A stretch of 64,000 bases of DNA from Candidatus Bipolaricaulota bacterium (GTDB taxonomy: Bacteria > Bipolaricaulota > Bipolaricaulia > M55B111). A program made the position numbers and the translations under genes. Each line of letters opens with the position of its first letter. Within the stretch, counting starts at the first letter, position 1. The DNA is taken from positions 316 through 64,315 of the forward strand of contig JAGXKX010000002.1 in assembly GCA_018335015.1 (NCBI GenBank). The letters run 5' to 3'. Under the pieces are notes generated by a model. It made no database searches. It was not told the origin of the DNA and worked only from the letters and a program-made list of their open reading frames with translations. Positions 1 to 64,000 of the stretch are shown here, piece by piece.

Positions 1-897
1 GTCCATTCCACTATCTTCCCATTCGACCGAAAGGGGGCCGGTATAGTTCATATCGTTTAATTCTCGGATGATTGCCTCGAAATTGACGTCACCGTGTCCC
101 AGGGACCTGAAATTCCATCCCCTTCTGGTGTCGCCGAACGGCAAATGAGAGCCAAGAATTCCTGATCTGCCGTCGAGGTTTACGGAAGCATCTTTCATGT
201 GGACGTGATAGGTTCGGTCGGAGAAATCGCGGAGGAACAGGTGCGGTTCGACTCCCTGCCATATTAGATGGCTGGGATCGAAGTTGATCCCCAGAGTTTC
301 TCTGTAATCAAACTTTTCAAGGAGTCTTTCCGTGGTATGGTAGTCAAAGGCAATTTCTGTCGGGTGGACTTCGAGGGCGAACTTCACTGCCTCTTCGTCA
401 AATTCGTCGAAGATTGGCGTCCACAGTTCGAGGATTTCGTCGAAACCGTCTTCTATCATTTCTTCCGAAGTCTGAGGAAAGGAATAGAAAAATTTCCAGA
501 CTGGAGAGCCGGTAAATCCGGTTATTACGTCGCAGCCCATGTTGACTGCTGCTACTGGGGCGTACTTCATCTGTCGGACGGCCCACTCTTGAATTTCATC
601 CGGCTTACCGCTCAACTCGTCCGGGGCGAAGTTGTCCAGTCTGCTGTCGTAGCGTGCTCCTACGCACTGGCCTATTATATGGGTACCTATAGCCCAGACG
701 TCCAGGTTATTTTCCGCCAGTATTCTCTTTCTGTTTTCAGCGTATTCGGGATCTTCCGCAGCTTTCTGGAGATCCAGGTGATCGCCCCAGGAAGCGATTT
801 CCAATCCGTCGTAGCCCATGTTTCCCGCTAATTCACATATTTCTTCGAACTCCAGATCAGCCCACTGTCCGGTGAATAAAGTAACAGGTCTCCCCAT
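1..897 (-). CDS. sugar phosphate isomerase/epimerase (xylose-isomerase-like TIM barrel); 3' end lies beyond the window edge
   Basis: The minus-strand frame is open from position 1 to an ATG (RC of cat at 895-897), with an AGGAGG-type RBS at 901-910. My translation begins MGRPVTLFTGQWADLEFEEICELAGNMGYDGLEIASWGDHLDL, typical of this TIM-barrel family. It is absent from the ORF track because no stop falls in the window. Confidence 0.8.
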   Translation of the reverse strand, partial: MGRPVTLFTGQWADLEFEEICELAGNMGYDGLEIASWGDHLDLQKAAEDPEYAENRKRILAENNLDVWAIGTHIIGQCVGARYDSRLDNFAPDELSGKPDEIQEWAVRQMKYAPVAAVNMGCDVITGFTGSPVWKFFYSFPQTSEEMIEDGFDEILELWTPIFDEFDEEAVKFALEVHPTEIAFDYHTTERLLEKFDYRETLGINFDPSHLIWQGVEPHLFLRDFSDRTYHVHMKDASVNLDGRSGILGSHLPFGDTRRGWNFRSLGHGDVNFEAIIRELNDMNYTGPLSVEWEDSGMD

Positions 898-941
898 AAT
901 TTTACCTCCTCTTTTTGATATTATTTAATATTAGGTTGAAC

Positions 942-2096
942 CTAAGTCAGTTCTACCCACTCGCTGTTCCGGTCCGAACTCTCCAGGCAAGTTTCTATAA
1001 ACTTTACTCCCTGGACTCCTTCGGTAACGTCAGGATAGTCGTAGTACTCGGGATCTATATCTTTACCCTGTTTTTTGTCCTTTAGAGCAGCTAGAAAGCT
1101 AGAATATATGTTTGAGAATGCCTCGTAGAACCCCTCTGGGTGTCCACCCGGCAGCCTTACAGCTTCTGTAGCAGAAGAATGTAGATCGTCGCGTCCTCGG
1201 CTGTGTATTTCTTTGGGTTTATGGAGGTACGAAACTTCGAGGTAGTTCGGATTTTCCTGTCTCCAAACCAAGGACCCTTTGGTGCCGTATACTCTAACTT
1301 TAAGGCCATTATCGTGGCCGACGGCGACTTGAGAACACCAGAACGAGCCGGTAGCGCCGCTCGAAAACTTGACCATCATCTCGGCGTTGTCGTCAAGTTC
1401 TCTGCCTTTACCGAAGATGCTAAGATTTGCGGCGATGGAATCTATTTCCAGGTCCGAAATGTAGGAGACCGTGTTTTCAATATGCGTGCCAATATCCCCT
1501 ACGCAGTTAGCATCCCCCGATAGCTCCGGGTCCGTCCTCCACTCTGCCTGTTTATTACCCTCTTTTTCGACCGGAGCAGCCAGCCATTCCTGGGGATATT
1601 CTCCCTGAATTACTCTTATCTCCCCCAATTCTCCGGACTGGATCAATTCTCTTGCCTGTTTGACCATCGGGTAGCCCGAATAGACGTAAGTTACCCCTAA
1701 GAGCAGGTCGTTTTTTCTCGTAAGTTCTTCCAGTTCCTTCGCTTCGTCGAGTGTCACGGTTAGCGGCTTGTCACAAATTACGTTTATTTTCCGATTTAGA
1801 AATTCCTTTGCGATGGGATAGTGGAATTTATTTGGTACCACTACCGAAACAAAATCGATTCCATCATCGCAGGCGGCCTCTTTTTTCGCCATTTCTTTGT
1901 AATCTTCGTACAGTCTATCCTCGTCCAGGCCGAGTTCCCTCCCGGTTTGGAGTGTCTTCTCGTAGGTTCTCGAAAAAGCACCGGAGACGATCTCCGCCTC
2001 ACCGTCGAATTTAGCTGCCTTTCTGTGAACCCCGCCTATGAATGAACCAGGTCCACCCCCAACCATGCCGTAGCTTAAAACCTCGTTATCGGACAT
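942..2096 (-). CDS. Gfo/Idh/MocA family oxidoreductase
   Basis: 384-aa ORF with an N-terminal Rossmann motif (GMVGGGPGSFIGGVHR) and a C-terminal alpha/beta domain typical of Gfo/Idh/MocA. RBS GAGGTG lies upstream of the ATG. Confidence 0.9.
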   Translation of the reverse strand: MSDNEVLSYGMVGGGPGSFIGGVHRKAAKFDGEAEIVSGAFSRTYEKTLQTGRELGLDEDRLYEDYKEMAKKEAACDDGIDFVSVVVPNKFHYPIAKEFLNRKINVICDKPLTVTLDEAKELEELTRKNDLLLGVTYVYSGYPMVKQARELIQSGELGEIRVIQGEYPQEWLAAPVEKEGNKQAEWRTDPELSGDANCVGDIGTHIENTVSYISDLEIDSIAANLSIFGKGRELDDNAEMMVKFSSGATGSFWCSQVAVGHDNGLKVRVYGTKGSLVWRQENPNYLEVSYLHKPKEIHSRGRDDLHSSATEAVRLPGGHPEGFYEAFSNIYSSFLAALKDKKQGKDIDPEYYDYPDVTEGVQGVKFIETCLESSDRNSEWVELT

Positions 2097-2170
2097 TTTT
2101 TCACCTCGATTGGTTTTCTGTAAGTTGTATTTATCGTCGTAAAACTTTAGGGAACAGGTCAGGTAGAGTT

Positions 2171-3148
2171 TTAACTTCTCTGTCTCTGGATCAGAACCGC
2201 GCCAATTATAACTAGGCCTCTTACGGTTCCCTGGAGATAGGGTGAAACACCAAGAAGGTTAAGCATGTTGTTTACAATACCGAGTATTATAGCCCCGAGC
2301 AGCGTGCCCAGGACCGATCCCGTGCCACCGGAAAGCGCTGTGCCACCTATGATAACAGCTGCGATCGCGTCCAGCTCGAATCCGGAGCCCGCCGTGGTCG
2401 GATTGATAGAATTCAGGCGAGAAGAGAGCAGGACGGAGGTTATTGCCACGTTGAACCCTGTTATAATGTAGGTGATAAATTTGATCTTAGAAACGTTTAT
2501 AGCAGAGTATTTGGCTACTCGTTCATTTGAACCGATGGCACAAGCATAGCGGCCGAACTTCGTCCTATTCAGAAGGATACCGTAAAAAGCCGTGAAAACG
2601 AGCAACACCCAGACCGGGATAGGAATATTCAGGAAATAACCCATCCCGATTTCCGAAAACAGTTGACTGTTCGTCCGGAACTCCCCGGCTCCGCTTATAT
2701 AAAGAGTCAGAGATCTAAACATTCCCCAGGTTCCCAGGGTAACGATAAACGGTGCCACCTTGCCTTTCGTGATAATCAATCCGTTGAATGCTCCAGCCGC
2801 CGCTCCCATCAAAACTGCGACTGCTATCGCGATGAATATCGCAAGTACTCCCCCGCCGAAGTGATTCACCATGATGATAACTATACCGCCGACGAAAGCG
2901 GTCATAGACCCTACTGAAAGGTCAATACCTCCGGCAATTATGACGAAAGTCATACCCAGTGCAATAATACCGGTATAGGATATTTGTCTAAGTACATTGG
3001 TAATATTTCGCCACCTCAAAAAATAGGGACTGGCGAAGGAGGAAGCTACAACCAGTACAATCACCGCTATCAACGGACCGTACTTGGATAAATCAATCTC
3101 CTTCAGAAAATTCTTGGTTTTTGTTAAATAAGTTTTACTCGTTTTCAT
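2171..3148 (-). CDS. sugar ABC transporter permease (RbsC/AraH-like)
   Basis: 325-aa polytopic membrane ORF with a glycine-rich permease core (GGIDLSVGS). Its start abuts the stop of the upstream ATPase gene. Confidence 0.9.
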   Translation of the reverse strand: MKTSKTYLTKTKNFLKEIDLSKYGPLIAVIVLVVASSFASPYFLRWRNITNVLRQISYTGIIALGMTFVIIAGGIDLSVGSMTAFVGGIVIIMVNHFGGGVLAIFIAIAVAVLMGAAAGAFNGLIITKGKVAPFIVTLGTWGMFRSLTLYISGAGEFRTNSQLFSEIGMGYFLNIPIPVWVLLVFTAFYGILLNRTKFGRYACAIGSNERVAKYSAINVSKIKFITYIITGFNVAITSVLLSSRLNSINPTTAGSGFELDAIAAVIIGGTALSGGTGSVLGTLLGAIILGIVNNMLNLLGVSPYLQGTVRGLVIIGAVLIQRQRS

Positions 3149-4654
3149 TTATACAGCCCTCGTTTCTAAACCAGTTGCGTGATACATAATTCTTTCTTCG
3201 GTAATTTCGTCTCCTTCTAGGATTCCCGAGATACTACCCTCTCGCATGACCGCCACCCGGTTTGCCATTCCTATGATCTCCTCCAGTTCTGACGAAATAA
3301 AGATCACGGATATACCCGACTGAACTAACTCGTTAATAAAATTGAATATATCCATTTTAGCGCTTATGTCAATTCCTCTGGTTGGTTCGTCAAAAATAAA
3401 GATTTCCGGTTCAGTGTCCAGGCTCTTTACAAGAGAAACTTTTTGCTGATTTCCTCCGCTCAAAGTTTCCAGTTTGGAGTCTACGGACGGTACCTGGATA
3501 TTAAATTCATCGATGTAATCCTGGGTTTTGTCCTTTTCCCGTTTACGGCTGATCAAAAAGTTTCTTATGTATTTTTGGAGAGAAATAAGTGTAATGTTCT
3601 TTGGCACCTCGAAATTGGCAATTATACCGGTAGATTGACGGTCCTCCGGAAGGTACGCAACCCCGTTATCAACGGCTTGTCTGGGAGATGATACCTCTAA
3701 CTTCTCTCCTTTGATCAGAATTTCCCCCTCTTTCTTTTCCCTGATCCCGAGAATCGTTTCAGCTAGTTCCGTTCTTCCCGCACCTACCAGTCCGGCAAAT
3801 CCCAGAATCTCTCCCTTTTTCAGCTGGAATGACGTATTTTCAACCCTTCCGTCTCTTGATGATAAGCCCTTTACCTCCAGAACAGGTTCTTCTTCCGGGG
3901 GAGTTGTTTCGGGAAACATCTGGTTCAGTTCTCGCCCGACCATCATGTTTGCCATATCGTGCTCCGTAACCTCGTCTGTAGACTGGAGTGATATGAACTC
4001 TCCGTCCCTCAAAACCATAACCCGGTTACATATTTTTTTGACCTCACGAAGTTTGTGAGAAATGTAGACTATCGTAACACCCTGATCGGACAGATCCCTC
4101 ATCAACGAAAACAGGACCTCTATTTCGTTGGACGTAAGGACGGTGGTCGGTTCGTCCATTATAAGTAACTTAGATTCGTAAGCTATGGCTTTGGCGATTT
4201 CTACCATCTGTTTTTGGGCTACGCTGATTTCTCCTATCCGGTCTTCAGGAGAGATGTCTGCCTCGAGCTCTTCCATTAATTCCTGGGTCATTTGTTTCAT
4301 CCTCTTCCGGTCAAGCAACAGAGCGTTCTTCTGGTATTCTTGACCCAGGAAAATATTCTCGTAGACGTTTAGGTGGTCAACTAGGTTGAATTCCTGGGGT
4401 ATAGTGCTTATTCCAATTTCCTTTGCCCGAAACGGATCCATCTTTTCGACTTCTTCTCCTTCGAAGAAAAACCTGCCCTCGGTCGGTTGATAGATACCGT
4501 TAATTATTTTTATAAGTGTGGACTTGCCTGCACCGTTTTCCCCAATTAAGCCAAAAATTTCTCCCCTGTTTATCTCGATGTTTATATCGTTAAGTACCCG
4601 GACTCCGGAGAACTCCTTGGCAATATTTTCTGTTTCGACCACTGGCTCGGCCAT
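3149..4654 (-). CDS. sugar ABC transporter ATP-binding protein (duplicated NBD, RbsA/MglA-like)
   Basis: Walker A GENGAGKST, signature LSGGNQQK and two ATPase halves. ATG at 4654 has GAGGTG 9 nt upstream. The track start at 4666 (GTG) sits inside that RBS, so the internal ATG is preferred. Confidence 0.9.
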   Translation of the reverse strand: MAEPVVETENIAKEFSGVRVLNDINIEINRGEIFGLIGENGAGKSTLIKIINGIYQPTEGRFFFEGEEVEKMDPFRAKEIGISTIPQEFNLVDHLNVYENIFLGQEYQKNALLLDRKRMKQMTQELMEELEADISPEDRIGEISVAQKQMVEIAKAIAYESKLLIMDEPTTVLTSNEIEVLFSLMRDLSDQGVTIVYISHKLREVKKICNRVMVLRDGEFISLQSTDEVTEHDMANMMVGRELNQMFPETTPPEEEPVLEVKGLSSRDGRVENTSFQLKKGEILGFAGLVGAGRTELAETILGIREKKEGEILIKGEKLEVSSPRQAVDNGVAYLPEDRQSTGIIANFEVPKNITLISLQKYIRNFLISRKREKDKTQDYIDEFNIQVPSVDSKLETLSGGNQQKVSLVKSLDTEPEIFIFDEPTRGIDISAKMDIFNFINELVQSGISVIFISSELEEIIGMANRVAVMREGSISGILEGDEITEERIMYHATGLETRAV

Positions 4655-4714
4655 TTTGTTATCCACCTCTTAGAATTAACAGCTCGAAGCTTTCAAAAAG
4701 GAATATTTCTGTAG

Positions 4715-4756
4715 GGAGAAAAATAAACCTGGAGCTATATCGCCCCAGGTTTATTT
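4715..4756 (-). terminator. intra-operon hairpin (partial terminator or attenuator) between the binding-protein and ATPase genes
   Basis: Perfect 12-bp stem AAATAAACCTGG (4721-4732) / CCAGGTTTATTT (4745-4756) with a 12-nt loop. On the minus strand it is followed by a U-rich TTTATTTTTCTCCC tail. It lies 45 nt after the SBP stop. Confidence 0.5.
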
Positions 4757-4801
4757 GTTTGTACTCGCTTAATTTAATTGTTGGTTGTTGAGCAAAGAAT
4801 T

Positions 4802-5776
4802 TTAGTATACGGAATCCGGATAGTAGTATTCTTCTGCATTTTCCCTGGTAACCAGTTCTGCCCTCAGGATTATGTCCGAAGGAAGCTTTCTCTGGTAGAA
4901 TCCGTCCAGAGTTTCGTTTCTCGCCGCCTTAACTCCGAGGCTGATTCCCGTTGCTATCATAGAAGGTGGATAAGTCACGTCAGCTCGGACCAGTTCGTGT
5001 CCTTCCATGATCATCTTTATTATGTCTTTAGATCCGGCGCCCCCCAGCATAAATTCTATGTCGTCTCGGCCCGATTCTTCATAGGCCTGCAGGACGCCCT
5101 TTAGTACGTCGTCGTCCTGAGCGTATACTGCGTCGATTTCGTCGTACTTCTGGAGGTAGTTTTCCATTATTTCCAGCCCCTTCTGGGTACTCCAGTTAGC
5201 AGGCTGAGAGTCCAGAATTTCAATTCCGGGATACTGATCCATTACGCCCTCAAACGCTTCGACCCTTTCCTTGTTAATTACGGAAGGTATGCCTTCCAGG
5301 GCAACTATCTTGCCTTCTCCGTCAAGCTCTTCCGCCATCCATTCAGCTGACACTCGACCGAGCCCGGCATTATCGCCTCGGATGTATATGTCGGATACCG
5401 GTTTCGTTAACCCGCGGTCGACCGATACGATGTATATACCTTCTTCCGCTGCTTCCTCGACGATCGGTGTCAGTGGTCCGGACTGATGGGCCAGTATTAC
5501 CAGGACGTCTATGTCTCTTACCATGAGTGTTTCAACTTGCCCGACCTGTTGGTTCGGTGAGTCCGCAGTTACCAAAAAGAATTCTGCGTTCGGCTCCTTT
5601 TCCTTCCAGTCTTCTATGGCCTGTTTTGCCCACCATACTACTCCGCCTGTCCAGCCGTGATCAGCTGAAGGAATGGCCACGCCAATCCTCATCTCTTCTT
5701 CCTGCGCCACGGGGACTGCTGAAAAGGTAGCAATCCCTAACGATACCGCAAGTAAAACAATTAGAAGTTTTTTCAT
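4802..5776 (-). CDS. sugar ABC transporter substrate-binding protein (periplasmic, type I PBP)
   Basis: The internal ATG at 5776 has RBS GGGAGG and gives a Sec signal peptide MKKLLIVLLAVSLGIATFSAVPVAQ. The remainder looks like a ribose/galactose-type binding protein. The track N-terminal extension to 5950 is not signal-like. Confidence 0.85.
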   Translation of the reverse strand: MKKLLIVLLAVSLGIATFSAVPVAQEEEMRIGVAIPSADHGWTGGVVWWAKQAIEDWKEKEPNAEFFLVTADSPNQQVGQVETLMVRDIDVLVILAHQSGPLTPIVEEAAEEGIYIVSVDRGLTKPVSDIYIRGDNAGLGRVSAEWMAEELDGEGKIVALEGIPSVINKERVEAFEGVMDQYPGIEILDSQPANWSTQKGLEIMENYLQKYDEIDAVYAQDDDVLKGVLQAYEESGRDDIEFMLGGAGSKDIIKMIMEGHELVRADVTYPPSMIATGISLGVKAARNETLDGFYQRKLPSDIILRAELVTRENAEEYYYPDSVY

Positions 5777-5958
5777 TGTACAACCTCCCGGTTTGTAAAA
5801 ATAATTTGTAAGATACTGGGGATAAATTTCCCCATTCTCACTGATTCCGCTCGAAGATAAGCTCGAACCACCTGGGTGCGCCAGTGTTTCTCTTTGGCCC
5901 CGTCTGTTACCGTTTTTCTTTAGTTTTAGTTTTAACCACCCTCGGGTCAAAGCTAATT

Positions 5959-5978
5959 AAGCGCTTGCGCAAACGTTA
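5959..5978. promoter_or_regulatory. candidate LacI-family operator upstream of the ABC transporter operon
   Basis: Imperfect palindrome AAGCGCTTGCGCAAACGTTA. It matches the site at 7248-7267 at 15 of 20 positions (shared CGCTTnCGCAAnCG). Confidence 0.45.
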
Positions 5979-6036
5979 ATTGGCTTCAATATAACATATT
6001 CGGCAAAGTTAGTCAAATAAGTCAACACTCTCAGGT

Positions 6037-6227
6037 CTCAGTTTTTCAAAACTATTTGGAAGCGAGATGTAGTTCGTAAGCAATAACTATATTTTAATTT
6101 CAACCCTTACCAGGCTGCCGCATTACCTCTAATGCTTAGTTTTAAAGGTTAAATCAGTGGCCAGGTAAGGAGGGCGGGTACAGGTGAAGACTAAACAGCG
6201 ATGTACTACGATGGTGAAATAATTTAG
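6037..6227 (+). repeat. MITE-like long-palindrome element, copy a (subfamily 1)
   Basis: Left end CTCAGTTTTTCAAAAC at 6037. Core hairpin at 6103-6178 (CCCTTACCAGGCTGCCG...GGTTAAATCAGTGGCCAGGTAAGG). Right end GGTGAAATAATTTAG ends at 6227 and overlaps the LacI-gene stop codon (6224-6226). Confidence 0.85.
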
Positions 6228-7231
6228 CCTGCGCTGGCACTCGATTCTCTTATCCTTAACTCCGTATCGAGCTCTATCTTTCGGGGTGTTCGGGCTTTTT
6301 CCGTGCCTTCGATCTCTTCAAATAAGAGGTGGGCTGCCTGGTATCCCATTTCGTAGGGTTGCTGGGCAATTGAGGTAATACTGGGATTGAAGCTCGCGGC
6401 CCATTCCGGATCGTCAAAACCCACGAGCGCGATATCCTCGGGACATTTTACCTCGTGCTCTTTAAAATATCGTAGCACTCCCTCGGTCATCAAATCGTTC
6501 GTGCTAAATATTGCCGTTACTTCCGGGTGATCAGACAGTAGGGACTCGGTTGAAGCGTAAGCACCCTCGACCTCCAGACCGGACTTTTTGATATATTCTT
6601 CCTCTATCTCTATTCCATGGTCTTTCAGGGCGTCTTTATAACCTTCGAGTCTATGTTTAAAACTGGCTATCTCGGTACTTTCCAGGATAATTCCGATGTT
6701 TTCGTGGCCCCGATCAATTAGGTGTTGAATAGCTTTGTATCCGCCTTCCCTGTTATCAGAGAACACTTGATCGACAGTTACTTCCGGCAGTTCTCGATCA
6801 ATACACACTACTGGAAGATCTTTTTCGATAAGAGGCTGGATATTTTCCCCCCCTCCGCCGGTAGGAGAAATAACGAAACCATCTACCCGTTTCGATTCCA
6901 GTAGAGAAATATTTTGGCTTTCCTGGTTCGCGTTCTCGTCGGTATTGCTCAGGATTAAGCTAAATTCGTGTTCTCTTACGCAATCCTCGACCCCCCGGGC
7001 CACCTGAGGGAAGAAAGGGTTCACGATGTCCGATACTACAAGGGCGATGGTCTGGCTTTCCCCTTTGCTGAGCCCCTGGGCGAGAGGATCAGGGTGGTAG
7101 TCAAGTTCTTCTATTGCCCTGTTAACGCGCCCTGTAAGTTCGGGGCTTACGTATCTGGTACCATTTATTACGTGAGAAACAGTTGTTACTGAGACGTCCG
7201 CCAGTTTAGCTACGTCTTTCATCGTTGCCAT
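6224..7231 (-). CDS. LacI family transcriptional regulator
   Basis: The start at ATG 7231 gives MATMKDVAKLADVSVTTVSHVINGTRYVS, a classic LacI HTH, followed by a periplasmic-binding-protein-like sugar-binding domain. The 40-codon track extension to 7351 has no support. Confidence 0.9.
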   Translation of the reverse strand: MATMKDVAKLADVSVTTVSHVINGTRYVSPELTGRVNRAIEELDYHPDPLAQGLSKGESQTIALVVSDIVNPFFPQVARGVEDCVREHEFSLILSNTDENANQESQNISLLESKRVDGFVISPTGGGGENIQPLIEKDLPVVCIDRELPEVTVDQVFSDNREGGYKAIQHLIDRGHENIGIILESTEIASFKHRLEGYKDALKDHGIEIEEEYIKKSGLEVEGAYASTESLLSDHPEVTAIFSTNDLMTEGVLRYFKEHEVKCPEDIALVGFDDPEWAASFNPSITSIAQQPYEMGYQAAHLLFEEIEGTEKARTPRKIELDTELRIRESSASAG

Positions 7232-7247
7232 TCTGAACCACTCCGTA

Positions 7248-7267
7248 AATCGCTTACGCAAGCGATT
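7248..7267. promoter_or_regulatory. candidate LacI-family operator (autoregulatory) in the 5' region of the regulator gene
   Basis: AATCGCTT-ACGC-AAGCGATT has perfect 8-bp inverted arms. It lies 17 nt upstream of the LacI start codon and directly downstream of a TATATT box. Confidence 0.5.
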
Positions 7268-7268
7268 A

Positions 7269-7297
7269 AATATAGCATAAAAACTTGTTTTATACAA
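7269..7297 (-). promoter_or_regulatory. putative sigma70-type promoter of the LacI-family gene
   Basis: On the minus strand, TTGTAT (7292-7297) is followed by a 17-nt spacer and TATATT (7269-7274). The operator begins 2 nt after the -10 box. Confidence 0.35.
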
Positions 7298-7456
7298 AGT
7301 CCTTTCCACGAGAACTAGAAAGTCGGCCGGGAATAAGTCTGCTTGGAGCATTTTTTCGGGGTATTCGCTCTACAATATCGGAACAATATTGTTATACTAT
7401 TATGGTCCGGTACCCAGCAGGAAGAATCTTTCTAAGGGGGTTGAGGAAGAATTTCC

Positions 7457-8026
7457 ATGTTTGAAAGCCTCAAAGGCGAAGAATTCTGGAGGATCGCCCG
7501 GCGTTATTTCGTTCTGAACGGATTTGACGGAATACTGACGGTTCTGGGAATAACGGCGGGCTCTTTTTCCACGGGCGTAGGGGATCCGAAAGTGCTTGTT
7601 ACCTCGAGCCTGGGAGCCGCAATTGCCCTAGGAGTTTCCGGCGTTTCGGGCGCTTATATAACCGAAAAGGCGGAACGACTGAAAAAGTTTAAGGAATTAC
7701 AGCGGGACATGTTATCCGACCTGGAGGGGTCCGTGCATAAAAAGAACGTGACCCAGCGGTCGATAGCTATCTCAATAGTTAACGGGGCGTCTCCCTTTTT
7801 ATGTGCCCTGCTTTCGACCGTACCTTATTTTTTCCCGCTTCTCGGTCTCGGAACTATGGAAATTGCCTATTATGCCTCCGCGGGAGTTGCCCTGTCCCTT
7901 CTGGCTCTATTAGGGGCCTTTCTGGGAAAGATTTCCCGAGAAAGTCTTATCTCCTTCGGGCTTAAGATGGTTGGTGTCGGCGTTCTAACGGCCGTGCTTT
8001 CCCTCACCCTGGGAATTGGAGGATAA
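7457..8026 (+). CDS. VIT1/CCC1-family membrane protein (putative Fe/Mn transporter)
   Basis: 189-aa ORF. It has hydrophobic segments interrupted by an amphipathic EKAERLKKFKELQRDMLSDLE helix, the layout I recall for VIT-family proteins. Confidence 0.65.
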   Translation: MFESLKGEEFWRIARRYFVLNGFDGILTVLGITAGSFSTGVGDPKVLVTSSLGAAIALGVSGVSGAYITEKAERLKKFKELQRDMLSDLEGSVHKKNVTQRSIAISIVNGASPFLCALLSTVPYFFPLLGLGTMEIAYYASAGVALSLLALLGAFLGKISRESLISFGLKMVGVGVLTAVLSLTLGIGG

Positions 8027-8028
8027 AA

Positions 8029-8156
8029 TCTGCCCCTTACCCGACTGCCGTATTATCACTACTGCTGAGTTTCAAAGGTTCGATCAGTTGCCAGGTAAGA
8101 GACAGAGAGCAGTTATTAGGTCGGGTAATTAACTACAGCGGTGGTAAAAAATCGAG
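8029..8156 (+). repeat. MITE-like element, copy b (core plus right arm; canonical left arm missing)
   Basis: Core at 8029-8108 (TCTGCCCCTTACCCGACTGCCG...GGTTCGATCAGTTGCCAGGTAAGAGACAGAGA). Right end GGTGGTAAAAAATCGAG at 8140-8156. It sits between the VIT stop (8026) and the xylA stop (8163). Confidence 0.8.
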
Positions 8157-8162
8157 TTGTGT

Positions 8163-9491
8163 TTACTCCGTCGTAGTGATATAGGAATTTAACAGTCCCC
8201 TTAGCTTCTCCTGCCTCCCGGATTCAAGTTCGATAGGCTCGCTTACGTTCTCCATCACGTGTTCTTCTAGCATTTCGAAGTCCGTATCGGGATCTTTTAT
8301 TTTATTCCCCAGGCTCTCCTGGAAGCTGGAGTAACGTTCTTTCCTGAATTCTTCTAGGACCCCGTCTTCTTTCAATCTCTGAGCCACTTTCAATCCAAAA
8401 GCGAAGGTGTCCATACCGGCAATGTGAGCGATGAAAAGGTCACGAGCCTCGAACGATTCCCGTCTGACTTTGGCATCAAAATTCAGCCCACCTGGAGCCA
8501 GACCATTATTCTTGAGAATTTCGTAGGCTGCCAGAGTAGTGCTGTAAACGTCCGTCGGGAACTCGTCCGTATCCCAGCCCAGCAGGAGATCACCCTGGTT
8601 GGCGTCCACGCTTCCCAGTAAGTCGTTTTCCCTGGCGTAAGCCAGTTCGTGGTGAAAATTGTGACCGGCCAGGGTAGCGTGATTGGCTTCGATATTAGCC
8701 TTGAAGTGGTCTTCAAGGTCGTACTTTCTCAGGAAAGCTGCCACGTGTTCGACGTCAAAATCGTACTGGTGTTTTGTCGGCTCCATCGGTTTTGGTTCAA
8801 GCAGTAATTGGCCGTCAAATCCTATCTTCTTTGCGTGATCTACGGCCATTGCCAGAAACCGAGCAAGGTTGTCCTGTTCCAGGCCGAGGTCGGTATTTAG
8901 AAGCGTTTTGTAACCTTCTCTGCCACCCCAGAATACGTAATTTGAGCCTCCCAGTCTTTTCGTAACTTCGAGAGCTTTTTTGACCTGAGCAGATGCGTAG
9001 GCAAATACGTCGGCGTTTGGAGATGTCGCCGCGCCGTGGGCGTACCTTGGATGCTCGAACAGGTTTGCCGTTCCCCAGAGTAAATCGACGTCGTAGTCTT
9101 CCATCAGTTCTTCGATACGAGAAACGATCTCGTCCAGGTTATCGTTCGTTTCGGCCAGTGTATTTCCCGGTGGGGCGACGTCCCTGTCGTGAAAACAGAA
9201 ATAGTCCAGCCCCATCTTCCCCATAAATTCAAATGCGGCTTCTGCCCGGGCCTTTGCTCTTTCCATCGGGTCGTCTATTTCATCCCATAGTCTGGTGATA
9301 GTTTTTGCCCCGAAGGGATCCGCCCCCCTGGCGGTAAAAGAATGCCAGTAGGCGACGGAAAACCTCAGTTGTTCGGACATGGTCGAGGAACCGACGGTTT
9401 CTTCCGGGTTGTAATGTTTAAACGAGAGAGGGTCTTCCGATTTCCGGCCTTTATATTCTATTTTTCCTACCTCTGGAAAATATTCTTTCAT
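8163..9491 (-). CDS. xylA: xylose isomerase
   Basis: 442-aa ORF with an N-terminus ([31 protein letters not shown], then [10 protein letters not shown]) and length characteristic of XylA. Confidence 0.95.
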
Positions 9492-9506
9492 ATTACTTCT
9501 TACCTC

Positions 9507-10487
9507 CTAGTATTGAGATTTGGTATCCGGTGCAGCAGTCTCGAGAATTTCTACGTTTCTTAGTCCTTCTTCTCCCGGCACTTCGGGATCACGATCCCCG
9601 GTTATAGATTCGACGAAGTCTCTTATTTCCCCCTCGTAGGGGTTTTTCTGAGAAAAATCTAAACTTTCTTCTTTTAAGATAATAGTACCTCCTCCATGGG
9701 GGCCCAGGGTATCTCGTGCTATCGCGGAGCCTTTCCTTCCGTATATCTTAAATTCGGGCTCCGATTCGAATAGAACCGAAGTAGTTAATTCGGCGGTGGC
9801 ACCGGACTCGAACTTTAGATTTACCATTGCTGTCTCGTCGTGGGGACTATTCCAGTAGCTGTTCGCTATTGTGCTATCTATCTCCACTACTTCGCCGCAG
9901 TCGGGAAGCATTGCCCATCGAATCAAATCCAGCCCGTGCGTGCCGATGCCCGCTAAACTCCACCACCTTCCCACGTCGTCGTAGGCTCTCCAATTAGAAT
10001 CGTCCTCGGCCTTAACTGACCACTGAACTCTGACGTGGTGCAGTTTTCCGAGGACTCCATCGTGAACTTTCCTAACTAATTTCCGGTGTCCTCTGTGCCA
10101 GCGCAGGTGGTAAGCCACACCTAGCTTTACTCCGTTGGACCTGCACGCTTCTAGCAAGACTTCTCCGCCTTCGGAACTCGATACCATAGGTTTTTCCATG
10201 AGTACGTGCTTTCCGGCTTGGGCTGCCTGTATTCCGTTTTTCTCGTGTAACCTGTCCGGGGTTGAAATCATTACTGCATCCAAATCAGGGTCTTTCAACA
10301 TCTCTCCGTAGTCGTCGTGGGCGGGGTTGTCGGCCCCGGCGTCATGTTTGGCGGCGAACTCTTTTGCCCTCTCCACCCTTCTGCTGGTCACCCTCCAGAG
10401 CCGCGCCCCTTCGACCTCGCTTATCGCGGGAGCCAAAGACCTGTCGGCGATATTTCCCGGCCCGATTAACCCGAAATTAATTGTCAT
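9507..10487 (-). CDS. Gfo/Idh/MocA family oxidoreductase
   Basis: 326-aa ORF with N-terminal GLIGPGNIADR Rossmann motif. It is co-oriented with xylA, 15 nt away. Confidence 0.9.
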   Translation of the reverse strand: MTINFGLIGPGNIADRSLAPAISEVEGARLWRVTSRRVERAKEFAAKHDAGADNPAHDDYGEMLKDPDLDAVMISTPDRLHEKNGIQAAQAGKHVLMEKPMVSSSEGGEVLLEACRSNGVKLGVAYHLRWHRGHRKLVRKVHDGVLGKLHHVRVQWSVKAEDDSNWRAYDDVGRWWSLAGIGTHGLDLIRWAMLPDCGEVVEIDSTIANSYWNSPHDETAMVNLKFESGATAELTTSVLFESEPEFKIYGRKGSAIARDTLGPHGGGTIILKEESLDFSQKNPYEGEIRDFVESITGDRDPEVPGEEGLRNVEILETAAPDTKSQY

Positions 10488-10656
10488 ATCTTCCGCCTCC
10501 AGTTCGTTAATTCTAGGGATTAATAGGAAGAGTGCAAAATTGGTATTTATACTTCAATCTCTCACAATCGAACAAAAGAGATACTTAATTGATGAACGTT
10601 AACTTTATCATTTTCCTACAGGCTCACTGCGCCGGCGATTGTTAAAAGAGGGTATT

Positions 10657-11053
10657 TATCGAGAGTATCGGCTGGGCAGGGGAGCTGGCCTCCTTTTACT
10701 ACTAACTTCTTGCTGACTGTTCAGGAAAATCCTATCGGAGGCCGAGCGGGCATGGTTCCATGCTTCCTCTGGAAGCATGGGGAGCGAGGCCGAGATCGGA
10801 AGCAGTGAATTCCACGCCGGGGAATTCACCTGCGGTTTTATCGAACAGTGAGCAAGAAGTTTTCCCTAAATTTAGAACCTAAAAGTCAAGAATATAATGA
10901 CAATTATCAACTCGGGCCGGAAGCCCGGAAGTTCTATCGAGCGTATCGGCCGGGCACGGGGACCCGGCCTGCTTTATTTTTCTAAAGGTGCCCGGCCTGC
11001 TTTGTATTGGTTAAAGGGTGGAACCGTGCCCGCTCGGCCTCCGATAGGATTTT
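10657..11053. repeat. cluster of nested inverted and direct repeats (second repeat family or structured RNA locus)
   Basis: 34-nt inverted repeat 10726-10759 / 11020-11053 (33/34). 19-nt inverted repeat 10704-10722 / 10843-10861 (18/19). Direct repeats TATCGAGnGTATCGGCnGGGCA... at 10657 and 10935. Perfect hairpins at 10758-10780 and 10805-10829. Confidence 0.85.
10948..10981 (+). terminator. plus-strand intrinsic-terminator-like hairpin with no upstream plus-strand gene
   Basis: GGCCGGG-CACGGGGA-CCCGGCC is followed by TGCTTTATTTTT. A related copy at 10670-10700 (GGCTGG...CTGGCC then TCCTTTTACT) closes only with G-U pairs on the plus-strand RNA. Confidence 0.45.
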
Positions 11054-11056
11054 GAC

Positions 11057-12040
11057 TTAGTCCGGGGTAAAGGGACAGGCGGCTATACAGGACGAGCAAT
11101 CGCTACCGTTCTCCAGCCAGAACTGGTAGCACCTGTAGTGATCCACGGGCCACCTGATAATACCCCTGTTGTTCGAGGGGCAAGCTGTTTCGATTTCGGG
11201 TTCAGTTCTTGTGGAAATGGCGTCCACTTCGCAGGCGCTGCTGCAGAGTTTGCAGCTATGACATTGGTCGAGCAGAGGAGAATCCACGGGCTCGTCCTCG
11301 ACCATTTCCATATCGGTGAATACTTTACAGATCTTGAGACAGGAACCGAGTTTGGAACTAACGAGAAGACCGTTTCTCCCCAGCCTTCCCAGCCCCGCGT
11401 CCATTGCTAGTGGTATGCTGAGAGCGCCGTCGTTGCCCATTGGAGCGGCTTTATAACCGAGGTGGCGTATGAACTCGCTCATACACGAGATAATGAATGC
11501 CATCTTCGAGTAGGAAACTGCTGAAGCTCTGGCGGCGGAAAATCCCGGCGATTCTCTAATGGTTTCGGGTTTAATCGGTACTATCATAACGACGGCGTAA
11601 TCGTAGTTTAGAAGATGGTCGAGCGGGTTTCCTTCGCGGTCCTTCGTATAGACCCATCTCGGATCAACCTTGGTAACACCGACTGAGCTGACTCCATAAG
11701 CCTTGGCGGCTTTCTTTGTCTCCTTTGTTAGAACCTCGGGGTCTTTACTGGGTGGGCTTAGTATGGGTTTGTCCATTATGTTTTTGTCCTTATCCGGCGT
11801 TTTTGGTTCAAATGCTTCCGTGAAGTAATCGTAAACTGACCAGCCCCCGATAGCCCGGGCCAGTTCAAATGAACTATAACCATCCTCTTTATTTAGTACT
11901 TTGTCGATCCGGTCGTAGGTTCCCTGCTGGTAAAAAGGCGCTTCTTCGTCGTTTTTTATTCTGCCAAATACGTTATCACGACGATCGAATCGGTTATATT
12001 TGTCTTCGTCGACTATCGATTTTGGGAACTGTTTCTTCAT
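11057..12040 (-). CDS. reductive dehalogenase (RdhA) superfamily protein, short cytoplasmic type
   Basis: The C-terminus carries two Fe-S motifs, CHSCKLCSSAC and CYQFWLENGSDCSSCIAACP (CxxCxxCxxxC plus Cx11CxxCxxxCP), as in RdhA and QueG-like enzymes. There is no twin-arginine signal and no adjacent anchor gene. Confidence 0.65.
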   Translation of the reverse strand: MKKQFPKSIVDEDKYNRFDRRDNVFGRIKNDEEAPFYQQGTYDRIDKVLNKEDGYSSFELARAIGGWSVYDYFTEAFEPKTPDKDKNIMDKPILSPPSKDPEVLTKETKKAAKAYGVSSVGVTKVDPRWVYTKDREGNPLDHLLNYDYAVVMIVPIKPETIRESPGFSAARASAVSYSKMAFIISCMSEFIRHLGYKAAPMGNDGALSIPLAMDAGLGRLGRNGLLVSSKLGSCLKICKVFTDMEMVEDEPVDSPLLDQCHSCKLCSSACEVDAISTRTEPEIETACPSNNRGIIRWPVDHYRCYQFWLENGSDCSSCIAACPFTPD

Positions 12041-12110
12041 TAAGCTCCTTCCTGGGTGGGAATTTATTGTCTGCTGTCCGACTTTTACCTCAGACCGTGG
12101 TTTTAACAGG

Positions 12111-12413
12111 CTAAGCTCGATTTACCAGCCTGGTTTTTATCTTTTCTTCGTACTCTGGAAAGTAATCTCCAATCGTGGTTAGGTTGAACTTGGTCAGAAT
12201 GGATTCCTTTGGTTCCCGTTCCAGAAGGAACTTGAAGGACTCCTCGACCAGTTCAGCAGCGCCGATATTATTGGGTGCAATACTCTCGTAAGTTCCTTGA
12301 TCTACCGTAACAGTGTGGTCCGTACCTGATCTCCCTCCGACATCCACGGAGAACACTAGTTCGTCTTCGCTTTCCGCTTCTTTTTGAACATTTATCTCTT
12401 CCAATTCAATCAC
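12111..12413 (-). CDS. hypothetical acidic protein (100 aa)
   Basis: GTG-initiated ORF just downstream of and co-oriented with the RdhA-like gene. I recognise no motif. Confidence 0.55.
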   Translation of the reverse strand: MIELEEINVQKEAESEDELVFSVDVGGRSGTDHTVTVDQGTYESIAPNNIGAAELVEESFKFLLEREPKESILTKFNLTTIGDYFPEYEEKIKTRLVNRA

Positions 12414-12541
12414 CCCCTAAACATTCGGAAAAAAGTCGGGAAAAACAAGCTAAGTCACTTTCCTTGTACCCTGTCCCCGCCGAGATTAAACTTGTTGAAG
12501 ATGCGGTTTTGTGGTGGGAGGTTAAAAATTTTCGAGTAACT

Positions 12542-12750
12542 CTGACTTAGTTCTTTTGCCAACGACTTATTTATATCTCTGGGCCGGATAACTCCTCTCT
12601 GCCCCTTACCTGGCTGCCGGGATTACCTCTAATATTAAGCTTAAAAGGTTAAATCAGTTGCCAGCTAAGGGGCAGAGAGCTCCTAGTAAAAAATGAAGCC
12701 AGTGTTTATGAATTAAGTTTAGCTTTGAATACGATGAGGGAAAATTTGAG
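12542..12750 (+). repeat. MITE-like element, copy c (subfamily 2)
   Basis: Left end CTGACTTAGTTCTTTTGCC. The core outer stem 12595-12614 pairs with 12660-12679 (19/20). Right arm carries AATTAAGTTTAGCTTTGAATACGATGAGGGAAAATTTGAG ending at 12750. Confidence 0.85.
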
Positions 12751-12776
12751 TCCGAGGATCCATAGGGTGATATAGG

Positions 12777-13586
12777 TTGAGTTTATATAGAGCAATAAGG
12801 TGGCGAAGGTCGATAAGGGACTACCCGAATAAAGAGCTAACTGAAGTCCAGCTGGACGATCTTGAAAACGACCTCGCTGAGACGAGGAAATTTAACACCG
12901 AGGTCTCGGTGGACGCCCGGCTGGTAAGAGATGGACGGGCTCTACAGGAAGACATATCGGGAATAATTGCCGACTACGGGAAAGTCGAGGCTCCTCACTA
13001 TCTGGTCCTGACTTCGGAGGACACGGAAGATGGTTATATCGAGGTAGGGTACAGGTACGAGTTCGTCGTTCTAGATCTAGCGGCTCAGGGTATCGGTACC
13101 TGCTGGATAGGAAAAGGTTTTCAGGATGAACAATTGAACGAGTACATCGAGCTTCCTTCGGGCCAAACTTGTGTTACTTTAATTGCTCTGGGCCCCTTGT
13201 CGGACGAGGAGGAGCTTTACGAAATCGAGAATCCAAAAAGGAAGGCCCCGGGTCATTTTCTGATAGGACGGAGCCCGAATAGTTTGGCAAAGGAAACTGT
13301 GGAGATAATTGATTGTTTCCGCAGGGCTCCTTCGGCACTGAACGCCCAGCCCTGGCGGGTTATCGGAGAGGAAGGTACAATTCATCTTTACCTCAGGGAG
13401 CGAAATAAAATCACGAAAATAGTTCTCAGAAACCTGAATCAATTGAACCGGGTGGATGCAGGAATAGGGCTCTGTCACCTGGAGGTCGGAGGTAAGTATT
13501 TCCAGGATGGGGTCGAAGTTGGAGAAACCAACCACCCGGAGAAAAAAGGTTTGAGTTACATAGGGAGTCTGATTGGCCGGGATTAG
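12777..13586 (+). CDS. nitroreductase family protein
   Basis: The N-terminal RRSIRDY motif and a second RRAPSALNAQPW motif are typical of the nitroreductase fold. TTG start. Confidence 0.8.
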   Translation: MSLYRAIRWRRSIRDYPNKELTEVQLDDLENDLAETRKFNTEVSVDARLVRDGRALQEDISGIIADYGKVEAPHYLVLTSEDTEDGYIEVGYRYEFVVLDLAAQGIGTCWIGKGFQDEQLNEYIELPSGQTCVTLIALGPLSDEEELYEIENPKRKAPGHFLIGRSPNSLAKETVEIIDCFRRAPSALNAQPWRVIGEEGTIHLYLRERNKITKIVLRNLNQLNRVDAGIGLCHLEVGGKYFQDGVEVGETNHPEKKGLSYIGSLIGRD

Positions 13587-13603
13587 GCCAGGGAGCTGGA
13601 TTG

Positions 13604-13840
13604 TTACCTGTTAATGAGCCAGATTATTAAGTTTATCAGTATCGTTCCTCCCAGGCTAATTAATATCGCGGTTCCCAGGGGGAAGTAAAAATGAAAATTA
13701 CCTCTCTCGAAATGGAAGTCACCGGGTAAGTTACCTATAAAGGGTATATCTTTTCCAAAGAAGAACAGAAGCCCGATTATAATTAGAAAACCTCCGATAA
13801 ACAGCAACAACTTTCCGAACTCTCTGGCCAGCGGAAACAT
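13604..13840 (-). CDS. small membrane protein, DUF2905-like
   Basis: 78-aa ORF with two hydrophobic helices flanking a LPGDFHFERGNFHFYFP motif, which I recall for DUF2905. Confidence 0.7.
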   Translation of the reverse strand: MFPLAREFGKLLLFIGGFLIIIGLLFFFGKDIPFIGNLPGDFHFERGNFHFYFPLGTAILISLGGTILINLIIWLINR

Positions 13841-13953
13841 ATTTCCTCCCGTGATTTTGGATATACCGTTGATAATTGAATTGCTATATAATTTTAGCCA
13901 AAGATCGGTCGGTTCTCAGGAGAAAAATAAACGATTACCGAGAATAAATGTTT

Positions 13954-14156
13954 CTCAGTTCTTTCAGTATTAGATGGAAACGAAAAGTTATTCCCAATGG
14001 CTGACTGCATTTTATTCCCTAACCCTTTGCCCCTTACCTGGCTGCCGGATTTTGTCTACTACTAAGTTTTAGAAGGTTAAATCAGTTGCCAGGTAAGGGG
14101 CAAAGGGTAATTAAACCAGTTAAACAATTAAGTCCTGCGGCGGTGAAGGAACAGAG
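13954..14156 (+). repeat. MITE-like element, copy d
   Basis: Left end CTCAGTTCTTTCAG at 13954. The core outer stem 14023-14042 pairs perfectly (20/20) with 14088-14107. Right end GGTGAAGGAACAGAG ends at 14156. Confidence 0.9.
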
Positions 14157-14235
14157 CGTTTACCCTTCTTTGTTGCATTGAATTTTCTTTTGCTTTATTA
14201 TTCGTCTGCATGATGTGGTAGTTTAATACCGTATT

Positions 14236-14325
14236 GCCGAGGTGGCGGAATTGGCAGACGCGCATGGTTGAGGGCCATGTGGACATTTTTCGTCCGTGCG
14301 GGTTCAAGTCCCGCCCTCGGCACCA
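14236..14325 (+). tRNA. tRNA-Leu (anticodon GAG), type II with long variable arm, CCA encoded
   Basis: Acceptor GCCGAGG/CCTCGGC. Anticodon stem CATGG/CCATG with loop TTGAGGG. Variable arm TGGACATTTTTCGTCCGT. T arm GCGGG-TTCAAGT-CCCGC, then ACCA. Confidence 0.95.
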
Positions 14326-14354
14326 ATCTTTTATGGTGAATTTTTCTTACCAAT

Positions 14355-15374
14355 ATGAAAGTTTTGCTGGATACGATGAGTGGGGACGCACCGCCAGAGG
14401 AAATAATAAAAGGAGCGATTCGGGCATTACGAGAAGCTCAGGGCACGGACCTGGAAGTTACTCTGGTCGGAAGGGAAGAGTTAAATAAGAAAGAGGTAAA
14501 GAGGCTAGAGACACGTGATTTGCTTTCCAGAATTTCCTATCTCAACGCTCCCAATACTATTTCTATGGAGGATACACCTACCAAAGCAGTACGGAGCAAT
14601 CCGGATTCTTCCCTGGTTAAGGGCGTAAAGGCATTAAAGGACGAATCGGAGATCTTTATTTCTTCGGGCAATACCGGGGCCGTGGTGGCTGCCGCTCTGT
14701 TTAATCTGGGGAGAATTCAGGGTGTTTCGAGGCCGGGCCTGGCAGGTGTTACTCCAACCGTAAAGAGCGGAAACGTAGTCTTGATAGATATCGGGGCTAC
14801 AACTGACGCGGACCCGTTAAATCTTGCCCAGTTTGGAGTAATGGGGAGTGCTTTTGCAAAGAACGTTCTCGGCAAGACGGACCCCAAAGTGGCGCTCCTG
14901 AATATCGGTGAGGAACGTACAAAAGGTAACAAATTGACAAAGCAAACGGTCTCTTTAATTGAAAAGACAGACATTAAATATATTGGAAACGTCGAGCCTC
15001 ACCTGTTACTCACTGAGCCGCCGGCCGACGTAGTCGTTTGTGAGGGGTTCGTCGGTAATATTCTCATAAAGGCCTTCGAAGGTGGGGTGGAAGGTACTGT
15101 GGGCTTCTTCAAAGAGGCACTGAAATCTAGCCTCCGGTCCAAGCTCGGGGGGTTGATCCTGCGACCCACGCTGAAGAAGCTAAAAAATCAGCTAAGTTAC
15201 GCTCAATTTGGTGCCGTACCCTTGCTTGGAGTTAGAGGGGTAGTCTTTGTAGCTCATGGCAGGTCGGAAGCCCGGGCGATTAAGAACGCGATCCTGAAAG
15301 CCAGAGAAGCTTCTCGCTGGGACTTGCCGGGAAAAATCGAATCTGAAATGGAGAGGATTGATTTTAGTGAATGA
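14355..15374 (+). CDS. plsX: phosphate acyltransferase PlsX
   Basis: 339-aa ORF. The MKVLLDTMSGD N-terminus and SSGNTGAVVAAA motif are typical of PlsX, and it heads the fab cluster. Confidence 0.95.
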   Translation: MKVLLDTMSGDAPPEEIIKGAIRALREAQGTDLEVTLVGREELNKKEVKRLETRDLLSRISYLNAPNTISMEDTPTKAVRSNPDSSLVKGVKALKDESEIFISSGNTGAVVAAALFNLGRIQGVSRPGLAGVTPTVKSGNVVLIDIGATTDADPLNLAQFGVMGSAFAKNVLGKTDPKVALLNIGEERTKGNKLTKQTVSLIEKTDIKYIGNVEPHLLLTEPPADVVVCEGFVGNILIKAFEGGVEGTVGFFKEALKSSLRSKLGGLILRPTLKKLKNQLSYAQFGAVPLLGVRGVVFVAHGRSEARAIKNAILKAREASRWDLPGKIESEMERIDFSE

Positions 15375-16371
15375 ATCGTGTCACAAAGAAACTCTTCCGA
15401 ATATTCTTTCAATTGGAGCGGCCGTTCCGGACAAGGTCGTGACAAACGAGGATCTGGAAAAGACCCTCGATACGTCCGACGAATGGATTACCAGTCGAAC
15501 CGGGATAAAACATAGACACGTTCTGGAGGAAGAAGAAATCCCATCTTCTCTCGGAGTGGATGCTTCCAGAGAAGCAATCGAGGAATCCCCCGTTGGTCCC
15601 GAGGATATAGATTTAGTGGTCGTGGCTACCAATATCTCTGATATGCCGATACCGGGAACTTCTCCATTCATAGTTAATGAACTTGGTCTTTCTTCGGACG
15701 TCCCGTTCTTCGATCTAAAAGCGGGGTGCAGTGGTTTTTTGTACGCAATTGATGTCGCAGCAAATATGATCAAAGGAAAAGGCTACGAGAGGATACTGAT
15801 AATTGGCCTGGAGGCACTGTCAAGGGTCGTAAACTGGGAAGATAGGAGCACTTGCGTGCTCTTCGGGGACGGGGCGGGGGCATCAGTGATTGGGGCACGG
15901 GGGGAAGGAGGGAGAATTCTATCGACTTCGATGTTTGGAGATCCTTCAAAGGCGAAGCTGATAAGGCTGGAAGGAGGGGGAACGCGTTTACCGCCGGCGG
16001 AGGGAAGTGAGGACGACGAGCGATATTACGTGAGGATGGAAGGAAAGGGAGTTTTCAAAAGCGCGGTAAATATGATGAAGAGGTCGTCTTTAAACGTACT
16101 GGAGGATGCTGGTTTAGCTCTATCCGACGTCGATTGGATCGTGCCTCACCAGGCTAACATCAGAATAATTAAGCAGCTTGCCAAGAGTTTAGGGGTGGAG
16201 ATGGACAGGATCATAGTTAACGTTGAGGAGTACGCCAATACGTCAACGGCTACCATTCCACTTGCATTTAAGGAAGGACTGGATGAAGGATCGATAGAGC
16301 CGGGTGACGTAGTGTTGTTGACAGCTTTTGGCGCTGGAGCGGCTTACGGGGCCACGCTCCTCGAATGGTGA
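15358..16371 (+). CDS. fabH: 3-oxoacyl-ACP synthase III (FabH)
   Basis: Motifs TSDEWITSRTGI, active-site AGCSGF, HQANIRI and GAG near the C-terminus. The start is uncertain: TTG at 15358 is the track start, and GTG at 15367 has better spacing to GGAGAGG. Confidence 0.9.
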   Translation: MILVNESCHKETLPNILSIGAAVPDKVVTNEDLEKTLDTSDEWITSRTGIKHRHVLEEEEIPSSLGVDASREAIEESPVGPEDIDLVVVATNISDMPIPGTSPFIVNELGLSSDVPFFDLKAGCSGFLYAIDVAANMIKGKGYERILIIGLEALSRVVNWEDRSTCVLFGDGAGASVIGARGEGGRILSTSMFGDPSKAKLIRLEGGGTRLPPAEGSEDDERYYVRMEGKGVFKSAVNMMKRSSLNVLEDAGLALSDVDWIVPHQANIRIIKQLAKSLGVEMDRIIVNVEEYANTSTATIPLAFKEGLDEGSIEPGDVVLLTAFGAGAAYGATLLEW

Positions 16372-17261
16372 TTTCTTTGGGTAAGACCGCTTTTATTTTT
16401 CCGGGTCAGGGTTCTCAACACGTCGGGATGGGAACCGAACTTTTTGAAGATTCCAGGGTGAAATACCTTTTCGAGATTGCCACTGAGGTAATGGGTTTCG
16501 ATATCCGGGAATTGATGCTTGAGGGGCCCGAGCAGAAGCTGAACTCGACTGAAAATGCTCAGCCAGCAATATTTACTGACAGTATCGCCCGTTATCAAGT
16601 ATTGGTTGATGAAAGCTGCGATCCCGACTGCGTTCTGGGGCATAGTCTGGGCGAGTTTTCCGCTCTGGTTGCCGCTGGCTGCATCTCTTTCGAGCAGGGT
16701 ATTCGTATCGTGAAGAAGAGGGGGAAGTTGACCGGTAACGTAGACGTTGAAGGATCTATGGTAGCGGTAGTTGGAGTTGATTCCTCGAAGGTAGAGAAAA
16801 TAGTTGACGAGATGGAGGAGCCAGTTACCATTGCAAACCACAACTCTCCCAGGCAGGTAGTAATTTCGGGAAGGGAAGACCAATTGTCCAGGAGCTGCAG
16901 GAAGTTGAAAGAGGAAAGTGCCAAGTGTATTAAGCTTGATGTAACAGGTCCGTTCCACTCCAGGTTTATGAAGGGGGCGGAGAAAGAGTTAAAGAAGTAT
17001 ATAGATAAGTACGATTTTAAGGACCCTAAAGTTCCGGTACTTTCCGGAGTTTCTGGAGAGTTTGAACGTTCGGGTCCGAGGTTGCAAAGACTATTGTCTC
17101 GACAGATGACGCACCCAGTGCGATGGGTCGATTACGTGAAAACTCTGGCGGAGTTCGGAGTCGATACCACGGTTGAAGTAGGTCCCGCCGCTACGCTGAC
17201 CAAGCTGAACCAGAGGATTAACCCCGATCTCGAAGGGAAAAGATTCGACGAGGTGATATGA
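16365..17261 (+). CDS. fabD: malonyl-CoA:ACP transacylase (FabD)
   Basis: FIFPGQGSQ and GHSLGEFSAL motifs. It overlaps the fabH stop by 7 nt. Confidence 0.95.
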   Translation: MVISLGKTAFIFPGQGSQHVGMGTELFEDSRVKYLFEIATEVMGFDIRELMLEGPEQKLNSTENAQPAIFTDSIARYQVLVDESCDPDCVLGHSLGEFSALVAAGCISFEQGIRIVKKRGKLTGNVDVEGSMVAVVGVDSSKVEKIVDEMEEPVTIANHNSPRQVVISGREDQLSRSCRKLKEESAKCIKLDVTGPFHSRFMKGAEKELKKYIDKYDFKDPKVPVLSGVSGEFERSGPRLQRLLSRQMTHPVRWVDYVKTLAEFGVDTTVEVGPAATLTKLNQRINPDLEGKRFDEVI

Positions 17262-17262
17262 G

Positions 17263-17988
17263 TTGGAATACTCCGGAGAAGTCGCAATTGTAACGGGAGG
17301 TGGGAGCGGTATCGGCGAAGGGATTACTCGAGGTCTCGTAGATAACGGACTAAAGACGTACATTTTTTCCAGGTCTCGAGGGGAAGATACTGCCGATGAA
17401 ATTGGCAAAAACTGCCATTTTCTAGAAACCGACGTCACGGACCTCCAATCCGTAGAGAGTTCGGTTCAGGAAACGTTCGATCGGCATGGAAGGCTGGATT
17501 ATCTTGTTAACAATGCAGGGTTCACTAGCGACAATCTATTACTCCGGATGTCTCCAGAGGAGTGGGGTAGAGTAATTGACGTCAATCTGAACGGAGTTTT
17601 CAACTGTACCAGGGCTTCGTTGAGGTATTTGATAAAAGGGGGAGGAAGTATAGTAAATGTTTCTTCGGTTTCTGGACTCCTCGGTAATCCCGGGCAGGCC
17701 AACTACTCAGCTTCGAAGTCGGCAATAGTCGGATTTACTAAAACCCTGGCTCAAGAGTACGGAAAGAGAGAGCTAAGGGCAAACGTGGTTGCTCCTGGAT
17801 TCGTCGATACCAGGTTGACGGAGGATATTCCCGAAGATAAGAGGTCCTCTTACCTGGATAACATTATTTTGAAGAGGTTTGCCGCGCCGGAGGAGATTGC
17901 CCAGCCCACATTATTTTTGTTGAGTGATAAAGCCAGCTATATCACCGGAACTGTACTCAGGGTTGACGGTGGTTTATCGTTTGGCTAG
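17263..17988 (+). CDS. fabG: 3-oxoacyl-ACP reductase (FabG, SDR)
   Basis: TGGGSGIG cofactor motif and YSASK catalytic motif. TTG start 1 nt after the fabD stop. Confidence 0.9.
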   Translation: MEYSGEVAIVTGGGSGIGEGITRGLVDNGLKTYIFSRSRGEDTADEIGKNCHFLETDVTDLQSVESSVQETFDRHGRLDYLVNNAGFTSDNLLLRMSPEEWGRVIDVNLNGVFNCTRASLRYLIKGGGSIVNVSSVSGLLGNPGQANYSASKSAIVGFTKTLAQEYGKRELRANVVAPGFVDTRLTEDIPEDKRSSYLDNIILKRFAAPEEIAQPTLFLLSDKASYITGTVLRVDGGLSFG

Positions 17989-18036
17989 ACTTGTCATCGC
18001 TAAGTTCGAGTTTATCTCATATTAGGAGGTATTTCT

Positions 18037-18279
18037 ATGGAAGATCTAGAATCTCAAGTCAAGGAAATTATTAGCAGGCAACTTATGGTGGATGAAGACG
18101 AGTTGACCCTTGATGCTTCTTACGTCGAAGACCTGGGAGCCGATTCACTAGATACGGTGGAGATGATCATGGAATTTGAGGACGAATTTGGAATTGAGAT
18201 TCCGGATGAAGACGCGGAGGACCTAACCACGGTCGGTGAATCGATAGATTATCTTGAAGACCTTCTTGAGGAGGAGTAA
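18037..18279 (+). CDS. acpP: acyl carrier protein
   Basis: 80-aa highly acidic ORF with the LGADSLD phosphopantetheine attachment motif. RBS AGGAGG. Confidence 0.95.
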
Positions 18280-18312
18280 CTGAATCCTCGATAGACTCTC
18301 GAGGTGGTGTCT

Positions 18313-18795
18313 ATGGCAGAGGAACGACGGGGAGACGTTGGGCACGAGTCAAAGAATCCTTACTACGAAGGCAAGAAGTACAGAGAGCCTACATACTGTC
18401 CGGGCTGCGGCCTTGTCTATCATGAAGGTCGCTGGTTGGACGAAGCAGTGCCGGAAAAACAGGAAGCGAATGAGTCTCTTTGTCCCGCCTGCCGCAGGAA
18501 AAGAGACAGGAATCCGGAAGGTTTAGTGTATCTATCCGGCAACTACTTTGAAGGACACAGGAAAGAAATTCTTCAACTGGCGAAAAATGCGGAGGAGCGG
18601 GCAAAAGAAGATAGACCCCTCCAGCGCATAATGTGGACCGAGAAGGAATCGGATTGTTTAAAGCTTGCGACTACGAACGAACATCTGGCGAGAAGAATAG
18701 GGAAAGCAATTGCCAGGGCCCACAGTGGAGAACTGGACATCAACTCAGGGGATAACGAACGTCTAGTTAGAGTATACTGGAAACGGGAGGAATAA
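18313..18795 (+). CDS. zinc-ribbon protein (CxxC...CxxC), possibly NMD3-related/BCAM0308-like
   Basis: CPGCGLVYHEGRW ... CPACRRKRD motifs. ATG at 18313 has GAGGTG 6 nt upstream, and the track start GTG 18304 lies inside that RBS. The family name is from memory only. Confidence 0.55.
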   Translation: MAEERRGDVGHESKNPYYEGKKYREPTYCPGCGLVYHEGRWLDEAVPEKQEANESLCPACRRKRDRNPEGLVYLSGNYFEGHRKEILQLAKNAEERAKEDRPLQRIMWTEKESDCLKLATTNEHLARRIGKAIARAHSGELDINSGDNERLVRVYWKREE

Positions 18796-18801
18796 CGATA
18801 A

Positions 18802-19446
18802 ATGTCAGTCAAATCTAATATTGATCCGAGAAATCAGAAGCTCGACGCTTTTTTAAACGACCTGGCTTCCAGCAAACCCGCACCCGGCGGAGGTTCGGCC
18901 GCGGCCGTTGCCGGCGCTCTGGGGGCAGCTCTTTCTTCAATGGTGGCAAATTTGACCCTGGGTAAGGAAAAGTATAAAGAGGTAGAAGGAGCCTTCGAGA
19001 CCATCCTGGAGAAGGCAGAAAAACTGAGAAACGAGTTTTTACGGGCAATAGGGGAGGACATAGAGGCGTACAACGAGGTCATGGATGCTTATGGTTTGCC
19101 GAAAAACACGGAAGAAGAAAAGGAACGGAGAAGAGAGGCTATACAGTCAGCTCTGAAAGGCGCCACCGAACCACCGTTCAAGATGGCCGAGCTAGCTGAC
19201 GAGGTTCTGGAGCTGAGCAAAGAATGTGCTCTATCGGGAAACAGTCACGCCGTTACCGACGCGGGAGCCTCTGCCATTCTTGCCGAAGCCACCGTCCGGA
19301 CCGCTTTGCTTAATGTGGATATAAATCTATCGTCGATTTCCGACTCCAGTTTCGTAGAAGAGAAGAGACGGAAAAGGAAAGACCTGAGTCAAAAGGCGCG
19401 GAGGAGAGCGGAGGAAGTCGTCGAAATAATGGACGGGAAAATTTAA
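18802..19446 (+). CDS. cyclodeaminase/cyclohydrolase family protein (FTCD C-terminal-like)
   Basis: APGGGSAAAVAGALGAALSSMVANLT motif, characteristic of the formiminotransferase-cyclodeaminase / methenyl-THF cyclohydrolase helical domain. Confidence 0.8.
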   Translation: MSVKSNIDPRNQKLDAFLNDLASSKPAPGGGSAAAVAGALGAALSSMVANLTLGKEKYKEVEGAFETILEKAEKLRNEFLRAIGEDIEAYNEVMDAYGLPKNTEEEKERRREAIQSALKGATEPPFKMAELADEVLELSKECALSGNSHAVTDAGASAILAEATVRTALLNVDINLSSISDSSFVEEKRRKRKDLSQKARRRAEEVVEIMDGKI

Positions 19447-19463
19447 TGGAGCTTTCCAGGTAG

Positions 19464-20234
19464 ATGGAAGAAGAGATACTGGATCTGGCGAAATCGGCAG
19501 CCGAGGAAGCGGGTGAGCTCCTGGTGGAGGGGCTCGGAAAAAAGAGGATGATATCCAGCAAATCCGGGCCAACCGATCTTGTTACACAGTACGACCGGGA
19601 GTCTCAGGAACTTATTGTAGATAAAATTCAGGATTATTACCCGAATCACTCCATCCTGGCGGAAGAGGAACTCGGGGTAGAGAGAAGTTCGACCAAATGG
19701 ATCATCGATCCTCTGGACGGAACGACCAACTATATCTATAATTATCCTTTGTTTGACGTGTCTATTGGAGTAGAGGTTGAAGGGGAGATCAGGGTCGGAG
19801 TAATTTACGTGCCCCTTCTGGGCGAAACTTACGCGGCTGTAAAGGGTTCGGGTGCAACTCTTAACGGTGAACCGATTTCCGTTTCTACAACTGACGAACT
19901 TTCTTCTTCCCTGCTTTCTACAGGATTCCCCTATGACAAGGATTTGATGCCTAAGGCCAGGGAAACTTTTTCGAACCTCCTGAGGAAATCCAGGGGAATC
20001 AGGCGGGATGGAGCAGCGGGGGTAGATCTTGCTTATCTAGCCTCCGGCAAGTTCGATGGATTTTGGGAACTGGGACTATCCCCGTGGGACGTTGCAGCCG
20101 GTTCCTTAATAATTGAAGAAGCCGGTGGCTACGTGACTGATTTCTCCGGAGGAAACCACGACATTTACGAATCTCAGGGTATCGTAGCAACGAACGGGAA
20201 TTTTCACGAAGAACTGCTGAGTAAACTATCCTGA
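19464..20234 (+). CDS. inositol monophosphatase family protein (SuhB-like)
   Basis: AEEE, WIIDPLDGTTNY and WDVAAG motifs. Confidence 0.85.
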   Translation: MEEEILDLAKSAAEEAGELLVEGLGKKRMISSKSGPTDLVTQYDRESQELIVDKIQDYYPNHSILAEEELGVERSSTKWIIDPLDGTTNYIYNYPLFDVSIGVEVEGEIRVGVIYVPLLGETYAAVKGSGATLNGEPISVSTTDELSSSLLSTGFPYDKDLMPKARETFSNLLRKSRGIRRDGAAGVDLAYLASGKFDGFWELGLSPWDVAAGSLIIEEAGGYVTDFSGGNHDIYESQGIVATNGNFHEELLSKLS

Positions 20235-20375
20235 CTGTTTCCTCGGACCTTTAGTTTGATGAAGGGCCACGGCAACACAGCCTCCGGAAATTTAAACTTG
20301 AGGTTTTGGGTTAGAATCCGAGCGGGTTTTATCCAGGACGTATAACCCAGATCAATTAACGGAAGGTCGGTAAAC

Positions 20376-21671
20376 ATGAAAACCATAACGATATCGGAAG
20401 TTGAAGACTACGATGGTGAAGAAGTAACAATAAAAGGTTGGCTTTACAACAGGAGATCAAGCGGGGGTATACAGTTTATTCAGATCAGGGACGGAACGGG
20501 CATAATTCAGGGTGTGCTCAAAGAGGATTCGGTTGGTAATGAACTATTTGAGAAAACCCTTGATTTGAAACGGGAATCGTCCTTGTTGGTTAGGGGAACG
20601 GTAAAGGAGGACGAAAGGGCTCCGATCGGATACGAGCTGGAAGTTTCCGGTGTCGAGGTTCAACACTCCGTGCAGGACGATTTTCCGATCACTCCAAAAG
20701 AGCACGGGCCCGGTTTTCTCATGGATAACAGGCATCTCTGGATAAGGGCAAAAGGAGCTGCCCCGGTACTAAGAATCAGACACGAACTGCTTCAGGCTCT
20801 GAGGGATTTCTTCGACGAAAAGGGACTCGTGGCCACGGAAGGACCAATACTAACTGGCGTATCGGTCGAAGGTACAACAACGCTTTTCGAGACGGACTAC
20901 TTTGGCGAGGAGGCATATCTGACCCAGAGTTCCCAGCTTTACCTAGAAGCAACGGCAGCGGCCCTGGACGAGGTTTACTGGATAGGCCCAGTATTCAGGG
21001 CGGAAAAATCGAAGACAAGGAAACACCTTACAGAATTCTGGATGGCTGAGGCGGAGCTGAGCTGGGTCGAGCACGAAGAAAACCTCGATTTTCAGGAAGA
21101 TATGGTCCATTATGTGGTAAAGCGGGTTGCAAATGAGAGGTGGGATGAATTAACGAGACTGGACGTGGCCCCGGAGAGTTTAATTGAGATGGTAGAGAAG
21201 CCTTTCCCCAGAATTACTTACAAGGAAGCCGTGGAGATCGTGAACGAGGCGGGGGAAGAGATGGAATACGGCGAGGACTTCGGTGCGCCCGCGGAAGCCG
21301 CACTCGGAGACCATTTCAAAAAGCCGGTATTTATCGAAGCTTTTCCCCGGGAGCTTAAACCCTTTTATATGGAACCGATGCCCGGAGACGAGCGGGTATA
21401 CGCTGCAGACCTTATTGCCCCGGATGGTTACGGGGAATTGATAGGAGGCAGCCAGAGGATAGACGACCTGGATCTGCTGAAGCAGAGACTTGACGAGGAA
21501 GGGCTTCCTCACGAGCCCTACGAGTGGTACCTCGACTTAAGGAGGTACGGGTCGGTGCCCCACTCCGGTTTCGGGCTTGGCGTGGAAAGGACGATAGCCT
21601 GGATATGTGGACTTGATCACGTCCGGGAAACAATTCCATTCCCGAGGCAGATTAACAGGATATATCCTTAA
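20376..21671 (+). CDS. asnS: asparagine--tRNA ligase
   Basis: 431-aa class IIb aaRS with an N-terminal OB fold, FRAEKSKTRKHLTEFWMAEAE (AsnRS-type motif 2 region) and C-terminal GFGLGVER. Confidence 0.85.
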   Translation: MKTITISEVEDYDGEEVTIKGWLYNRRSSGGIQFIQIRDGTGIIQGVLKEDSVGNELFEKTLDLKRESSLLVRGTVKEDERAPIGYELEVSGVEVQHSVQDDFPITPKEHGPGFLMDNRHLWIRAKGAAPVLRIRHELLQALRDFFDEKGLVATEGPILTGVSVEGTTTLFETDYFGEEAYLTQSSQLYLEATAAALDEVYWIGPVFRAEKSKTRKHLTEFWMAEAELSWVEHEENLDFQEDMVHYVVKRVANERWDELTRLDVAPESLIEMVEKPFPRITYKEAVEIVNEAGEEMEYGEDFGAPAEAALGDHFKKPVFIEAFPRELKPFYMEPMPGDERVYAADLIAPDGYGELIGGSQRIDDLDLLKQRLDEEGLPHEPYEWYLDLRRYGSVPHSGFGLGVERTIAWICGLDHVRETIPFPRQINRIYP

Positions 21672-21673
21672 AC

Positions 21674-22057
21674 ATGAGCCTTAAAAGTTTTTTTAGATCT
21701 TTCAAGAACGTATTTTGGTCCGGCTCGATTAACGAAGACCTCCAGCGGAAATCCAGCTCGGCGGAAGACCACGATATATTCTTCCTGGCGAGGGACGTAG
21801 TCGATTACGAAGAGGAGTTAAAGGATTTAAAATCATGGATAAAGGATAAATTTGAAAGCCCAAGGATAAAATTAAACGATCCCGACAATATGGAACCATA
21901 CATCGAGCTGAATCTTGACGTGGAAACCGAGGAAGGAGATTTCCGCCTCGTTTATTACGAAAATTACGAACTGGTACTCAGAGGAGACAGAAAGGTGACG
22001 GAAGATCTTGAACCGGAAATTGGCCGGGAGCTTGACGTGGAATTTGAGCAAGTTTGA
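21674..22057 (+). CDS. hypothetical acidic protein (127 aa)
   Basis: ORF starts 2 nt after the asnS stop. I recognise no motif. Confidence 0.5.
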   Translation: MSLKSFFRSFKNVFWSGSINEDLQRKSSSAEDHDIFFLARDVVDYEEELKDLKSWIKDKFESPRIKLNDPDNMEPYIELNLDVETEEGDFRLVYYENYELVLRGDRKVTEDLEPEIGRELDVEFEQV

Positions 22058-22077
22058 TGCTCGTTCTCCCCTCCTAC

Positions 22078-22322
22078 CTCAGTTCATTTTAGGCTAAAGA
22101 GTAGCAATGTGTTAACATTCAGTCCCTTCGCCATTGTCAGAAGGGGACAGTAATTCATGGCCAATAATTGCGCTTTATCTTGCGGGCCTTCTGTCGCTTA
22201 CCTGGCTGCCGGTTTACCTTTACTGCTAGGTTTTGTTAGATCAGTTGCCAGATAGGCGGCAGAGAGAAATTACCAACACTAATTGAGAATTCTCAGGGCT
22301 TGCTCTGGTGATGAATCTGCTG
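22078..22322 (+). repeat. MITE-like element, copy e (longer, diverged)
   Basis: Left end CTCAGTTCATTTTAGG at 22078. Core at 22189-22267 (TTCTGTCGCTTACCTGGCTGCCGG...TTAGATCAGTTGCCAGATAGGCGGCAGAGA). Right end GGTGATGAATCTGCTG ends near 22322. Confidence 0.75.
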
Positions 22323-22478
22323 GGACTTGGTTTGTAAAAGACCGAAAAGATTACTTAACTACTTAAAAGAGTTTTTCTATAGGCCCTGTTCCTGGGGCGG
22401 GGTTATGGGTTATTGACGTATTGATAGGGAAATATATGGTTAACCGTATTGCATTTCAAAATTTTTTAGGGTGATATT

Positions 22479-24416
22479 ATGAGTGACCTAACTCCGGAGT
22501 CACTGACAGAGTTCAAATTTATCTCCAAACCGGCGCTATCTGAGGACGGAAGTAAAGTGGCCTTTCTGGTAAAAAAATCAAACGAGCAGCGAGACGATTA
22601 TAACTCGAATATATGGATCTACGACTTTGATAGTGATTCTTCTACCAGGCTTACGGCGTCCGACGAGGACGGAAGTTTCGTCTGGCGCGGGTCAGATGAT
22701 ATTCTCTTCACCTCCTCACGGAGGTCAGAGGACGAGGAACTGGAAGGTTCGACAGACTTTTATGCAATATCGGTGACGGGCGGGGAAGCTACGAAAGTTT
22801 TCTCTGTTCCCCATGAGGTGGAATCGTTCCGGTGGCAGAACGAAGAACTTATTTACAAAGCCTCGGTGGAGATTCGGGAGAAGGACGAACAAGAGGAGGG
22901 TCCCAATTGCAAGGTTCTGAATGAAATTCCTTTCTGGGCTAACGGCAAGGGTTTTACCAATAAGAAAAGACCTCATCTGTTCTCCTACTCGGATGAAAAA
23001 GACGATCCCGAGGAGTTGACTCCAGGAGCCATATCCGTCGAGGAATTTGCCATTGATCAGAATAACCTGGCTTTCGTGGGCAAGGAGTACGAAGACAAAG
23101 CCCCAATCACCAGCGAAATATACCTTCTCTCGCTGGGTGAAGGTTCGTCTCCTGAGAAGCTGACAGACGAAGGCTACCAGCTGGATTTACTGGAATTCAA
23201 AGATTCTCATAGTCTTTACGTCACATTAACTGACATGGAAAAAACCGGGCTGAACCAGGACCACAAATTATTCGAGTTCGACCTTGAGGAGAGGGAATTT
23301 TGTCCTCTCAATCCTAACTGGTCCAACTCGTTTTCTAATAGGGTCCTGACTGACGTAAGGCTCGGTTCCGGGCAGAGAAGCGCCACGGACGGGAATAATT
23401 TTTACTTCGTCTCTACGGTTGGACGAAGTTCCCATTTGTCCGTCGCGGATCCAAAAGGAGAAGTATCTAACTTTACCGGGCAGGGAGGGTCCATCGACGA
23501 TTTCGACGTCGCGAATGGGAGAGCAGTCTTTGTAAAACTAACCTCCGGCGAGCTACAGGAGCTCTACTCTCTTACGGACCGGGGTGAAGAAAAGTTACTC
23601 ACGGGGGTAAACGAACAGTCTCTGCGGCCGGAGAATTTTTCCCGTCCGGAAGAATTCACGGTCGAACGGGCTGATGCTTCTATCGACTCCTGGATAATAA
23701 AACCCCGGGATTTCGACCCGGATAAGAGCTATCCCGCAATACTGGAAGTCCACGGCGGGCCTAAAGCAGTTTACGGGGACGTTTACTTTCACGAAATGCA
23801 GCTTTTAGCGAATAACGGGTACGTCGTTATCTTTTCAAATCCAAGGGGAAGTGACGGAAAAGGCGACGAGTTTGCTGATATACGGGGAAGTTACGGTCGG
23901 GAAGATTACGCTGATCTAATGCGGGTAATGGACGTTGCTCTGGACCGTTTCTCTTTCATAGATGAAGACCGACTTGGAGTTACGGGCGGGTCTTACGGGG
24001 GATTCATGACCAACTGGATCATAGGACATACTGACAGGTTTGACGCCGCCGTTTCCTGTAGAAGTATATCGAACTGGATCTCTAAATTTAATACGACCGA
24101 TATTGGTTACTTTTTCGTCTCCGACCAGCAGGACGGTGACCCCTGGAAGGATCACGACAAGCTGTGGAATCAATCGCCGCTGAAATACGCGGATCGAGTC
24201 GATACCCCTACTCTATTTATCCACTCCCGCGAGGACTATCGATGCTGGGAAGGGGAGGGAATGCAAATGTTTACCGCCCTGAAGTACCACGGCGTACCGG
24301 CGCGGTTATGTCTGTTTGAAGGAGAGAACCACGAACTCAGTCGGGGAGGACAACCGAAAAACCGGATCAAGCGTCTCGAGGAAATGGTAAACTGGTTCGA
24401 TAGTTATCTGAAATAA
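22479..24416 (+). CDS. S9 family serine peptidase (prolyl oligopeptidase / acylaminoacyl-peptidase type)
   Basis: 645-aa ORF with an N-terminal beta-propeller-like region and a C-terminal hydrolase domain carrying the GGSYGGFMT nucleophile elbow. Confidence 0.9.
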   Translation: MSDLTPESLTEFKFISKPALSEDGSKVAFLVKKSNEQRDDYNSNIWIYDFDSDSSTRLTASDEDGSFVWRGSDDILFTSSRRSEDEELEGSTDFYAISVTGGEATKVFSVPHEVESFRWQNEELIYKASVEIREKDEQEEGPNCKVLNEIPFWANGKGFTNKKRPHLFSYSDEKDDPEELTPGAISVEEFAIDQNNLAFVGKEYEDKAPITSEIYLLSLGEGSSPEKLTDEGYQLDLLEFKDSHSLYVTLTDMEKTGLNQDHKLFEFDLEEREFCPLNPNWSNSFSNRVLTDVRLGSGQRSATDGNNFYFVSTVGRSSHLSVADPKGEVSNFTGQGGSIDDFDVANGRAVFVKLTSGELQELYSLTDRGEEKLLTGVNEQSLRPENFSRPEEFTVERADASIDSWIIKPRDFDPDKSYPAILEVHGGPKAVYGDVYFHEMQLLANNGYVVIFSNPRGSDGKGDEFADIRGSYGREDYADLMRVMDVALDRFSFIDEDRLGVTGGSYGGFMTNWIIGHTDRFDAAVSCRSISNWISKFNTTDIGYFFVSDQQDGDPWKDHDKLWNQSPLKYADRVDTPTLFIHSREDYRCWEGEGMQMFTALKYHGVPARLCLFEGENHELSRGGQPKNRIKRLEEMVNWFDSYLK

Positions 24417-24422
24417 TTCACG

Positions 24423-24625
24423 CTCAGATCTTCCACCGTCGTATGAAAGCGAAACTTAATTGTGAGTATCGATTTTATTTTTTCACTACTAGCTCTCTAC
24501 CCCTTAGCTGGCAACTGATTTAACCTTTAAAACTCAGCAGGAGTCAAAATCCGGCAGCCAGCTAAGGGGTAGAGAGCATTTATCCGAACCAGATAGCTAA
24601 ATCTGCCGTTGGTGAAAGATCTGAG
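24423..24625 (-). repeat. MITE-like element, copy f (subfamily 2, inverted orientation)
   Basis: Termini CTCAGATCTTCCACCGTCG (24423-24441) and CCGTTGGTGAAAGATCTGAG (24606-24625). The core outer stem 24492-24512 pairs perfectly (21/21) with 24557-24577. It starts 7 nt after the S9 peptidase stop. Confidence 0.9.
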
Positions 24626-24710
24626 TTATGATAATTCGGCAACCACCAATGCGTGTCGAGAGAGCCCTGGAATTGGTTCTGAAAAAATCGGCTTGATTGA
24701 GGGAGTGTTA

Positions 24711-25154
24711 TTAATCTCGGGTCAATTCGCCCTGGATTCCGTCCATTTTCTCGTCCAGGACACGACATGTAATTTCGGCTTTCGCTAGAATTTCATCGTT
24801 TTTGTCGCGTACCTCCGCTTTTGTATTTACGATTCCGTGTCTTCTCTCCGTTATTTTTGCTCTGACCGTAATCTTTTCTTCCAGAGGGACGGGCTGGAGG
24901 AATTTACACTCTAACTCGTAGCTCGGAGAGACCCGACCTGTCTCAGCTATTGCCGCCCACGCTGATGCCTCGTCGAGCAACGTCACGATTATTCCCCCGT
25001 GAGCAGTATTCTTGAATCCCTGGTAGTGATTACTTAGTTCCTTCCTGGCGACGATCCATTCTCCCTCGCGAGTAAAATCGAGTTTCAGCCCTATTGGATT
25101 GTCACCACAACCAAAGCAGCGGTTGTCTTCCCTAGACCAGTCGAAAGTAGCCAT
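24711..25154 (-). CDS. PaaI-family hotdog-fold thioesterase
   Basis: 147-aa ORF with a CFGCG motif followed by HGGIIVTLLDEA, typical of PaaI/YbgC-type thioesterases. Confidence 0.85.
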   Translation of the reverse strand: MATFDWSREDNRCFGCGDNPIGLKLDFTREGEWIVARKELSNHYQGFKNTAHGGIIVTLLDEASAWAAIAETGRVSPSYELECKFLQPVPLEEKITVRAKITERRHGIVNTKAEVRDKNDEILAKAEITCRVLDEKMDGIQGELTRD

Positions 25155-25407
25155 CGAATACCTCCTTTAGTACCTTTAGTGTGTTCCAAGTCTCAGTTTT
25201 TCTCCAATTCGGGCGCTCGAACTCTGCCGGCTGTCGCTATTCAGTTTCGGTTAAAATAAGTATGAATCCCTGACGTTCTGTTGGACGTATCCTGTGACCA
25301 AGCGGGGGGTCCGTCCTGTTCGGTTCACTCTAAATCGTCTCTGAAGCCCCCGCCTTTAAAGTATTAGTTAATTAGGTGAATTTCAGGATTGGAGGAACTC
25401 ATTTGGA

Positions 25408-25608
25408 ATCAGTTCTTCTCACCACTATCCGGAGCGAGTTTTAGGTCATAAGAAAGAATTATATTGTTTAGTTCATGCCTCCTGCCCCTTATCTGGCTGC
25501 CGGATTTTGTCTACTGGTAGGATTTTAAGGTTAAATCAGTTGCCAGATAAAGGGCAGGAGGCAAATGAGCCCAAGTGAACAATGTACGACAATGGTGAAA
25601 GAACTGAT
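25408..25608 (+). repeat. MITE-like element, copy g (subfamily 1)
   Basis: Termini ATCAGTTCTTCTCACCAC and ATGGTGAAAGAACTGAT. The core outer stem 25477-25497 pairs with 25542-25562 (20/21). TATATT box at 25460-25465. Confidence 0.9.
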
Positions 25609-25614
25609 TCCGAG

Positions 25615-25646
25615 ATAAAAAGGGGGCCCGGTAAGATCCGGGCCCC
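25615..25646 (-). terminator. Rho-independent terminator of hppA
   Basis: On the minus strand, GGGGCCCGG-ATCTTA-CCGGGCCCC is followed by CTTTTTAT. It lies 28 nt after the hppA stop. Confidence 0.75.
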
Positions 25647-25673
25647 GCAATGGACTCAAGTTTAAGTGCTTGG

Positions 25674-27884
25674 TTAGAAAATTATCGGGTAAACGGGAAA
25701 CAACGAGGCAAAAAGTATAGAAACGACCGACATCAACTTCGCCAGAATGTCCAGCGAAGGACCGACGGTATCTTTGAGAGGGTCCCCCACCGTGTCACCG
25801 ACTACGCTAGCGTCGTGTGCTTCCGAATTTTTGCCACCGAAGTTACCTTCCTCAATAAATTTCTTTGCGTTATCCAGAGCACCACCAGTGTTGGCACAAT
25901 AAATTGCGAGCTGGAGACAGGATAATAAAGCACCTATTAGGAAACCCGCAAGGGCCAGCCTCCCGAGTACGAGACCGACGATTATAGGCATGAATACCGC
26001 CAGTAAAGACGGTACGACCATCCTGCGGAGTCCACCGGCGGACGTAATTGATATACACTTGTTATAGTCCGGTTTGGTTTCTCCCTTGAGAATTCCGGGC
26101 ATTTCCTCGAACTGACGTCTTACTTCCCGAACCATTGTTCCTGCCGTATCGCTTACCCCCCTTATCAACAGGGAAGAGAATACGTAGGGTATCATGGCGC
26201 CCAGGAATAAGGCAGCCACCACGGATCCACCTATGCCCGGTTCCGATGAAAGTATCTCGATTGTCGGTACCTTCACGGCTTCTGCAGTCCCGATAGCTGA
26301 CCACATGTAAGCCGCGATCAATGCCAGGGCGGAAAACGCCGCGGATCCAATTGCAAAGCCCTTTCCTATTGCCGCTGTTGTATTACCGATTGAGTCCAGT
26401 TTGTCCGTCCTTTCCCTCACGCTTTCGTCCAGTCCGGCTCCTTCGGCAATCCCCCCTGCATTATCCGCTATCGGTCCGTAGGTATCTACGGATACGGTTA
26501 TCGCCACAAATGAGAGCATGCCGAGGGCTCCGTATGCCACACCCATCAACCCTGCGAGCCAGTAAGTTATCATCACAGCCAGCGCTATGGCAAGTGCTGG
26601 AATGAAAGTGCTGAGCATACCGACCGCCATTCCGGAAGTAATTCCTACAGCCGTTCCCGAGTCGTTCATTTCGGCTATTCGCTGGACCGGGTTGTACTCG
26701 GCCGACGTGTAATACTCCGAAATATACCCGATAACTATACCCACCAGTGCTCCGGTTAGGACCGCCCAGAACGGAGCGAAATTCATCGGAGATATCCAGG
26801 TAATGACGAATGCGAATACAGCCGTCAACAGAGCCGCGATCCTAGTTCCATTCATCAGGGTCGTCTGCATACCTTCTTCTCTATTACTCATCCTGATGTA
26901 CTGAACGCCAATTATACTGGAGAATATTCCCGCGGCGACAATTAGCATCGGAGCGAAGATCGACCACCAGTACTGCGACGTACTTAGACCGACACTTAGT
27001 CCGAAGTTTCCCAGCATTCTTTGAAGAGACGGAGCTACCGTGCCTTCGACTCCCTGTCCTACGAATACGTAGAGCATGATAATTATGACGGAAATTATCG
27101 ATCCGATGAACGATTCAAGCAGGTCAGCTCCCAGGCCTCCTACATCACCGACGTTATCACCGACGTTATCGGCTACAGAGGCGGGATTACGAGGGTCGTC
27201 TTCGGGCAATCCCTGTTCTACTTTACCGACCAGGTCGGCTCCCATGTCGGCTGCTTTTGTGTAAATTCCTCCTCCAACACGGTCGAATAGTGCAACGAGA
27301 GATGCCCCCATCGAGTAAGCACTGACGATGAGCGCTCCCTTGATCAGGTTTACGTCCCGTCCGAGTAGCTGGCTTATTACTGGTATAGATTTAGTCTGGA
27401 TCTGTAACGTCGCGGGATTAAAAGATCCTCTGAAAATGGTAATAACCAGTACCAGTCCTCCCAGGGCCAAACCGGCTACTGCCAGGCCCATTACTGCTCC
27501 ACCTGAAATAGCTATGTTAAGCGCTTTCTGGAAGTTGTTCCTTGCCGCGTTAGTCGTTCTCCCGTTGGATAGAGTAGCCGAATTCATTCCTATAAAGGCC
27601 GCCGTCATTGATAGGACGGCGCCAATGATGAACGCGATAGCCACTTCCCAGTAGAAAAGACCCCACAAAAGACCGGCGATCGCTAACATCACCACGGCAA
27701 AGATCCTGACTTCCTCGCTCATGAAGGTCCAGGCACCTTCGCGGATATACCCCTGAAGGTCCTTAATTTCTTCGGTACCCTGATCCTGCTTGGTGACGTA
27801 TCGAACCAGATACCAGGCCAGGACCAGACCCAGAGCAGCAACAATCCCGGGCACCAGACTCAAGTCGTAAGTCGATAGCATCAA
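25674..27884 (-). CDS. hppA: membrane-integral ion-translocating pyrophosphatase (K+-dependent type)
   Basis: 736-aa polytopic ORF with GGIYTKAADMGADLVGK, DNVGDNVGD and GNTTAAIGKGFAIGSAA motifs. Confidence 0.95.
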   Translation of the reverse strand: MMLSTYDLSLVPGIVAALGLVLAWYLVRYVTKQDQGTEEIKDLQGYIREGAWTFMSEEVRIFAVVMLAIAGLLWGLFYWEVAIAFIIGAVLSMTAAFIGMNSATLSNGRTTNAARNNFQKALNIAISGGAVMGLAVAGLALGGLVLVITIFRGSFNPATLQIQTKSIPVISQLLGRDVNLIKGALIVSAYSMGASLVALFDRVGGGIYTKAADMGADLVGKVEQGLPEDDPRNPASVADNVGDNVGDVGGLGADLLESFIGSIISVIIIMLYVFVGQGVEGTVAPSLQRMLGNFGLSVGLSTSQYWWSIFAPMLIVAAGIFSSIIGVQYIRMSNREEGMQTTLMNGTRIAALLTAVFAFVITWISPMNFAPFWAVLTGALVGIVIGYISEYYTSAEYNPVQRIAEMNDSGTAVGITSGMAVGMLSTFIPALAIALAVMITYWLAGLMGVAYGALGMLSFVAITVSVDTYGPIADNAGGIAEGAGLDESVRERTDKLDSIGNTTAAIGKGFAIGSAAFSALALIAAYMWSAIGTAEAVKVPTIEILSSEPGIGGSVVAALFLGAMIPYVFSSLLIRGVSDTAGTMVREVRRQFEEMPGILKGETKPDYNKCISITSAGGLRRMVVPSLLAVFMPIIVGLVLGRLALAGFLIGALLSCLQLAIYCANTGGALDNAKKFIEEGNFGGKNSEAHDASVVGDTVGDPLKDTVGPSLDILAKLMSVVSILFASLFPVYPIIF

Positions 27885-27980
27885 TAAATCTCCTCCGTTT
27901 TAATTAAATTGATTTTGTGCTTGAAAATTTTACCGGTAAATTTTTTTGTGCTGGTTGTTTATTTCGTTGCTTTGGTTCCT

Positions 27981-29417
27981 TCACTCCAAACTTTCCAGCG
28001 CCGTATTTAACCTGTCACAGGTAACTTCCGGACCCAAAATGCTCAGGACCTCCTTGATTTCCGGTCCGGAAATCTTTCCGGTAACCGCTGCACGTAGCGG
28101 TTTGTATACTTCTTTGTATTCAACTTCCAGGTCCTCTTTGACCTCTTTTACAATCGTCGAAACTTCGTCCGAGGAAAGAAATTCCCTGGTAGAAAATTTC
28201 TCTTCGAGTGCTTCCAGCACGGCGGTTGAACCATCCCAGTTTAAAACCTCTTTTGCCTCCGAATTCAATTCCAGCGACCCGTAGAATATTTCTAGGTCCT
28301 CGTGGTCCTTAAGATCGGTCAACTTCTCGAGAGAGGGCCTTATTAGGTCAAGAACTTTCTTCAGCTTTTCACGCCCGTCTTCTTCGGGTTCTTCCTCGAT
28401 GTAACCTCTCTCCTTCAAAAGCGGCACCGATAGACCGACCAGACGGTCCAGTTCCGCCCTTTTTATGTACTGGTTGTTAAACCAGTCCAGCTTTTCCCTG
28501 TCGAAGACCTGAGGGCTATCGATTATGTTGTCCAGAGAGAACTTTTCTGTAAGTTCGGACACTGAAAATATTTCCTGGTTGTCCTTGGAGGACCAACCAA
28601 GCTGGGCCAGGTGATTTACGAGTGCCTCCGGAAGGTATCCATTTTTTTTGAACTCTTTTACCGAAGTGGCGCCGCTGCGCTTGCTCAATTTGGACTTATC
28701 GGGACCGAGAAGCATCGAGAGGTGACCGAATTGAGGCTGGTTGAAGTCAAGTGCGTCGTAAAGCAGTATCTGTTTGGCAGTGTTCGTTAAATGGTCTTCT
28801 GCCCTCATCGTGAAGCTTATTTCCATCAGGTGATCGTCCAGGACGCAGGCGAAGTTGTAACTCGGAGTGCCGTCCGACTTGAGGATGACGAAATCACCGG
28901 TGGTCAGGCTTTCGAATTCGACGTCTCCTTTTATTCTGTCCGGAACGACAACGCTGGGTTGCTGTTCGGGTAGCTTGAACCGTATAACGGAGTCGCGCCC
29001 TTCTTCTCGATATTCTTGCTTCTCTTCCTCCGACAGGTTCCGGCACCTTCCGTCGTAAGTCGGTGTGCGACCTTCGTCCAGAGCTTTTTGCCGTCTCTCT
29101 TCAAGTTCTTCCTCAGTACAGAAGCAGTGATAGGCCTTTTCTTCATGAACCAATCTGCGGGCGTATCGCTCGTATATTTCCAGCCTGTCGGATTGTTTGT
29201 AAAACTCGTCCCAGACTATTCCCAGCCACTTTAGGTCTTCTTTAATGCCTTCCGTGTACTTTTCCTGCGACCTATCCAGGTCGGTATCCTCTATTCGAAG
29301 AATTAGCTTGCCGTCGTGTTTCTTGGCGTATAACCAATTAAAAAGCGCTGTCCTTGCCCCTCCGACGTGGAGCCAACCGGTCGGCGAAGGAGCAAACCGA
29401 ACTCTTTCTGTCTTCAC
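27981..29417 (-). CDS. gltX: glutamate--tRNA ligase
   Basis: RFAPSPTGWLHVGGARTA (HIGH region) and KLSKR (KMSKS region). GTG start. Confidence 0.95.
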   Translation of the reverse strand: MKTERVRFAPSPTGWLHVGGARTALFNWLYAKKHDGKLILRIEDTDLDRSQEKYTEGIKEDLKWLGIVWDEFYKQSDRLEIYERYARRLVHEEKAYHCFCTEEELEERRQKALDEGRTPTYDGRCRNLSEEEKQEYREEGRDSVIRFKLPEQQPSVVVPDRIKGDVEFESLTTGDFVILKSDGTPSYNFACVLDDHLMEISFTMRAEDHLTNTAKQILLYDALDFNQPQFGHLSMLLGPDKSKLSKRSGATSVKEFKKNGYLPEALVNHLAQLGWSSKDNQEIFSVSELTEKFSLDNIIDSPQVFDREKLDWFNNQYIKRAELDRLVGLSVPLLKERGYIEEEPEEDGREKLKKVLDLIRPSLEKLTDLKDHEDLEIFYGSLELNSEAKEVLNWDGSTAVLEALEEKFSTREFLSSDEVSTIVKEVKEDLEVEYKEVYKPLRAAVTGKISGPEIKEVLSILGPEVTCDRLNTALESLE

Positions 29418-29468
29418 AAATATTTCCCTCCAACTATTTTTCGAGACATCTATAAAACTATCTTACAT

Positions 29469-29496
29469 ATTATAGAGACGAAGCGGTAAAGTGCAA
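29469..29496 (-). promoter_or_regulatory. putative sigma70-type promoter of gltX
   Basis: On the minus strand, TTGCAC (29491-29496), a 16-nt spacer and TATAAT (29469-29474), about 50 nt upstream of the start codon. Confidence 0.4.
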
Positions 29497-29588
29497 ATTA
29501 AAACTCAAATATATTCATCATATCTGTACCTCGTTATCCAGTCCTCACCTGCCCTCTTCCCCTCGACCGGTAACTAATTTAACTTTAG

Positions 29589-29754
29589 CTCGGTCTCTTC
29601 ACCAAAGACCGATTTATCTGGCCCTACTTCTAGTTCTCCCCCCTTAGATAGCTGCCGGATTTCGTAGACTGGCGATTTTTAAAGGTTAAATCAGTTGCCA
29701 GCTAAGGGGGGAGAACTAGAAGTAAAGAAATGAACTGTTAGAAAGACCTTAGAG
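29589..29754 (+). repeat. MITE-like element, copy h (short right arm)
   Basis: Left end CTCGGTCTCTTCACCAAAG. The copy-specific outer stem CTTCTAGTTCTCCCCCC (29627-29643) pairs perfectly (17/17) with 29706-29722. The conserved loop is GCTGCCGGATTTCG...GGTTAAATCAGTTGCCAG. Confidence 0.85.
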
Positions 29755-29773
29755 TTGGTCGGCAGTACTTTGT

Positions 29774-31759
29774 TTAACCTGCCATCGCTTCTCTTAATTC
29801 CTCGATCTCGTCACGATAGGCTGCGGCCTTTTCGAACTCCAATCTCTCGGCAGCATCCTCCATCGACTTCTCGAGCTTTTCCACAATCATCAAAACTTCG
29901 CTTTCATCCATCTCCTCCAGTTCTTCTTCGCCGGGCACTTGAACGTCCTGGGAAGACTCTGGCTCTATGAGCTGGGCGATGTCAGTGATATCCTTCTTTA
30001 TTGTTTCGGGCTCGATGTCGTGTTTTTTATTATACTCCTTCTGGATTTCCCGCCTCCGGTTTGTTTCGTCTATCGCGCGCCTCATCGAGTCCGTCATCCT
30101 GTCGGCGTAGAGAATGACCTTACCCCTAACGTTCCTTGCGGCTCGTCCCATCGTCTGGATCAATGACGTATCAGAGCGCAGAAATCCTTCTTTGTCCGCG
30201 TCGAGGATTGCTACCAGAGAGGCCTCCGGGAGGTCCAGGCCCTCCCGGAGCAGGTTTATTCCGACCAGTACATTGAATTCGCCCTGACGCAGCTCACGGA
30301 GAATTTTTACCCGATCGATCGTGTCGATTTCCGAGTGGAGGTATCGAGCCTTGACTCCAACTTCCAGGAAGTAGTCCGAAAGTTCCTCGGCGAGCTTCTT
30401 CGTTAACGTTGTTACCAAAACTCTCTCGTTTCTTTCTGTTACCTCGTTTATCTCGTTTAACAGGTCGTCTACCTGGTTTTCTATCGGTCGTACTTTGACT
30501 TCCGGGTCCACGAGCCCGGTCGGCCTTATTATCTGTTCTACGACTTTTTCGCTATTTTCGTATTCGTAGGGACCTGGAGTAGCCGAGGTATAAATTACCT
30601 GATTGATCCTCTCCTCGAACTCCTCGAATTTAAGCGGGCGATTGTCGAGGGCAGAAGGTAATCTATAACCGTGTTCTACGAGGGTTTCCTTTCTCGATCT
30701 GTCCCCGTTGTACATCCCGCCCAGCTGGGGAATAGTCTGGTGGGATTCGTCGACGAAGATTAGAAAATCGTCCGGGAAGTAATCGATCAACGTGTAAGGT
30801 GGTTCGCCCGGACCCCTGTTGGTAAGGTGCCTGGAGTAGTTTTCGATCCCTTTACAGTAACCAAGTTCTTCCATCATTTCCAGGTCGTAGCGGGTTTGGT
30901 TCTCGAGTCTCTGTGCTTCTAACAGCTTTCCTCGTTCTCTCAACTTTTCCAGCCGCTCCTCCAGCTCATCCTCGATATTCTCCATGGCCTCGTTCAGTTT
31001 CGACCGGGAGGTTATAAAGTGGGTCGCGGGATAAATTACGACTTCGTCCTTTTCCTCCAGGGTCCTTCCGGTTATTGAATCTATAAGCCTTATCCTGTCT
31101 ATCTTGTCGCCGAAGAACTCTACCCTAACTACTTCCTCCCCGTAAATTGGAACTATCTCCACGGTATCGCCCCTCACGCGGAACGTTCCCCGTTCCGGGT
31201 TTAGGTCGTTTCGCTTGTATTGCAGCCGAACCAGGTTTCGCAATAGATGGTCCCTTTCCAGGTGACTGTCGAGCGTTAGCGGCCTTGCCATGTCGGAGTA
31301 GGTATCGGGGGAACCAAGCCCGTAGATACAGGAAACGCTGGCCACAATTATCACGTCATCACGCTCGAACAGAGCTGAGGTCGCCTTGTGGCGAAGTCGA
31401 TCTATCTCATCGTTGATGGAGGAGTCCTTTTCAATGTAGGTGTCCGTTTCGGGGACGTAGGCTTCTGGCTGATAGTAATCGTAGTAAGATACAAAATAGT
31501 GGACGGCGTTGTCGGGAAATAATTCGTTGAATTCGTTCCAGAGCTGAGCGGTGAGTGTCTTATTATGGGCGATAACCAGGGTCGGTTTCTGAACGTTCTC
31601 TATTATGTTTGCCATGGTGAACGTCTTGCCGGTCCCGGTGGCACCGAGGAGGGTCTGATGGGTTAAACCGTCCCTTAAGCCTTCAGTCAATTCTTCTATT
31701 GCCTTCGGCTGATCGCCTTTTGGCTCTTTTTCGGTTTTTAGAACGAATTCTTCACTCAT
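29774..31759 (-). CDS. uvrB: excinuclease ABC subunit B
   Basis: 661-aa ORF with GATGTGKT Walker A, helicase motifs and a C-terminal UVR domain ([17 protein letters not shown]). Confidence 0.97.
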
Positions 31760-31808
31760 CTCGATAAATTTTAATCAATTGAAGTTGGTTTGTCAGCGGG
31801 AGAAAAGA

Positions 31809-32056
31809 CGCCCGTCTTTCCCAGTACCGTGCCTAATTGTCTAGCCCTTGTTCGCTACCTTCCGCTTGCCCGGCGACTTATTTAACTTTTAAATATAGCA
31901 GTAGACGTAATCCCGGCAGCCAGATAAGCTGTAGAGGGCTTGTGAGATAAAGTCAATTACCCCGCCCCGATCTTTGGGGCTTACTCGGCGAGTTTTGGTT
32001 AATGATTGGGCCAAACTACGTCCACCTTAGCATAAGTGGTAAAAGAACTGGCTGAG
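31809..32056 (-). repeat. MITE-like element, copy i (inverted orientation, degenerate with an insertion in the stem)
   Basis: The RC reads CTCAGCCAGTTCTTTTACCAC...TATCTGGCTGCCGGGATTACGTCTACTGCTATATTTAAAAGTTAAATAAGTCGCCGGG. Core at about 31843-31942. The element end is 1 nt from the ruvB stop codon (32058-32060). Confidence 0.65.
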
Positions 32057-32057
32057 G

Positions 32058-33083
32058 TTACAGGAGCCGGTTGCCGTCGTAGCCGAGATGTTCCAGGCCC
32101 TTTCTGGTGATCTTCCTCCCCTGACTGGTTCGTTCCAGGAAGCCTTTTGTAAGGAGATAGGGTTCGTAGACTTCGGAGATAGTATCCTTCTGTTCGGATA
32201 GGGCGGCTGAGATAGTGTCGAGCCCGACCGGGCCGCCATCGAACTTTTCGACTATCGTGGATAGAATCCGCCGATCCAGTTTGTCCAATCCTTTGTCATC
32301 GATGCCAAGCATCTCAAGTGCTTCCCGCGCGACCTCTCTGTCTATATATCCGTCCGCTCTTACTTCAGCGTAATCCCGGGTTCTTTTGAGGAGCCGATTG
32401 GCAACTCTTGGCGTACCCCTGGACCTTTTTGCTATTTCATTTGCTCCTCCTTTGCCGTCGCTTATCTCTATGTCCAGGAGATCGGCACCTCGAAGAACTA
32501 TTCGCTCTATAGCTTCCACGTCGTAAAAATCAAGGTGAAGGACCACTTCAAACCTGTCCCGGAGCGGCGAGGTTAATAGGCCCGTCCTCGTCGTGGCCCC
32601 GATCAGGGTAAACGGAGGGACGTCCAACCTGATCGATTGGGCGCTTGGGCCTTCCCCTATAACGATATCGATTTTGAAGTCCTCCATCGCGGGATACAAA
32701 ACCTCTTCCACGTTACGTCTCAGCCTATGTATTTCGTCGATAAATAGAATATCGCCGGGAGCCAGGTTACTTACTATTGCAGCGAGGTCACCTGGCTTGT
32801 CGATGGCGGGTCCGGAAGTTGTTTTAATGCTTACCCCCATTTCGTGGGATACTATGTGGGCAAGGGTGGTCTTACCCAGTCCGGGAGGGCCGTGAAAGAG
32901 AGTATGGTCTACGGAACCGCCTCGGTTCAGAGCGGCCTCGAGCAGAATCGTCAGTCTTTTCTTAACCTCGGTCTGGCCGATAAAATCGTCCAGTTTTTTG
33001 GGGCGCAGGTTGGATAACCCGGTATCGCTCGACTTCTTCTCCTGACTAAGCGGCCCCCTGTTGTCTTTTTCTTCGTTATCCAT
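32058..33083 (-). CDS. ruvB: Holliday junction branch migration helicase RuvB
   Basis: [21 protein letters not shown] and DEIHRL motifs. ATG 33083 is preferred over the TTG at 33122 given in the track. Confidence 0.93.
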
Positions 33084-33267
33084 GACTATACTATTGTAAA
33101 CGTATAAACCTTTAAGGTGCAACAGCCCTTTACCGGTTTTGATATGGAGATTAACCGTCGATATAATTGAGTCGACACCTGCAGGAATTTTTTGGAGACC
33201 ACGATGTTATCATCATAAATTCTCGTAATTTGCCAGAGAACTCTCATCACTGGCGAAAAGGAATTTA

Positions 33268-34254
33268 ATGAACAGATTAAAAGAGATAGAGGACGAAATA
33301 TCACGCCACGATAGATTTATTATTGGATCTCATAGAAGTCCGGAAGCGGACGCGATCGGGAGCCAGCTGGGACTGAGCAGAGCTTTACGCCAGAGAGGCA
33401 AGCAAACGATTCTGTACAATCGGGATGGTGTACCGAAAAATCTTTCCTTTTTAAAAGGTTCTGATTCCGTACTCAAGCACGACGAGTTGCCCGAGGAAGT
33501 AGCTGACGTGGAAATGGGCATAGTCTTGGATTGCAGCGGCCTTGACAGGTTAGGCGATAAGGGTAAGAGATTGTTTAGGGGCTTGCCAATTATCAATATC
33601 GACCATCACAAGGACAACACCAATTTCGGTGACATCAATTATGTCGAACCGGTCGCTGCGACAACGCAAATAATTGCCGATTTGATTCAGTACATGGGGC
33701 TCAAACTGGACGAACCGATTGCTACCGCGCTATACTCAGGCGTGATAGCGGATACTTCTTCTTTTAGAAACGAGAACGTAAGTGCAAATCTTATGGCCAA
33801 AGCGGCCGAGTTGCTGGAGGGCGGTGCGGACGCCAGATCCGTAATCGTTAACTTATACGAGCGAGAACCGTTTTCTAAATTAAAGCTTCTCGGTGAAGTG
33901 TTGTCTACGGCGGAATTCAAGGAACGAATAGTCTGGGCCGAGATAACGCCTGAGAAAATCGCGAAGGCCGGGGCAACTCAGGAGGATACGGAAGGAATTG
34001 TTGGCAAGTTGCGGACTACCGAGGGAGCGAAGGTAGCTTGCCTGTTCAAGAAACTACCGGAGGACACTATAAAGGTATCCCTGAGGTCGAAAGACGGGGT
34101 TGACGTCAGTAAAGTTGCAGCAGAATTTGGCGGTGGAGGTCATAGAGTGGCTGCCGGGTGCATGGTGGACGGGGAACTGGAAGAAGTTAAAGAGAAAGTT
34201 TTGAAAGAGATAAAGAAAAAGATGGGCGCAACCAGGTCCTCGAAGCGAAAATGA
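33268..34254 (+). CDS. DHH-family phosphoesterase (NrnA-like oligoribonuclease / pAp phosphatase)
   Basis: Motifs HRSPEADAIGS, DHH (NIDHHKDN) and DHHA1 GGGGH. Confidence 0.85.
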   Translation: MNRLKEIEDEISRHDRFIIGSHRSPEADAIGSQLGLSRALRQRGKQTILYNRDGVPKNLSFLKGSDSVLKHDELPEEVADVEMGIVLDCSGLDRLGDKGKRLFRGLPIINIDHHKDNTNFGDINYVEPVAATTQIIADLIQYMGLKLDEPIATALYSGVIADTSSFRNENVSANLMAKAAELLEGGADARSVIVNLYEREPFSKLKLLGEVLSTAEFKERIVWAEITPEKIAKAGATQEDTEGIVGKLRTTEGAKVACLFKKLPEDTIKVSLRSKDGVDVSKVAAEFGGGGHRVAAGCMVDGELEEVKEKVLKEIKKKMGATRSSKRK

Positions 34255-35177
34255 AAAAAAGTGGAACTGGAAGTAGTTCTACCGACGGCGATTTGGCTCT
34301 GACCATCGGGACTTTTGACGGTGTGCACCTGGGACACCAGCATTTACTGGACGTAACTAAAAACATCGCAAACGCTCGAGGGATAGAAAGCGCCGCTTAC
34401 ACGTACAAAGTTCCGCCCAGGAGGCATCTTGTCGAGTCGGGACCCCCGTTAATTATGGATCCCGACAAGAAATTAAACCTGCTGCAAAGTCATGTAGGAC
34501 GAGTGATTGTGGGAGATTTTCTCGAGGTTAGAGATTATAGCCCGGAACGTTACGTCGAGGAGATTCTGGTGGATCGGTTAAACGTTGATGCGGTAATAGT
34601 GGGTGATGATTGGCGGTTCGGGCAAAATAGAACCGGCTCCCACGCCGACCTTAAAGAGTTGAGCAAAGGAAGGTTCACTGTTCATCCTCAGGATAAGGTA
34701 AAAAAGAGAGGCAAGCCCGTGAGTAGTACATGGATCCGTCGGTCTATCGTGAACGGGGAAATGGAGTTAGCGGCCGATCTCCTCGGACGATACCCGAGTT
34801 ACTCCGGGAAGGTAGTGAGGGGGCACCAGATTGGTGAAGATATCGGATTCCCCACGGCAAATATCGAGCTCGACCCAAGGGTTGCTTTACCAAAAAACGG
34901 CAATTACGCTGCTTTTGTGGACCTTGGTGGCGAGAGATTAGGGGCTGCAGTTCACGTCGGAAATCGTCCAACTTTCGACGAGAGTCGGAACCACCAAATT
35001 GAGGTACATCTAATGGATTATGACGGCAATCTTTACGGCCAACAACTCGAAGTCAGTCTCGTAAAGTACCTCGGTCGGTCCCAAAAGTACGAAAAAAGAA
35101 AAGAGCTAAGAAGAGCTATAGGTAATTACGTTACCGAAGCAAAAAAAGTCTTGAAAGACGTCAGTGCGGTAAATTAA
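34251..35177 (+). CDS. ribF: bifunctional riboflavin kinase / FAD synthetase
   Basis: GTFDGVHLGHQ nucleotidyltransferase motif, plus a C-terminal riboflavin kinase domain (GFPTANI ... EVHL). Confidence 0.93.
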   Translation: MKKSGTGSSSTDGDLALTIGTFDGVHLGHQHLLDVTKNIANARGIESAAYTYKVPPRRHLVESGPPLIMDPDKKLNLLQSHVGRVIVGDFLEVRDYSPERYVEEILVDRLNVDAVIVGDDWRFGQNRTGSHADLKELSKGRFTVHPQDKVKKRGKPVSSTWIRRSIVNGEMELAADLLGRYPSYSGKVVRGHQIGEDIGFPTANIELDPRVALPKNGNYAAFVDLGGERLGAAVHVGNRPTFDESRNHQIEVHLMDYDGNLYGQQLEVSLVKYLGRSQKYEKRKELRRAIGNYVTEAKKVLKDVSAVN

Positions 35178-35203
35178 CACTAAATAATATTTGGGAGGTC
35201 CTT

Positions 35204-35632
35204 ATGGCAAAAGCGTGGCGAGAATACGTCAAACAGGAGTTTATGAAGGCAGACAGCGAGTTCGTGGAAGAACTTCCGGTGAATTCAATAGATATATCCA
35301 CTTTCGGTTTAATCAGCGAGGCTACGTCTTTCGTACCGGTGCGGATAGATGGAGAAGTTCATTTGCGCCCCTTGCCGGGAGGGTTATCCGCCCTGCGAGA
35401 CGACATCCAGGACTCTCCTCGCCCGGGCGGAGGATTTAGCCTGGACGATGCTCTTAAAACTTTGACTTCGTTCGCGGAGGATTGGGAAGGAAAGATAAAA
35501 GAGAAGAAGAAATGGGAAAAGATGATGGAGCTGGCCGAGGAAGAAGGTCAAATTATGGATCAGGAAGATTACGAGGAACAGTCGAAAACAAAAACTTCAT
35601 TTATGGATAAATTTAAGAGCCTGTTCAAGTAA
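35204..35632 (+). CDS. hypothetical acidic protein (142 aa)
   Basis: ORF between ribF and cca with a GGAGG RBS. I recognise no motif. Confidence 0.5.
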   Translation: MAKAWREYVKQEFMKADSEFVEELPVNSIDISTFGLISEATSFVPVRIDGEVHLRPLPGGLSALRDDIQDSPRPGGGFSLDDALKTLTSFAEDWEGKIKEKKKWEKMMELAEEEGQIMDQEDYEEQSKTKTSFMDKFKSLFK

Positions 35633-35633
35633 T

Positions 35634-37073
35634 ATGCCCAGGATTGACCTAGATGAGGTACTGGCTCCGCACCCCTACGCGAAGGAACTTCTCGAAAGGC
35701 TATCCCGGGCCGGCTATCGATCGGTGATAGTGGGAGGTACGGTAAGGGACGCTCTCCTGGGGGAGTACGATGATAGCTATGCCTTTGACCCCGAAACCAC
35801 CGATATCGACATAGCTACTGCAGCCAGTCCGGAAGAGATAAAGGAGACATTTCCCTATTACGATTTTCTCGAGGTGGGGGAAAGTTTTGGTGTGTTAATT
35901 CTAGTGGCACCCGACGGAAACCAGTACGAAGTGGCGCAGTTCAGGACGGAATCCGATTACGATGGTCGGCGACCGGGAGAAGTACAACCGACCGATTCTC
36001 TTGAGGAGGACGTAAGGCGGAGGGATTTCACGGTCAACGGGCTGGCATTGAGTCTTGACGGAGAAGTCATCGATCTGGTCGGCGGCATAAGGGATTTGAA
36101 GAAAAAGATCGTCAGAGCGATTGGCGATCCCCGGAACAGGTTCAGGGAGGATTATCTTCGGCCTCTCCGGGCAATAAGAGTTGTCTGTTATTTGAGGGGA
36201 GAGATAGAAGAGGAAACCGAAAAGGCAATCGAGGAGGTAGCCGATGAGATCACCAGTATCTCCCAGGAGCGGATAAGGGAGGAACTATTCAGGATTTTAG
36301 AAACTTCCAGGTCCGGTCGGGGGTTTAGGCTCTGCCACAAAACTGGTTTGCTCGAGCAGATCCTGCCGGAAATGGTTGCGAACGAGGGAATACCTCAGTC
36401 CGAAGAATACCACCCGGAAGGAGACGTTCTGGAACATAGCCTCCAGGGACTGGACGTGGCTGACGCGCTTGAATTTTCTCCGCTGACGAAGTTTGCCGTC
36501 TTCCTTCACGACGTAGGGAAGGCCGATGCCTACTACAAAAACGATAAGCAGCACATGGGGGGTCACGCCTCGATCGGAAGGAGGAAGACCGAGGAGATCG
36601 CTTCCCGGCTAAGACTTTCCAACGAAGAAGCGAAAAAACTAACCTGGCTCGTTGAGAACCACATGAGGGGATCGGTTTTGCCCAGGATGAGAAGGGCAAA
36701 GCAGGTAAAACTGGTTCGAGCCCACCAGGATAAAGATTTCTCGATTGACGCCGTGACGGAACGGTTTGATTACTTCACGACACTTCTGAAGACGATAATT
36801 GCGGACAGCGAGGCAAGTTCCCACGGGGTAGAAGGTTGGCTTCCCGTAATGCAGGAGTTTTCGAGTCTTTTACCTCACCTCCAGCACCTCGAAAACCTGG
36901 GGACGGCCCGGAAGTTGGTCGACGGTAACGACCTAAAAGAACTGGGATTACAGGAAGGGCCTACTCTTGGCGAGGTCCTGGAGTCACTTCACGAAAAGAT
37001 TTACGCCGGAGAAATTCAATCCCGGGAAGCCGCCCTGCAGGAGGCAGCAAAGCTTGTTGAAGATCTGAGTTAA
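35634..37073 (+). CDS. cca: CCA-adding enzyme / poly(A) polymerase-family tRNA nucleotidyltransferase with HD domain
   Basis: GGTVRD and DIDIAT (pol-beta nucleotidyltransferase) motifs, RRDFTVNG, and the HD region FLHDVGK. Confidence 0.85.
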   Translation: MPRIDLDEVLAPHPYAKELLERLSRAGYRSVIVGGTVRDALLGEYDDSYAFDPETTDIDIATAASPEEIKETFPYYDFLEVGESFGVLILVAPDGNQYEVAQFRTESDYDGRRPGEVQPTDSLEEDVRRRDFTVNGLALSLDGEVIDLVGGIRDLKKKIVRAIGDPRNRFREDYLRPLRAIRVVCYLRGEIEEETEKAIEEVADEITSISQERIREELFRILETSRSGRGFRLCHKTGLLEQILPEMVANEGIPQSEEYHPEGDVLEHSLQGLDVADALEFSPLTKFAVFLHDVGKADAYYKNDKQHMGGHASIGRRKTEEIASRLRLSNEEAKKLTWLVENHMRGSVLPRMRRAKQVKLVRAHQDKDFSIDAVTERFDYFTTLLKTIIADSEASSHGVEGWLPVMQEFSSLLPHLQHLENLGTARKLVDGNDLKELGLQEGPTLGEVLESLHEKIYAGEIQSREAALQEAAKLVEDLS

Positions 37074-38063
37074 CTACTTCTGATGAATTTCTATTACGTC
37101 TCCGTCCTTTAACACGTGGTCCTGGGCTACCTCCTGGCCGTCGTACCTCCCCGAACCCCAGATCCTGATATAATCCAGACTTTCTACCATATCCCTGTGG
37201 ATGGACCTAACTCCTTCCAGAACGGTGCTCCCTTTGTCCAAAATATACGGTTCCTGGAGGTCCGGCTCCTTGCCGGGCTTCTTAGTGTAAATCCTTATCT
37301 TGTTTAATCCCTCAAACACGAAGCCGGATAACCGGGAAAGTTTTTCTTCGTCCAGGATCGATATGGTCATTGTCGGGAGGCCGGAGGATTCTTCTATTTC
37401 CTCAGTAACTTCCGGTGAAGAGAGTTCATCGCTTTTCGTAATGACCACCTGACCTTTTCTGTTGGTTTTTCCTATGGCGTCTCTCTGAAAGTCCGCCTGC
37501 GGGGAAAAAATGTGTATGCCTTCCTCGTTGAGTAAGCTTACGGTTTGGTCGTAGTTCGCGACTGGGTCATCGGCCGCTCCGTCGACGAGAAGCAGAACTA
37601 AGTGGGCTTTTCTTATTAAATTGTAGACCCAGGTTTCCACGTACTCTTCGGAAATCGGCGGGGTGTCGATCAGCTGTATTTGTACGTCTTCGTGTTTTAC
37701 CATGCCGATAGTCGGTCCCTGGGTGGAGAAAGGAAAATCGGCGACCTTTGGTGTAGCGTTCGAGATCATGTCTAGAAGTGCCGATTTTCCTGAGTTTGGC
37801 AGGCCGGCAAGTACAACCTGCCCGGCCCCCTGCGGCTCTATCTGATCTGGTGTCTTAGCTCGGGTGGGCCCCTTCTTCTTCTGGGAGCTTTTTTTGAGGT
37901 CGGATATCCTCTTTCGGAGGTCAGCCTCGATCTTGTCCGTTCCTTTGTGGTTAGGAAGAAGTGAAAGCATTTCCTGGAGCGCATCAAGCTTTTCGTCCTT
38001 GGAATTTGCGTTACGGTACCTATCTTCAGCTTCGATGTACTCCGGAGGTAAATTGGCAGGCAT
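37074..38063 (-). CDS. DRG/Rbg-like GTPase with C-terminal TGS domain
   Basis: An N-terminal helical segment, then G1 GLPNSGKS, G3 DTPP, G4 TKSD, then a TGS-like C-terminus (IRIYTKKPGKEPD...GDVIEIH). Its stop codon directly abuts the cca stop, a 0-nt gap. Confidence 0.8.
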   Translation of the reverse strand: MPANLPPEYIEAEDRYRNANSKDEKLDALQEMLSLLPNHKGTDKIEADLRKRISDLKKSSQKKKGPTRAKTPDQIEPQGAGQVVLAGLPNSGKSALLDMISNATPKVADFPFSTQGPTIGMVKHEDVQIQLIDTPPISEEYVETWVYNLIRKAHLVLLLVDGAADDPVANYDQTVSLLNEEGIHIFSPQADFQRDAIGKTNRKGQVVITKSDELSSPEVTEEIEESSGLPTMTISILDEEKLSRLSGFVFEGLNKIRIYTKKPGKEPDLQEPYILDKGSTVLEGVRSIHRDMVESLDYIRIWGSGRYDGQEVAQDHVLKDGDVIEIHQK

Positions 38064-38420
38064 TTTTGCACCCCGTTTTCCGTTTTGTTCAGTGAATGTT
38101 ACTAATCGAATTGGCTAAAGACAAACTCGATCAGCCTCGATCCAATCGGCTCTCGAGTGCAGAGAAGTTAATTTGTACGTTTTTTCACGGGATTGGATTT
38201 TTAATACTGGAGGCTATCGCCGATATGTCTTAGGCTACTTTTGTAGCATTTAGCTTCGCATCAATGTACAAGGTTCGTGGCAAAAGTTCGCCCTATTCAA
38301 CCTCTGTGAAAGCACCGGGGCGCTTGCCGGATTTTGGAAGTTGGATTTTGGTTCGGCTTTGCCGGGATCGTTCCCTGTTTTTTAGGAGAATTATGTTTTC
38401 GGACTCAAAGAGGAGGTACA

Positions 38421-39833
38421 GTGAAAGAAGAAGGGTATAACCCCGACGCGTTAGTTGTCGGTGCCGGGCCCGGGGGCTACACCGCGGCGATCCGGCTTGG
38501 CCAGTACGGACTGAACCCACTGGTGGTGGAGAAAGAAAACGTTGGCGGAGTCTGCTTGAACTGGGGCTGTATCCCGACCAAAACCCTATATAGCACGACG
38601 GAGCCGCTGGAAAAGCTGGAAGCTTGGGAAGAGAAAGGGATCGCTTTTTCGGACTTCGAACTTAATCGGGAACAAATGGTAGCTCATAAGGACCGAGTAG
38701 TAAAAAAGCTCACGGGAGGCGTGAAAAAATTGATCGAGGCCTCCGGAGGGCAAGTATTAGAGGGCCGAGCCGTAATGAAATCCCGCTCCGAGGCGGTAGT
38801 TAAAAAAGCAAACGGTGAAGATATCGCGATAAGACCTGAACACGTCATCATTGCTACAGGTTCCACTCCGATAGAGCTTCCCGGTTTTCCGTTCGATGAT
38901 GAAGCTGTTTGGAGTTCGCGGGACGCTGTTCGCCTCCCGAAGATTCCGGATAAGCTGGTTATCCTGGGAGGCGGAGTCATTGGTCTGGAAATGGCTACAA
39001 TTTATGGAAGGCTTGGAGTTACCGTGGAGGTTCTGGAGATGGCCGATACAGTACTACCCGGAATGAACCTCGGCAGGCGATTCTCTTCTCTACTGGGTCA
39101 GGAGCTAAAGCGATCCGGGATAAAGATACACACCGGAACGAAGGCGTTGGAGTTGAGGGAAGGTACTGCCGGTTACGAAGTAATTGCGGAAGAAGATGAA
39201 AAGCCAAGGAAGTTTAGGGCCGACAAAGTTCTATCAGCTGTCGGTAGATCACCCGTTTCGGACACGACCCTGGACGGGCTGGAACTCGAAAAGAAGGACT
39301 CGGGTTACATTGAAATTGATCAGCGCTGCAGGACCAGCGCCGAGGGAGTTTACGCGATCGGGGACGTGGCCGGTCAGCCGCTGCTCGCCCACAAGGCGTC
39401 GAGACAGGGGTTAATTGCCGCTGCAGAGATAGCCGGCGAGGAGTCAGGACAGTACAGGGTGATTCCGGCGGCAGTCTTTACGGATCCGGAATACGCTGAA
39501 GTGGGGATGTCAGTGAAGGAGGCTAAAAACCAGGGTTACCAACCCACGACCGGCAGTTTTCCGTTTAGGGCCTCTGGTAAAGCTCTTGCGATGGGCGAGA
39601 CAAAAGGGATGGTTCAGCTGGTAGTTGACAAAAGTACCGACGAGCTACTGGGAGGTGCGATACTGGGTCCGCACGCGTCCGATCTCATTGGAGAAATAGC
39701 TCTCGCAGTGGAGATGAAGATTACTGCAAAAGAGCTGGCGGAAACAGTACATACTCATCCTACCCTCTCCGAAGCGATAATGGAGGCCGCGGAAAACGTA
39801 CACGGCCAGGCTATACATACGGGAAACAGGTGA
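38421..39833 (+). CDS. lpd: dihydrolipoyl dehydrogenase
   Basis: GTG at 38421 lies 4 nt after AGGAGG (38411-38416). Motifs GAGPGGY, the redox disulfide GGVCLNWGCIPTK and the C-terminal HTHPTLSE. The track extension to 38334 is not supported. Confidence 0.9.
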   Translation: MKEEGYNPDALVVGAGPGGYTAAIRLGQYGLNPLVVEKENVGGVCLNWGCIPTKTLYSTTEPLEKLEAWEEKGIAFSDFELNREQMVAHKDRVVKKLTGGVKKLIEASGGQVLEGRAVMKSRSEAVVKKANGEDIAIRPEHVIIATGSTPIELPGFPFDDEAVWSSRDAVRLPKIPDKLVILGGGVIGLEMATIYGRLGVTVEVLEMADTVLPGMNLGRRFSSLLGQELKRSGIKIHTGTKALELREGTAGYEVIAEEDEKPRKFRADKVLSAVGRSPVSDTTLDGLELEKKDSGYIEIDQRCRTSAEGVYAIGDVAGQPLLAHKASRQGLIAAAEIAGEESGQYRVIPAAVFTDPEYAEVGMSVKEAKNQGYQPTTGSFPFRASGKALAMGETKGMVQLVVDKSTDELLGGAILGPHASDLIGEIALAVEMKITAKELAETVHTHPTLSEAIMEAAENVHGQAIHTGNR

Positions 39834-39883
39834 TGATTGGTGATAAAGGATTTGTTAGCATTAAACTATGGAGGTTGATTGAC

Positions 39884-41116
39884 ATGAAGACGATAATGAT
39901 TATTGCCGATGGAATTGGAGGAAGACCGACGGATCTGGACGGTGAAACGTGTCTACAGGTCGCGGATACGCCTGAAATTAATGATCTTCTGGCGAGACGC
40001 GGTGCCGGAGGGCTTCTGGATCCGATAAATAATGGGGTCAGGCCGGGCAGCGATACTGCTCACCTTTCACTGTTTGGGTACGATCCCTACGAGTACTATA
40101 CGGGGCGAGGAGTGTTTGAGGCAGCAGGTATAGGAATGGACCTGACGGAGAATGACGTCTGTTTCAGGACCAACTTTGCCACGATCGATTCCGACGGCAA
40201 TATCGCTGACCGAAGGGCGGGCAGAATATCCGAGGGCCAGGACGAACTGGAGAAAGCGCTGGAAGAATTAAGATCGGAAAGGTTCCCAGAAGTAGAGGTT
40301 AGGTTCAAAAGAAGCACGGAACACAGAGGCGCTCTCTGTCTGAGGGGACCGGAGCTCGGCGGAAACGTTTCGCCCACCGATCCCCACGAACTTGGTATTC
40401 CAATACCTGAATCGTCCGGGCAGGACGAAAAATCGGAGAAAACGGCTTCCGTGCTCAATGATGTTACCCGGCAGGCTCGGGAAATTCTCAGTGATCACCC
40501 GATTAATGAACAAAGGGAAAAGGAGGACAAACTTCCGGCGAATGCGATATTGTCCCGAGGTTCAGCCAAGTACCCAAACCTCCCGTCGATCGAAGAAAGG
40601 TACGAAGTAACCTCTTCAGTGATTGCTGCCGGCGCGCTCTATATAGGGGTAGCCAGGGTGGCCGGAATGGAGTTCAAGCCCGTCGAGGGTGCTACGGGTA
40701 CAGTGGATTCCAATATTCTAAACAAGGCGAAAATGGCGGTCAATGAGCTGGAAGGAGGTAAAGATTTGGTATTTGTTCACTTCAAGGGAGCTGACAACGC
40801 TTCCCACGACCACGACCCCGAAGCAAAAGCCAAGTACATAGAAAAAGTAGACGATACAATTGGCTGGCTTAAAAAGAACCTTGACTGGGAGAAAACCCAC
40901 ATTTCCTTTGCCGGAGATCACTCTTCGCCTGTCCAGTACGGTGATCACGTCGCCGACCCCGTGCCGGCAATGATTGCGGGTCCAAACGTGAGGAGGGACC
41001 AGTTAAAGACCTTCGACGAGTACAGCTGCATGGGAGGGGGGCTAGGTAGATTTAGTGGCAACCTTTTACCGATGACTCTCTCCTATAGCAACGAACTGCC
41101 TAAGTTCGGAGCCTAA
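39884..41116 (+). CDS. apgM: cofactor-independent phosphoglycerate mutase, archaeal type
   Basis: ATG 39884 has a GGAGG RBS. The N-terminus IMIIADGIGGRP and the metalloenzyme-superfamily motifs (GSDTAH, DNASHDHD, GDHS) are typical of ApgM. Confidence 0.85.
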   Translation: MKTIMIIADGIGGRPTDLDGETCLQVADTPEINDLLARRGAGGLLDPINNGVRPGSDTAHLSLFGYDPYEYYTGRGVFEAAGIGMDLTENDVCFRTNFATIDSDGNIADRRAGRISEGQDELEKALEELRSERFPEVEVRFKRSTEHRGALCLRGPELGGNVSPTDPHELGIPIPESSGQDEKSEKTASVLNDVTRQAREILSDHPINEQREKEDKLPANAILSRGSAKYPNLPSIEERYEVTSSVIAAGALYIGVARVAGMEFKPVEGATGTVDSNILNKAKMAVNELEGGKDLVFVHFKGADNASHDHDPEAKAKYIEKVDDTIGWLKKNLDWEKTHISFAGDHSSPVQYGDHVADPVPAMIAGPNVRRDQLKTFDEYSCMGGGLGRFSGNLLPMTLSYSNELPKFGA

Positions 41117-41178
41117 AACTCGGTACCAGGGTAATGGTCCGGCAAACCCGGGCCATTTCAACTACCCGGGAGGTAGGG

Positions 41179-41757
41179 ATGGGAGAGATAAGTGAGGGAG
41201 ATAGAAAAATAGTAAAAAGGCAGCTCGGAAAGGATCCCCGGGGGTTGCTGGATATTCCCGTACGATGCCGCTTCGGGTATCCCGTGGTTCTCACTACCAA
41301 GCCAGTAATACGTGATAAAGAGGGGTTCGAGATATTTCCAACTCTATTTTGGCTTAGCTGTCCTAAACGGGTCGAAGAAGTCGCCCGGATTGAATCGGAC
41401 GGTTACGTCCGGAAACTGGAAGAAGAAATTGCCTCTAATCCTTCTTTGAAAGAAGAATACCGGCGGGACGAAGAACGATACCTGGAAACCCAAAGATCCT
41501 TATTGTCGGAGGAGGATCTGAAGTTCTTAGAGGAAAGGGGATTAGAGGACGCTCTATCGCGGGGGATCGGAGGCATTAAAAGCGACGAGCACCTCAAGTG
41601 TCTTCACCTACATATCGCCCATCAACTTGCGGGAGAGAACGTACTGGGAGAACTAATCCAGGAGAGGTTTGACCTGGGGGATTGTTCCGATGATCGAATT
41701 CGGTGTGAAAAGTTTATCCAGGAAGAGTCCGAAGAACAATTGGAACGTTCGTCCTGA
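41179..41757 (+). CDS. DUF501 domain protein
   Basis: RCRFGYPVVLTT...FPTLFWLSCP resembles DUF501 as I recall it. ATG 41179 has GGGAGG 6 nt upstream, and the alternative start is 41134. Confidence 0.65.
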   Translation: MGEISEGDRKIVKRQLGKDPRGLLDIPVRCRFGYPVVLTTKPVIRDKEGFEIFPTLFWLSCPKRVEEVARIESDGYVRKLEEEIASNPSLKEEYRRDEERYLETQRSLLSEEDLKFLEERGLEDALSRGIGGIKSDEHLKCLHLHIAHQLAGENVLGELIQERFDLGDCSDDRIRCEKFIQEESEEQLERSS

Positions 41758-41763
41758 ACGAGG

Positions 41764-42969
41764 TTATTCTTCGTATTGAGCTAGCCCTTTTCCGATAAGG
41801 TCAGCTACTCTTTCAAGGTTTTTTCTATTTAGTACGTAACTTAACCTGACCTGATCTCTCCCCTTTCCGGGGGTATTGTAGAACCCCTCTCCGGGAGCCA
41901 TCATTACCGTCTCACCGTTATCTCTGAAATCAGTAAGCATCCATCGGACGAAGTCCTCCGCGTCTTCCACCGGCAAACTCACCATTAGGTAGAAGGCCCC
42001 GTCGGGTTTACCGAAGTCAAGACCCTCGACTCCCTCGAGATGCTTCAGAAGCGTGTTCCTCCTCTTCTCGTAACGATCTATCATCGCCTCTATCTCTTCA
42101 GGGTAGGACGAGGAATTTAGAAAATTGGTCAATCCCAGCTGACCCATAGTTGGGGGTGATAGTCTGGATTGACCCAGGCGAAGGGCGGTGTTCATGATTT
42201 TCTCGTTTCGACTGGCAAGCGTTCCTATCCTGGCTCCGCACCCGCTGAGCCTCTTGGATATGCTGTCAATCATTATAGCCCGGTCCTCCATTCCTTCCAG
42301 GTTGAGCGCACTCACCGGCCGCGAATCACCGTAAGCGAACTCCCGGTAAACTTCGTCCGAGATCAGGAATAGGTCGTTTTCCATGACGACCCTCCTGGCC
42401 GTACTAATTTCCCGGTCGGTATAAACCCTGCCGGTCGGGTTGCTCGGATTTGTGAGCAACAGGGCTCCAGTCTTTTCCGTTACCAAATTTTCGATTTCTG
42501 TTTGTTCCGGCAGGGCAAAATTATTTGCTCTTTCGGTGGGTATAGGTCTGATCTCAACTCCGGTCATCTGGGCGAAGCCCCTGTAGTTAGTATAGAAAGG
42601 TTCGGGGATTAGTATCTCTTCTCCCTGTTCGAGTGTCGTATAAAAGGCAAATAGCCCTGCCTCGCTCCCACCGGTCGTTACCATTAATTCATCCGAACTG
42701 AGCTCAATTCTCTGGTCATTGTAGTAACCGGTTAAACTTTCTAGAACCTTCCTTATGCCTTTTGATGGGCTGTATTCGAGAACGTCTATATTTGCCTCTC
42801 TTATACCTCGCATGAATTCTTCCGGCGTGGCGATATCGGGCTGGCCGATATTTACGTGATATACTTTGACCCCTTCGTCTTTAGCCCTGTCTGCCAGTGG
42901 ATTAAGCTTCCTTATGGGTGATTCCGGAAAGTTCAAAGCCCTGGACGAAATCTTCAACGGGTTGGTCAT
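41764..42969 (-). CDS. class I/II PLP-dependent aminotransferase (aspartate/aromatic type)
   Basis: 401-aa ORF with NPSNPTG and the SISKRLSGCGARIG (SxSK lysine) motif. Confidence 0.9.
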   Translation of the reverse strand: MTNPLKISSRALNFPESPIRKLNPLADRAKDEGVKVYHVNIGQPDIATPEEFMRGIREANIDVLEYSPSKGIRKVLESLTGYYNDQRIELSSDELMVTTGGSEAGLFAFYTTLEQGEEILIPEPFYTNYRGFAQMTGVEIRPIPTERANNFALPEQTEIENLVTEKTGALLLTNPSNPTGRVYTDREISTARRVVMENDLFLISDEVYREFAYGDSRPVSALNLEGMEDRAIMIDSISKRLSGCGARIGTLASRNEKIMNTALRLGQSRLSPPTMGQLGLTNFLNSSSYPEEIEAMIDRYEKRRNTLLKHLEGVEGLDFGKPDGAFYLMVSLPVEDAEDFVRWMLTDFRDNGETVMMAPGEGFYNTPGKGRDQVRLSYVLNRKNLERVADLIGKGLAQYEE

Positions 42970-42993
42970 TTTACCTCCTATGCGGTCTAGTGG

Positions 42994-44181
42994 TCAATCT
43001 ACCAGCTCGTGTTCGTTGTTTAATTCATGGAAATTTGTTCTGTTTCTAAGCCCGTTTAATACGGATGGATAGCAATTCTTATCCCCCACCAGGATTGCCC
43101 CGATAAGTTCTCCGCTTCCGTTCAAAAAGAATTTTTTGTAAACTCGATTCTCTTTTTCTCTGTCGGTTAATACTTTATTTGCCTCTTCTTCGTTCCTCTC
43201 TCCGGCGGAAATAAGGTCTATCCCGGCGACTTTTAGCTGATAATAGCTGAGGCTACCGTCGTATTCCTTCTCTTCTCCGAGTAAGTTTCGCCCTGCTATC
43301 TTACCCTGTTCTTGGGCAGGGGGCCATATTCCGTAACACTGGCCGTTTTGCTCGATTGCGTCACCGGCAGCGAAAATATCAGGCCTGGAGGTTCGGAGAT
43401 TTTTGTCGACGACGATTCCTCTTTCAGTTTCCAGTCCCGCGCCAGTTGCCAGTTTGGTCCTTGGAGAGACACCTGCGGAGATTATAGTTAAGTCCGTCTT
43501 AATTTTTTTGCCAGTGTCAAGTACGGCGGAAGTAATTATTTCTTTTCCGGATAGCTCCCTTACTTTGGCGTCGAGTTCGAAATCAATCCCAGTTTTTTCA
43601 AGTCTCGATTTAACGTATCTTGATCCAATTTTGTCGAGTTGTTTTCCCATGATCAGCGGCAGCGCTTCAACTACCGTTACTTTGATCCCTTGCTGATTCA
43701 GGGCATAAGCTGATTCGAGCCCGAGAAGCCCTCCCCCGATAACAACGGCTTTTTCCACCTCCGATAAGCGAGATTTGATCTTCTGAACGTCTTTCAGAGT
43801 GCGGAGGGAGAACACGTTACCCCTGTTAAGACTTTTGATCGGAGGGAGTAAAGGTTTTGCGCCCGGGGCAAGCAAAAGTTTTTCATAAGAAGCCTGATCG
43901 CCGGATTCGGTTTTAACGACTTTTGCCTCCGGGCGAATTTCGGTGATAGTAGTTTCCAGCTGTAAATCCAGTCCCCGACCCGCGTACCACTGACTATTGT
44001 GAATGATAATATCTTCGGGGGCCGTTTCCCCCCCAAGTACCTCTCCCAGTCTAGTGCGCTGGTAGAACGGGTACTCTTCCCTGGAAAATATTCTCAAGTC
44101 AAATTGCTTATCGGAACGCGCGATCACTGTTGCTGCTGAGTCTCCAGCAACCCCGTTTCCGATTATTATAATGTCACTCAC
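42994..44181 (-). CDS. NAD(P)/FAD-dependent pyridine nucleotide-disulfide oxidoreductase family protein
   Basis: IIIIGNGVAGDSAA (FAD), VVIGGGLLGLE (NAD) and AAGD motifs. It resembles the NirB N-terminal / rubredoxin reductase type. Confidence 0.8.
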   Translation of the reverse strand: MSDIIIIGNGVAGDSAATVIARSDKQFDLRIFSREEYPFYQRTRLGEVLGGETAPEDIIIHNSQWYAGRGLDLQLETTITEIRPEAKVVKTESGDQASYEKLLLAPGAKPLLPPIKSLNRGNVFSLRTLKDVQKIKSRLSEVEKAVVIGGGLLGLESAYALNQQGIKVTVVEALPLIMGKQLDKIGSRYVKSRLEKTGIDFELDAKVRELSGKEIITSAVLDTGKKIKTDLTIISAGVSPRTKLATGAGLETERGIVVDKNLRTSRPDIFAAGDAIEQNGQCYGIWPPAQEQGKIAGRNLLGEEKEYDGSLSYYQLKVAGIDLISAGERNEEEANKVLTDREKENRVYKKFFLNGSGELIGAILVGDKNCYPSVLNGLRNRTNFHELNNEHELVD

Positions 44182-44294
44182 TTATGCCCCCTAATAATTT
44201 CCGGATACGGAAAAAGTAGCCTATTCCTGCCCCCACGGGCCTAAATTTATATCCGAGCAACCGGTCTTCCCCGACAGTGAAAATCTATTTCGAG

Positions 44295-44699
44295 TTATGA
44301 CTCCTCTAATATAAGATATTCTCGACTTTCTCCTTTTCGCCACTCCCTTTCCACAAGGTGGAGTTTTTCTCTCACTGAATTGAGTGCGGCCTCGATCTCT
44401 AACTCGTGTGAAATTATTGGAACGAAATCCTTACTTATTTCCGCCAGCTTAGGACCCATCTGGTGGGCCAATAGTACGTTGGCAGATTTCGCCTTTAACA
44501 GGGAAGAAATGTTTTTTGCCTTTAACTCCTCGCCCGATTCCTTATCTTTGGGATTTTCTAGTGAGATATTTTCAACTTCCTCGATAAACTCAAAATCCTG
44601 TACGTTTATTTTGTATATGTGGAAGCAGGGTGCATTACCAAAATGGTCTTCGAATAAAAGTTCCCCCTCAGAAGTTCCGCAAGCTACGATTGGTTTCAT
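44295..44699 (-). CDS. NifB/NifX-family (dinitrogenase FeMo-cofactor-binding fold) small protein
   Basis: ATG 44699 has a GAGGAGG RBS. The N-terminus MKPIVACGTSEGELLFEDHFGNAPCFHIY resembles the NifX/NifB C-terminal domain family. The track extension is not supported. Confidence 0.65.
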   Translation of the reverse strand: MKPIVACGTSEGELLFEDHFGNAPCFHIYKINVQDFEFIEEVENISLENPKDKESGEELKAKNISSLLKAKSANVLLAHQMGPKLAEISKDFVPIISHELEIEAALNSVREKLHLVEREWRKGESREYLILEES

Positions 44700-44957
44700 T
44701 TTTCCTCCTCTGGTCACTTGGCCGGTAAAGATTATGTCCACAAGTTTTGCCGATATCAACATAAAAGACTGCCGAAATTAGCCCCTGCCCCAGTATTTGC
44801 GCCGGGGTCTCGGGATTTTTGAAATGGAAAGCGCGTTTGAACGAGAAAGATCTAACTCCCGTGCGGTTGCTTTAGTTAATCTGTACAATATAATCTTTTT
44901 CATAACAATTCTTGTTAATTAACAGGACCACGGTTGAATCAGGGGAGGAATAGAAAT

Positions 44958-45767
44958 TTGTCCAAGGGTAACGAATATCTCGAAGAAGTAATTGGCCTCA
45001 CGAGAAAAGCAGGTGCCGAGGTACTAAAGTACTACGATAAAAATTATTCTATAGAGGCGAAAAAGGACGACAGCCCGGTAACAGAGGCGGACTACGCCTC
45101 TGAGGATATATTAATTAGCGGTTTAAAAGACACTGAACCTGGAATGGTTGCCGAAGAAGCCGGTAGGGTTCCGGGTGAGACTCAAGAAAGCTACTGGATA
45201 GTAGATCCACTGGACGGGACACAGGATTTCATAGATAAGACAGGAGAGTTTTCCGTAATGGTTGGTCTGCTGGTGAATGGAGAACCCACGCTCGGGGTCG
45301 TATTTGCACCGGCCCGGGAAAAACTCTGGTACGCGGTTAAAGGCGGGGGCGCATATCTGCTCGAGGGTGGAACCGAATCAAGGATTGAGGTCGCCGGAAA
45401 AGGGAACCTGGAGGATTACGTATTGATTGCCAGCCGGAACCACTTCAGCCCTCGCGACGAAGCTGTTGCCGATAAGCTGGGAGTTCAGGATATTATCCGG
45501 ATGGGGAGCCTCGGAATTAAATTCTGTGCAATTGCTGAAGGACGAGCGGATCTCGTCTATTATACCACCGATCGTCTGGGAATCTGGGATTGTTGCGCTC
45601 CACAAGTTATTCTGGAAGAAGCTGGCGGAGAAGCTTTTGACGTAAAGGGAAGAGGGTTGGTTTACGATCTGGATCGAAGAAGGATGGCCCACGGAATTGT
45701 AGGTATAGGTGGCGAAAACCGGCGAGAAGTAGTAAAAATTCTGGATAGTAACATCACTGGATTTTAG
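44958..45767 (+). CDS. inositol monophosphatase / CysQ-type 3'(2'),5'-bisphosphate nucleotidase family protein
   Basis: AEEAG, WIVDPLDGTQDF and WDCCAP motifs. TTG 44958 has GGAGG 9 nt upstream, and the track start is TTG 44934. Confidence 0.8.
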   Translation: MSKGNEYLEEVIGLTRKAGAEVLKYYDKNYSIEAKKDDSPVTEADYASEDILISGLKDTEPGMVAEEAGRVPGETQESYWIVDPLDGTQDFIDKTGEFSVMVGLLVNGEPTLGVVFAPAREKLWYAVKGGGAYLLEGGTESRIEVAGKGNLEDYVLIASRNHFSPRDEAVADKLGVQDIIRMGSLGIKFCAIAEGRADLVYYTTDRLGIWDCCAPQVILEEAGGEAFDVKGRGLVYDLDRRRMAHGIVGIGGENRREVVKILDSNITGF

Positions 45768-45803
45768 CGATAGTAGTTATAGGAAAAGATAGATTAACAA
45801 TGA

Positions 45804-46003
45804 CTCAGTGTTTTCACCACCGTCGGAAGCAAGGTGAAGGTCACTAGGAATCACTATATTTTTTAGTTCAAGCCTCCTGCCTCTTACCTGGCTGCCGGAT
45901 TTCGTCTACTGGTAGAATTTTAAGGTTAAATCAGTTGCCAGGGAAGAAACAGGAGGCACAGGAGGACAAAACAATGATGTACGGGGATGGTGAAAGAACT
46001 GAG
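45804..46003 (+). repeat. MITE-like element, copy j (subfamily 1) flanked by a 5-bp direct repeat
   Basis: Termini CTCAGTGTTTTCACCACC and ATGGTGAAAGAACTGAG. Core at 45872-45957. TATATT box at 45855-45860. AATGA occurs immediately outside both ends (45799-45803 and 46004-46008). Confidence 0.9.
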
Positions 46004-46123
46004 AATGATTAACGATCATCCGTTGGAGTTTTAGATAAGTTGTCTAAATTTTATCTCGTTCGAGAGAACCTCTATAGACTAAGCCGTTTCCCGGTTCAAA
46101 TAGACTAGGCCGAGGAGGTAAAT

Positions 46124-46942
46124 ATGGTAATATTGAGCTGGTTTAAATCCATAAACCCTGTCTCCCAGGCGCTTGTTGCCACCGGCTTTACGTGGTTCCT
46201 GACGGCCGGCGGAGCAGGATTAGTGTTCTTTTTTAGAGAGGTGAACCGTAAGGTTCTTGATTTCATGCTCGGGTTTGCCGCCGGAGTGATGGTAGCGGCT
46301 AGTTACTGGTCGTTACTGGCTCCGGCAATCGATATGGCTGCCGATTCGGTCCTTCCCGCTTTTATCCCGGCGGCGGTTGGATTTATGTTTGGCGGTATAT
46401 TTCTTCGAGTTATCGATAGGTACATGCCCCACCTCCACCTTGGTTTTCCCATGGAGGATGCGGAGGGTGTAAAAACCAGTCTGCACAGAAGCGTTCTATT
46501 GATTCTGGCTATAACGATTCACAACATTCCAGAGGGGCTGGCGGTGGGGGTAGCTTTCGGGGCACTGGCCGCCGATTTACCCACTGCGACTTTAGGAGGA
46601 GCTATGGCACTGGCTCTCGGAATAGGAATTCAAAACTTTCCGGAAGGTACTTCGGTCTCTGTACCATTGCGTAGGGAAGGGTTTTCTCGGCGACGCAGTT
46701 TCTGGTACGGACAGCTCTCCGGGGTGGTTGAGCCGATATCGGGTTACCTGGGAGCGATAGCGGTTATAGTAGTTAGGCCACTTTTACCCTACGCTCTCGC
46801 TTTTGCAGCGGGAGCGATGATATTCGTCGTGGTCGAGGAACTGGTGCCTGAAGCTCAGGTCGAAGGAAATGCGGATATAGCTACAATGGGAGTAATGGTC
46901 GGGTTCACGATAATGATGACTCTTGACGTCGCTCTCGGTTAA
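46124..46942 (+). CDS. ZIP family divalent metal transporter (ZupT-like)
   Basis: 272-aa polytopic ORF with an [10 protein letters not shown] motif. Confidence 0.85.
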
Positions 46943-47119
46943 CCGGGTTCTGGGTCCTTTTTAGGTCGGTCCGAACGAAAACCTGCCCCCTGAGATCCGG
47001 TGTTTACCGTTCTGGCATTTACATTTCCATTCATTTATGATATTAAAAAAGCCAACCGATTTAGCGGTTCTCAAGATAGGGGCAACATAATTTCAGGAGC
47101 GCGGACTTAGCGTAAAATA

Positions 47120-48343
47120 ATGTTGAACGTAAAAGACGTTAAAAGAGACTTTCCCGTATTGAAAAATCGGGACGTGATATATCTGGATAACGCCGCCACA
47201 ACACTTACTCCAGAGCCGGTGATTCAGTCCCTTTCAGACTATTACGAAAACCTTGGCGCCAGCGTCCACAGGGGAATTTATCACCTGGCTGACGAGACTA
47301 CCGAAAAGTACGAAAGCTCTCGTAACAGAGTGGCCGATTTTATCGGAGCGGACTCTCCTGACGAAATTGTTTTCACCAAGAACTGCACGGAAGGGCTAAA
47401 TATAATTGCTTATTCCTTACATCTCTGGTCGGATATGGAAGGTAAAATACTTGTGACCGAAATGGACCACCACAGTAATATTCTTCCCTGGAAGTTTATG
47501 GTCGATGGGTCAGAGAGATTTGAACTGGAATACGTCGACGTGACGAAAGATGGGGTACTGGATATTGAGGACTACAAAAGCAAGCTATCCTCCGAGACCG
47601 TAGCCGTGGGGTTTCCCGGGATTTCGAACGTCCTGGGAACTGTTAATCCGGTAGAAAAAATTACGGACCTGGCTCACGAAAACGATGCCCTGGTGATTAT
47701 GGATGGAGCGCAATGGCTGCCACACAGGCCGTTCGACATCTTGGAACACGACCTTGACTTCCTGACTTTTTCCGCCCACAAGATGTTAGGACCGACCGGC
47801 CTGGGAGTTCTTTACGGCAAGAAAGAATTACTTAACCGGATGCCACCTCCTTTTGGAGGCGGGGAAATGGTTCTAAACGTTACCCGGGGGGAGGTTAAGT
47901 GGAGCGATCCTCCTCAAAAATTTGAACCAGGAACTACCCCGATTGCGCAAATAGTTGCTTTTGGATCCACGTTGAAGTACCTGGAGGGGCTTGAGATTGC
48001 CGAGATTGAAGAACACGTTAACGGGTTGACCCGGAGGGCTGTGAATAGGCTATCGGGGATACCGTATGTCAATATATACGGTCCCCGGGAGGGTGAACCT
48101 CGGGGAGGCCTTGTCTCGTTTAACGTTGAAGGAATTCATCCGCATGACCTGGCCACCGCGCTTGACTCTCTCGACAATATCGCCATCCGAGCAGGCCTTC
48201 ATTGTGCTCAGCCCCTGCACGAAGTAATGGGACTAAATTCTTCGGCCCGGGTGAGTTTTTACGTCTACAACGCTTCCGAGGACGTCGATCGGTTTATCGA
48301 CGCCGTTAAAGAAGCGAAAAAAATCCTGGGTGGTGAAAAATGA
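47120..48343 (+). CDS. sufS: cysteine desulfurase, SufS type
   Basis: The PLP lysine region SAHKMLGPTG and the catalytic cysteine loop RAGLHCAQP. It is followed by sufU. Confidence 0.9.
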   Translation: MLNVKDVKRDFPVLKNRDVIYLDNAATTLTPEPVIQSLSDYYENLGASVHRGIYHLADETTEKYESSRNRVADFIGADSPDEIVFTKNCTEGLNIIAYSLHLWSDMEGKILVTEMDHHSNILPWKFMVDGSERFELEYVDVTKDGVLDIEDYKSKLSSETVAVGFPGISNVLGTVNPVEKITDLAHENDALVIMDGAQWLPHRPFDILEHDLDFLTFSAHKMLGPTGLGVLYGKKELLNRMPPPFGGGEMVLNVTRGEVKWSDPPQKFEPGTTPIAQIVAFGSTLKYLEGLEIAEIEEHVNGLTRRAVNRLSGIPYVNIYGPREGEPRGGLVSFNVEGIHPHDLATALDSLDNIAIRAGLHCAQPLHEVMGLNSSARVSFYVYNASEDVDRFIDAVKEAKKILGGEK

Positions 48344-48711
48344 AGGACAAGCCAAAGATTTATAACCAAGACGTGTTGCACCATTATCAAAACCCATACA
48401 ATAAGGGTAAATTGGATGACCCCGATTTCAGCGTGACGGAGGAAAATCCAAACTGTGGGGACAGAATTACCCTGCAGTTAAAGCTAAAAGGAGACGAAAT
48501 CAGTAAAGTGAAATTTGACGGTCACGGTTGCGTGCTCAGCATCGGTGCCGCCTCAATACTTACTCAGATGGTCAGGGGATTAAGTGTCGGAGAGGCTTCG
48601 GAGTTAACTTTAGACGATCTGGTAGATAATATGGGAAATCCACCCAAGATGAGAAGAAACTGTGTTTCTTTATCCCTGGACGCTTTGAAAGATGCTCTTT
48701 CCGAGTGGTGA
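48340..48711 (+). CDS. sufU: SufU/IscU-type Fe-S cluster assembly sulfur-transfer protein
   Basis: Conserved cysteines in NPNCGD, GHGCVLS and RRNCVSLS. It overlaps sufS by 4 nt. Confidence 0.85.
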   Translation: MKDKPKIYNQDVLHHYQNPYNKGKLDDPDFSVTEENPNCGDRITLQLKLKGDEISKVKFDGHGCVLSIGAASILTQMVRGLSVGEASELTLDDLVDNMGNPPKMRRNCVSLSLDALKDALSEW

Positions 48712-48929
48712 GTTTCGGGGTTTATCAAAAACCCGATAATTGTGTGAACTAAGTTCAAGACGAAAAACCATTTTTTGAACGCGCTCATTTGCCAGATTCC
48801 CCTTCTTTACCCTAGAATCTTTGTGAATATAGAATTACCGATGTTAGTCCTGGGTTGTATTTTAGTTTAAAATATATTTTCCGGTGAATTTTATGGTTCT
48901 GGCTTGCAAATGAAAGGAGGAGGTAAAAT

Positions 48930-50132
48930 ATGCAAAAATTTGATTACGTTATAGTTGGAGCTGGCCTGGCGGGTGCTTCTGCAGTAAAAGGGGTTCGAGA
49001 AGAAGACCAGGAAGGATCGATCCTGCTTGTCGGCGAGGAAGAAGAGTTTCCCTATAACCGGCCACCGCTATCAAAGGACCTGTTGCTTGGTGATAAAACA
49101 GTAGGAGAAATAAGCATCGAGGACGAAGCTTATTTCACCGAGCATGAAGTTGAGCTGGAACTGGGGACCGAAATTACCGAGATTGACCCCGATAACAATC
49201 TGGTCACCAATAGCCGTGGTGAAAGTTATGAATACGAAAAGTTACTGCTTTCCACCGGAGGGTCTCCCAGGAAGCTGGATATTCCCGGCGGGCAACTCGA
49301 AGGAGCCAATTACTATAGGTATCTGGATGACTACCGTTCGCTGAGTGAAGGTATGAAAAGTGCAAATCGGGCAGTGGTGATAGGCGGCGGTTTTATCGGG
49401 TCGGAGATTACGGCCGGCCTCAACCTTAACGATATAGAAGTTTCCATGGTTTTTCCGGAGGATTATTTGCTGGAGAGAGTGTTTCCGAAGGAACTAGCGG
49501 CGGTAGTCCAGCGAGACTACGAGGACCGGGGAGTGAACGTGGTTGCGGGAGATAAACCGGTTCGGTTCAGAAAAGAATCTGACGGATTCGAGGTAAAAAC
49601 CGATCAGGGAAAGATACTTCAGGGCGACCTGCTGATCGTGGGAATAGGAATTTCCCCCGAAGACGATCTGGCAAAGGGGGCCGAGCTGAAAGTTTTTGAC
49701 GGGATAGAAGTCGACAAATATCTCCAGACCTCAGATACTGATATTTACGCGGCCGGTGACAACGCGTACTTTCCGTTTACCGATCTGGGTGAAAGTACTC
49801 GGGTGGAGCACTGGGATAACGCCAAGAGTCAAGGGAAGCTGGCCGGGCGAAATATGGCTGGTGCCGAAGAAGCTTACAATTACGTTCCCTACTTTTTCTC
49901 AGATCTGTTCGATTTCGGGTTTGAAGCAGTAGGAGAAGTGAATTCTAACTTAAATAACTTCGTCGATTGGAAGAAGAAAGGAGAAAAGGGAGTCGGTTAC
50001 TATCTCTCCGGGGACGGAAAGGTCAAAGGGGTTCTATTGCTTGGAGTTTGGGGAGCGAAGGGCGATGCGCGCGACCTAATAAAAAGCGAAGAAAGCTTTA
50101 CGAGAGAGGAACTCGTCGGGAAGATTGGCTAA
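48930..50132 (+). CDS. NAD(P)/FAD-dependent oxidoreductase (ferredoxin reductase / AIF-like)
   Basis: VIVGAGLAGASA, VVIGGGFIGSE, AAGD and EHWDNA motifs. Confidence 0.8.
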   Translation: MQKFDYVIVGAGLAGASAVKGVREEDQEGSILLVGEEEEFPYNRPPLSKDLLLGDKTVGEISIEDEAYFTEHEVELELGTEITEIDPDNNLVTNSRGESYEYEKLLLSTGGSPRKLDIPGGQLEGANYYRYLDDYRSLSEGMKSANRAVVIGGGFIGSEITAGLNLNDIEVSMVFPEDYLLERVFPKELAAVVQRDYEDRGVNVVAGDKPVRFRKESDGFEVKTDQGKILQGDLLIVGIGISPEDDLAKGAELKVFDGIEVDKYLQTSDTDIYAAGDNAYFPFTDLGESTRVEHWDNAKSQGKLAGRNMAGAEEAYNYVPYFFSDLFDFGFEAVGEVNSNLNNFVDWKKKGEKGVGYYLSGDGKVKGVLLLGVWGAKGDARDLIKSEESFTREELVGKIG

Positions 50133-50173
50133 ACGGATCCTAAAACAGGTGGCCCGTGGTTAAAGTCCTTTGA

Positions 50174-50374
50174 CTCTGTTCTTTCACAACGGCGGATTTG
50201 TCTGATTGGTCCGAATAGCTACTTCCTGTCCCTTACCTGGCTGCCGGATTCTGGCTACTGCTAAACTTTAAAGGTTAAACAGTTGCCAGGTAAAGGGCAG
50301 GAAGCCAGTGGTAAAAAATGAAGTCAACCTTCGTAAATTAAGTTTCGCTTTCATGCGATGGTAAAGGATTTTAG
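50174..50374 (+). repeat. MITE-like element, copy k (subfamily 2)
   Basis: Left arm CTCTGTTCTTTCACAACGGCGGATTTGTCTGATTGGTCCGAATAG aligns closely with the left arm of copy f. Core at 50222-50304. Right arm AATTAAGTTTCGCTTTCATGCGATGGTAAAGGATTTTAG. Confidence 0.9.
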
Positions 50375-50461
50375 TCGAGTAGCCGATAATTAAAAAGATT
50401 AGGTTGGCCCAGCAATTTTCTCGGAGTCATAGTCCGTGAATGTTTTCAGGAGGTAAACCTT

Positions 50462-51193
50462 TTGAGTGAAACTACGGCCTTGGTTACCGGTGCTGCCAGG
50501 CGGATCGGTCGAGAAATCGCCTTTTCTCTTGCCGAGGAAGGCGTGAACGTCGTAATACATTACAGGACGTCTTCGGAAGAGGCCGCAGAGCTACACGACA
50601 AATTGCGGGAGGTTGGGGTCGGGGCTCCTTTATTACAGGCTGACTTAAAAGACGCGACGGACCTGAACGGGTTAATACCCGAGGCAACTAAAAAGGCCGG
50701 TAAAATAGACTATCTGGTCAATAACGCGGCCGTGTTTCCCCGAGGAAGCCTGGAAGAACTAGAGTTCGCAGAACTGGTCGATAACATTCGAATCAATAGC
50801 TGGGCGCCTTTTTACCTGGCTAGGTCTTTCGTAAAGTCGCATGAAGGTGGAAAGGTAGTCAATATCCTAGATACCCGTGTGGCCGGGTACGATTGGGATC
50901 ATGCCGGTTATTATTTTAGTAAGGTACTGCTGGCGAGGATGACAAAAATGATGGCGTTGAAGTTCGCTCCGGAATTTGCAGTCAATGGAGTTGCTCCCGG
51001 GTTGATCACACCTCCCGAAGGTCTCGACGAGGAGTACTTGAGAAACAGGACAGACCGGGTTCCATTAAAGAAACGGGGCCGAGAGGAAGACGTAGCTCGG
51101 GCCGTCTCTTACCTCTTGAAGACGAATTTCGTGACCGGGCAGATTCTGTATATAGACGGGGGTAGAAACTTACTTCACGAGCTGGAGGGTTGA
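50462..51193 (+). CDS. SDR-family oxidoreductase, pteridine reductase-like
   Basis: The TGAARRIGREIA cofactor motif (the RIG variant I associate with PTR1/FolM-type enzymes) and a YxxxK-type region (YYFSK). It is directly followed by folB. TTG start with AGGAGG RBS. Confidence 0.75.
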   Translation: MSETTALVTGAARRIGREIAFSLAEEGVNVVIHYRTSSEEAAELHDKLREVGVGAPLLQADLKDATDLNGLIPEATKKAGKIDYLVNNAAVFPRGSLEELEFAELVDNIRINSWAPFYLARSFVKSHEGGKVVNILDTRVAGYDWDHAGYYFSKVLLARMTKMMALKFAPEFAVNGVAPGLITPPEGLDEEYLRNRTDRVPLKKRGREEDVARAVSYLLKTNFVTGQILYIDGGRNLLHELEG

Positions 51194-51194
51194 G

Positions 51195-51545
51195 ATGGAC
51201 AGGATAAAGATCAACGATTTATCCATAAGGACGATTATCGGTACAGAGGATTACGAAAGGGAATCCAAGCAAGAAGTCATCGTCAACGTAACTCTGTTCA
51301 CTGACGTCTCCGTAGCCGGAAGCGCGGACGAGTTAGAGCGTACCGTAGATTACAGCAAGGTAAAGAACGAGATATACGAGATGGCAGTGAATTCGGAGTT
51401 CAAACTTATTGAATCTCTGGCAGAAGAAATCGCGAGGATTGCTCTGGCTGAAGACGGTGTTGCCAGAACTAAAGTGTCGGTCCAGAAACCCTCCGCGTTG
51501 AGATTTACTCGTAGCGCCGAAGTGGAAATAGTTCGGGAAATTTAA
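51195..51545 (+). CDS. folB: dihydroneopterin aldolase
   Basis: 116-aa ORF. IGTEDYERESKQEVIVNV ... VDYSKV ... LIESLAEEIA is typical of FolB. Confidence 0.85.
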   Translation: MDRIKINDLSIRTIIGTEDYERESKQEVIVNVTLFTDVSVAGSADELERTVDYSKVKNEIYEMAVNSEFKLIESLAEEIARIALAEDGVARTKVSVQKPSALRFTRSAEVEIVREI

Positions 51546-51579
51546 CTATTTTTGCAACTAAACAAGGAATGAAGCATCT

Positions 51580-53400
51580 ATGAAGTCCGATAAAGGAAAA
51601 TTTAAAACTGACTCCTTAGAGCTAAGGTACTCTGCTGTGTTTGAAAATACCGGCACTGCGACAATTATCATTGAAAGCGATACCACTATCTCAGCCGCCA
51701 ACAAAGAGTTTGAAAACCTATCAGGGTATAGTAAAGGTGAAATTGAAGGGGAAAAGAGCTGGACGGAGTTTTTTGCCGAGGCCAAGCTAGACTTGATGAA
51801 GGACTATCACCGCAGGAGGAGGGAGGAGCCCGAGGAAGCCCCCAATAGGTACGAGACCCTCTTCGTAGATAGGTATGATAACGTAAAAGAAGTGCTCGTA
51901 AGTATAGATATGATTCCGGAAACGAAAAAGAGCGTGGCCTCGATATCGGATATTTCCGAACAGAAGGAAACCGAAAGAAAACTGAAAGCAGTAGAGAGAA
52001 TATCGCGAGACCTTGTTCTGGCGAAGGACAAGGACGAGCTATATCGGTTAATTCTTGACGGAATAGATGAAGTATTTGGTTTTGATAATACGAGTATACT
52101 GGAACGAAAGGAGGGAGGGCTCCAGATAGTCGTGGGACGAGAAGGTCAATCTGAAGCCAGGGGTAGACTGCTTTCTCTTGACCATTCCTCTGTCACTGTG
52201 GCGGCTTTCACCGAGAACCGGTCCATTTACGTACCGGACGTCGAAGAAGACGACCGGTATATTCCCGCGACCGCTGAATCCCGAACAAAATCGGAGTTCG
52301 CGGTACCGATATCAGTGGAAGGGAAGTCCTATGGAGTACTGAATATCGAGGACGATGAACTCGACGCTTTTTCCGTCCGAGACAGAGAGATGATCACTAT
52401 ACTAACTGCGGAAGTGGACGTAGCCCTGAGGGGGCTGGAAAGAATGAATCGACTGGAAGAGTCGAGGAGAAAAATGAAGGGGCTACACAAAGCCGTGGAT
52501 AGAACTCAAACATGTGAAACCGAGGAAGAATTGTTTGAAACCGCGGTTGAAACTTTGCAGGAGATACTGGAATACGAGCTGTGCTCTATCGACCGGGTTG
52601 AAGGAGACCAACTTGTGCCCCAGGCGAACTCGGCTGAAATCAAGCCTGACGATACTGTAACCGGACAAGTGGGCGAAGGAATTGGCGGAAAGACGGCGGA
52701 GAGTGGTGAAACTATATGGGGCGATGACGTCCAGAACCGAGCCGATGCCAGGCCGACGAAAGATAATTTTCACGGTTTCATCAGCGTTCCTATAGGCGAC
52801 ATAGCCGTAATGCAGGTGGTATCGACGAAAGTCGGTGCTTTTAATGAAGGGGACGTGGAGCTAGTAGAAATACTGGCGGACCATCTTCTTGGGGAATTAA
52901 AGAGAGTGGGGCTGGAGAAAGAGTTAAAGGATCAAGCGATACGGGACCCGCTCACGGGCCTGTACAATCGAAGATTCTTAGAAAAAGTTTTGCAGAAAGA
53001 GGAAGAGAGGGTAAAGAGGTACGGAGGAGCCGTCGCTTTATTGATGGTCGACCTGGACGACTTTAAACGGATAAACGATAACTATTCTCACCTGATCGGG
53101 GACAAGGTATTGCAGGAGGTCTCGGATGTTTTGTCGAAAACGATGAGGGGGGCGGACACAATCGTCAGGTACGGGGGAGACGAGTTCCTAATTTTCATCC
53201 CCGAGTTCGATGACAACCTGGAAAGTATTGTAGAAAGGTTAGAAAAAGAAGTCAAAAGATGGAATCGGTATTCTGACCTTATTGATGAGGAACTCGGTCT
53301 TACCGTTGGAACTGCCGTCTGGGATTCACCGGAAAACAGAGACATCGAAGAATCTCTTAAAGAAGCGGACAACTGGTTGTATAAGAGAAAAGAAGAATAA
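51580..53400 (+). CDS. PAS-GAF-GAF-GGDEF diguanylate cyclase
   Basis: N-terminal PAS-like region, two GAF-like regions and a C-terminal GGDEF domain (DPLTGLYNRR, RYGGDEFLIF). Confidence 0.85.
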   Translation: MKSDKGKFKTDSLELRYSAVFENTGTATIIIESDTTISAANKEFENLSGYSKGEIEGEKSWTEFFAEAKLDLMKDYHRRRREEPEEAPNRYETLFVDRYDNVKEVLVSIDMIPETKKSVASISDISEQKETERKLKAVERISRDLVLAKDKDELYRLILDGIDEVFGFDNTSILERKEGGLQIVVGREGQSEARGRLLSLDHSSVTVAAFTENRSIYVPDVEEDDRYIPATAESRTKSEFAVPISVEGKSYGVLNIEDDELDAFSVRDREMITILTAEVDVALRGLERMNRLEESRRKMKGLHKAVDRTQTCETEEELFETAVETLQEILEYELCSIDRVEGDQLVPQANSAEIKPDDTVTGQVGEGIGGKTAESGETIWGDDVQNRADARPTKDNFHGFISVPIGDIAVMQVVSTKVGAFNEGDVELVEILADHLLGELKRVGLEKELKDQAIRDPLTGLYNRRFLEKVLQKEEERVKRYGGAVALLMVDLDDFKRINDNYSHLIGDKVLQEVSDVLSKTMRGADTIVRYGGDEFLIFIPEFDDNLESIVERLEKEVKRWNRYSDLIDEELGLTVGTAVWDSPENRDIEESLKEADNWLYKRKEE

Positions 53401-53416
53401 CCTCCGACCGAACCCG

Positions 53417-55120
53417 TTAAAATTTGAATCCGAAATTGAGAACTGGCCCGCGGCGATTGTGGAAAATTAAGTCTATCGAATATCGATCACCATCAACACC
53501 TATGCCGCCGTGAACCGTTAAATGGGGGTCTATGCCAAGACGTGCGTCCCTTTTTATTTCAAACATAGGCCTAATGTTGCCGAGGTTACTGGTTTGGCTT
53601 TCCAGGGGTTCAAGGTGGGCCTTGGGCTGAAGGGCCAGACCGGAACCAATTCTTAGGTGAAACCCTCGAAATAAATCCAGTTCGTATCCGAAGTTTCCTT
53701 CCAATTCTGGACCGTAATTCAGGACTTCAACTCCTTCCCAGGAACCTGACACCCAGTTTATTTCCTGGAAAACCTCCGGGTTTCCCGTCGTTCGGAAGGA
53801 AACGCCGAATACGAAGTTGTTCACCTCTATTTCTGATCCGAGCGAAAAAACGTATCCAAATATTCCTCCCCCGTTGAACCTCAGACTTAGTTCCGGTTTG
53901 CCGGTCCGGGAATCAGGTTCCTTTTCCACCGGCGGCCGTAAATTAACACTAATATTCTTTTCCCGCTCCGGGGTTAGGGTTAAAACCCGTTCCCACTGAT
54001 CGTAGCCTTTTTTTCTCAGAACCATTTGCAGGCGTTTGTCTGCCTGAAGTCTGAGCTCAGTTGGCGTTGTCCCTCTGTAAGTCCCGTCGACGTAGAGACT
54101 GGCTTTCGAAGGCGACGATTCTACCGAGACCCGGGAGAACTTAATATTACGTAGATTGATTTCGAGGTTCCTGTTAAGGTAGGGTTGGATATCTATAACT
54201 TCCTCCCAGACCTCGTATCCCTGCTTGCTTACCCTGACCTTCCTGTTGCCGCTTTCCGTGAAAAAACTTACCGGGGTCTTTCCCTGGAACTTGCCATCCA
54301 CGTATACATCCGCCCCTTTTGGTGTCGATTTTACGGTTAATCGGGTTATCGTGGTGGGTCGAAGGTCAGCCTCAATTCTTTTTTTCTTATAGGGCTGAAC
54401 TAAAACGGTAGTGGACCAGTGCTCGTAGTTGGAGCGTTTTAGAGTTACTTCTCTGGTTCCCGGCTCTACCGAGACCGTTCCCGGCGTCGTGCCCACGAAG
54501 TTCCCGTCCACGTAGACCTCGGCACTCTGCGGGGAAGAGTCCACCGATAAGTCCGACAGCCTTTTTGTTACCTTGACCATGGCCCAAGTTGTTGCCCAGT
54601 CATTCTGGGAGACATCCGAAGATATTTTCTCCTTCCCCGTAAGGGCAAAAGATTGAGCGCTACGGGAAAGTCTGGGAAAGGGGTTTTCCTTAAACTCTGC
54701 CTGGTCTATCGAAGTAAAAAGTCCAAGAGGCTTGGTGCTGGCTATTGCCCCCAGGTACTCGGTTCCTTCTTTCCCTCCGGTGACGAAACTATAACCATTG
54801 CCGGGCAGAGTGAAGTTTCCAGGACCCACACGATTGTTTTTATCGTATTTATTGGGGAAAAGTAGATTGACTCTCCCCTCCGTGTCGATATTATAAAGGT
54901 AAAGATACGCCTTTTTAGTAAGACCTATTTTCATTTCTACTTCCCCGCCCGGACGATAACGGGACCTGGTGAGTTCGATTTCAACCTCCAGGGCGGAGGA
55001 TTCTGGCGGTTTCGCTATTATCCCTTCAGGGGCCGGACCCCTATCCTGGGCCCGACCGGGGTAAACTAAAAATAAGAGGCCAAGAATAACGATTGAAGAA
55101 GTCTGGAGAACTTTTTTCAC
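53417..55120 (-). CDS. secreted DUF4384 - 3x PEGA - C-terminal beta-barrel protein (putative outer-membrane protein)
   Basis: GTG 55120 gives the signal peptide (M)KKVLQTSSIVILGLLFLVYPGRAQD. There are three PEGA repeats (SSPQSAEVYVDGNFVGTTP, STPKGADVYVDGKFQGKTP, SSPSKASLYVDGTYRGTTP). The last ~170 aa show an alternating pattern ending NFGFKF. The track start is 55162. Confidence 0.75.
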   Translation of the reverse strand: MKKVLQTSSIVILGLLFLVYPGRAQDRGPAPEGIIAKPPESSALEVEIELTRSRYRPGGEVEMKIGLTKKAYLYLYNIDTEGRVNLLFPNKYDKNNRVGPGNFTLPGNGYSFVTGGKEGTEYLGAIASTKPLGLFTSIDQAEFKENPFPRLSRSAQSFALTGKEKISSDVSQNDWATTWAMVKVTKRLSDLSVDSSPQSAEVYVDGNFVGTTPGTVSVEPGTREVTLKRSNYEHWSTTVLVQPYKKKRIEADLRPTTITRLTVKSTPKGADVYVDGKFQGKTPVSFFTESGNRKVRVSKQGYEVWEEVIDIQPYLNRNLEINLRNIKFSRVSVESSPSKASLYVDGTYRGTTPTELRLQADKRLQMVLRKKGYDQWERVLTLTPEREKNISVNLRPPVEKEPDSRTGKPELSLRFNGGGIFGYVFSLGSEIEVNNFVFGVSFRTTGNPEVFQEINWVSGSWEGVEVLNYGPELEGNFGYELDLFRGFHLRIGSGLALQPKAHLEPLESQTSNLGNIRPMFEIKRDARLGIDPHLTVHGGIGVDGDRYSIDLIFHNRRGPVLNFGFKF

Positions 55121-55314
55121 TCCTCCTACCTCCCCGGCAAGGTCCGGCTCTTTCTTTACCATTAATTCTATCCAATAGTTGGTGGAAGGGCAAAAACCGC
55201 TATTTTTTCTCCTCGACTGTCGCTGGTTACTATCTAGGGATGTGAAAAGCCGGGCGATTTCGGTAAACTTAAATTCAACGTGAAGTTTCTCGTTTCAGCT
55301 TTCAGGAGGTAAGA

Positions 55315-56112
55315 GTGGCTAGATCCGAAGAGAAAGAAATAGTTAGGTGGGAAAGCGGGCAAACAAAAAGGATTAGCGACGATATAGTGGTCGAGTCGTC
55401 CCTGGACCTGGTTGTCAATGACCGGGCTCTGGTTACGCTGATGTGCAGTCCCGAAGACCATAGAGCCCTGTCCGTAGGGTATTTGAGGACCGAAGGGTTA
55501 ATAGAGAGACGGAAAGACCTAAACGAGATAGACTACGAGCCGGAAGCACAACTGGTTGAGATGCGGATAGAGACCGATAACGCGGACCTGGAAGCTTATT
55601 TTTCAGAAAAGAGAGCATTGACTTCTGGCTGTGGCAACGCAAGGGCAGTAGTAGAAAAGCTGGGAGATCTTAAAGTAGAAGAAACCGAGACCGGGTTCTT
55701 TCCGGAGATCCCTCAACTGACCGAACTCATGAAAGAGCTTCAGAAAAAGGCTGAACTTTTCAAGAAAACCGGTGGGTCTCACACGGCAGCCCTGGCAGGT
55801 CCCGGCGGGATAGACTATCTGGCGGAAGACATAGGGCGACACAATGCCGTGGATAAGGTGATAGGCAAGTCAGTTATTGACGGTCGGGATCCGAAAGAGT
55901 TAGTCCTATTGACCAGTGGAAGGTTATCCTCGGAAATGGTTTCAAAAGCGATCCGTAGCTCGATTTCGAAAGTCGCATCCCGCTCTGCTCCTACTACTCT
56001 TGCAGTAAGAATGGGAAGAATTACCGGACTGGCAATGGTCGGTTTTGTTCGCGGGGGAAGGCTATCGATATATTCGGGCGAGGAAAGGTTTAAAAGTTTG
56101 AACGAACAATGA
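55315..56112 (+). CDS. fdhD: formate dehydrogenase accessory sulfurtransferase FdhD
   Basis: TSGCG cysteine loop, TGGSHTAAL and EDIGRHNAVDKVIG motifs. GTG start after AGGAGG. Confidence 0.85.
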   Translation: MARSEEKEIVRWESGQTKRISDDIVVESSLDLVVNDRALVTLMCSPEDHRALSVGYLRTEGLIERRKDLNEIDYEPEAQLVEMRIETDNADLEAYFSEKRALTSGCGNARAVVEKLGDLKVEETETGFFPEIPQLTELMKELQKKAELFKKTGGSHTAALAGPGGIDYLAEDIGRHNAVDKVIGKSVIDGRDPKELVLLTSGRLSSEMVSKAIRSSISKVASRSAPTTLAVRMGRITGLAMVGFVRGGRLSIYSGEERFKSLNEQ

Positions 56113-56239
56113 CGATTGCTGTATTGCCTCCGGCCCACCACTGGCTTGTAATAGCTGATTGGTTATCCTAAAATCTACAAGTTATTAACCCGCCTTCAGC
56201 TGGTAAGTGAACCTTTTTATTTGGGAGAGTTTTTATCCA

Positions 56240-58243
56240 ATGAACGACGAAAAAAATAACGTATTAATTTGTAGCGCATGGCCCTATGCGTCAGGGATGC
56301 CTCATCTTGGAAACATCCAGACCTCCTTACTCTCGGGCGACGTGTTTTCTCGTTATTACAGGCTGAAGGGTCATTCCGTACTTTACGTTTCCGGTTCGGA
56401 CGCGCACGGCACCAGGATCGAATTCGAGGCGGAAAGGCAAAATATGGAGCCGGAAGAGCTGGCGAACGAGACGCACGAAAAGATACTCGAGATACTGGAG
56501 AACTTCAGGATAGAGTTCGATAATTATACCATTACCACGAATCCGACACACGAAGAATTCGTCCAGGAGATACACAGGCAGATGGATAACGAGGGATACA
56601 TACTTTCCAAGGAGGAGGAAAGGGCCTACTGCCATGATTGCCAGAGGTTCCTTGCCGATAGGTTTATAGAAGGGGCCTGTCCTGAATGCGGTTCGGACGG
56701 AGCCCACGGAAACCAGTGCGATAGCTGCGGCTCTCTCCTCGAGCCCGAGGAGCTGGTTCAGCCGAACTGCGCCATATGCGGCGGGGAGAATATTGAATTC
56801 AAAAACACTAGGCACTGGTATATTGATCTGGAGAAACTTCAGCCAGGGCTGGAGAAATACGTGGGTCAAAACTACGATGACTGGCAGGACAATGTAAAAA
56901 GATTCACCGATCAAATGCTTAAAGACGGACTCGAGCCCCGGGCCATTACCAGGGATATAGACTGGGGCATACCTGCTCCCTTTGAGGGTGCTGAGGAGAA
57001 GGTAATTTACGTCTGGGCCGAAGCTGCTCTAGGATACGTTTCGGCTACTATAGAGTATTTTGAGAAGAACGAAAGCGAGGAGAGCTGGGAGGATTACTGG
57101 TTTTCGGATGACGCTTTTCAGGTTTATACTCTTGCCAAGGACAATATTCCCTTCCACACTCTTCTGTTTCCCGGCCAGCTTTTAGCTTCCGGGCAGGGGT
57201 ATCACCTTCCGGACCAGATAAGTGCCGGAGAATACCTGAACTGGGTGGGTGGCAAGTCCTTCTCAAAAAGCAAAGGAGTTGGGATCTTCGCTGATGACGC
57301 CACGGAATTAATGGATCCGGTATTCTGGAGATTCTACCTGATTTTTCAGAGACCCGAGAAGAAGGACGTCGAGTTCTCCTGGTCCGAGCTCGATAAAGCC
57401 GTAAACAATATATTTATAGATAACGTAAGCAACTTCGTAAACAGGGTTACCTCCTTCGCTTATTCCAGGTTTGACGGAACCATCCCGGAAGGCAAGGTAG
57501 AGGAAAATGTAAACGAAAAGATAGAACGGACGGTTTCCGAGGTAGAGTCGATAATCGAGTCGGGAGGTCTTTCCGGTGCCTTAAGGGAAATCTGCGACCT
57601 GGCCAATTTTGGGAACGGCTATTTCCAGGAGAAGAAGCCCTGGGAGACGGAAGATGAAACCGTGGTACTGTCCAGCCTTAAGGTCGCCAAGGCAATTTCA
57701 GTTATGCTGGAACCGTTCGTGCCATCTTTCGCAAAGGAAGTTTACGAGATATTCGATCTGGACCAACCGGGCTGGGACGAGATAAAAAGGACCCCGTCAG
57801 GAAAACTTTCTGAGCCCAGACCCTTGCTTGAGAAACAGGATATTGAAGGCATAAGAGAAGGATACAAAAAAAGGGTAGAAAACAAAACCAGGCAAACGGA
57901 GGTAGAGCAGGAGATGAGCAAAGAAAAAATAAGCTTTGATGACTTTAACGCTTTGGACATGCGAGTTGGTAGAATCGTAAACGTAGATGAAATGCCGAGT
58001 GCCGACCGGCTGTACAAGATCAAGGTGGACGTTGGATTCGACGAACTTCAGACTGTATCAGGATTAAAAAACCATTACGAAGTTGCCGATCTCGAAGACA
58101 GACAGGTAGTAGTGCTGACGAATCTCGAGCCCGCTACAATTCACGGAGAAAAATCAGAGTGCATGCTACTTGCGGCTGAAGGAGAAGAACTAGCCCTGCT
58201 CGGTCTCGACAAAGAACTCGATCCGGGAGCAGAAATAGCCTAA
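56240..58243 (+). CDS. metG: methionine--tRNA ligase with C-terminal tRNA-binding (EMAP/Trbp111-like) domain
   Basis: PYASGMPHLGN (HIGH region), a zinc knuckle CPECG...CDSCG, KFSKSKG (KMSKS region) and a C-terminal MRVGRIV OB domain. ATG 56240 is preferred over the track start 56207. Confidence 0.95.
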   Translation: MNDEKNNVLICSAWPYASGMPHLGNIQTSLLSGDVFSRYYRLKGHSVLYVSGSDAHGTRIEFEAERQNMEPEELANETHEKILEILENFRIEFDNYTITTNPTHEEFVQEIHRQMDNEGYILSKEEERAYCHDCQRFLADRFIEGACPECGSDGAHGNQCDSCGSLLEPEELVQPNCAICGGENIEFKNTRHWYIDLEKLQPGLEKYVGQNYDDWQDNVKRFTDQMLKDGLEPRAITRDIDWGIPAPFEGAEEKVIYVWAEAALGYVSATIEYFEKNESEESWEDYWFSDDAFQVYTLAKDNIPFHTLLFPGQLLASGQGYHLPDQISAGEYLNWVGGKSFSKSKGVGIFADDATELMDPVFWRFYLIFQRPEKKDVEFSWSELDKAVNNIFIDNVSNFVNRVTSFAYSRFDGTIPEGKVEENVNEKIERTVSEVESIIESGGLSGALREICDLANFGNGYFQEKKPWETEDETVVLSSLKVAKAISVMLEPFVPSFAKEVYEIFDLDQPGWDEIKRTPSGKLSEPRPLLEKQDIEGIREGYKKRVENKTRQTEVEQEMSKEKISFDDFNALDMRVGRIVNVDEMPSADRLYKIKVDVGFDELQTVSGLKNHYEVADLEDRQVVVLTNLEPATIHGEKSECMLLAAEGEELALLGLDKELDPGAEIA

Positions 58244-58311
58244 ATTCCCGGCGCTATAGAGCGGCAGGGTTGAAAATCAGTGGAAACGTAAATTAGAATC
58301 TGGAGGAAACA

Positions 58312-58626
58312 ATGTATGCAATTATAGAAACAGGCGGTAAACAGTATAGAGTCGAACCCGAGGAAGAGTTAAAGGTAGAAAAGTTGAAAGGAAAAGGAGT
58401 CGGGGAAACGGTCAAATTCGACAAAGTACTAATGGTGAACGATGAAGGAGGAGTGGAAGTAGGAAGACCTTACCTCGAAGATTCCGTCGTAGAAGGGGAG
58501 ATAGTTGAAAACGACAAAGAGGAAAAAGTTACCGTATTTACCTACAAGAAGAGGAAAGGCCAGAGAAGAAAACTAGGTCACAGACAGCCTTATATGAAGG
58601 TTAGGATAGATAGCATTTCTTCTTAA
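58312..58626 (+). CDS. rplU: 50S ribosomal protein L21
   Basis: The MYAIIETGGKQYRV N-terminus is diagnostic. Confidence 0.97.
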   Translation: MYAIIETGGKQYRVEPEEELKVEKLKGKGVGETVKFDKVLMVNDEGGVEVGRPYLEDSVVEGEIVENDKEEKVTVFTYKKRKGQRRKLGHRQPYMKVRIDSISS

Positions 58627-58641
58627 ACGAGGGGAGATAAA

Positions 58642-58893
58642 ATGGCTCATAAAGTAAGTAGTGGTTCTACGCAAAACGTTCACGATACGGCCGGTAAGCG
58701 ACTGGGCGTAAAAAAGTTCGGGGACGAATGGGTAGAACCCGGAAATATTATAGTCAGGCAAAGAGGAACGAAGTTTAAACCAGGAGAAAACGTAGGAATG
58801 GGAAGGGACCATACTATTTTTGCTAAAGTTTCCGGTCAGGTGAAGTTCGAAGGATCAGGAGACAAGTATATAAGTGTCGTTCCTCCCTCCTAA
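58642..58893 (+). CDS. rpmA: 50S ribosomal protein L27
   Basis: [27 protein letters not shown]. There is no Prp-cleaved N-terminal extension and no prp gene between rplU and rpmA. Confidence 0.97.
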
Positions 58894-58951
58894 AAATCAC
58901 TCCAACTTTTACTTTGTGCCACCGGTGACAAGGGACAGGATTTGATAGGGT

Positions 58952-60235
58952 ATGTTTGTAGACGAAGCTACCATAACGGTTAAAGCAGGTGACGGTGGGC
59001 ACGGTATAATAAGCTTCGAAAATCAGCTTGGACAGCGCCACGGAAGACCGGACGGAGGCAACGGCGGAAAAGGTGGGAATGTATATCTTCGCGCCGACAG
59101 GAGCGTAAATACCTTACTCAGATTCGACAAGAAGAACACTTTTCGTGCCGATAGCGGAGAGAAAGGTGGTACTCAGGACAAAACCGGCAAGTCCGCAGAA
59201 GATCTTTATATTGAAGTTCCTGTGGGAACTATGATCTTTAATGGGGAAACCGACGAGAAGCTCGCCGATCTAAACGAGCAGGGTCAGGAGATCCTGATAG
59301 CCAGTGGTGGCTCCGGCGGTCGAGGGAACAGGGCTTTCTCTTCTTCGAAAAATACCGCTCCTCGGATTCGGGAGTTGGGAGAAAAGGGAGAGGAGAGGTA
59401 TCTCCGCCTGGAGCTGCGAATGCTAGCTGACGTTGGAATAGTCGGATTTCCCAATGTAGGTAAATCAAGCTTGATCTCCAAGATTTCCGCTCAGAATCCT
59501 AAGATCGGGAATTATCACTTTACCACGATGGATCCCCATCCGGGTGTGGTGGCGGTGGACGAATGGAACGAGTTCGTAGCCGTCGACATACCGGGGATAA
59601 TTGAAGGTGCACATAAAGGTAAGGGTCTTGGTGATCAATTCTTGAAACACCTAACAAGGACGAGAGTATTGATTCACATGGTAGATATCTCGGGAATTGA
59701 AGGAAGAGACCCTCTGGAAGACTGGAAGGTATTTCGGAACGAACTCCGGGAATACGACAGTTCCCTCGAAGAAACTCCGGAAATCGTCGCCGGTAACAAG
59801 ATAGATCTAGTTGACCCTGAGGAAGTTGATGGACAAAAAAAGAGATTTGATGAAGAAGGTCTCGAGTTATACCCCATCTCCGCGGCAACGGGAGAAGGCA
59901 TAGATAAACTGGTTAAAGAAACTTACGAGTTATTGCAGCATCAGGACGAGAGAGTCGGAGAGGAAAGGGAGAAAGCGGCGCGCGGGGACCACAAGGTTTA
60001 TCGGTTTGAGGGAGAGAGCGGCTTTAGAGTCTTACAGAAGGAGGATAAATACGTCGTCGAGGGGCGGGAAATAGAGAAATTGGCGCAAAAGCTTGACTTT
60101 TCCACTGAAGATGCACCCGATTATTTCCACCGAAGATTGGAAAAACAGGGTGTCATCAGTAAGTTGAAGGAGAAAGGAGCCCGTGACGGAAGCATAATTG
60201 AAATTGGAGGCATGGAGTTTGAGCTCGTGCTCTAG
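58952..60235 (+). CDS. obg: GTPase Obg/CgtA
   Basis: N-terminal MFVDEATITVKAGDGGHG Obg fold, G domain GFPNVGKSS and a C-terminal OCT-like domain. Confidence 0.95.
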   Translation: MFVDEATITVKAGDGGHGIISFENQLGQRHGRPDGGNGGKGGNVYLRADRSVNTLLRFDKKNTFRADSGEKGGTQDKTGKSAEDLYIEVPVGTMIFNGETDEKLADLNEQGQEILIASGGSGGRGNRAFSSSKNTAPRIRELGEKGEERYLRLELRMLADVGIVGFPNVGKSSLISKISAQNPKIGNYHFTTMDPHPGVVAVDEWNEFVAVDIPGIIEGAHKGKGLGDQFLKHLTRTRVLIHMVDISGIEGRDPLEDWKVFRNELREYDSSLEETPEIVAGNKIDLVDPEEVDGQKKRFDEEGLELYPISAATGEGIDKLVKETYELLQHQDERVGEEREKAARGDHKVYRFEGESGFRVLQKEDKYVVEGREIEKLAQKLDFSTEDAPDYFHRRLEKQGVISKLKEKGARDGSIIEIGGMEFELVL

Positions 60236-60836
60236 AGTTGGCCTGTTTGGAGGGACTTTCGATCCGATTCACAACGCTCATCTGGAAGTAGCAAGGCAGT
60301 CCCTGGCCCAGATGAACCTGAGCAAGGTAATACTAATACCGTCGAAACATCCTCCCCACAAATCCGAGGAGGGCATGACCGAAGCTGATGTGCGATACGA
60401 GATGGTTAAGATTGCTATAAAGGGAAAAGACGACCTGGAGGTTTCTTCGGTTGAGATCAATCGTAAGGGGCCTTCTTATACAATTGACACGTTAAAAGAG
60501 ATGAAGGAAGTCTACGGAAAAATTGCCTTTATCGTCGGGGCTGATAACCTTATAAATATAGATACGTGGAAGGAGCCGGAAAAGTTGCTTGATAGCTGCC
60601 CCTTCATAGTGGCTCCCAGAGGGGGTATCCTGAAAGGAGATTTCGAAAAGGATATCTTTGAAGAAAAGGATTTGAGGTTTCTAAATATGAGTGAAATATC
60701 GCTTTCCTCTACGGAAGTGAGAGAAAGGATAATGGAAGGACAACCCGTAGACGGGATGGTACCGGAAAGGGTTCGAAATTTTATCCGCGAAAAAGATCTT
60801 TACAGAGTGGTACCGGAAGAAGTATCGGAAAGCTAA
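60219..60836 (+). CDS. nadD: nicotinate-nucleotide adenylyltransferase
   Basis: GLFGGTFDPIHNAH motif. There is no in-frame ATG. TTG 60219 lies 8 nt after GGAGG (60206-60210), and the track start is TTG 60198. It overlaps the obg 3' end. Confidence 0.85.
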   Translation: MSSCSRVGLFGGTFDPIHNAHLEVARQSLAQMNLSKVILIPSKHPPHKSEEGMTEADVRYEMVKIAIKGKDDLEVSSVEINRKGPSYTIDTLKEMKEVYGKIAFIVGADNLINIDTWKEPEKLLDSCPFIVAPRGGILKGDFEKDIFEEKDLRFLNMSEISLSSTEVRERIMEGQPVDGMVPERVRNFIREKDLYRVVPEEVSES

Positions 60837-60860
60837 TTTTTTACATCAAGGAGGGAGAAA

Positions 60861-61364
60861 ATCTCTAACGACACTAGAGTTAATCACGAAATTACTGCAG
60901 GAGAGGTAAGGGTTATCGATAAAGACGGAGAACAGGTCGGAGTCATGAGTCTGGAGGACGCCTTAAAGGAGGCGGAGGAGCGAGATTTAGATCTCGTGGA
61001 AGTTGCACCGGAAGCAGACCCGGTCGTAGCAAAGATTCTTGACTACGGAAAGTACAAGTACAAGCAGCAAAAGAAGAAACAAAAACAGCAAAAAAAGAAG
61101 AAGTTAAAGACAATAAAGTTTTCCATCAAGATAGAGGAACACGATTTCAATACCAAGGTAAACCATATCAAAAAGTTCCTCAAGGACGGGCACAAAGTTC
61201 GAGCTACGGTCTTCTTTAGGGGCAGAGAAAAAGCGCACAAGGACAGAGGCTACGATCTTTTGAACGATATAAAAGAGGAAGTTCAGGAAGTAGGAGAAGT
61301 AGACCAGGAGCCAACTCAGAAGGGTCAAGTCGTTCAGATGCTGTTAAAACCAGGAGGAGATTAA
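60861..61364 (+). CDS. infC: translation initiation factor IF-3, non-canonical ATC start
   Basis: The conserved N-terminal IF-3 sequence RVNHEITAGEVRVIDKDGEQVGVMSLEDAL is encoded upstream of the first ATG (60945). The frame is closed by TAA at 60834-60836. The only SD-supported start is ATC 60861, 6 nt after GGAGG (60850-60854). Confidence 0.8.
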   Translation: MSNDTRVNHEITAGEVRVIDKDGEQVGVMSLEDALKEAEERDLDLVEVAPEADPVVAKILDYGKYKYKQQKKKQKQQKKKKLKTIKFSIKIEEHDFNTKVNHIKKFLKDGHKVRATVFFRGREKAHKDRGYDLLNDIKEEVQEVGEVDQEPTQKGQVVQMLLKPGGD

Positions 61365-61365
61365 T

Positions 61366-61560
61366 TTGCCGAAGAAGAAAACACACAAAGGAATTGCAAA
61401 GAGATTCAAGAAGTCAAAAAACGGTAAGCTGACTCACAAGAAATCAGGTTACGTGCACAAGAGGACTAAGAAGAAACCATCAAACAAAAGGGACGCCCGA
61501 AAGGACAAGGAAGTAAAGGGTAAAACCAAGAAGAACCTGGAAAAGCTACTATCATCTTAG
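61366..61560 (+). CDS. rpmI: 50S ribosomal protein L35
   Basis: MPKKKTHKGIAKRFKKSKNGKL. TTG start 1 nt after the infC stop. Confidence 0.95.
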   Translation: MPKKKTHKGIAKRFKKSKNGKLTHKKSGYVHKRTKKKPSNKRDARKDKEVKGKTKKNLEKLLSS

Positions 61561-61609
61561 TATTTAACAAATCAGAACTGGATAATTTGGTATAATTCGG
61601 AGGTAACTT

Positions 61610-61969
61610 ATGCCCAGGGCAACAAGAGGAAATTCAAGACTAAAATCGAGGAAGAAGATTCTCAAGCGGTCGAAAGGCTTCTACGGCAAGCGAAGGAACT
61701 GTTATAAGATAGCAAAACAATCCGTGATGAAGGCACTTAAGAATGCCTACGTAGATAGACGGAGAAAGAAGAGAGAGTTCCGGAAGTTGTGGATCACGAG
61801 GATAGGAGCAGCTTCAAGCAATAGAGGTCTTTCCTATTCGAAGTTTATGGGTGGGCTGAATAAGGCCGACGTCGAGCTTAACAGGAAAATGCTCGCCGAT
61901 ATCGCCGTAAGGGACCCGGAGACGTTCGATCACCTTGTAGATATCGCAGAGGATGAAGTCAGTAATTAA
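61610..61969 (+). CDS. rplT: 50S ribosomal protein L20
   Basis: [27 protein letters not shown]-terminus. Confidence 0.97.
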
Positions 61970-61972
61970 CGC

Positions 61973-62845
61973 ATGAATCTTCAAGGCCTTATTGCAAAAT
62001 TCGAGGAATACTGGAGAAAGCAAGGTTGTTTGGTTATTCAGCCTTACGACGTCGAGACCGGAGCTGGAACTTTTAATCCGGGAACTTTTTTCGGTTCATT
62101 GGGTTCGGACCCTCTTAAAGTTGCCTATGTAGAGCCAAGCCGAAGACCTCCCGACGGAAGGTATGGAAAGAACCCTATCAGGGTCCGGCAACACCACCAG
62201 TATCAGGTAGTCCTTAAACCTCCACCGGAGAAGAGCCAGGAACTCTATCTCGAGAGCCTTGAGTATATAGGAATAGATCTGGCCGCTCACGACGTGAGAT
62301 TTGTCGATGACAACTGGGAGTCACCTTCACTGGGCGCGAGAGGGACCGGATGGGAGGTCTGGATCGACGGCCTTGAGATTACCCAGTTCACGTACTTTCA
62401 GAGAGTTGGCGGGATAGATCTGGACCCCGTCTGTGTGGAGCTCGCTTACGGCCTTGAGCGTATTGCAACTTTCATTCAGGACACGGAAAGTGTTTACGAC
62501 CTGGATTGGAACGATCAATTTTCCTACCGCAGGATTTTTCAGGAAAAGGAACGCCAGTTTTCTTCATACAATTTTGATCTGGCGAGCGTCGACGATAACC
62601 AGGAATTGTTCAAAATTGCGGAGCGAGAAGCGAAAAAATGCCTGGAAGAAAACCTATTCTATCCCGCTTACGACATGACTTTAAAAGCCGCCCATTATTT
62701 CAATATTCTATTGGCCAGGAATGCCATAAGCGTCACGGAGAGGGAAAAGTATATAAGAGGGATCAGGAATCTGGCTGAAGCCGTAGCTTCTCAGTACGTT
62801 AAAAGTCTGGAGGATACCCCCGATGAGCGAAGACCTATTATTTGA
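61973..62845 (+). CDS. glyQ: glycine--tRNA ligase alpha subunit
   Basis: LIAKFEEYWRKQGCLVIQPYDVETGAGTFNP is diagnostic of GlyQ. Confidence 0.97.
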   Translation: MNLQGLIAKFEEYWRKQGCLVIQPYDVETGAGTFNPGTFFGSLGSDPLKVAYVEPSRRPPDGRYGKNPIRVRQHHQYQVVLKPPPEKSQELYLESLEYIGIDLAAHDVRFVDDNWESPSLGARGTGWEVWIDGLEITQFTYFQRVGGIDLDPVCVELAYGLERIATFIQDTESVYDLDWNDQFSYRRIFQEKERQFSSYNFDLASVDDNQELFKIAEREAKKCLEENLFYPAYDMTLKAAHYFNILLARNAISVTEREKYIRGIRNLAEAVASQYVKSLEDTPDERRPII

Positions 62846-64000
62846 ACTGGGAACGGAGGAAATCCCGCCCGCTTTTCTTCCAGAAGTTGCCGAAAACTTA
62901 GAGGAGGATTTGCGGGAAAGTTTAAAAGGCGAGAGGCTGGACTTCGGGGAAACTGAGCTGTTCTATACTCCACGAAGGCTGGCAGTACGGATAAAGGACC
63001 TCCAGGAACGCCAGGAAGATAGGCTAGAAAAACACCGAGGGCCGTCCGAGGGGATCGGGCTAGACGAAGATGGTAATTATACAATCGCCGCGAAAAAGTT
63101 TGCCCAGGGGCACGGGGCGACGGAAGACGACCTTTACTTAGAAGAAACTGAAGACGGCACCTATTTTTTCGTTGACGAGAAGGTGGAAGGAAAAAAAGCC
63201 GGTGAGTTGCTTCCGGACCTGCTATCGTCGGTGACCAAGAACCTGGAGCAGCCCGAAAAGATGCGCTGGGACGACTCGTCGGTCAGGTTTATCAGGCCGA
63301 TACGATGGATAACTTGCCTTCTGGGTTCGAAGGAAGTGGGTCTCGCCATCGGGCACGTAAAGGCTTCCGGGATTACGAGAGGGCACAGACTACATGGAAG
63401 CGAACAAGTTGCTCTGGATAATCCTGGCCAGTACGAGGAGAAGCTAAAGGGGAATTACGTAATTCCCGATCCGGAGACCAGGTTGGAAAAAATGGAAGCC
63501 CAGGTCTCAAAAGTTACAACCGGGGTTGGTGCTTCGATGGCTTCGGGGCAAGAATTCCTTGAGTTGCTTTCCAATACACTCGAATACCCTGCGATTGTCA
63601 GCGGTAGTTTTCCGGATAAATTTCTCGACCTTCCTGCGGAACTATTGTTCAAGACACTTACCGGCGAGGCCCGGTTGATACCGCTCCTCGACTCGGAAGG
63701 TGAGCCTATTTCTACTTTTATCGGGTTCAGAGACGGGCCCGGTGACGAAACGGACAGGGTGAAGCAAGGATACGAGTCGGTAATAAACGCAAGATTAAGA
63801 GACTCCAAGTTTTTCTTTAGTCACGACAGAGAGCGCCCCCTGGATGAATACCTGGGCGAATTGAAGTCCGTAACGTTTCAGGAAAAACTGGGGTCGATAC
63901 ACGACAAGGTCGACAGAATGAGGAAAGTAGCTGAGCAGCTTTCCTCAACGCTAGACGGGGCTGACGCGGAGCTTGCCGACAGAACGGTCCAGTTATCCAA
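62823..64000 (+). CDS. glyS: glycine--tRNA ligase beta subunit (5' part; continues beyond the window)
   Basis: ATG 62823 overlaps the glyQ 3' end by 23 nt. My translation MSEDLLFELGTEEIPPAFLPEVAENL matches the conserved GlyS N-terminus. The frame stays open to the window end, so it is not in the ORF track. Confidence 0.9.
   Translation, partial: MSEDLLFELGTEEIPPAFLPEVAENLEEDLRESLKGERLDFGETELFYTPRRLAVRIKDLQERQEDRLEKHRGPSEGIGLDEDGNYTIAAKKFAQGHGATEDDLYLEETEDGTYFFVDEKVEGKKAGELLPDLLSSVTKNLEQPEKMRWDDSSVRFIRPIRWITCLLGSKEVGLAIGHVKASGITRGHRLHGSEQVALDNPGQYEEKLKGNYVIPDPETRLEKMEAQVSKVTTGVGASMASGQEFLELLSNTLEYPAIVSGSFPDKFLDLPAELLFKTLTGEARLIPLLDSEGEPISTFIGFRDGPGDETDRVKQGYESVINARLRDSKFFFSHDRERPLDEYLGELKSVTFQEKLGSIHDKVDRMRKVAEQLSSTLDGADAELADRTVQLS

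Follow-up and report, generated by a model that had tools for sequence, protein, structure and literature searches.

The window, i.e., the whole 64-kb stretch of Candidatus Bipolaricaulota DNA analyzed here, is a housekeeping region: every scanned ORF either is a housekeeping gene or lacks a Pfam match. Scattered between these genes, frequently near their 3′ ends, are eleven copies (a to k) of a repeat of about 200 bp that share one layout, in which inverted termini (TIRs) and variable arms surround a central stem-loop core. The genes flanking the copies are functionally unrelated to each other. The copies and adjoining features are as follows:

6037..6227, + strand: copy a; A/B-arm subfamily, left terminus degraded; core at 6099-6177, E 1.1e-21
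6224-7351, minus strand: ORF of a LacI-like gene, its stop codon overlapped by the last bases of copy a
8029..8156, + strand: copy b; truncated, lacking left arm and left TIR; between convergent gene ends; core at 8029-8111, E 1.6e-22
12542..12750, + strand: copy c; C/D-arm subfamily, degraded termini; between divergent genes; E 4.1e-24
13954..14156, + strand: copy d; third arm group; 2 mismatches in each TIR; flanks TGTTT/CGTTT, a 4/5 match
14236-14325: tRNA-Leu(GAG), with copy d 80 nt upstream
22078..22322, + strand: copy e; old and diverged, left arm extended; E 1.1e-19
24423..24625, - strand: copy f; C/D-arm subfamily, best-preserved palindrome; TIR variant CTCAGATCTT(C/T)CACC; E 2.6e-25
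25408..25608, + strand: copy g; A/B arms; inserted so that the T-tract of the H+-PPase terminator lies a few nt upstream; E 3.1e-25
25623-25646, minus strand: H+-PPase terminator
29589..29754, + strand: copy h; C/D type, right arm shortened; E 1.3e-20
31809..32056, - strand: copy i; old and diverged; E 1.5e-19
45804..46003, + strand: copy j; A/B arms, the reference intact copy; TIR-L 45804-45818, stem-loop core ~45873-45957, TIR-R 45989-46003 (0 mismatches); perfect 5-bp target-site duplication AATGA at 45799-45803 and 46004-46008
50174..50374, + strand: copy k; C/D arms, degraded right terminus; E 2.9e-23

Scanned with an nhmmer profile built on the ~88-nt core, the window gives exactly 11 matches (E 2.6e-25 to 1.5e-19), with nine matches on the plus strand and two, f and i, on the minus strand, bearing out the copies, positions and two inversions listed in the first-pass annotation. 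The copies range from 128 to 248 nt and together span 2,195 nt, or 3.4% of the window, as first estimated, at a density of ~1 per 6 kb; a twelfth lies just beyond the window edge, and further arm-only relics of the family are not detectable in the window. With as many as 3 mismatches tolerated, the 16-mer TTAAAGGTTAAATCAG is found at 11 positions vs. 0.84 expected, nine of these inside copies. Pairwise identity among the window copies is only 74-80%. A mechanical ORF map yields 18 intergenic gaps longer than 150 bp, ten of which hold a copy (11 in about 19 were proposed earlier), and copy b occupies a gap of 136 bp. The claim that the largest gaps are all occupied stands: each genuine gap of at least 290 bp holds a copy, with the sole exception of 10488-11056, which is taken up by a different repeat.

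The TIRs are 15-17 nt long, CTCAGTTCTTTCACC, optionally extended to CTCAGTTCTTTCACC(A), and GGTGAAAGAACTGAG, with 0-3 mismatches in the better window copies and 0-2 in most intact copies from the window and at least six MAGs. Inverted termini had been ascribed to every copy; they are evident in the better ones and degraded in a, b, c, e, h and i. Core score drops in step with TIR integrity across the window copies, as expected under neutral decay after insertion. The arms fall into at least three subfamilies: the a/g/j and c/f/k sets recognized from the start, and a third that seems to comprise d, e and, less clearly, i. Copies d and h, initially placed between the first two sets, are reassigned: d looks like part of the third group, and h has arms of the c/f/k type with the right one shortened. 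Arms are modular and in some copies chimeric, e.g., in L036. The core, by contrast with the variable arms, consists of a ~21-bp stem (21-27 bp) enclosing a nearly invariant, asymmetric loop of ~45 nt; the inner stem, CTTACCTGGC/GCCAGGTAAG, is invariant and, together with the loop, common to all arm subfamilies and all genomes. The hairpin proposed at the center is real, with folding z-scores of -3.9 and -8.0 and stem pairing in 89.8% of cells, vs. 80.5% in shuffles and 32-46% when slid, and 14 of 22 stem pairs have changed on both sides. No reading frame is open through all copies, and the translated core matched a single hypothetical ORF in the protein database.

Intact copies are bounded by direct duplications of 5 bp. 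Six of 25 pairs of flanks are perfect (AATGA, TGGAA, TTGGG, TGCAA, TTAGA and ATCAA, a variable sequence) and three more agree at 4 of 5 positions; control offsets of 10 and 15 give no perfect 5-mer match. Clean duplications are confined to about one third of intact copies. The 10 bases flanking each end are 70-72% A+T, vs. 51.5% for the window. The 9:2 count of orientations was correct, but the weight given to it as a bias was unjustified (two-sided binomial p≈0.065, not significant), and orientation shows no bias relative to flanking transcription: among co-directional contexts, four copies are sense and three antisense.

The family is present in at least six Candidatus Bipolaricaulota/Acetothermia MAGs from hypersaline sites, where flanks differ and the insertions are independent. 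Sites e to i, all filled in the window, were compared with L162, L163, L164, L166 and L167. L162, whose orthologous genes are 81-85% (~83%) identical to those of the window at the nucleotide level, has an orthologous copy at i, a half-deleted one at h and only relic arms at g and f, with a solo TIR plus arm retained at g. The other four are empty at whichever of these sites they cover: f is empty in L163, L164 and L167 (49-77 bp there vs. 294 bp in the window), g in L166 and L167, and i in all four. No replacement sequence occupies the empty sites of close relatives. A second filled/empty pair is formed by L018 (filled) and L031 (empty), and L002 and L008 carry different subfamilies in the same intergenic region. 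Occupation of the same positions in all relatives with no presence/absence polymorphism, named in the first-pass annotation as part of what would speak against mobility, is not what is found.

A conserved regulatory motif that never moved and was inherited at fixed intergenic positions could account for the orthologous copies shared by two species (sites i and h, with a relic at g). The target-site duplications, the empty sites in four relatives, the different subfamilies at the L002/L008 region and the lack of functional relation among flanking genes all oppose this reading, as do non-orthologous copies that are more alike across species than the genomes themselves; the duplications and the presence/absence pattern already contradict it, and it is extremely improbable. 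The cross-species copies in question, f vs. L010 (arms) and j vs. L035 and L036, are 90-97% identical, compared to 81-85% for orthologous genes and 74-80% among window copies, as would be expected if a few master lineages were active. The absence of copies at the same sites in ~80%-identical relatives points to a recent expansion in the window lineage. Contigs from related genomes terminate inside copies, and the family thereby explains some assembly breaks.

In typical MITEs, the termini and not the center are best conserved; in these elements, the best-conserved part is the center, not the termini, and this is not explained by transposition alone. Between copy i and its L162 orthologue, the core is ~80% identical, the arms have diverged much further and one arm of copy i carries ~70 nt of extra sequence; the contrast between core and arms leaves room for post-insertion constraint or gene conversion. 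The repeats could have spread as MITEs and then been kept as a host-level functional module, with selection acting on each inserted copy, as a structured RNA (an sRNA, mRNA stabilizer, processing site or attenuator-like hairpin) or as a DNA sequence bound by a nucleoid or regulatory protein. The copy i core would fit this reading, as would a loop nearly invariant over subfamilies and species, the presence of copies in over half of the large gaps between genes of a housekeeping region and a mini hairpin within the core, CCTGG-CTG-CCGGG followed by TTTTGT, that competes with the long stem. Selection on each copy is hard to reconcile with orthologues that have freely lost one half (g and h in L162), close relatives with nothing in place of copies at all five sites and an orientation indifferent to flanking transcription. 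Promoter-like and terminator-like sites are not enriched in the elements (11 vs. 9.2 and 12 vs. 11.9 expected, respectively). An Rfam scan of the 64-kb window brings only tRNA-Leu to the gathering threshold; copies f and g yield mir-4520 as the top match, at 37 bits vs. a threshold of 90, and matches below threshold (E up to 10) are only miRNA-hairpin noise. A host-level module is, on balance, unlikely.

The behavior of the loop bears on the same question. Its orientation with respect to the arms is reversed in L010, L035 and L017_1520 and at the orthologous site h, where the arm and its side are unchanged in L162; copy f and L010 carry loops in opposite orientation despite near-identical arms. 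Stem mismatches comprise 44 G·T and 47 A·C, with no strand asymmetry and no G·U excess. The inversions and the balance of G·T and A·C fit a role in duplex DNA or none and argue against a strand-specific RNA; the stem covariation could arise mechanically, via quasi-palindrome correction, instead of by selection. Tentatively, and with somewhat less than even confidence, the conserved core may be a cis-acting double-stranded-DNA module needed for propagation and functional in either orientation, where the transposase or an architectural protein of the host could bind, such that only elements retaining the core would multiply. A bolder reading, which we consider unlikely, is that the invariant ~65 bp of the core (the inner stem and the asymmetric loop) are more than passenger DNA and constitute a functional, orientation-switchable module spread by the MITE, serving as a platform for a nucleoid/architectural protein or as a small regulatory RNA or attenuator-like hairpin, with orientation toggled by inversion between the stem halves. 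If so, the element would rewire intergenic regions by the dozen in a genome that is small and streamlined.

A hairpin with a covarying stem as the most conserved part, chimeric arms that recall BIME mosaics (L036) and dense intergenic copies often near gene 3′ ends also evoke REP/REPIN-like palindromes, moved as single-stranded hairpins by a RAYT enzyme of the IS200/IS605 type (Y1), with the central hairpin as the recognized unit and the outer inverted repeats incidental. Y1 transposases, however, need no TIRs and make no duplications, whereas variable 5-bp direct duplications surround the outer TIRs here; a core lacking any arm sequence was never seen; the unit is ~90 nt vs. 20-40 nt for REP, and its stem base has no GTAG/CGTC tag; and the strands behave symmetrically, whereas REP recognition is strand-specific. 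Nor is there a RAYT or TnpA_Y1 gene in the window or in the fetched loci, making this route very unlikely. Two other classes were rejected. PATEs carry subterminal hairpins at both ends, have no TIR or duplication, insert 3′ of a fixed tetra- or pentanucleotide and are linked to the HEARO and IS605-orfB RNA motifs; IS200/IS605-derived PATEs or omega-RNA-bearing ends are at odds with variable duplicated 5-mers and no Rfam match at the gathering threshold. Integron attC sites are imperfect palindromes ending in GTTRRRY, arrayed with promoterless cassettes beside intI; the copies are scattered singly among housekeeping genes, and their stem base lacks a GTTRRRY box.

Most probably, the repeats are a family of non-autonomous DNA transposons (MITEs) peculiar to a halophilic clade of Candidatus Bipolaricaulota, uncultured bacteria of salt lakes. 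They are small (within the limit of about 600 bp for MITEs), non-coding, interspersed and multi-copy, with TIRs, a duplication of fixed length and insertion polymorphism; the MITE-like reading of the first-pass annotation is strengthened by the 5-bp target-site duplications, which that annotation had not seen, by filled, degraded and empty sites and by insertions in at least six MAGs. A DDE-type transposase encoded outside the window would bind the 15-17-bp TIRs, excise or copy the ~200-bp element and insert it into AT-rich intergenic DNA via a 5-bp staggered cut, whose repair leaves the direct duplications at the ends of intact copies. Inserted copies decay through substitution and internal deletion, and the ~45-nt loop now and then inverts in situ, perhaps by recombination or template switching between the stem halves. 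As annotated before, no transposase, RAYT or TnpB Pfam match was found among the scanned window ORFs, nor among annotated genes of overlapping and syntenic contigs. No autonomous element with the same termini turned up in the window or in ~350 kb of related loci (~242 kb of MITE-bearing loci from related MAGs and ~110 kb of syntenic loci), and a metagenome scan for the element gave chance-level matches only; IS copies usually drop out of MAG assemblies.

MITE families are common in bacteria, and this element is of an ordinary kind, notable mainly for its density and its very conserved central hairpin; it does not overturn the current understanding of MITEs. To our knowledge, Candidatus Bipolaricaulota (Acetothermia) are known solely from MAGs and their mobile DNA is essentially undescribed. 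What is new is that some copies, one of them at an orthologous site, carry the loop inverted with respect to their arms, and that mismatches in the stem lack strand asymmetry; the conserved center and its flip/flop offer a handle on what a MITE needs beyond its termini to propagate. The family also lends itself readily to telling strains and species apart in hypersaline metagenomes. It has no match in plasmid or phage collections, Rfam or the searchable literature and, judged against these, is provisionally regarded as previously undescribed, in line with the first-pass annotation.

The closest parallels lie among short repeats of other phyla. Correia elements (NEMIS/CREE) of Neisseria are ~100-160 bp long, with hundreds of intergenic copies that make up 1-2% of the genome and a central IHF site. 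They resemble the present family in being non-autonomous and intergenic, with TIRs, subfamilies and no known host transposase, but have 26-bp TIRs and a TA duplication, vs. 15-17-bp TIRs and 5 bp in a Bipolaricaulota host; the long covarying hairpin with an asymmetric loop at the center is also unlike Correia, the two are not known to be similar in sequence, and assignment to that family was rejected on TIR length, duplication and host. The bcr1 repeats of the Bacillus cereus group, reportedly ~155 bp with a stable predicted hairpin and a 5-bp duplication at the ends (Okstad et al. 2004), are likewise MITE-like with no known transposase, but are said always to duplicate TTTAT, whereas the 5-mer here is variable, and their sequence and host are unrelated. 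ERIC/IRU, YPAL, RUP and BOX are similar as ~100-170-bp imperfect palindromes in intergenic regions or 3′-UTRs, with size variants produced by internal indels; they share no known sequence similarity with the family, and most have other duplications and enzymes (RUP: IS630, TA). REPINs and BIMEs are also hairpin-forming, very abundant, intergenic and mosaic, but REPINs lack both TIRs and target duplication and require a flanked RAYT gene; the Bipolaricaulota elements differ in all three respects. For the flip/flop, the precedents are hairpin-associated small inversions in non-coding chloroplast DNA and the flip/flop isomers of parvovirus terminal hairpins, in which a short loop between inverted-repeat stems flips. 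As there, the loop occurs in both orientations and flips recurrently at one locus, and recombination or template switching within the 21-27-bp stem may be responsible; unlike there, the conserved 45-nt loop forms the core of a transposon and is carried by a MITE.

All 11 intervals listed in the first-pass annotation, lettered a to k from left to right, carry one composite element. A profile of its central ~88 nt, the core, built from the 11 window copies and rerun on the window, returns exactly 11 strong matches (E 2.6e-25 to 1.5e-19), and, with up to 3 mismatches allowed, a 16-nt segment taken from the core is found at 11 places vs 0.84 expected from shuffles. Together the copies cover 2,195 nt, the 3.4% of the window originally claimed. 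The earlier estimate that copies fill 11 of about 19 gaps longer than 150 bp needs slight correction: a mechanical ORF map of the window gives 10 of 18, with copy b filling a 136-bp gap. The companion claim, that large gaps hold either a copy or a second repeat, stands, as the only large genuine gap in the window without a copy, 10488-11056, is occupied by a different repeat. A twelfth copy lies outside the window, ~3.7 kb left of its position 1, with a PK_C-domain gene on one side and a DUF433 gene on the other (15725-15808 of L159; L numbers denote loci or contig stretches of related MAGs); the density therefore extends past the window. Each window ORF that was scanned is either a housekeeping gene or lacks any Pfam hit; a transposase, RAYT or TnpB domain appears in none of them, as first noted. 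Rfam and ARAGORN yield a single hit in the window, tRNA-Leu(GAG) at 14236-14325, 80 nt downstream of copy d.

Nine copies lie on the plus strand and two (f and i) on the minus strand. This count agrees with the first-pass annotation; the weight that it placed on a shared orientation is not borne out (two-sided binomial p≈0.065, not significant). Copies in co-directional contexts are sense to transcription in four cases and antisense in three. A replication-linked orientation bias was dropped: the 9:2 split falls short of significance, and in this region GC skew simply tracks gene strand.

From outside to inside, a full copy consists of terminal inverted repeats (TIRs) of 15-17 nt, CTCAGTTCTTTCACC(A) ... 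(T)GGTGAAAGAACTGAG, two non-palindromic arms of ~35-70 nt, a stem of ~21 bp and a loop of ~45 nt. Copies a, g and j have common "A/B" arms, and c, f and k common "C/D" arms, matching the two subfamilies initially recognized; copies d and h, then called intermediate, are not: h is of the C/D type with a shortened right arm, and d forms a third group with e and, less clearly, i. Additional arm sets and chimeras (e.g., L036) occur in other genomes. The right arm of copy b fits either arm type about equally, and no claim is made that b is a "flop" isomer. Size variants share the same termini: two are longer, with extra internal DNA (L009 163-607, 445 nt; L019 418-687, 270 nt), and two are shorter, ~102-108 nt, with the core absent or partial (L014 358-459, L031 925-1032), so that longer derivatives and core-less ones also belong to the family.

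The family is very probably a MITE, i.e., a miniature non-coding transposon mobilised in trans, that depends on a DDE transposase, which would insert the element through a 5-bp staggered cut. Perfect 5-bp direct repeats flank six of the 25 copies that have both termini, and three more have flanks matching at 4 of 5 positions; when the comparison is shifted outwards by 10 or 15 nt, none of the 25 copies matches perfectly. The six perfect duplications all differ: AATGA at copy j, and TGGAA, TTGGG, TGCAA, TTAGA and ATCAA elsewhere. The ten bases on either side of copies are 70-72% A+T vs 51.5% for the window. Some reconstructed target sites (L019 5332-5532, L026 4648-4849 and the flanks of copy j) are short palindromes or repeats about the 5-mer, e.g., AAAGTTTAA-TTGGG-TTAAAACTTT and TAGTTT..TGCAA..AAACTA, and the element may favour symmetric targets that are hairpin-like or AT-rich.

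Filled, degraded and empty sites were found by syntenic comparison of the H+-pyrophosphatase gene region with five relatives. The window stretch carries five copies, whose insertion places are called sites e to i:

22078-22322, plus strand, copy e
24423-24625, minus strand, copy f
25408-25608, plus strand, copy g
29589-29754, plus strand, copy h
31809-32056, minus strand, copy i

In L162 (JAGXLB01, 81-85% nucleotide identity), site i holds a full orthologous copy, site h a half-deleted one, site g a solo terminus and arm alone, and site f an arm fragment at the contig end. L163, L164, L166 and L167 have no core match over 10-22 kb (about 65-82% nucleotide identity, BLAST segments); the gap at site f is 49-77 bp in the relatives without a core match vs 294 bp in the window, and that at site g 93 bp in L166 and L167 vs 519 bp. 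Another site is filled in L018, and L031 has a short gap there. The presence/absence polymorphism on which the mobile reading had been made to depend is thus found, both among L162, L163, L164, L166 and L167 and between L018 and L031, and together with the 5-bp duplications and AT-rich targets it supports the MITE-like interpretation first proposed. Separately, ~250 bp between copy g and a 4HBT thioesterase gene (25155-25407) have no counterpart in L162, L166 or L167 and resemble no other repeat found in this analysis. An arm of copy i (31900-32000) has ~70 nt more than its L162 orthologue, with a small hairpin of its own (CCCCAAAGATCGGGG), explained either by nested insertion or by loss from L162.

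Non-orthologous copies from different species are 90-97% identical, a level above both that of orthologous genes between those genomes (81-85%) and that of copies inside the window (only 74-80%). This similarity is explained by a small number of master lineages that propagate and may have been exchanged between co-occurring species. Across the window copies, core score and terminus integrity fall in parallel, as expected for neutral decay after insertion.

That conservation is stronger in the centre than at the termini is not explained by transposition alone. The inner ten stem base pairs, CTTACCTGGC/GCCAGGTAAG, and the asymmetric loop, TGCCGG(G)ATTT..CTAC..TTTTAAGGTTAAATCAGT, show almost no variation across all subfamilies, and the outer eleven stem pairs covary: among 46 distinct copies, 89.8% of stem cells are paired vs 80.5% when shuffled and 32-46% with partners slid, 14 of 22 stem pairs show changes on both sides, and double-sided changes fill 119 cells vs 41 expected. 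G·T and A·C mismatches are equally frequent in the stem (44 and 47); neither strand is privileged, which argues against a strand-specific RNA. A mini hairpin within the core, CCTGG-CTG-CCGG(G) followed by ATTTTGTCT (25491-25515, with counterparts at that position in other copies), cannot form together with the long stem and resembles a weak terminator or an alternative structure of attenuator type. The long stem itself has no T-run after it, and a terminator or promoter role was rejected, since a 10-kb stretch with five copies shows no enrichment of promoter-like or terminator-like sites.

Inversion of the loop relative to the arms is a new observation. If copies are oriented by the loop, L010 has arms that are the reverse complement of those of copy f: they are 97% and 90% identical in reverse, and the core gives a forward alignment at 89.5%. 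This reversal also distinguishes L035 from copy j and is seen for two copies on one contig (L017). At site h, terminus and arm match on the same side in the window copy and its L162 orthologue, and the loop orientation is opposite; the loop therefore flips in situ, likely because the two stem halves recombine or replication switches template between them. Hairpin-associated small inversions occur in other systems. Such a process can mechanically produce "compensatory" stem changes, so the covariation is not proof of selection.

The preferred explanation for the conserved centre is that the core would be a cis-acting duplex-DNA site required for propagation, and its independence of orientation would agree with strand symmetry and with the existence of flip/flop isomers. 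The chief rival reading, that each inserted copy has a host-level function, finds some room in orthologous copy i, which kept ~80% core identity as its arms diverged much further, but orthologous copies are freely half-deleted and some relatives have no copies at all, both of which count against it.

Other repeats accompany the main family. A second interspersed repeat, unrelated to it, occupies 10700-11056 and has nested inverted repeats in addition to the following:

10726-10765 and 11014-11053, inverted arms of 40 nt, AAAATCCTATCGGAGGCCGAGCGGGCATGG...
10657 and 10935, direct repeats

Its pieces recur in L003, L010, L011, L014, L018, L020 and L029 and past the right end of the window (L158 13311-13405), often adjoining main-family copies; it is probably a second MITE-like family. 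A third repeat, in inverted copies of ~220 bp (31-250 and 1040-1254), encloses a peroxiredoxin gene (404-976) in L030 31-1254 (JBDGQU010000112.1), which looks like a composite or paired-insertion structure; a main-family copy lies 150 nt beyond it.

Window proteins are identical to those of the Candidatus Bipolaricaulota MAG GCA_018335315.1 and also match GCA_036625785.1 and GCA_036626155.1, with 99.8-99.9% DNA identity of the window to the matching MAGs. In a one-genome-per-species collection, an exact core 20-mer matched 37 stretches, of which 35 fall in six MAGs, five labelled Bipolaricaulota/Acetothermia and one, CAZYPS01, deposited as Thermotogae, which has orthologous segments in common with Bipolaricaulota loci. 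Isolate names (GSL, Tobar, DAL-Ass) suggest that the six MAGs come from hypersaline sites. One further stretch is a true core copy (E 1.6e-12) on a contig binned as Candidatus Hydrogenedentota (L034 347-427, JAWODE010000042.1), owing either to mis-binning or to transfer between phyla; the last, in Psychrobacter, is a chance match. Contigs of related MAGs end inside repeat fragments (L162 13050-13127, end of JAGXLB010000005.1; L158 13311-13431, end of JAGXKH010000041.1), and the repeats are therefore a likely cause of assembly breaks in Bipolaricaulota MAGs.

The first-pass annotation recognized no named family, and the searches agree. In Rfam, only the tRNA-Leu passes gathering in the window, the copies giving sub-threshold miRNA-hairpin noise at E up to 10; BLAST finds no similarity in plasmid and phage records; and the literature searched does not link Bipolaricaulota or Acetothermia to MITEs or REPs and holds no relevant mention of the terminal sequence. 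REP/REPIN, IS200/IS605-derived elements and attC sites each differ from this family in a defining feature: it has TIRs and variable 5-bp duplications, and no Y1 transposase was found in the window or the annotated loci.

The full-length element around a transposase that the first-pass annotation suggested looking for was not found: neither the window nor ~350 kb of related loci holds an ORF-bearing element with these termini. A metagenome scan with the 15-nt TIR pattern CTCAGWTCTTTCACC, too short a pattern, gave at least 120 chance matches, none with a core or second TIR, and searches of viral contigs using the two core halves plus a TIR of 18 nt yielded nothing beyond chance matches within coding DNA of phages. 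The translated core alignment (..AYLAAGI..RLNQLPGKRQ..) matched one hypothetical 65-aa ORF in a protein database, with no transposase lead. Bipolaricaulota loci contain no TIR pairs at IS distance, multi-copy segments >350 bp only in orthologous regions, and long inverted repeats 0.6-3.5 kb apart only around the L030 peroxiredoxin gene, formed by the other repeat; a weak PHROG scan of 124 ORFs shows no transposase family among the best 25 of 104 families.

IS1380, IS701, ISH3, IS1634 and part of IS3 make 4-6-bp duplications, and the Tn3, Tn7 and Mu groups 5-bp ones; the TG or GGGG termini of the latter three groups are unlike the CTCAG termini found here. These duplication lengths offer a lead to the transposase rather than a test. 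The family, a new one of a familiar kind from a phylum about which little is known, is notable for its density, its conserved flip/flop core and an autonomous partner that is still missing.

Follow-up and report, generated by a model that had tools for sequence, protein, structure and literature searches.

A pile-up of repeats in a Bipolaricaulota operon spacer contains an undescribed three-armed element that recurs in distant phyla

Main

Within the 64,000-nt stretch of Candidatus Bipolaricaulota DNA analysed here (the window), a dense knot of crossing repeats occupies positions 10657-11053. Taken as anatomy alone, this interval is very probably a mosaic of dispersed repeats inserted in a short operon spacer. 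One of its components, which we call S, is an undescribed element of ~150 bases with a fixed three-armed fold, present in many copies and in several distant phyla. The account as a whole, a repeat pile-up in which S is a non-autonomous element that folds as single-stranded DNA, is one we hold with slightly more conviction than doubt. What had looked like a knot of repeats becomes a readable history, that of an operon spacer invaded by three repeat families.

Results

Repeats of the interval recur throughout the genome

The repeats described in the original prediction are present, and most can be delimited more fully. Of the inverted repeats, the one of 34 nt can be lengthened to 40 nt (10726-10765 and 11014-11053, 93% complementary) and the one of 19 nt to 26 nt (10704-10729 and 10836-10861, 85%), and the shorter pair crosses the longer one as had been claimed. 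The direct repeat has an ungapped core at 10657-10682 and 10935-10960 (88%), and its third partial copy is found as a match between 10963-10980 and 10991-11008 (89%). A perfect 10-bp hairpin (10758-10767 with 10771-10780) and a second hairpin at 10805-10829 are also present. Comparing 10600-11100 with its own genome (1.96 Mb in 152 contigs) by BLAST, a check that had been proposed, returned 60 matches with a per-base depth of up to 22. Because all modules recur elsewhere in the same genome, the listed repeats are not due to chance. The interval is also, as had been stated, unrelated to the main element family of this DNA: the main MITE family of ~210 bp does not overlap it, and S is distinct from that family. 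The main MITE family itself has ~150 genome copies (self-BLAST depth 130-178) and occupies several sites in the window between 6037 and 50374.

We resolved the spacer and its borders into the following features, given in window coordinates.

9507-10487, minus strand: GFO/IDH/MocA oxidoreductase ORF (Pfam)
10488-10620, minus strand: native upstream region of the oxidoreductase gene (relatives, promoter-like match)
10538-10510, minus strand: promoter-like TTTGCA-17-TAGAAT in this upstream region (consensus match)
10621-10700, minus strand: module B-L, comprising a GC hairpin unit of REP type and ~45 nt of extension (first copy of the predicted direct repeat)
10704-10861, plus strand: complete S element, 158 bp (full-length match to covariance model R1, 183.8 bits)
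10704-10722 and 10843-10861, plus strand: P1 arms of S
10723-10757, plus strand: conserved junction of S
10758-10780, plus strand: P3 hairpin of S
10781-10801, plus strand: second conserved junction of S
10802-10833, plus strand: HP2 hairpin of S
10834-10842, plus strand: third junction of S
10862-10910, no strand: A/T-rich unique spacer of 49 nt between the S pieces (BLAST depth 1 in the genome, self only)
11053-10911, minus strand: long-form S variant lacking its P1 arm, of which the 5' ~143 nt are present (local alignments, module matches)
11053-11013, minus strand: core module of the long-form piece
10991-11008 and 10941-10981, minus strand: REP-like unit of the long-form piece, partly duplicated, with a hairpin at 10948-10969
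10932-10911, minus strand: first ~22 nt of the arm of insert X, where the long-form piece breaks off
11057-12040, minus strand: upstream operon gene for a 327-aa protein (ORF list), its stop codon 3 nt from the truncated element

The hairpin unit of B-L, GGCTGGGCAGGGGAGCTGGCC, lies at 10670-10690 and belongs to the same unit family as the hairpin at 10948-10969, which was flagged as terminator-like. B-L aligns with positions 23810-23886 of contig C41, inside a long-form S element, and the truncated minus-strand piece (11053-10911) aligns with the first 130-150 nt of the long forms at C112:44640, C42:2290 and C41:24397(-). The third partial copy of the direct repeat is the duplicated part of the REP-like unit in this piece. 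The intact S copy at 10704-10861 has a fold energy of -77.7 kcal/mol (z = -6.2). In the A/T-rich spacer, the plus strand holds a promoter-like sequence at 10871-10898, a consensus match only, and the 327-aa protein encoded upstream matches a 4Fe-4S dicluster weakly, at 25 bits to Pfam Fer4_7, a score under the cut-off.

The operon spacer is very probably an insertion hotspot: it holds an intact S, REP-type hairpin units and, in the opposite orientation, a long S variant that is truncated. The 19-nt inverted repeat is the closing stem P1 of the intact copy, and the direct repeats are REP hairpin units. The arms of the 34-nt inverted repeat, which had been raised as possible termini of an IS or MITE, are not element ends; they represent the inner conserved core of S, occurring twice in opposite orientation. 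The two inverted repeats cross because the two S copies sit tail to tail. The argument that a single MITE insertion cannot yield crossing pairs therefore holds, and the suggestion of overlapping insertions of a second element family was correct, with one whole and one truncated S copy plus REP-like units.

The spacer is short in related genomes

The orthologous spacer measures 45-70 bp in four genomes of the genus (G013, G012, G009 and G001), compared with 569 bp here (G000) and ~790 bp in the closest relative, G008. Because the spacers of the four relatives are only 45-70 bp long, we read the interval as DNA inserted into an operon spacer. In G008 (locus L129, contig C152) the spacer, of which ~560 bases are masked as N, opens with an end of the main MITE family, CTCAGTTCTTTCACC, after which a long-form S begins. 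The last ~85 nt of 10488-10620 are common to this genome and G008, and more distant relatives carry a different short spacer. Within these ~85 nt lies the promoter-like TTTGCA-17-TAGAAT (10538-10510), and the oxidoreductase gene may have acquired its own promoter after the spacer was invaded.

Direct repeats belong to a REP family with a RAYT gene

The direct repeats of the interval (the B modules) are REP elements, by membership and not by analogy. REP units here are dispersed, GC-rich imperfect palindromes of ~22-30 nt, and the unit GGCCGGGCACGGGGACCCGGCC with its variants accounts for ~13 BLAST matches in the genome. On contig C118, outside the window, a REP unit array adjoins a gene for a REP-associated tyrosine transposase (RAYT; positions 369-1100, locus L277) that matches NCBIfam model NF047646 with 112.9 bits against a cut-off of 80. 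GC-rich hairpin arrays flank this gene on one side, and a second repeat of ~45 nt, AGCAGCCCCCGGTCCC..GGCCTGCAAT, lies on both. In a passage of PMC3733652, REPs are described as having a conserved GTAG or CGTC tetranucleotide at one end. S resembles a REP or REPIN with its RAYT only in principle, in that a folded single strand would be recognised in trans; it has a branched fold and five times the size, and it flanks no Y1 gene.

S forms a covarying three-way junction

S is non-coding and ~150 nt long, and one of its strands folds into a three-way junction made up of a closing stem (P1), a long arm in which an interrupted helix (P2) leads to a hairpin (P3), and a side hairpin (HP2). Its junction sequences, a core of ~40 nt, are nearly invariant across phyla; the stems vary but stay paired, and P3 varies in length. 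Aligning 23 copies from 12 genomes of the genus gave a consensus fold of 50 pairs, 22 of which have changed on both sides, with 97.7% of cells paired. None of 500 shuffles reached the observed values, and slid controls were 33-52% paired. Across phyla (37 copies), 42 of the 50 pairs have changed on both sides and 94% are paired, compared with 61% in shuffled and 34-48% in slid controls, in alignments that were fitted to our own covariance model and with counts that treat copies as independent. All genomes compared for S are MAGs. In one subfamily of S, a base pair is gone from both sides of a helix.

The arms of P1 are always complementary but differ in sequence, with at least eight variants in 26 genus copies and arms that are unique in nearly every copy from other phyla. 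Insertion of the core into unrelated, pre-existing palindromes is ruled out as a source of this diversity, as the P1 variants within the genus are homologous and evolving in place. P3 loops are mostly triloops, 20 of 57 loops having the form C(GNA)G, and neither GNRA nor UNCG occurs among the 13 P3 tetraloops. The d(cGNAg) hairpin is an exceptionally stable DNA mini-hairpin. The earlier suggestion of a structured RNA with alternative folds thus fares unevenly: the 158-bp core is a conserved, covarying structure, the alternative pairing is not conserved, and loop types and gene context favour folded DNA over RNA.

The proposed Rfam search, run on the window in permissive mode, gave no match overlapping S, and Rfam 15 covariance models likewise found nothing at the long forms or at copies from other phyla (E up to 10 throughout). 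S had no match in plasmids and phages by BLAST or in viral contigs by exact scan. The literature we searched held nothing on the S core sequence, nor on CPR or Bipolaricaulota repeats matching S.

S is gained, lost and inverted at orthologous sites

This genome contains 20 S copies, all intergenic, five of them near full length besides 10704-10861. Orientation is unbiased, with 7 sense and 8 antisense copies, and many copies lie at contig ends; the true copy numbers therefore exceed our counts, and S breaks MAG assemblies. Of 19 genomes of the family, 16 gave covariance-model matches to S, between 1 and 18 apiece, in size classes of ~110, 158, 205-255 and 430-480 nt. The ~110-nt class is a deletion between two GAGGCCGAG repeats, and the larger classes have inserts in P3. 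Long forms, here 410-480 bp, have the same two ends as S, with the small P3 hairpin replaced by the ~300-nt insert X, which has inverted arms of its own. Hairpin variants tend to be common to the copies of one genome.

S is gained and lost at orthologous sites, and inversion takes place between its P1 arms. Both are seen in the spacer between mvhA, encoding the NiFe-hydrogenase large subunit, and an hdrC-like gene, which holds S or a derivative in 11 of 15 genus genomes. S is absent from this site in G013 and in genomes of the sister genus g2, where the spacer is 30 nt; G009 retains a remnant only and G005 half a copy. Species differ in the orientation of S at the site. G012 and G008 share their P1 arms, with the interior inverted between them, and G002, again with these arms, has X inside P3 as a nested insert. 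The interior of S is 86-92% identical between species at this locus, and the adjacent gene 42-72% at third codon positions.

S occurs in several distant phyla

Among 151 sampled genomes of this phylum, S was confined to two genera. Scanned for exact matches to the 21-nt core, species-representative genomes gave at least 113 loci. Among the matches listed, S-bearing MAGs are labelled Patescibacteria, Saganbacteria, Actinomycetota, Planctomycetes and WOR-3, with Saccharibacteria, Vogel-, Wolfe-, Magasanik-, Azam- and Liptonbacteria as the labels within Patescibacteria; these names are MAG labels, some of which are wrong, and several Bipolaricaulota MAGs are labelled Thermotogae. Genome sizes and neighbouring genes of the Patescibacteria-labelled MAGs are consistent with small CPR genomes. 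Also among the matches listed, the covariance model gave full-length matches of 55-146 bits at 40 of 46 such loci, and 14 S-bearing genomes of other phyla held 1-25 copies each, including 20 in one genome of 0.7 Mb. In a genome of 0.7 Mb (G163), five copies lie within 15 kb on contig C39 (L280), and three same-strand copies on contig C38 (L217) lie within 8 kb, each directly after a gene, in a layout like that of a cassette array. In Vogelbacteria, the P1 stems of two orthologous copies (L198 and L204) are distinguished by changes that are compensated or give wobble pairs. The exact 21-nt core is also found in three cultured actinobacteria, Mycobacterium rhizamassiliense (L173), Pseudarthrobacter sp. 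(L205) and Arthrobacter ginkgonis (L241), at loci where the covariance model detects no S; these 21-mers could be chance occurrences in high-GC DNA or an unrelated conserved sequence.

One strand of S is favoured and lies antisense at stop codons

We aligned P1 from 62 non-redundant copies without a wobble bonus and found 48 G·T or T·G pairs on the modelled strand compared with 4 A·C or C·A. Counting all S helices, again with each copy taken as independent, wobble pairs number 63 and A·C 15, and the Bipolaricaulota copies show a weak G·U excess (58 versus 36). Because the usual deamination biases would push the opposite way, we take selection to act on one folded strand, which for 10704-10861 is the plus strand of the window.

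Between co-directional genes, S is antisense in 19 of 24 cases, and for 15 of the 19 antisense copies the upstream stop codon lies -5 to +11 nt from the element. Wedged at the stop codon in this way, S therefore has no room for a dedicated promoter, and we found no conserved promoter motif 5' of P1. Its neighbours are housekeeping genes (aldolase, L3, SecY, DnaB and L7/L12). No protein family recurs near S, the largest cluster of neighbour proteins covering 3 of 54 loci. HP2 with its T-run was not scored as an intrinsic terminator in the window or at L217, and terminator polarity of HP2 is no more than an idea as the cause of the antisense bias.

Flanking direct repeats of at least 4 nt accompany 14 of 88 S copies, compared with 4.6 expected from shuffled flank pairs, and share neither a set length nor a motif. 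This genome yielded no parent IS; its core-module pairs are all at most 500 bp apart, and the incompleteness of the MAG weakens this absence. Repeats of more than 500 bp proved to be paralogous genes for sensors and sigma factors, which leaves no parent IS among multi-copy regions of that size. No transposase or recombinase could be tied to S. Y1 HUH genes occur in 12 of the 14 S-bearing genomes of other phyla and in 4 of 19 Bipolaricaulota family genomes; a Y1 HUH transposase was rejected as the partner of S, being never adjacent to it and uncorrelated with it within the genus.

Discussion

We propose that S is mobile or recombinogenic without being autonomous, and that its folded single-stranded DNA would serve a trans-acting enzyme as substrate, in the manner of REPs, IS200/IS605 ends and integron attC. 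P3 can carry nested inserts, such as the ~300-nt X that produces the long forms. We infer both the DNA nature of this substrate and its enzyme, and we regard this single-strand DNA mechanism as evenly poised. Three kinds of evidence point for DNA over RNA: the antisense packing of copies between a stop and a start codon without a promoter; the triloop-capped P3 with its C(GNA)G loops and no GNRA or UNCG; and the in-place inversions, nested inserts and repeat-mediated deletions. Counting against the proposal are the lack of a plasmid, phage or viral carrier that would explain spread between phyla, target-site duplications that are weakly enriched with no enzyme tied to S, and, in Bipolaricaulota, the weak G·U excess and the unbiased orientation.

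Rather tentatively, we suggest that S may define a new strand-specific class of folded nucleic acid in Patescibacteria, Actinomycetota, Planctomycetes, Saganbacteria and Bipolaricaulota, whether as a stop-codon-sited substrate of an unrecognised single-strand DNA enzyme system or as a widespread structured RNA with an invariant three-way-junction core. Very small CPR genomes, and genomes of several other phyla, carry S in multiple copies, and neither Rfam nor the literature we searched contains it. Were S a substrate in the form of single-strand DNA, an unrecognised enzyme system would be moving it, or recombining it, across phyla; were it RNA, it would represent a new and widespread class. 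S also marks gene 3' ends, which is relevant for annotation.

The foremost alternative, which we judge from sequence evidence to be unlikely though still a serious contender, is that S is the gene of a structured non-coding RNA transcribed from the strand with the G·U excess, a trans-acting or antisense regulator with copies that would be paralogues spread by transfer. Very strong covariation, a junction core invariant across phyla and the 12:1 wobble asymmetry in favour of one strand all agree with such an RNA, as does conservation at the orthologous mvhA-hdrC locus far above that of synonymous sites. The compensated or wobble changes in P1 of Vogelbacteria L198 and L204 fit as well, and in-place pairing with one-strand wobble in genomes with 1-2 copies would be expected of a functional RNA too. 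S further contains tandem G·A pairs flanking a GGCC helix, a common RNA motif. Set against an RNA gene, no conserved promoter lies 5' of P1, and copies are squeezed between a stop and the next start codon on the antisense strand. Copy number is 1-25 per genome, each copy with a different P1, and reaches 20 in a genome of 0.7 Mb. C(GNA)G triloops dominate where GNRA or UNCG tetraloops are absent, HP2 with the T-run was not scored as a terminator, and the interior flips between the arms at one locus.

It is improbable that S is an ordinary MITE-like palindrome with no strand role, its arms kept complementary by recombination between them or by template switching in quasi-palindromes and its core kept similar by recent spread and gene conversion. 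The inverted interior between identical arms at an orthologous site would suit such a palindrome, and so would the tendency of hairpin variants to be common within one genome and the weakness of the wobble asymmetry within the genus. An excess of 48 G·T over 4 A·C on one strand, however, is not what symmetric DNA correction would produce, and the deamination bias expected from replication or transcription has, we infer, the opposite sign. Conversion from other copies cannot maintain the copy-unique P1 of small genomes with 1-2 copies, and, whereas terminal inverted repeats bound by a transposase keep their sequence, the termini of S do not.

Slightly more improbable again is a cis element of operon mRNA recruited by the host, working as gene-strand RNA, for instance in processing, stabilisation or attenuation, a role that has been suggested for REP and ERIC. 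S does sit directly after the stop codons of highly expressed genes (L7/L12, L3, SecY and DnaB) and is kept in the mvhA-hdrC spacer of 11 of 15 genus genomes, and ERIC and other repeats are co-transcribed and change mRNA decay (PMC3184786). Yet 19 of 24 mRNAs would carry the reverse complement, in which the 48 wobbles become A·C mismatches; moreover, orientation flips at the same locus and no particular gene family is associated with S.

We find it scarcely credible that 10700-10985 is a regulatory RNA switching between two GCATGG/CCATGC pairings: GCATGG, CCATGC and GCATGG do occur at 10750-10780 as reported and both pairings are possible in this copy, but their mutual exclusion is an accident of it, for the alternative partner never covaries, the P3 hairpin stem of other copies becoming CCGCCC, CCACCC, CCAGCA or others while the upstream GGGCAyGG stays constant.

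Among known repeats, close counterparts are ERIC (IRU) sequences, imperfect palindromes of ~127 bp in Enterobacteriaceae, and bcr1 of the Bacillus cereus group, which is ~155 bp and cruciform-like with two stem-loops (PMC3184786). S resembles them as a non-coding, intergenic element of ~130-160 bp that often lies within operons, in either orientation, and forms long stem-loops. Wilson and Sharp (2006) are said to have attributed size variants of the ERIC and bcr1 type to internal insertions or deletions. S has no sequence relation to either, and differs in its three-way junction, near-invariant core of ~40 nt, freely varying termini, one-strand wobble excess and distribution over several phyla instead of one family.

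Classical bacterial MITEs (Correia, RUP, Nezha and others) are short, non-coding, multi-copy elements with inverted ends and a stable stem-loop (PMC3184786). S is likewise short (158 bp), non-coding, multi-copy and intergenic. MITE terminal repeats, however, are conserved in sequence and match the ends of a parent IS, whereas S termini differ in nearly every copy and no parent was found for S; MITEs also have clear target duplications, which in S are at best weakly enriched.

In integron attC sites, structure is conserved over stem sequence, one strand folds and the apical part varies in length. S shares these three properties, and it too sits immediately behind the preceding gene's stop codon, its folding strand antisense to that gene, in places with several copies after successive genes (three in 8 kb at L217). 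Unlike attC, S has a strongly conserved core and a side hairpin, and the genes that precede it are housekeeping genes and not cassettes. By eye, the P1 ends of S do not fit the attC boxes RYYYAAC and GTTRRRY, and no R/L box pattern is evident.

Genes for known RNAs were noted beside some of the sequences studied. A partial tmRNA match in this genome (L067:1849-1924, at ~82448-82523 of contig C96) lies ~270 nt from the S copy at C96:82022, and a tRNA sits inside the repeat-rich end of contig C33, just past the window (L066:2363-2451). In an Actinobacteria MAG, an S copy has a DUF3800-IX RNA (Rfam RF02968, 51 bits; L289:2267-2329, minus strand) ~85 nt upstream on its own strand.

Follow-up and report, generated by a model that had tools for sequence, protein, structure and literature searches.

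Covariation is usually taken as proof of a selected RNA structure. In a 64,000-nucleotide stretch of DNA from a Candidatus Bipolaricaulota bacterium (referred to here as the window), copies of a hairpin have outer stems that differ from one copy to the next yet stay complementary within each copy, which raises the question of whether their pairing is kept by selection or is produced by copying at the DNA level. A sequence-only reading of the window had posed this alternative as selection for a hairpin in RNA or single-stranded DNA on the one hand and a mechanism that regenerates the palindrome on the other. The analysis described here supports that choice of options and suggests that the textbook covariation of this abundant family is probably better explained by DNA-level copying.

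A MITE family with a central hairpin

The co-varying hairpin is the centre of a MITE (a non-autonomous cut-and-paste element) of ~200 bp that has terminal inverted repeats (TIRs) and 5-bp target duplications. The order of parts is the 5-bp target duplication, the TIR CTCAGTTCTTTCACC, a short arm X (~46 nt including the TIR), a variable outer stem of 11-12 bp, the conserved inner stem CTTACCTGGC, an asymmetric spacer of 44-48 nt whose ends (TGCCGGGATTT ... AAGGTTAAATCAGTT) are conserved and whose middle varies, the inner and outer stems again, a long arm Y (~69 nt including the TIR) and the second TIR. The TIR is present at both ends, with at most 3 mismatches, in 16 hairpin-carrying copies, whose TIR-to-TIR span is 200-206 bp, and full copies contain no ORF of 80 aa or more. 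Perfect 5-bp direct repeats occur at 4 of 18 TIR pairs (AATGA, TGGAA, ATATT and TTGGG) against a chance expectation of ~0.02 by a simple estimate (18 x 4^-5); 4-bp repeats occur at 2 further pairs, and several pairs match at 4 of 5 positions. Five copies in the window have empty orthologous sites: that of d in L053, those of f and g in L080/L081, those of j and k in L166, and that of k also in L169.

The family is represented in the window by 11 copies, located at ~6.1, 8.0, 12.6, 14.0, 22.2, 24.5, 25.5, 29.6, 31.9, 45.9 and 50.2 kb. The earlier reading had stated a range of 12595-29722; the copies that it quoted are present, but the family extends well past both limits. Clustering of the arms gives two classes, with the short arm on the left in class I and the long arm on the left in class II.

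Copy a, 6037..6227, plus strand: hairpin 6095-6180, decayed, 8 stem mismatches; class II
Copy b, 8025..8160, plus strand: hairpin 8025-8110, directly after the stop codon of a VIT-family gene; left arm lost, right arm and degenerate TIR retained, stem decayed
Copy c, 12546..12750, plus strand: hairpin 12594-12680, 19/20 paired; class I
Copy d, 13954..14156, plus strand: hairpin 14022-14108, perfect 21 bp; class II
Copy e, 22118..22330 (ends approximate), plus strand: hairpin 22186-22267, 6 mismatches, loop with 5-nt deletion
Copy f, 24423..24625, minus strand: hairpin 24492-24577, perfect 21 bp; class I
Copy g, 25408..25608, plus strand: hairpin 25477-25562, 20/21 paired; class II; insertion site immediately after the H+-PPase terminator (25623-25646, minus strand)
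Copy h, 29589..29752, plus strand: hairpin 29627-29722, unique 17-bp outer stem, 2 inner-stem mismatches; TIRs degenerate
Copy i, 31800..32052, minus strand: hairpin 31854-31939, decayed, 8 mismatches; single recognisable TIR, ending at 32052, opposite end approximate
Copy j, 45804..46003, plus strand: hairpin 45872-45957; class II; perfect 5-bp target duplication AATGA
Copy k, 50174..50374, plus strand: hairpin 50221-50305; class I

Only one gene is flanked by two inverted copies (f and g), and it encodes a 4HBT thioesterase.

Each of the core motifs has 10 occurrences at no more than 1 mismatch versus 0.2-0.6 expected by chance, and a covariance model located 35 further copies in five other Bipolaricaulota genomes. 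The MITE, which is present in at least 6 species, has colonised intergenic DNA in several Candidatus Bipolaricaulota species, and it constitutes a high-density, previously undescribed family in this uncultivated phylum. A deletion derivative of the element is found at L054 358-459, and a different element of ~270 bp (L062 418-687) bears the same TIRs without the hairpin core. Among TIR pairs 0.33-4 kb apart in the loci examined no cognate autonomous IS was found, and the intervening ORFs are housekeeping genes; neither a transposase nor a hairpin-binding partner was identified in these loci.

Covariation of the stem

The positions and complementarity that the sequence-only reading quoted for individual copies are correct. 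Copy c is paired at 19 of 20 positions with a C.C as its sole mismatch, copy d is paired at 20/20 (14023-14042 with 14088-14107) and in fact at 21 when 14022/14108 are included, copy f at 21/21, and copy g at 20/21 with one C.A mismatch. For copy h the 17/17 outer stem (29627-29643 with 29706-29722) stands, although its inner stem carries two mismatches, and the C-opposite-A mismatches reported for j, g and k are likewise present. Folded as single-stranded DNA, the hairpins reach -21 to -29 kcal/mol (z = -5 to -8.6 versus shuffles).

Covariation of the outer stem extends beyond the window. In 44 distinct copies from 6 genomes, 91.4% of the cells of the 21-23 bp stem are paired and changes on both sides occur at 13 of 23 pairs. 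The number of cells changed on both sides is 109-130, as compared with 31-40 +/- 4.5 in shuffles (0 of 500 reach the observed value) and 15-34 in a control in which the partner column was slid. One position of the inner stem covaries too, although that stem is almost invariant (columns 31/90: CG 29, GC 3, UA 3). Copies whose loops are 98-100% identical differ at 4-7 stem pairs, nearly all of them compensated, and a comparison of L032 with L052 gives 6 compensated and 0 single stem changes. Among orthologues of copy g, stem pairs 7, 16 and 18 have all changed from T:A to C:G on both arms while one-sided changes are confined to pairs 1 and 12, a coincidence with a probability of ~4e-4 by a simple calculation. 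These three double substitutions arose in place.

It could be argued that there is no real compensation, in that the stems descend from a handful of clonally copied masters or that a small core was inserted in pre-existing palindromic targets such as terminators. Some stems are indeed shared through recent common origin (L018/L031/L054, and j with L049), and the distances of arm, stem and loop correlate positively with one another (rho 0.27-0.44). Against clonal masters, however, there are 39 distinct left outer stems among 45 copies, and the stem has changed in place at locus g; these two results exclude the outcome that the earlier reading had named as decisive against its own claim. Palindromic targets fare no better because arms X and Y and the TIRs that flank the stems show homology from copy to copy, with the target duplications placed beyond the TIRs, which means that the stems belong to the element and not to the target. 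The stems are not followed by a T-run. This explanation is very improbable.

Pairing is not retained indefinitely. The decayed copies a, b, e and i have lost it (6-8 mismatches), and outer stems are unpaired in orthologues of b from two other species. The earlier reading had held that ordinary decaying MITE copies would not keep their pairing; the element turns out to be a MITE after all, and its decayed copies behave as that argument supposed. An A.C mismatch at columns 23/98 is common to four copies of one genome, which indicates that correction is not fast relative to transposition.

Orientation of the loop

The arms of the MITE differ in length (~46 versus ~69 nt), so the orientation of the loop relative to them can be read. 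Of 21 full copies with aligned X and Y arms, 6 have the order X-loop(+)-Y and 15 the order X-loop(-)-Y, and both orientations are found within at least three arm subfamilies. About one copy in three carries its loop inverted relative to the asymmetric arms, and inversion is also seen at three orthologous loci; this lends direct support to the palindrome-regenerating option of the earlier reading. Copy f and the copy in L038 have arms that are ~93% identical and the same stem, but the L038 copy carries a different loop in reverse-complemented orientation, and L060 contains two copies with arms in direct and loops in inverted orientation.

The three orthologous loci at which a sister lineage carries an inverted loop are g, k and d. 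Copy g and its counterparts in L084/L085 share the same junction after the PPase terminator, and the covariance model matches them on opposite strands. The loop is inverted in the k orthologue of L168, where it is also of another loop type, and in the d orthologue of L170; both arms can be read only at the g orthologues, as the contigs with the k and d orthologues end inside the loop. In the near-identical strains L077 and L078 the loop has the same orientation as in the window. The inversion breakpoints cannot be mapped because they fall inside a perfect palindrome. With regard to a recombinase-driven invertible switch (inverton), no recombinase is encoded among the Pfam-annotated neighbours, and no conserved promoter was found in the spacer. 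That the loop occurs both ways, including inverted at orthologous loci, is new here, and such inversion is a tell-tale of DNA-level copying.

Loops also appear to move between copies. The copy in L038 is chimeric, with arms and stem like those of f (distances 0.10 and 0.00) and a loop like that of g (distance 0.04).

Maintenance of arm complementarity

The complementarity of the arms is probably due mainly to template switching or arm-to-arm conversion and not to selection. The arms of the inverted repeat would exchange sequence at the DNA level, either by replication template switching on an extruded hairpin or by intramolecular recombination between the arms. A mutation newly arisen in either arm would be erased or else copied to the opposite arm, and the result would look like a compensatory double substitution; the same events would invert the spacer. 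The inner stems, which are near-identical in all copies and themselves palindromic, could let copies swap loops in either orientation.

Template switching or recombination between the arms of an inverted repeat is known to leave two marks together, homogenised arms and an inverted spacer. Both are described for template switching at inverted repeats (PMC8604942), and hairpin template switching can yield compensatory changes and loop inversions (PMC8794818); template-switch (quasipalindrome) mutation predicts exactly the two signatures found in the MITE. Arm homogenisation is evident from 91% pairing despite 52% identity of the outer stem, together with the three double changes at g, and spacer inversion is evident both among copies and at the three orthologous loci. 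Identity of the outer stem among copies is similar to that of the arms (55-58%) and of the loop middle (~55%), so the outer stem evolves at about the unconstrained rate. Given this arm-like rate and the ~87% pairing of the outer stem (sum of per-pair counts), conversion fits better than slow compensation driven by selection.

Alternatively, the element might be co-transcribed with its neighbours and its stem might serve as a stabiliser, RNase III site or attenuator, roles that have been suggested for bcr1, ERIC and Correia elements, in which case unpaired stems would be deleterious and compensatory mutations would become fixed. The copies do lie in untranslated intergenic DNA, often immediately past a terminator or stop codon or a short way ahead of a start codon. 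Covariation is strong and includes one pair in an extra inner helix, GATTT/AAATC (UA 33, CG 7), and RNA-level compensatory changes have been reported for the comparable bcr1 repeat (PMC3184786). On the loop(+) strand, C.A mismatches exceed G.T (37 versus 21), which corresponds to more G-U on the other strand. All four gene arrangements occur, however (convergent 14, co-oriented 12, anti-oriented 7, divergent 7), and the same locus with the same neighbours has both loop orientations in sister lineages, such that a given transcript would carry the loop or its complement. The outer stem also changes at nearly the pace of the unconstrained arms, and there is no Rfam family match: in Rfam 15 the only match in the window at or above the gathering score is a tRNA-Leu, and relaxed filters gave only generic sub-threshold matches to microRNA-precursor hairpins on both strands.

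The mismatches bear on the same alternative. The sequence-only reading had seen in the C-opposite-A mismatches a hint of G-U pairs in a minus-strand transcript and had proposed that the two kinds be compared by strand. The hint does not hold up, since the 37 C.A/A.C and 21 G.T/T.G mismatches are partly inherited (nominal p ~0.05 before allowing for shared ancestry) and 48 others are of the transversion type, as common as the transition type, with both wobble directions seen. The comparison revealed no clear wobble or strand bias, and loop orientation shows no link to the neighbouring genes. Because orientation is not tied to transcription and the mismatches are without such bias, template switching or recombination is favoured over selection for an RNA hairpin, which appears rather unlikely. 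The 37:21 asymmetry is weak, and a purely symmetric process would not predict it.

Selection could instead act on the element as DNA. Transposition might be limited to copies with an extrudable centre, in which the conserved inner stem and loop ends form a protein-recognition site, and many long-lived masters would account for the diversity of stems. The inner stem and loop ends are conserved far above the arms, the family has persisted in at least six species, pairing is lost in decayed copies, the spacer has an AT-rich centre, and as single-stranded DNA the hairpins are highly stable. Alone, however, this explanation fails on the three compensated changes and the loop inversion at a fixed locus unless that copy is a master. 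The TIRs do not strictly need the core either, since the ~270-bp element with the same TIRs has none, and the failure to find a transposase or hairpin-binding partner in the loci examined also counts against the explanation. Selection of this sort is considered unlikely.

It also counts against DNA-level copying that old truncated copies (b and its orthologues, and a, e and i) have not been kept paired.

If arm copying is indeed the main cause, the family is a natural system, with many copies, in which to measure the frequency at which template switching makes 'compensatory' changes. For RNA-motif discovery pipelines, in which this MITE family would score highly, it also serves as a warning.

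The conserved core

Across species the inner stem is 88-91% conserved and the loop ends 85-92%, about as well as the TIRs when judged by eye, without a computed TIR identity. Almost every copy also retains an asymmetric internal loop, TGCCGG opposite AGTT. Conversion alone should gradually turn this internal loop into a palindrome, and its conservation therefore indicates some additional, sequence-specific selection. Arm copying does not explain the strong conservation of the inner stem and loop ends, which points to a sequence-specific constraint. As a guess, they might form a putative cis site that the element needs in order to propagate, such as a centre that binds a protein or forms a cruciform and so helps to bring together the ends of a short, stiff element.

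A more far-reaching idea, which is doubtful, is that the core of ~65 nt (inner stem, asymmetric internal loop and the two conserved loop ends) might be a functional module, either a hairpin or cruciform with a dedicated protein that would recognise it, comparable to REP-RAYT and hairpin origins, or a tiny flip-flop switch. In that event flipping would belong to the biology of the core and not be a by-product of replication error, and in the case of a switch the orientation would alter what neighbouring genes see.

Relation to known elements

REP/REPIN sequences, which are mobilised by RAYT, are abundant intergenic hairpin palindromes that are enriched between convergent genes and keep their pairing; they lack TIRs and target duplications and need a RAYT gene flanked by REPs. 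The MITE shares their abundance, intergenic hairpins, enrichment between convergent genes and pairing, but it has TIRs and 5-bp duplications. A REPIN/RAYT system was rejected on the basis of the TIRs and target duplications and because the gene between f and g is the thioesterase. Close relatives also differ by recurrent flips of hairpin loops between short inverted repeats in non-coding chloroplast DNA, with no change in the stem. Those minute inversions involve single-copy organelle hairpins, whereas the MITE is a mobile multi-copy family with a conserved core.

The bcr1 repeat of the Bacillus cereus group (~155 bp, MITE-like) is similarly a small, non-coding, dispersed intergenic element with 5-bp direct repeats, a presence that varies between related strains, and compensatory base-pair changes that preserve its predicted structure (PMC3184786); it is described as a transcribed, cruciform-like RNA that has two stem-loops and a specific target. 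Compared by description only, the MITE differs in having one long central hairpin, a conserved asymmetric spacer, no target consensus and loop inversion. Correia repeat-enclosed elements, which are MITEs of Neisseria, resemble it in size (~100-150 to 200 bp), intergenic location, TIRs, long hairpins, an internal functional site (an IHF site in Correia) and a reported in-place inversion (PMC10969869; PMC3184786). The whole Correia element between the TIRs is reported to invert, whereas in the MITE only the spacer of the internal palindrome flips and the arms and TIRs stay fixed; TIR sequence, target duplication and host phylum differ as well. Inverted loops in rRNA hairpins are mostly 4 nt and reach 7-8 nt (PMC8794818), in comparison with the 44-48-nt spacer that flips repeatedly here in a multi-copy mobile element.

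Copies of the Element and Stability of the Hairpin

The motifs CTGGCTGCCGG and ATCAGTTGCCAG, with at most one mismatch allowed, each occur 10 times in the window against chance expectations of 0.6 and 0.2, respectively, and pairing of these two core motifs defines 11 copies (a to k), all of which are intergenic. The hairpin is the center of a MITE. In each full copy it is flanked by arms of unequal length, about 46 nt (short arm X) and about 69 nt (long arm Y), and as each arm ends in the inverted repeat CTCAGTTCTTTCACC, full copies are 200-206 bp in length. The five copies from which a sequence-only reading had argued that the outer stem covaries between copies are located where it placed them and possess the complementarity that it quoted:

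Complementarity of the stem in five copies
Copy c: 19/20
Copy d: 20/20, or 21 with one further pair
Copy f (24423-24625, minus strand): 21/21
Copy g (25408-25608, plus strand): 20/21
Copy h: a private outer stem of 17 bp

Folded as single-stranded DNA, the hairpins have energies between -21 and -29 kcal/mol (z between -5 and -8.6). A cyanobacterial HIP1 context was rejected, as there are only two GCGATCGC sites, which is the chance expectation.

One scan of a collection of species-representative genomes with a 20-base core pattern matched 31 loci, which are distributed over five Candidatus Bipolaricaulota assemblies, including one that carries the label 'Thermotogae'; about half of the DNA matches in this collection fell by chance in unrelated GC-rich genomes and were set aside. 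With a covariance model trained on the 11 window copies, the total rose to 46 copies. A contig of GCA_036626135.1 is nearly identical to the window, and a metagenome scan with the neighboring thioesterase as the query returned few close relatives, the loci L086 and L087 being without copies (L-numbers denote loci from other genomes, assemblies or metagenomic contigs).

Covariation of the Stem

Stem pairing amounts to 91.4% over 44 distinct sequences, and both-sided changes occur at 13 of the 23 stem pairs, with some positions represented by 4-5 pair types. Doubly changed cells number 109-130 versus 31-40 ± 4.5 in column shuffles, a level reached by none of 500 shuffles, and only 15-34 are counted once the partner columns are slid by 1-3. 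The stem variants do not reduce to a few clonally copied master sequences, the outcome that the sequence-only reading had named as telling against it, since 39 different left outer stems, and 43 different full stems, are found among 45 copies. Nineteen copies have no more than one mismatch in 21 bp. When copies are compared with one another, loops can be 98-100% identical, yet 4-7 stem pairs differ and nearly all of these differences are compensated. Stem pairing is not maintained in every copy, as copies a, b, e and i have decayed pairing with 6-8 mismatches each and the outer stems are unpaired in orthologues of b.

The orthologues of g are the sole pair in which both arms are readable and changes in place can be followed. 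Stem pairs 7, 16 and 18 have changed from T:A to C:G on both arms, and pairs 1 and 12 have changed on one side only. By our own calculation, three of four changed positions would match the complementary base by coincidence with a probability of about 4e-4. The loops of these orthologues are identical at 41/44 positions after flipping versus 66-75% for the arms.

Inversion of the Loop

Arms X and Y differ, and the orientation of the spacer can therefore be read against them. When the flanks on the two sides are clustered by orientation ('same' or 'swapped'), the copies separate into two classes, and alignment of the arms assigns 6 of the 21 full copies to X-loop(+)-Y and the other 15 to X-loop(-)-Y, with both classes present inside the same arm subfamilies. 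Copy f and L038 align plus to plus with arms that are ~93% identical and the same stem, and the 44-nt spacer is reverse-complemented. Two copies of a different arm type in L060 have their arms in direct orientation and their loops in opposite orientations. At three orthologous loci in a sister lineage, where the neighboring proteins are 83-88% identical, the loop is inverted relative to the window and the arms, junctions and flanking genes keep their positions:

Window copies with an inverted loop in the orthologue
Copy g (25408-25608, plus strand): L084/L085
Copy k: L168
Copy d: L170

The loop is not flipped in a fourth orthologue, that of copy b in L171/L172, and the near-identical strain L077 has the window orientation at f and g. 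The orientation in L078 is unreadable because L078 ends inside both loops. The orthologue of f in L085 was not counted as a flip in place, as the whole element lies elsewhere and is oppositely oriented, and the orthologue of c in L170 was set aside as uninformative since only its Y arm is left. Contig ends inside the loop of a copy occur in several public short-read runs (L078, window 24548-25523; the start of L168; the ends of L170 and L085). These are likely due to repeat-induced graph breaks. A population in which both loop orientations coexist could produce such ends as well.

Distances of arm, stem and loop show no more than moderate correlation (rho 0.27-0.44). In L038 the arms and stem resemble those of f and the loop resembles that of g, and the orthologue of k in L168 has a different loop type. 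Judging from their sequences, the near-identical palindromic inner stems would permit loops to be exchanged between copies in either orientation.

Selection on RNA or Copying of DNA

Compensated pairs could result from selection for a hairpin in RNA or from a process that copies one arm of the hairpin onto the other in DNA. Stem mismatches on the loop(+) strand, part of which are inherited by several copies, comprise 37 C.A/A.C, 21 G.T/T.G and 48 of the transversion type. This spectrum is not rich in G-U and poor in A-C as in a selected RNA helix, and the earlier suggestion that mismatches of C opposite A are G-U pairs in a minus-strand transcript is therefore unsupported. Every one of the four possible arrangements relative to flanking genes is represented, with 14 copies convergent, 12 co-oriented, 7 anti-oriented and 7 divergent. 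Loop orientation agrees with the sign of the local GC skew in 24 of 46 copies, indicating no bias with respect to the replication strand. The hairpin matched no family in Rfam. A terminator was rejected because the stem is not followed by a T-run, and a promoter was rejected because there is no conserved -35/-10 pair; a scan for both around f and g gave background levels.

Mean pairwise identity is 52% in the outer stem, 88-91% in the inner stem, 85% and 92% at the 5' and 3' ends of the loop, 56% in the loop middle and 55-58% in the arms outside the hairpin. The outer stem thus diverges about as fast as the arms, which argues against slow, selection-limited compensation. Template switching between the arms of an inverted repeat homogenizes the arms and inverts the spacer (PMC8604942), and in hairpins it can give rise to inverted loops as well as compensatory changes (PMC8794818). 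Both signatures are present in the family, which favors arm-to-arm copying at the DNA level, and such copying is probably the main cause of the covariation. The covariation proposed by the sequence-only reading is a real feature, and of the two options that it offered, the one in which a mechanism such as arm-to-arm conversion or fold-back synthesis regenerates the palindrome is supported by the occurrence of both arm homogenization and spacer inversion.

A Conserved Asymmetric Core

At least six species conserve TGCCGG opposite AGTT, together with the flanking AAGGTTAAATCAGTT, at a level of about 90%, which by eye looks comparable to that of the terminal inverted repeats (TIRs). Conversion should erode the asymmetry of an internal loop, yet the core is ~90% conserved, and so conversion does not explain the core. 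Its conservation points to a sequence-specific constraint, and suggests a possible cis role in propagation for which protein binding, or cruciform nucleation that would aid synapsis of the ends of a short element, are candidates. A sister element with the same TIRs lacks this core. An additional helix of 5 bp, GATTT/AAATC, 91% paired and covarying at one position, is considered plausible. An extra mini-hairpin inside the spacer was rejected, as only 53-59% of cells pair in the two registers tested. At the top of the inner stem (alignment A3, columns 37-39 with 82-84), 42-43 of 44 copies share an invariant T-T opposition and, next to it, a G.T pair; on the other strand the G.T would be an A.C mismatch. 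This asymmetry flips along with the loop and is among the most conserved features of the family.

Relation to Known Elements

Two kinds of described element come closest: bcr1 of Bacillus cereus, in which 5-bp direct repeats occur along with compensatory changes (PMC3184786), and the Correia elements, for which inversion in place is reported (PMC10969869). Covariation and inversion each have a precedent singly. The combination of both in one family, an internal palindrome whose 44-48-nt spacer has flipped repeatedly at orthologous loci, an asymmetric core that is conserved and Bipolaricaulota as the host phylum appear to be undescribed in the literature searched.

Mobility and Genomic Context

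Perfect 5-bp direct repeats flank 4 of 18 TIR pairs, 4-bp repeats are found at two more and several match at 4 of 5 positions. In related genomes with conserved gene order, the sites occupied by d, f, g, j and k in the window are empty. The family passed the membership tests for MITEs, the autonomous partner apart, and failed those for REPIN/RAYT and known RNA families. At the loci examined, TIR pairs 0.33-4 kb apart enclose housekeeping genes only, and no transposase or RAYT was found among the neighboring genes, which are ordinary housekeeping genes. A RAYT/REPIN system was rejected since the 147-aa ORF that f and g flank as inverted copies encodes a thioesterase.

A 270-bp element in L062 (418-687) has the same TIRs and a different interior that includes its own GC hairpin, AGCCGGGGGTTTCTACCCCCGGT, and a 102-bp deletion derivative in L054 (358-459) keeps half of the core hairpin. 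Together, the sequences of these two elements indicate that one transposase may mobilize several non-autonomous families. A second, different TIR-bearing element adjoins g, between g and the thioesterase start (approximately 25178-25407), with its outer end, CTCAGTTTTTCTCC, at about 25190 on the plus strand. The second element is present without g in L079, L084 has g and only the end of the second element, and L080/L081 have neither, a pattern indicating that the site after the PPase terminator has been hit repeatedly. The sole SNP between the window and L078, at 25196, is in the TIR of the second element.

The stop codon of a VIT-family gene directly abuts the left stem of copy b in the window (8025-8030) and in two other species (L171 2780-2790), and as the long arm is lacking, the fusion of the gene end with the element predates the split of these species. 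L053 has a collapsed remnant where copy b adjoins the VIT gene. Between copies b and c is a 4.4-kb block (8163-12413) of four minus-strand genes, which encode a xylose-isomerase-like TIM barrel protein, a GFO/IDH/MocA oxidoreductase and two unknowns. The VIT gene adjoins a nitroreductase gene in L053 and L171/L172, where the block is not between them, and the block is a rearrangement or insertion bounded by two element copies. A tRNA-Leu(GAG) gene (14236-14322) is ~80 bp downstream of copy d, and the promoter-proximal sequence of this gene is also conserved in L053, which lacks the element.
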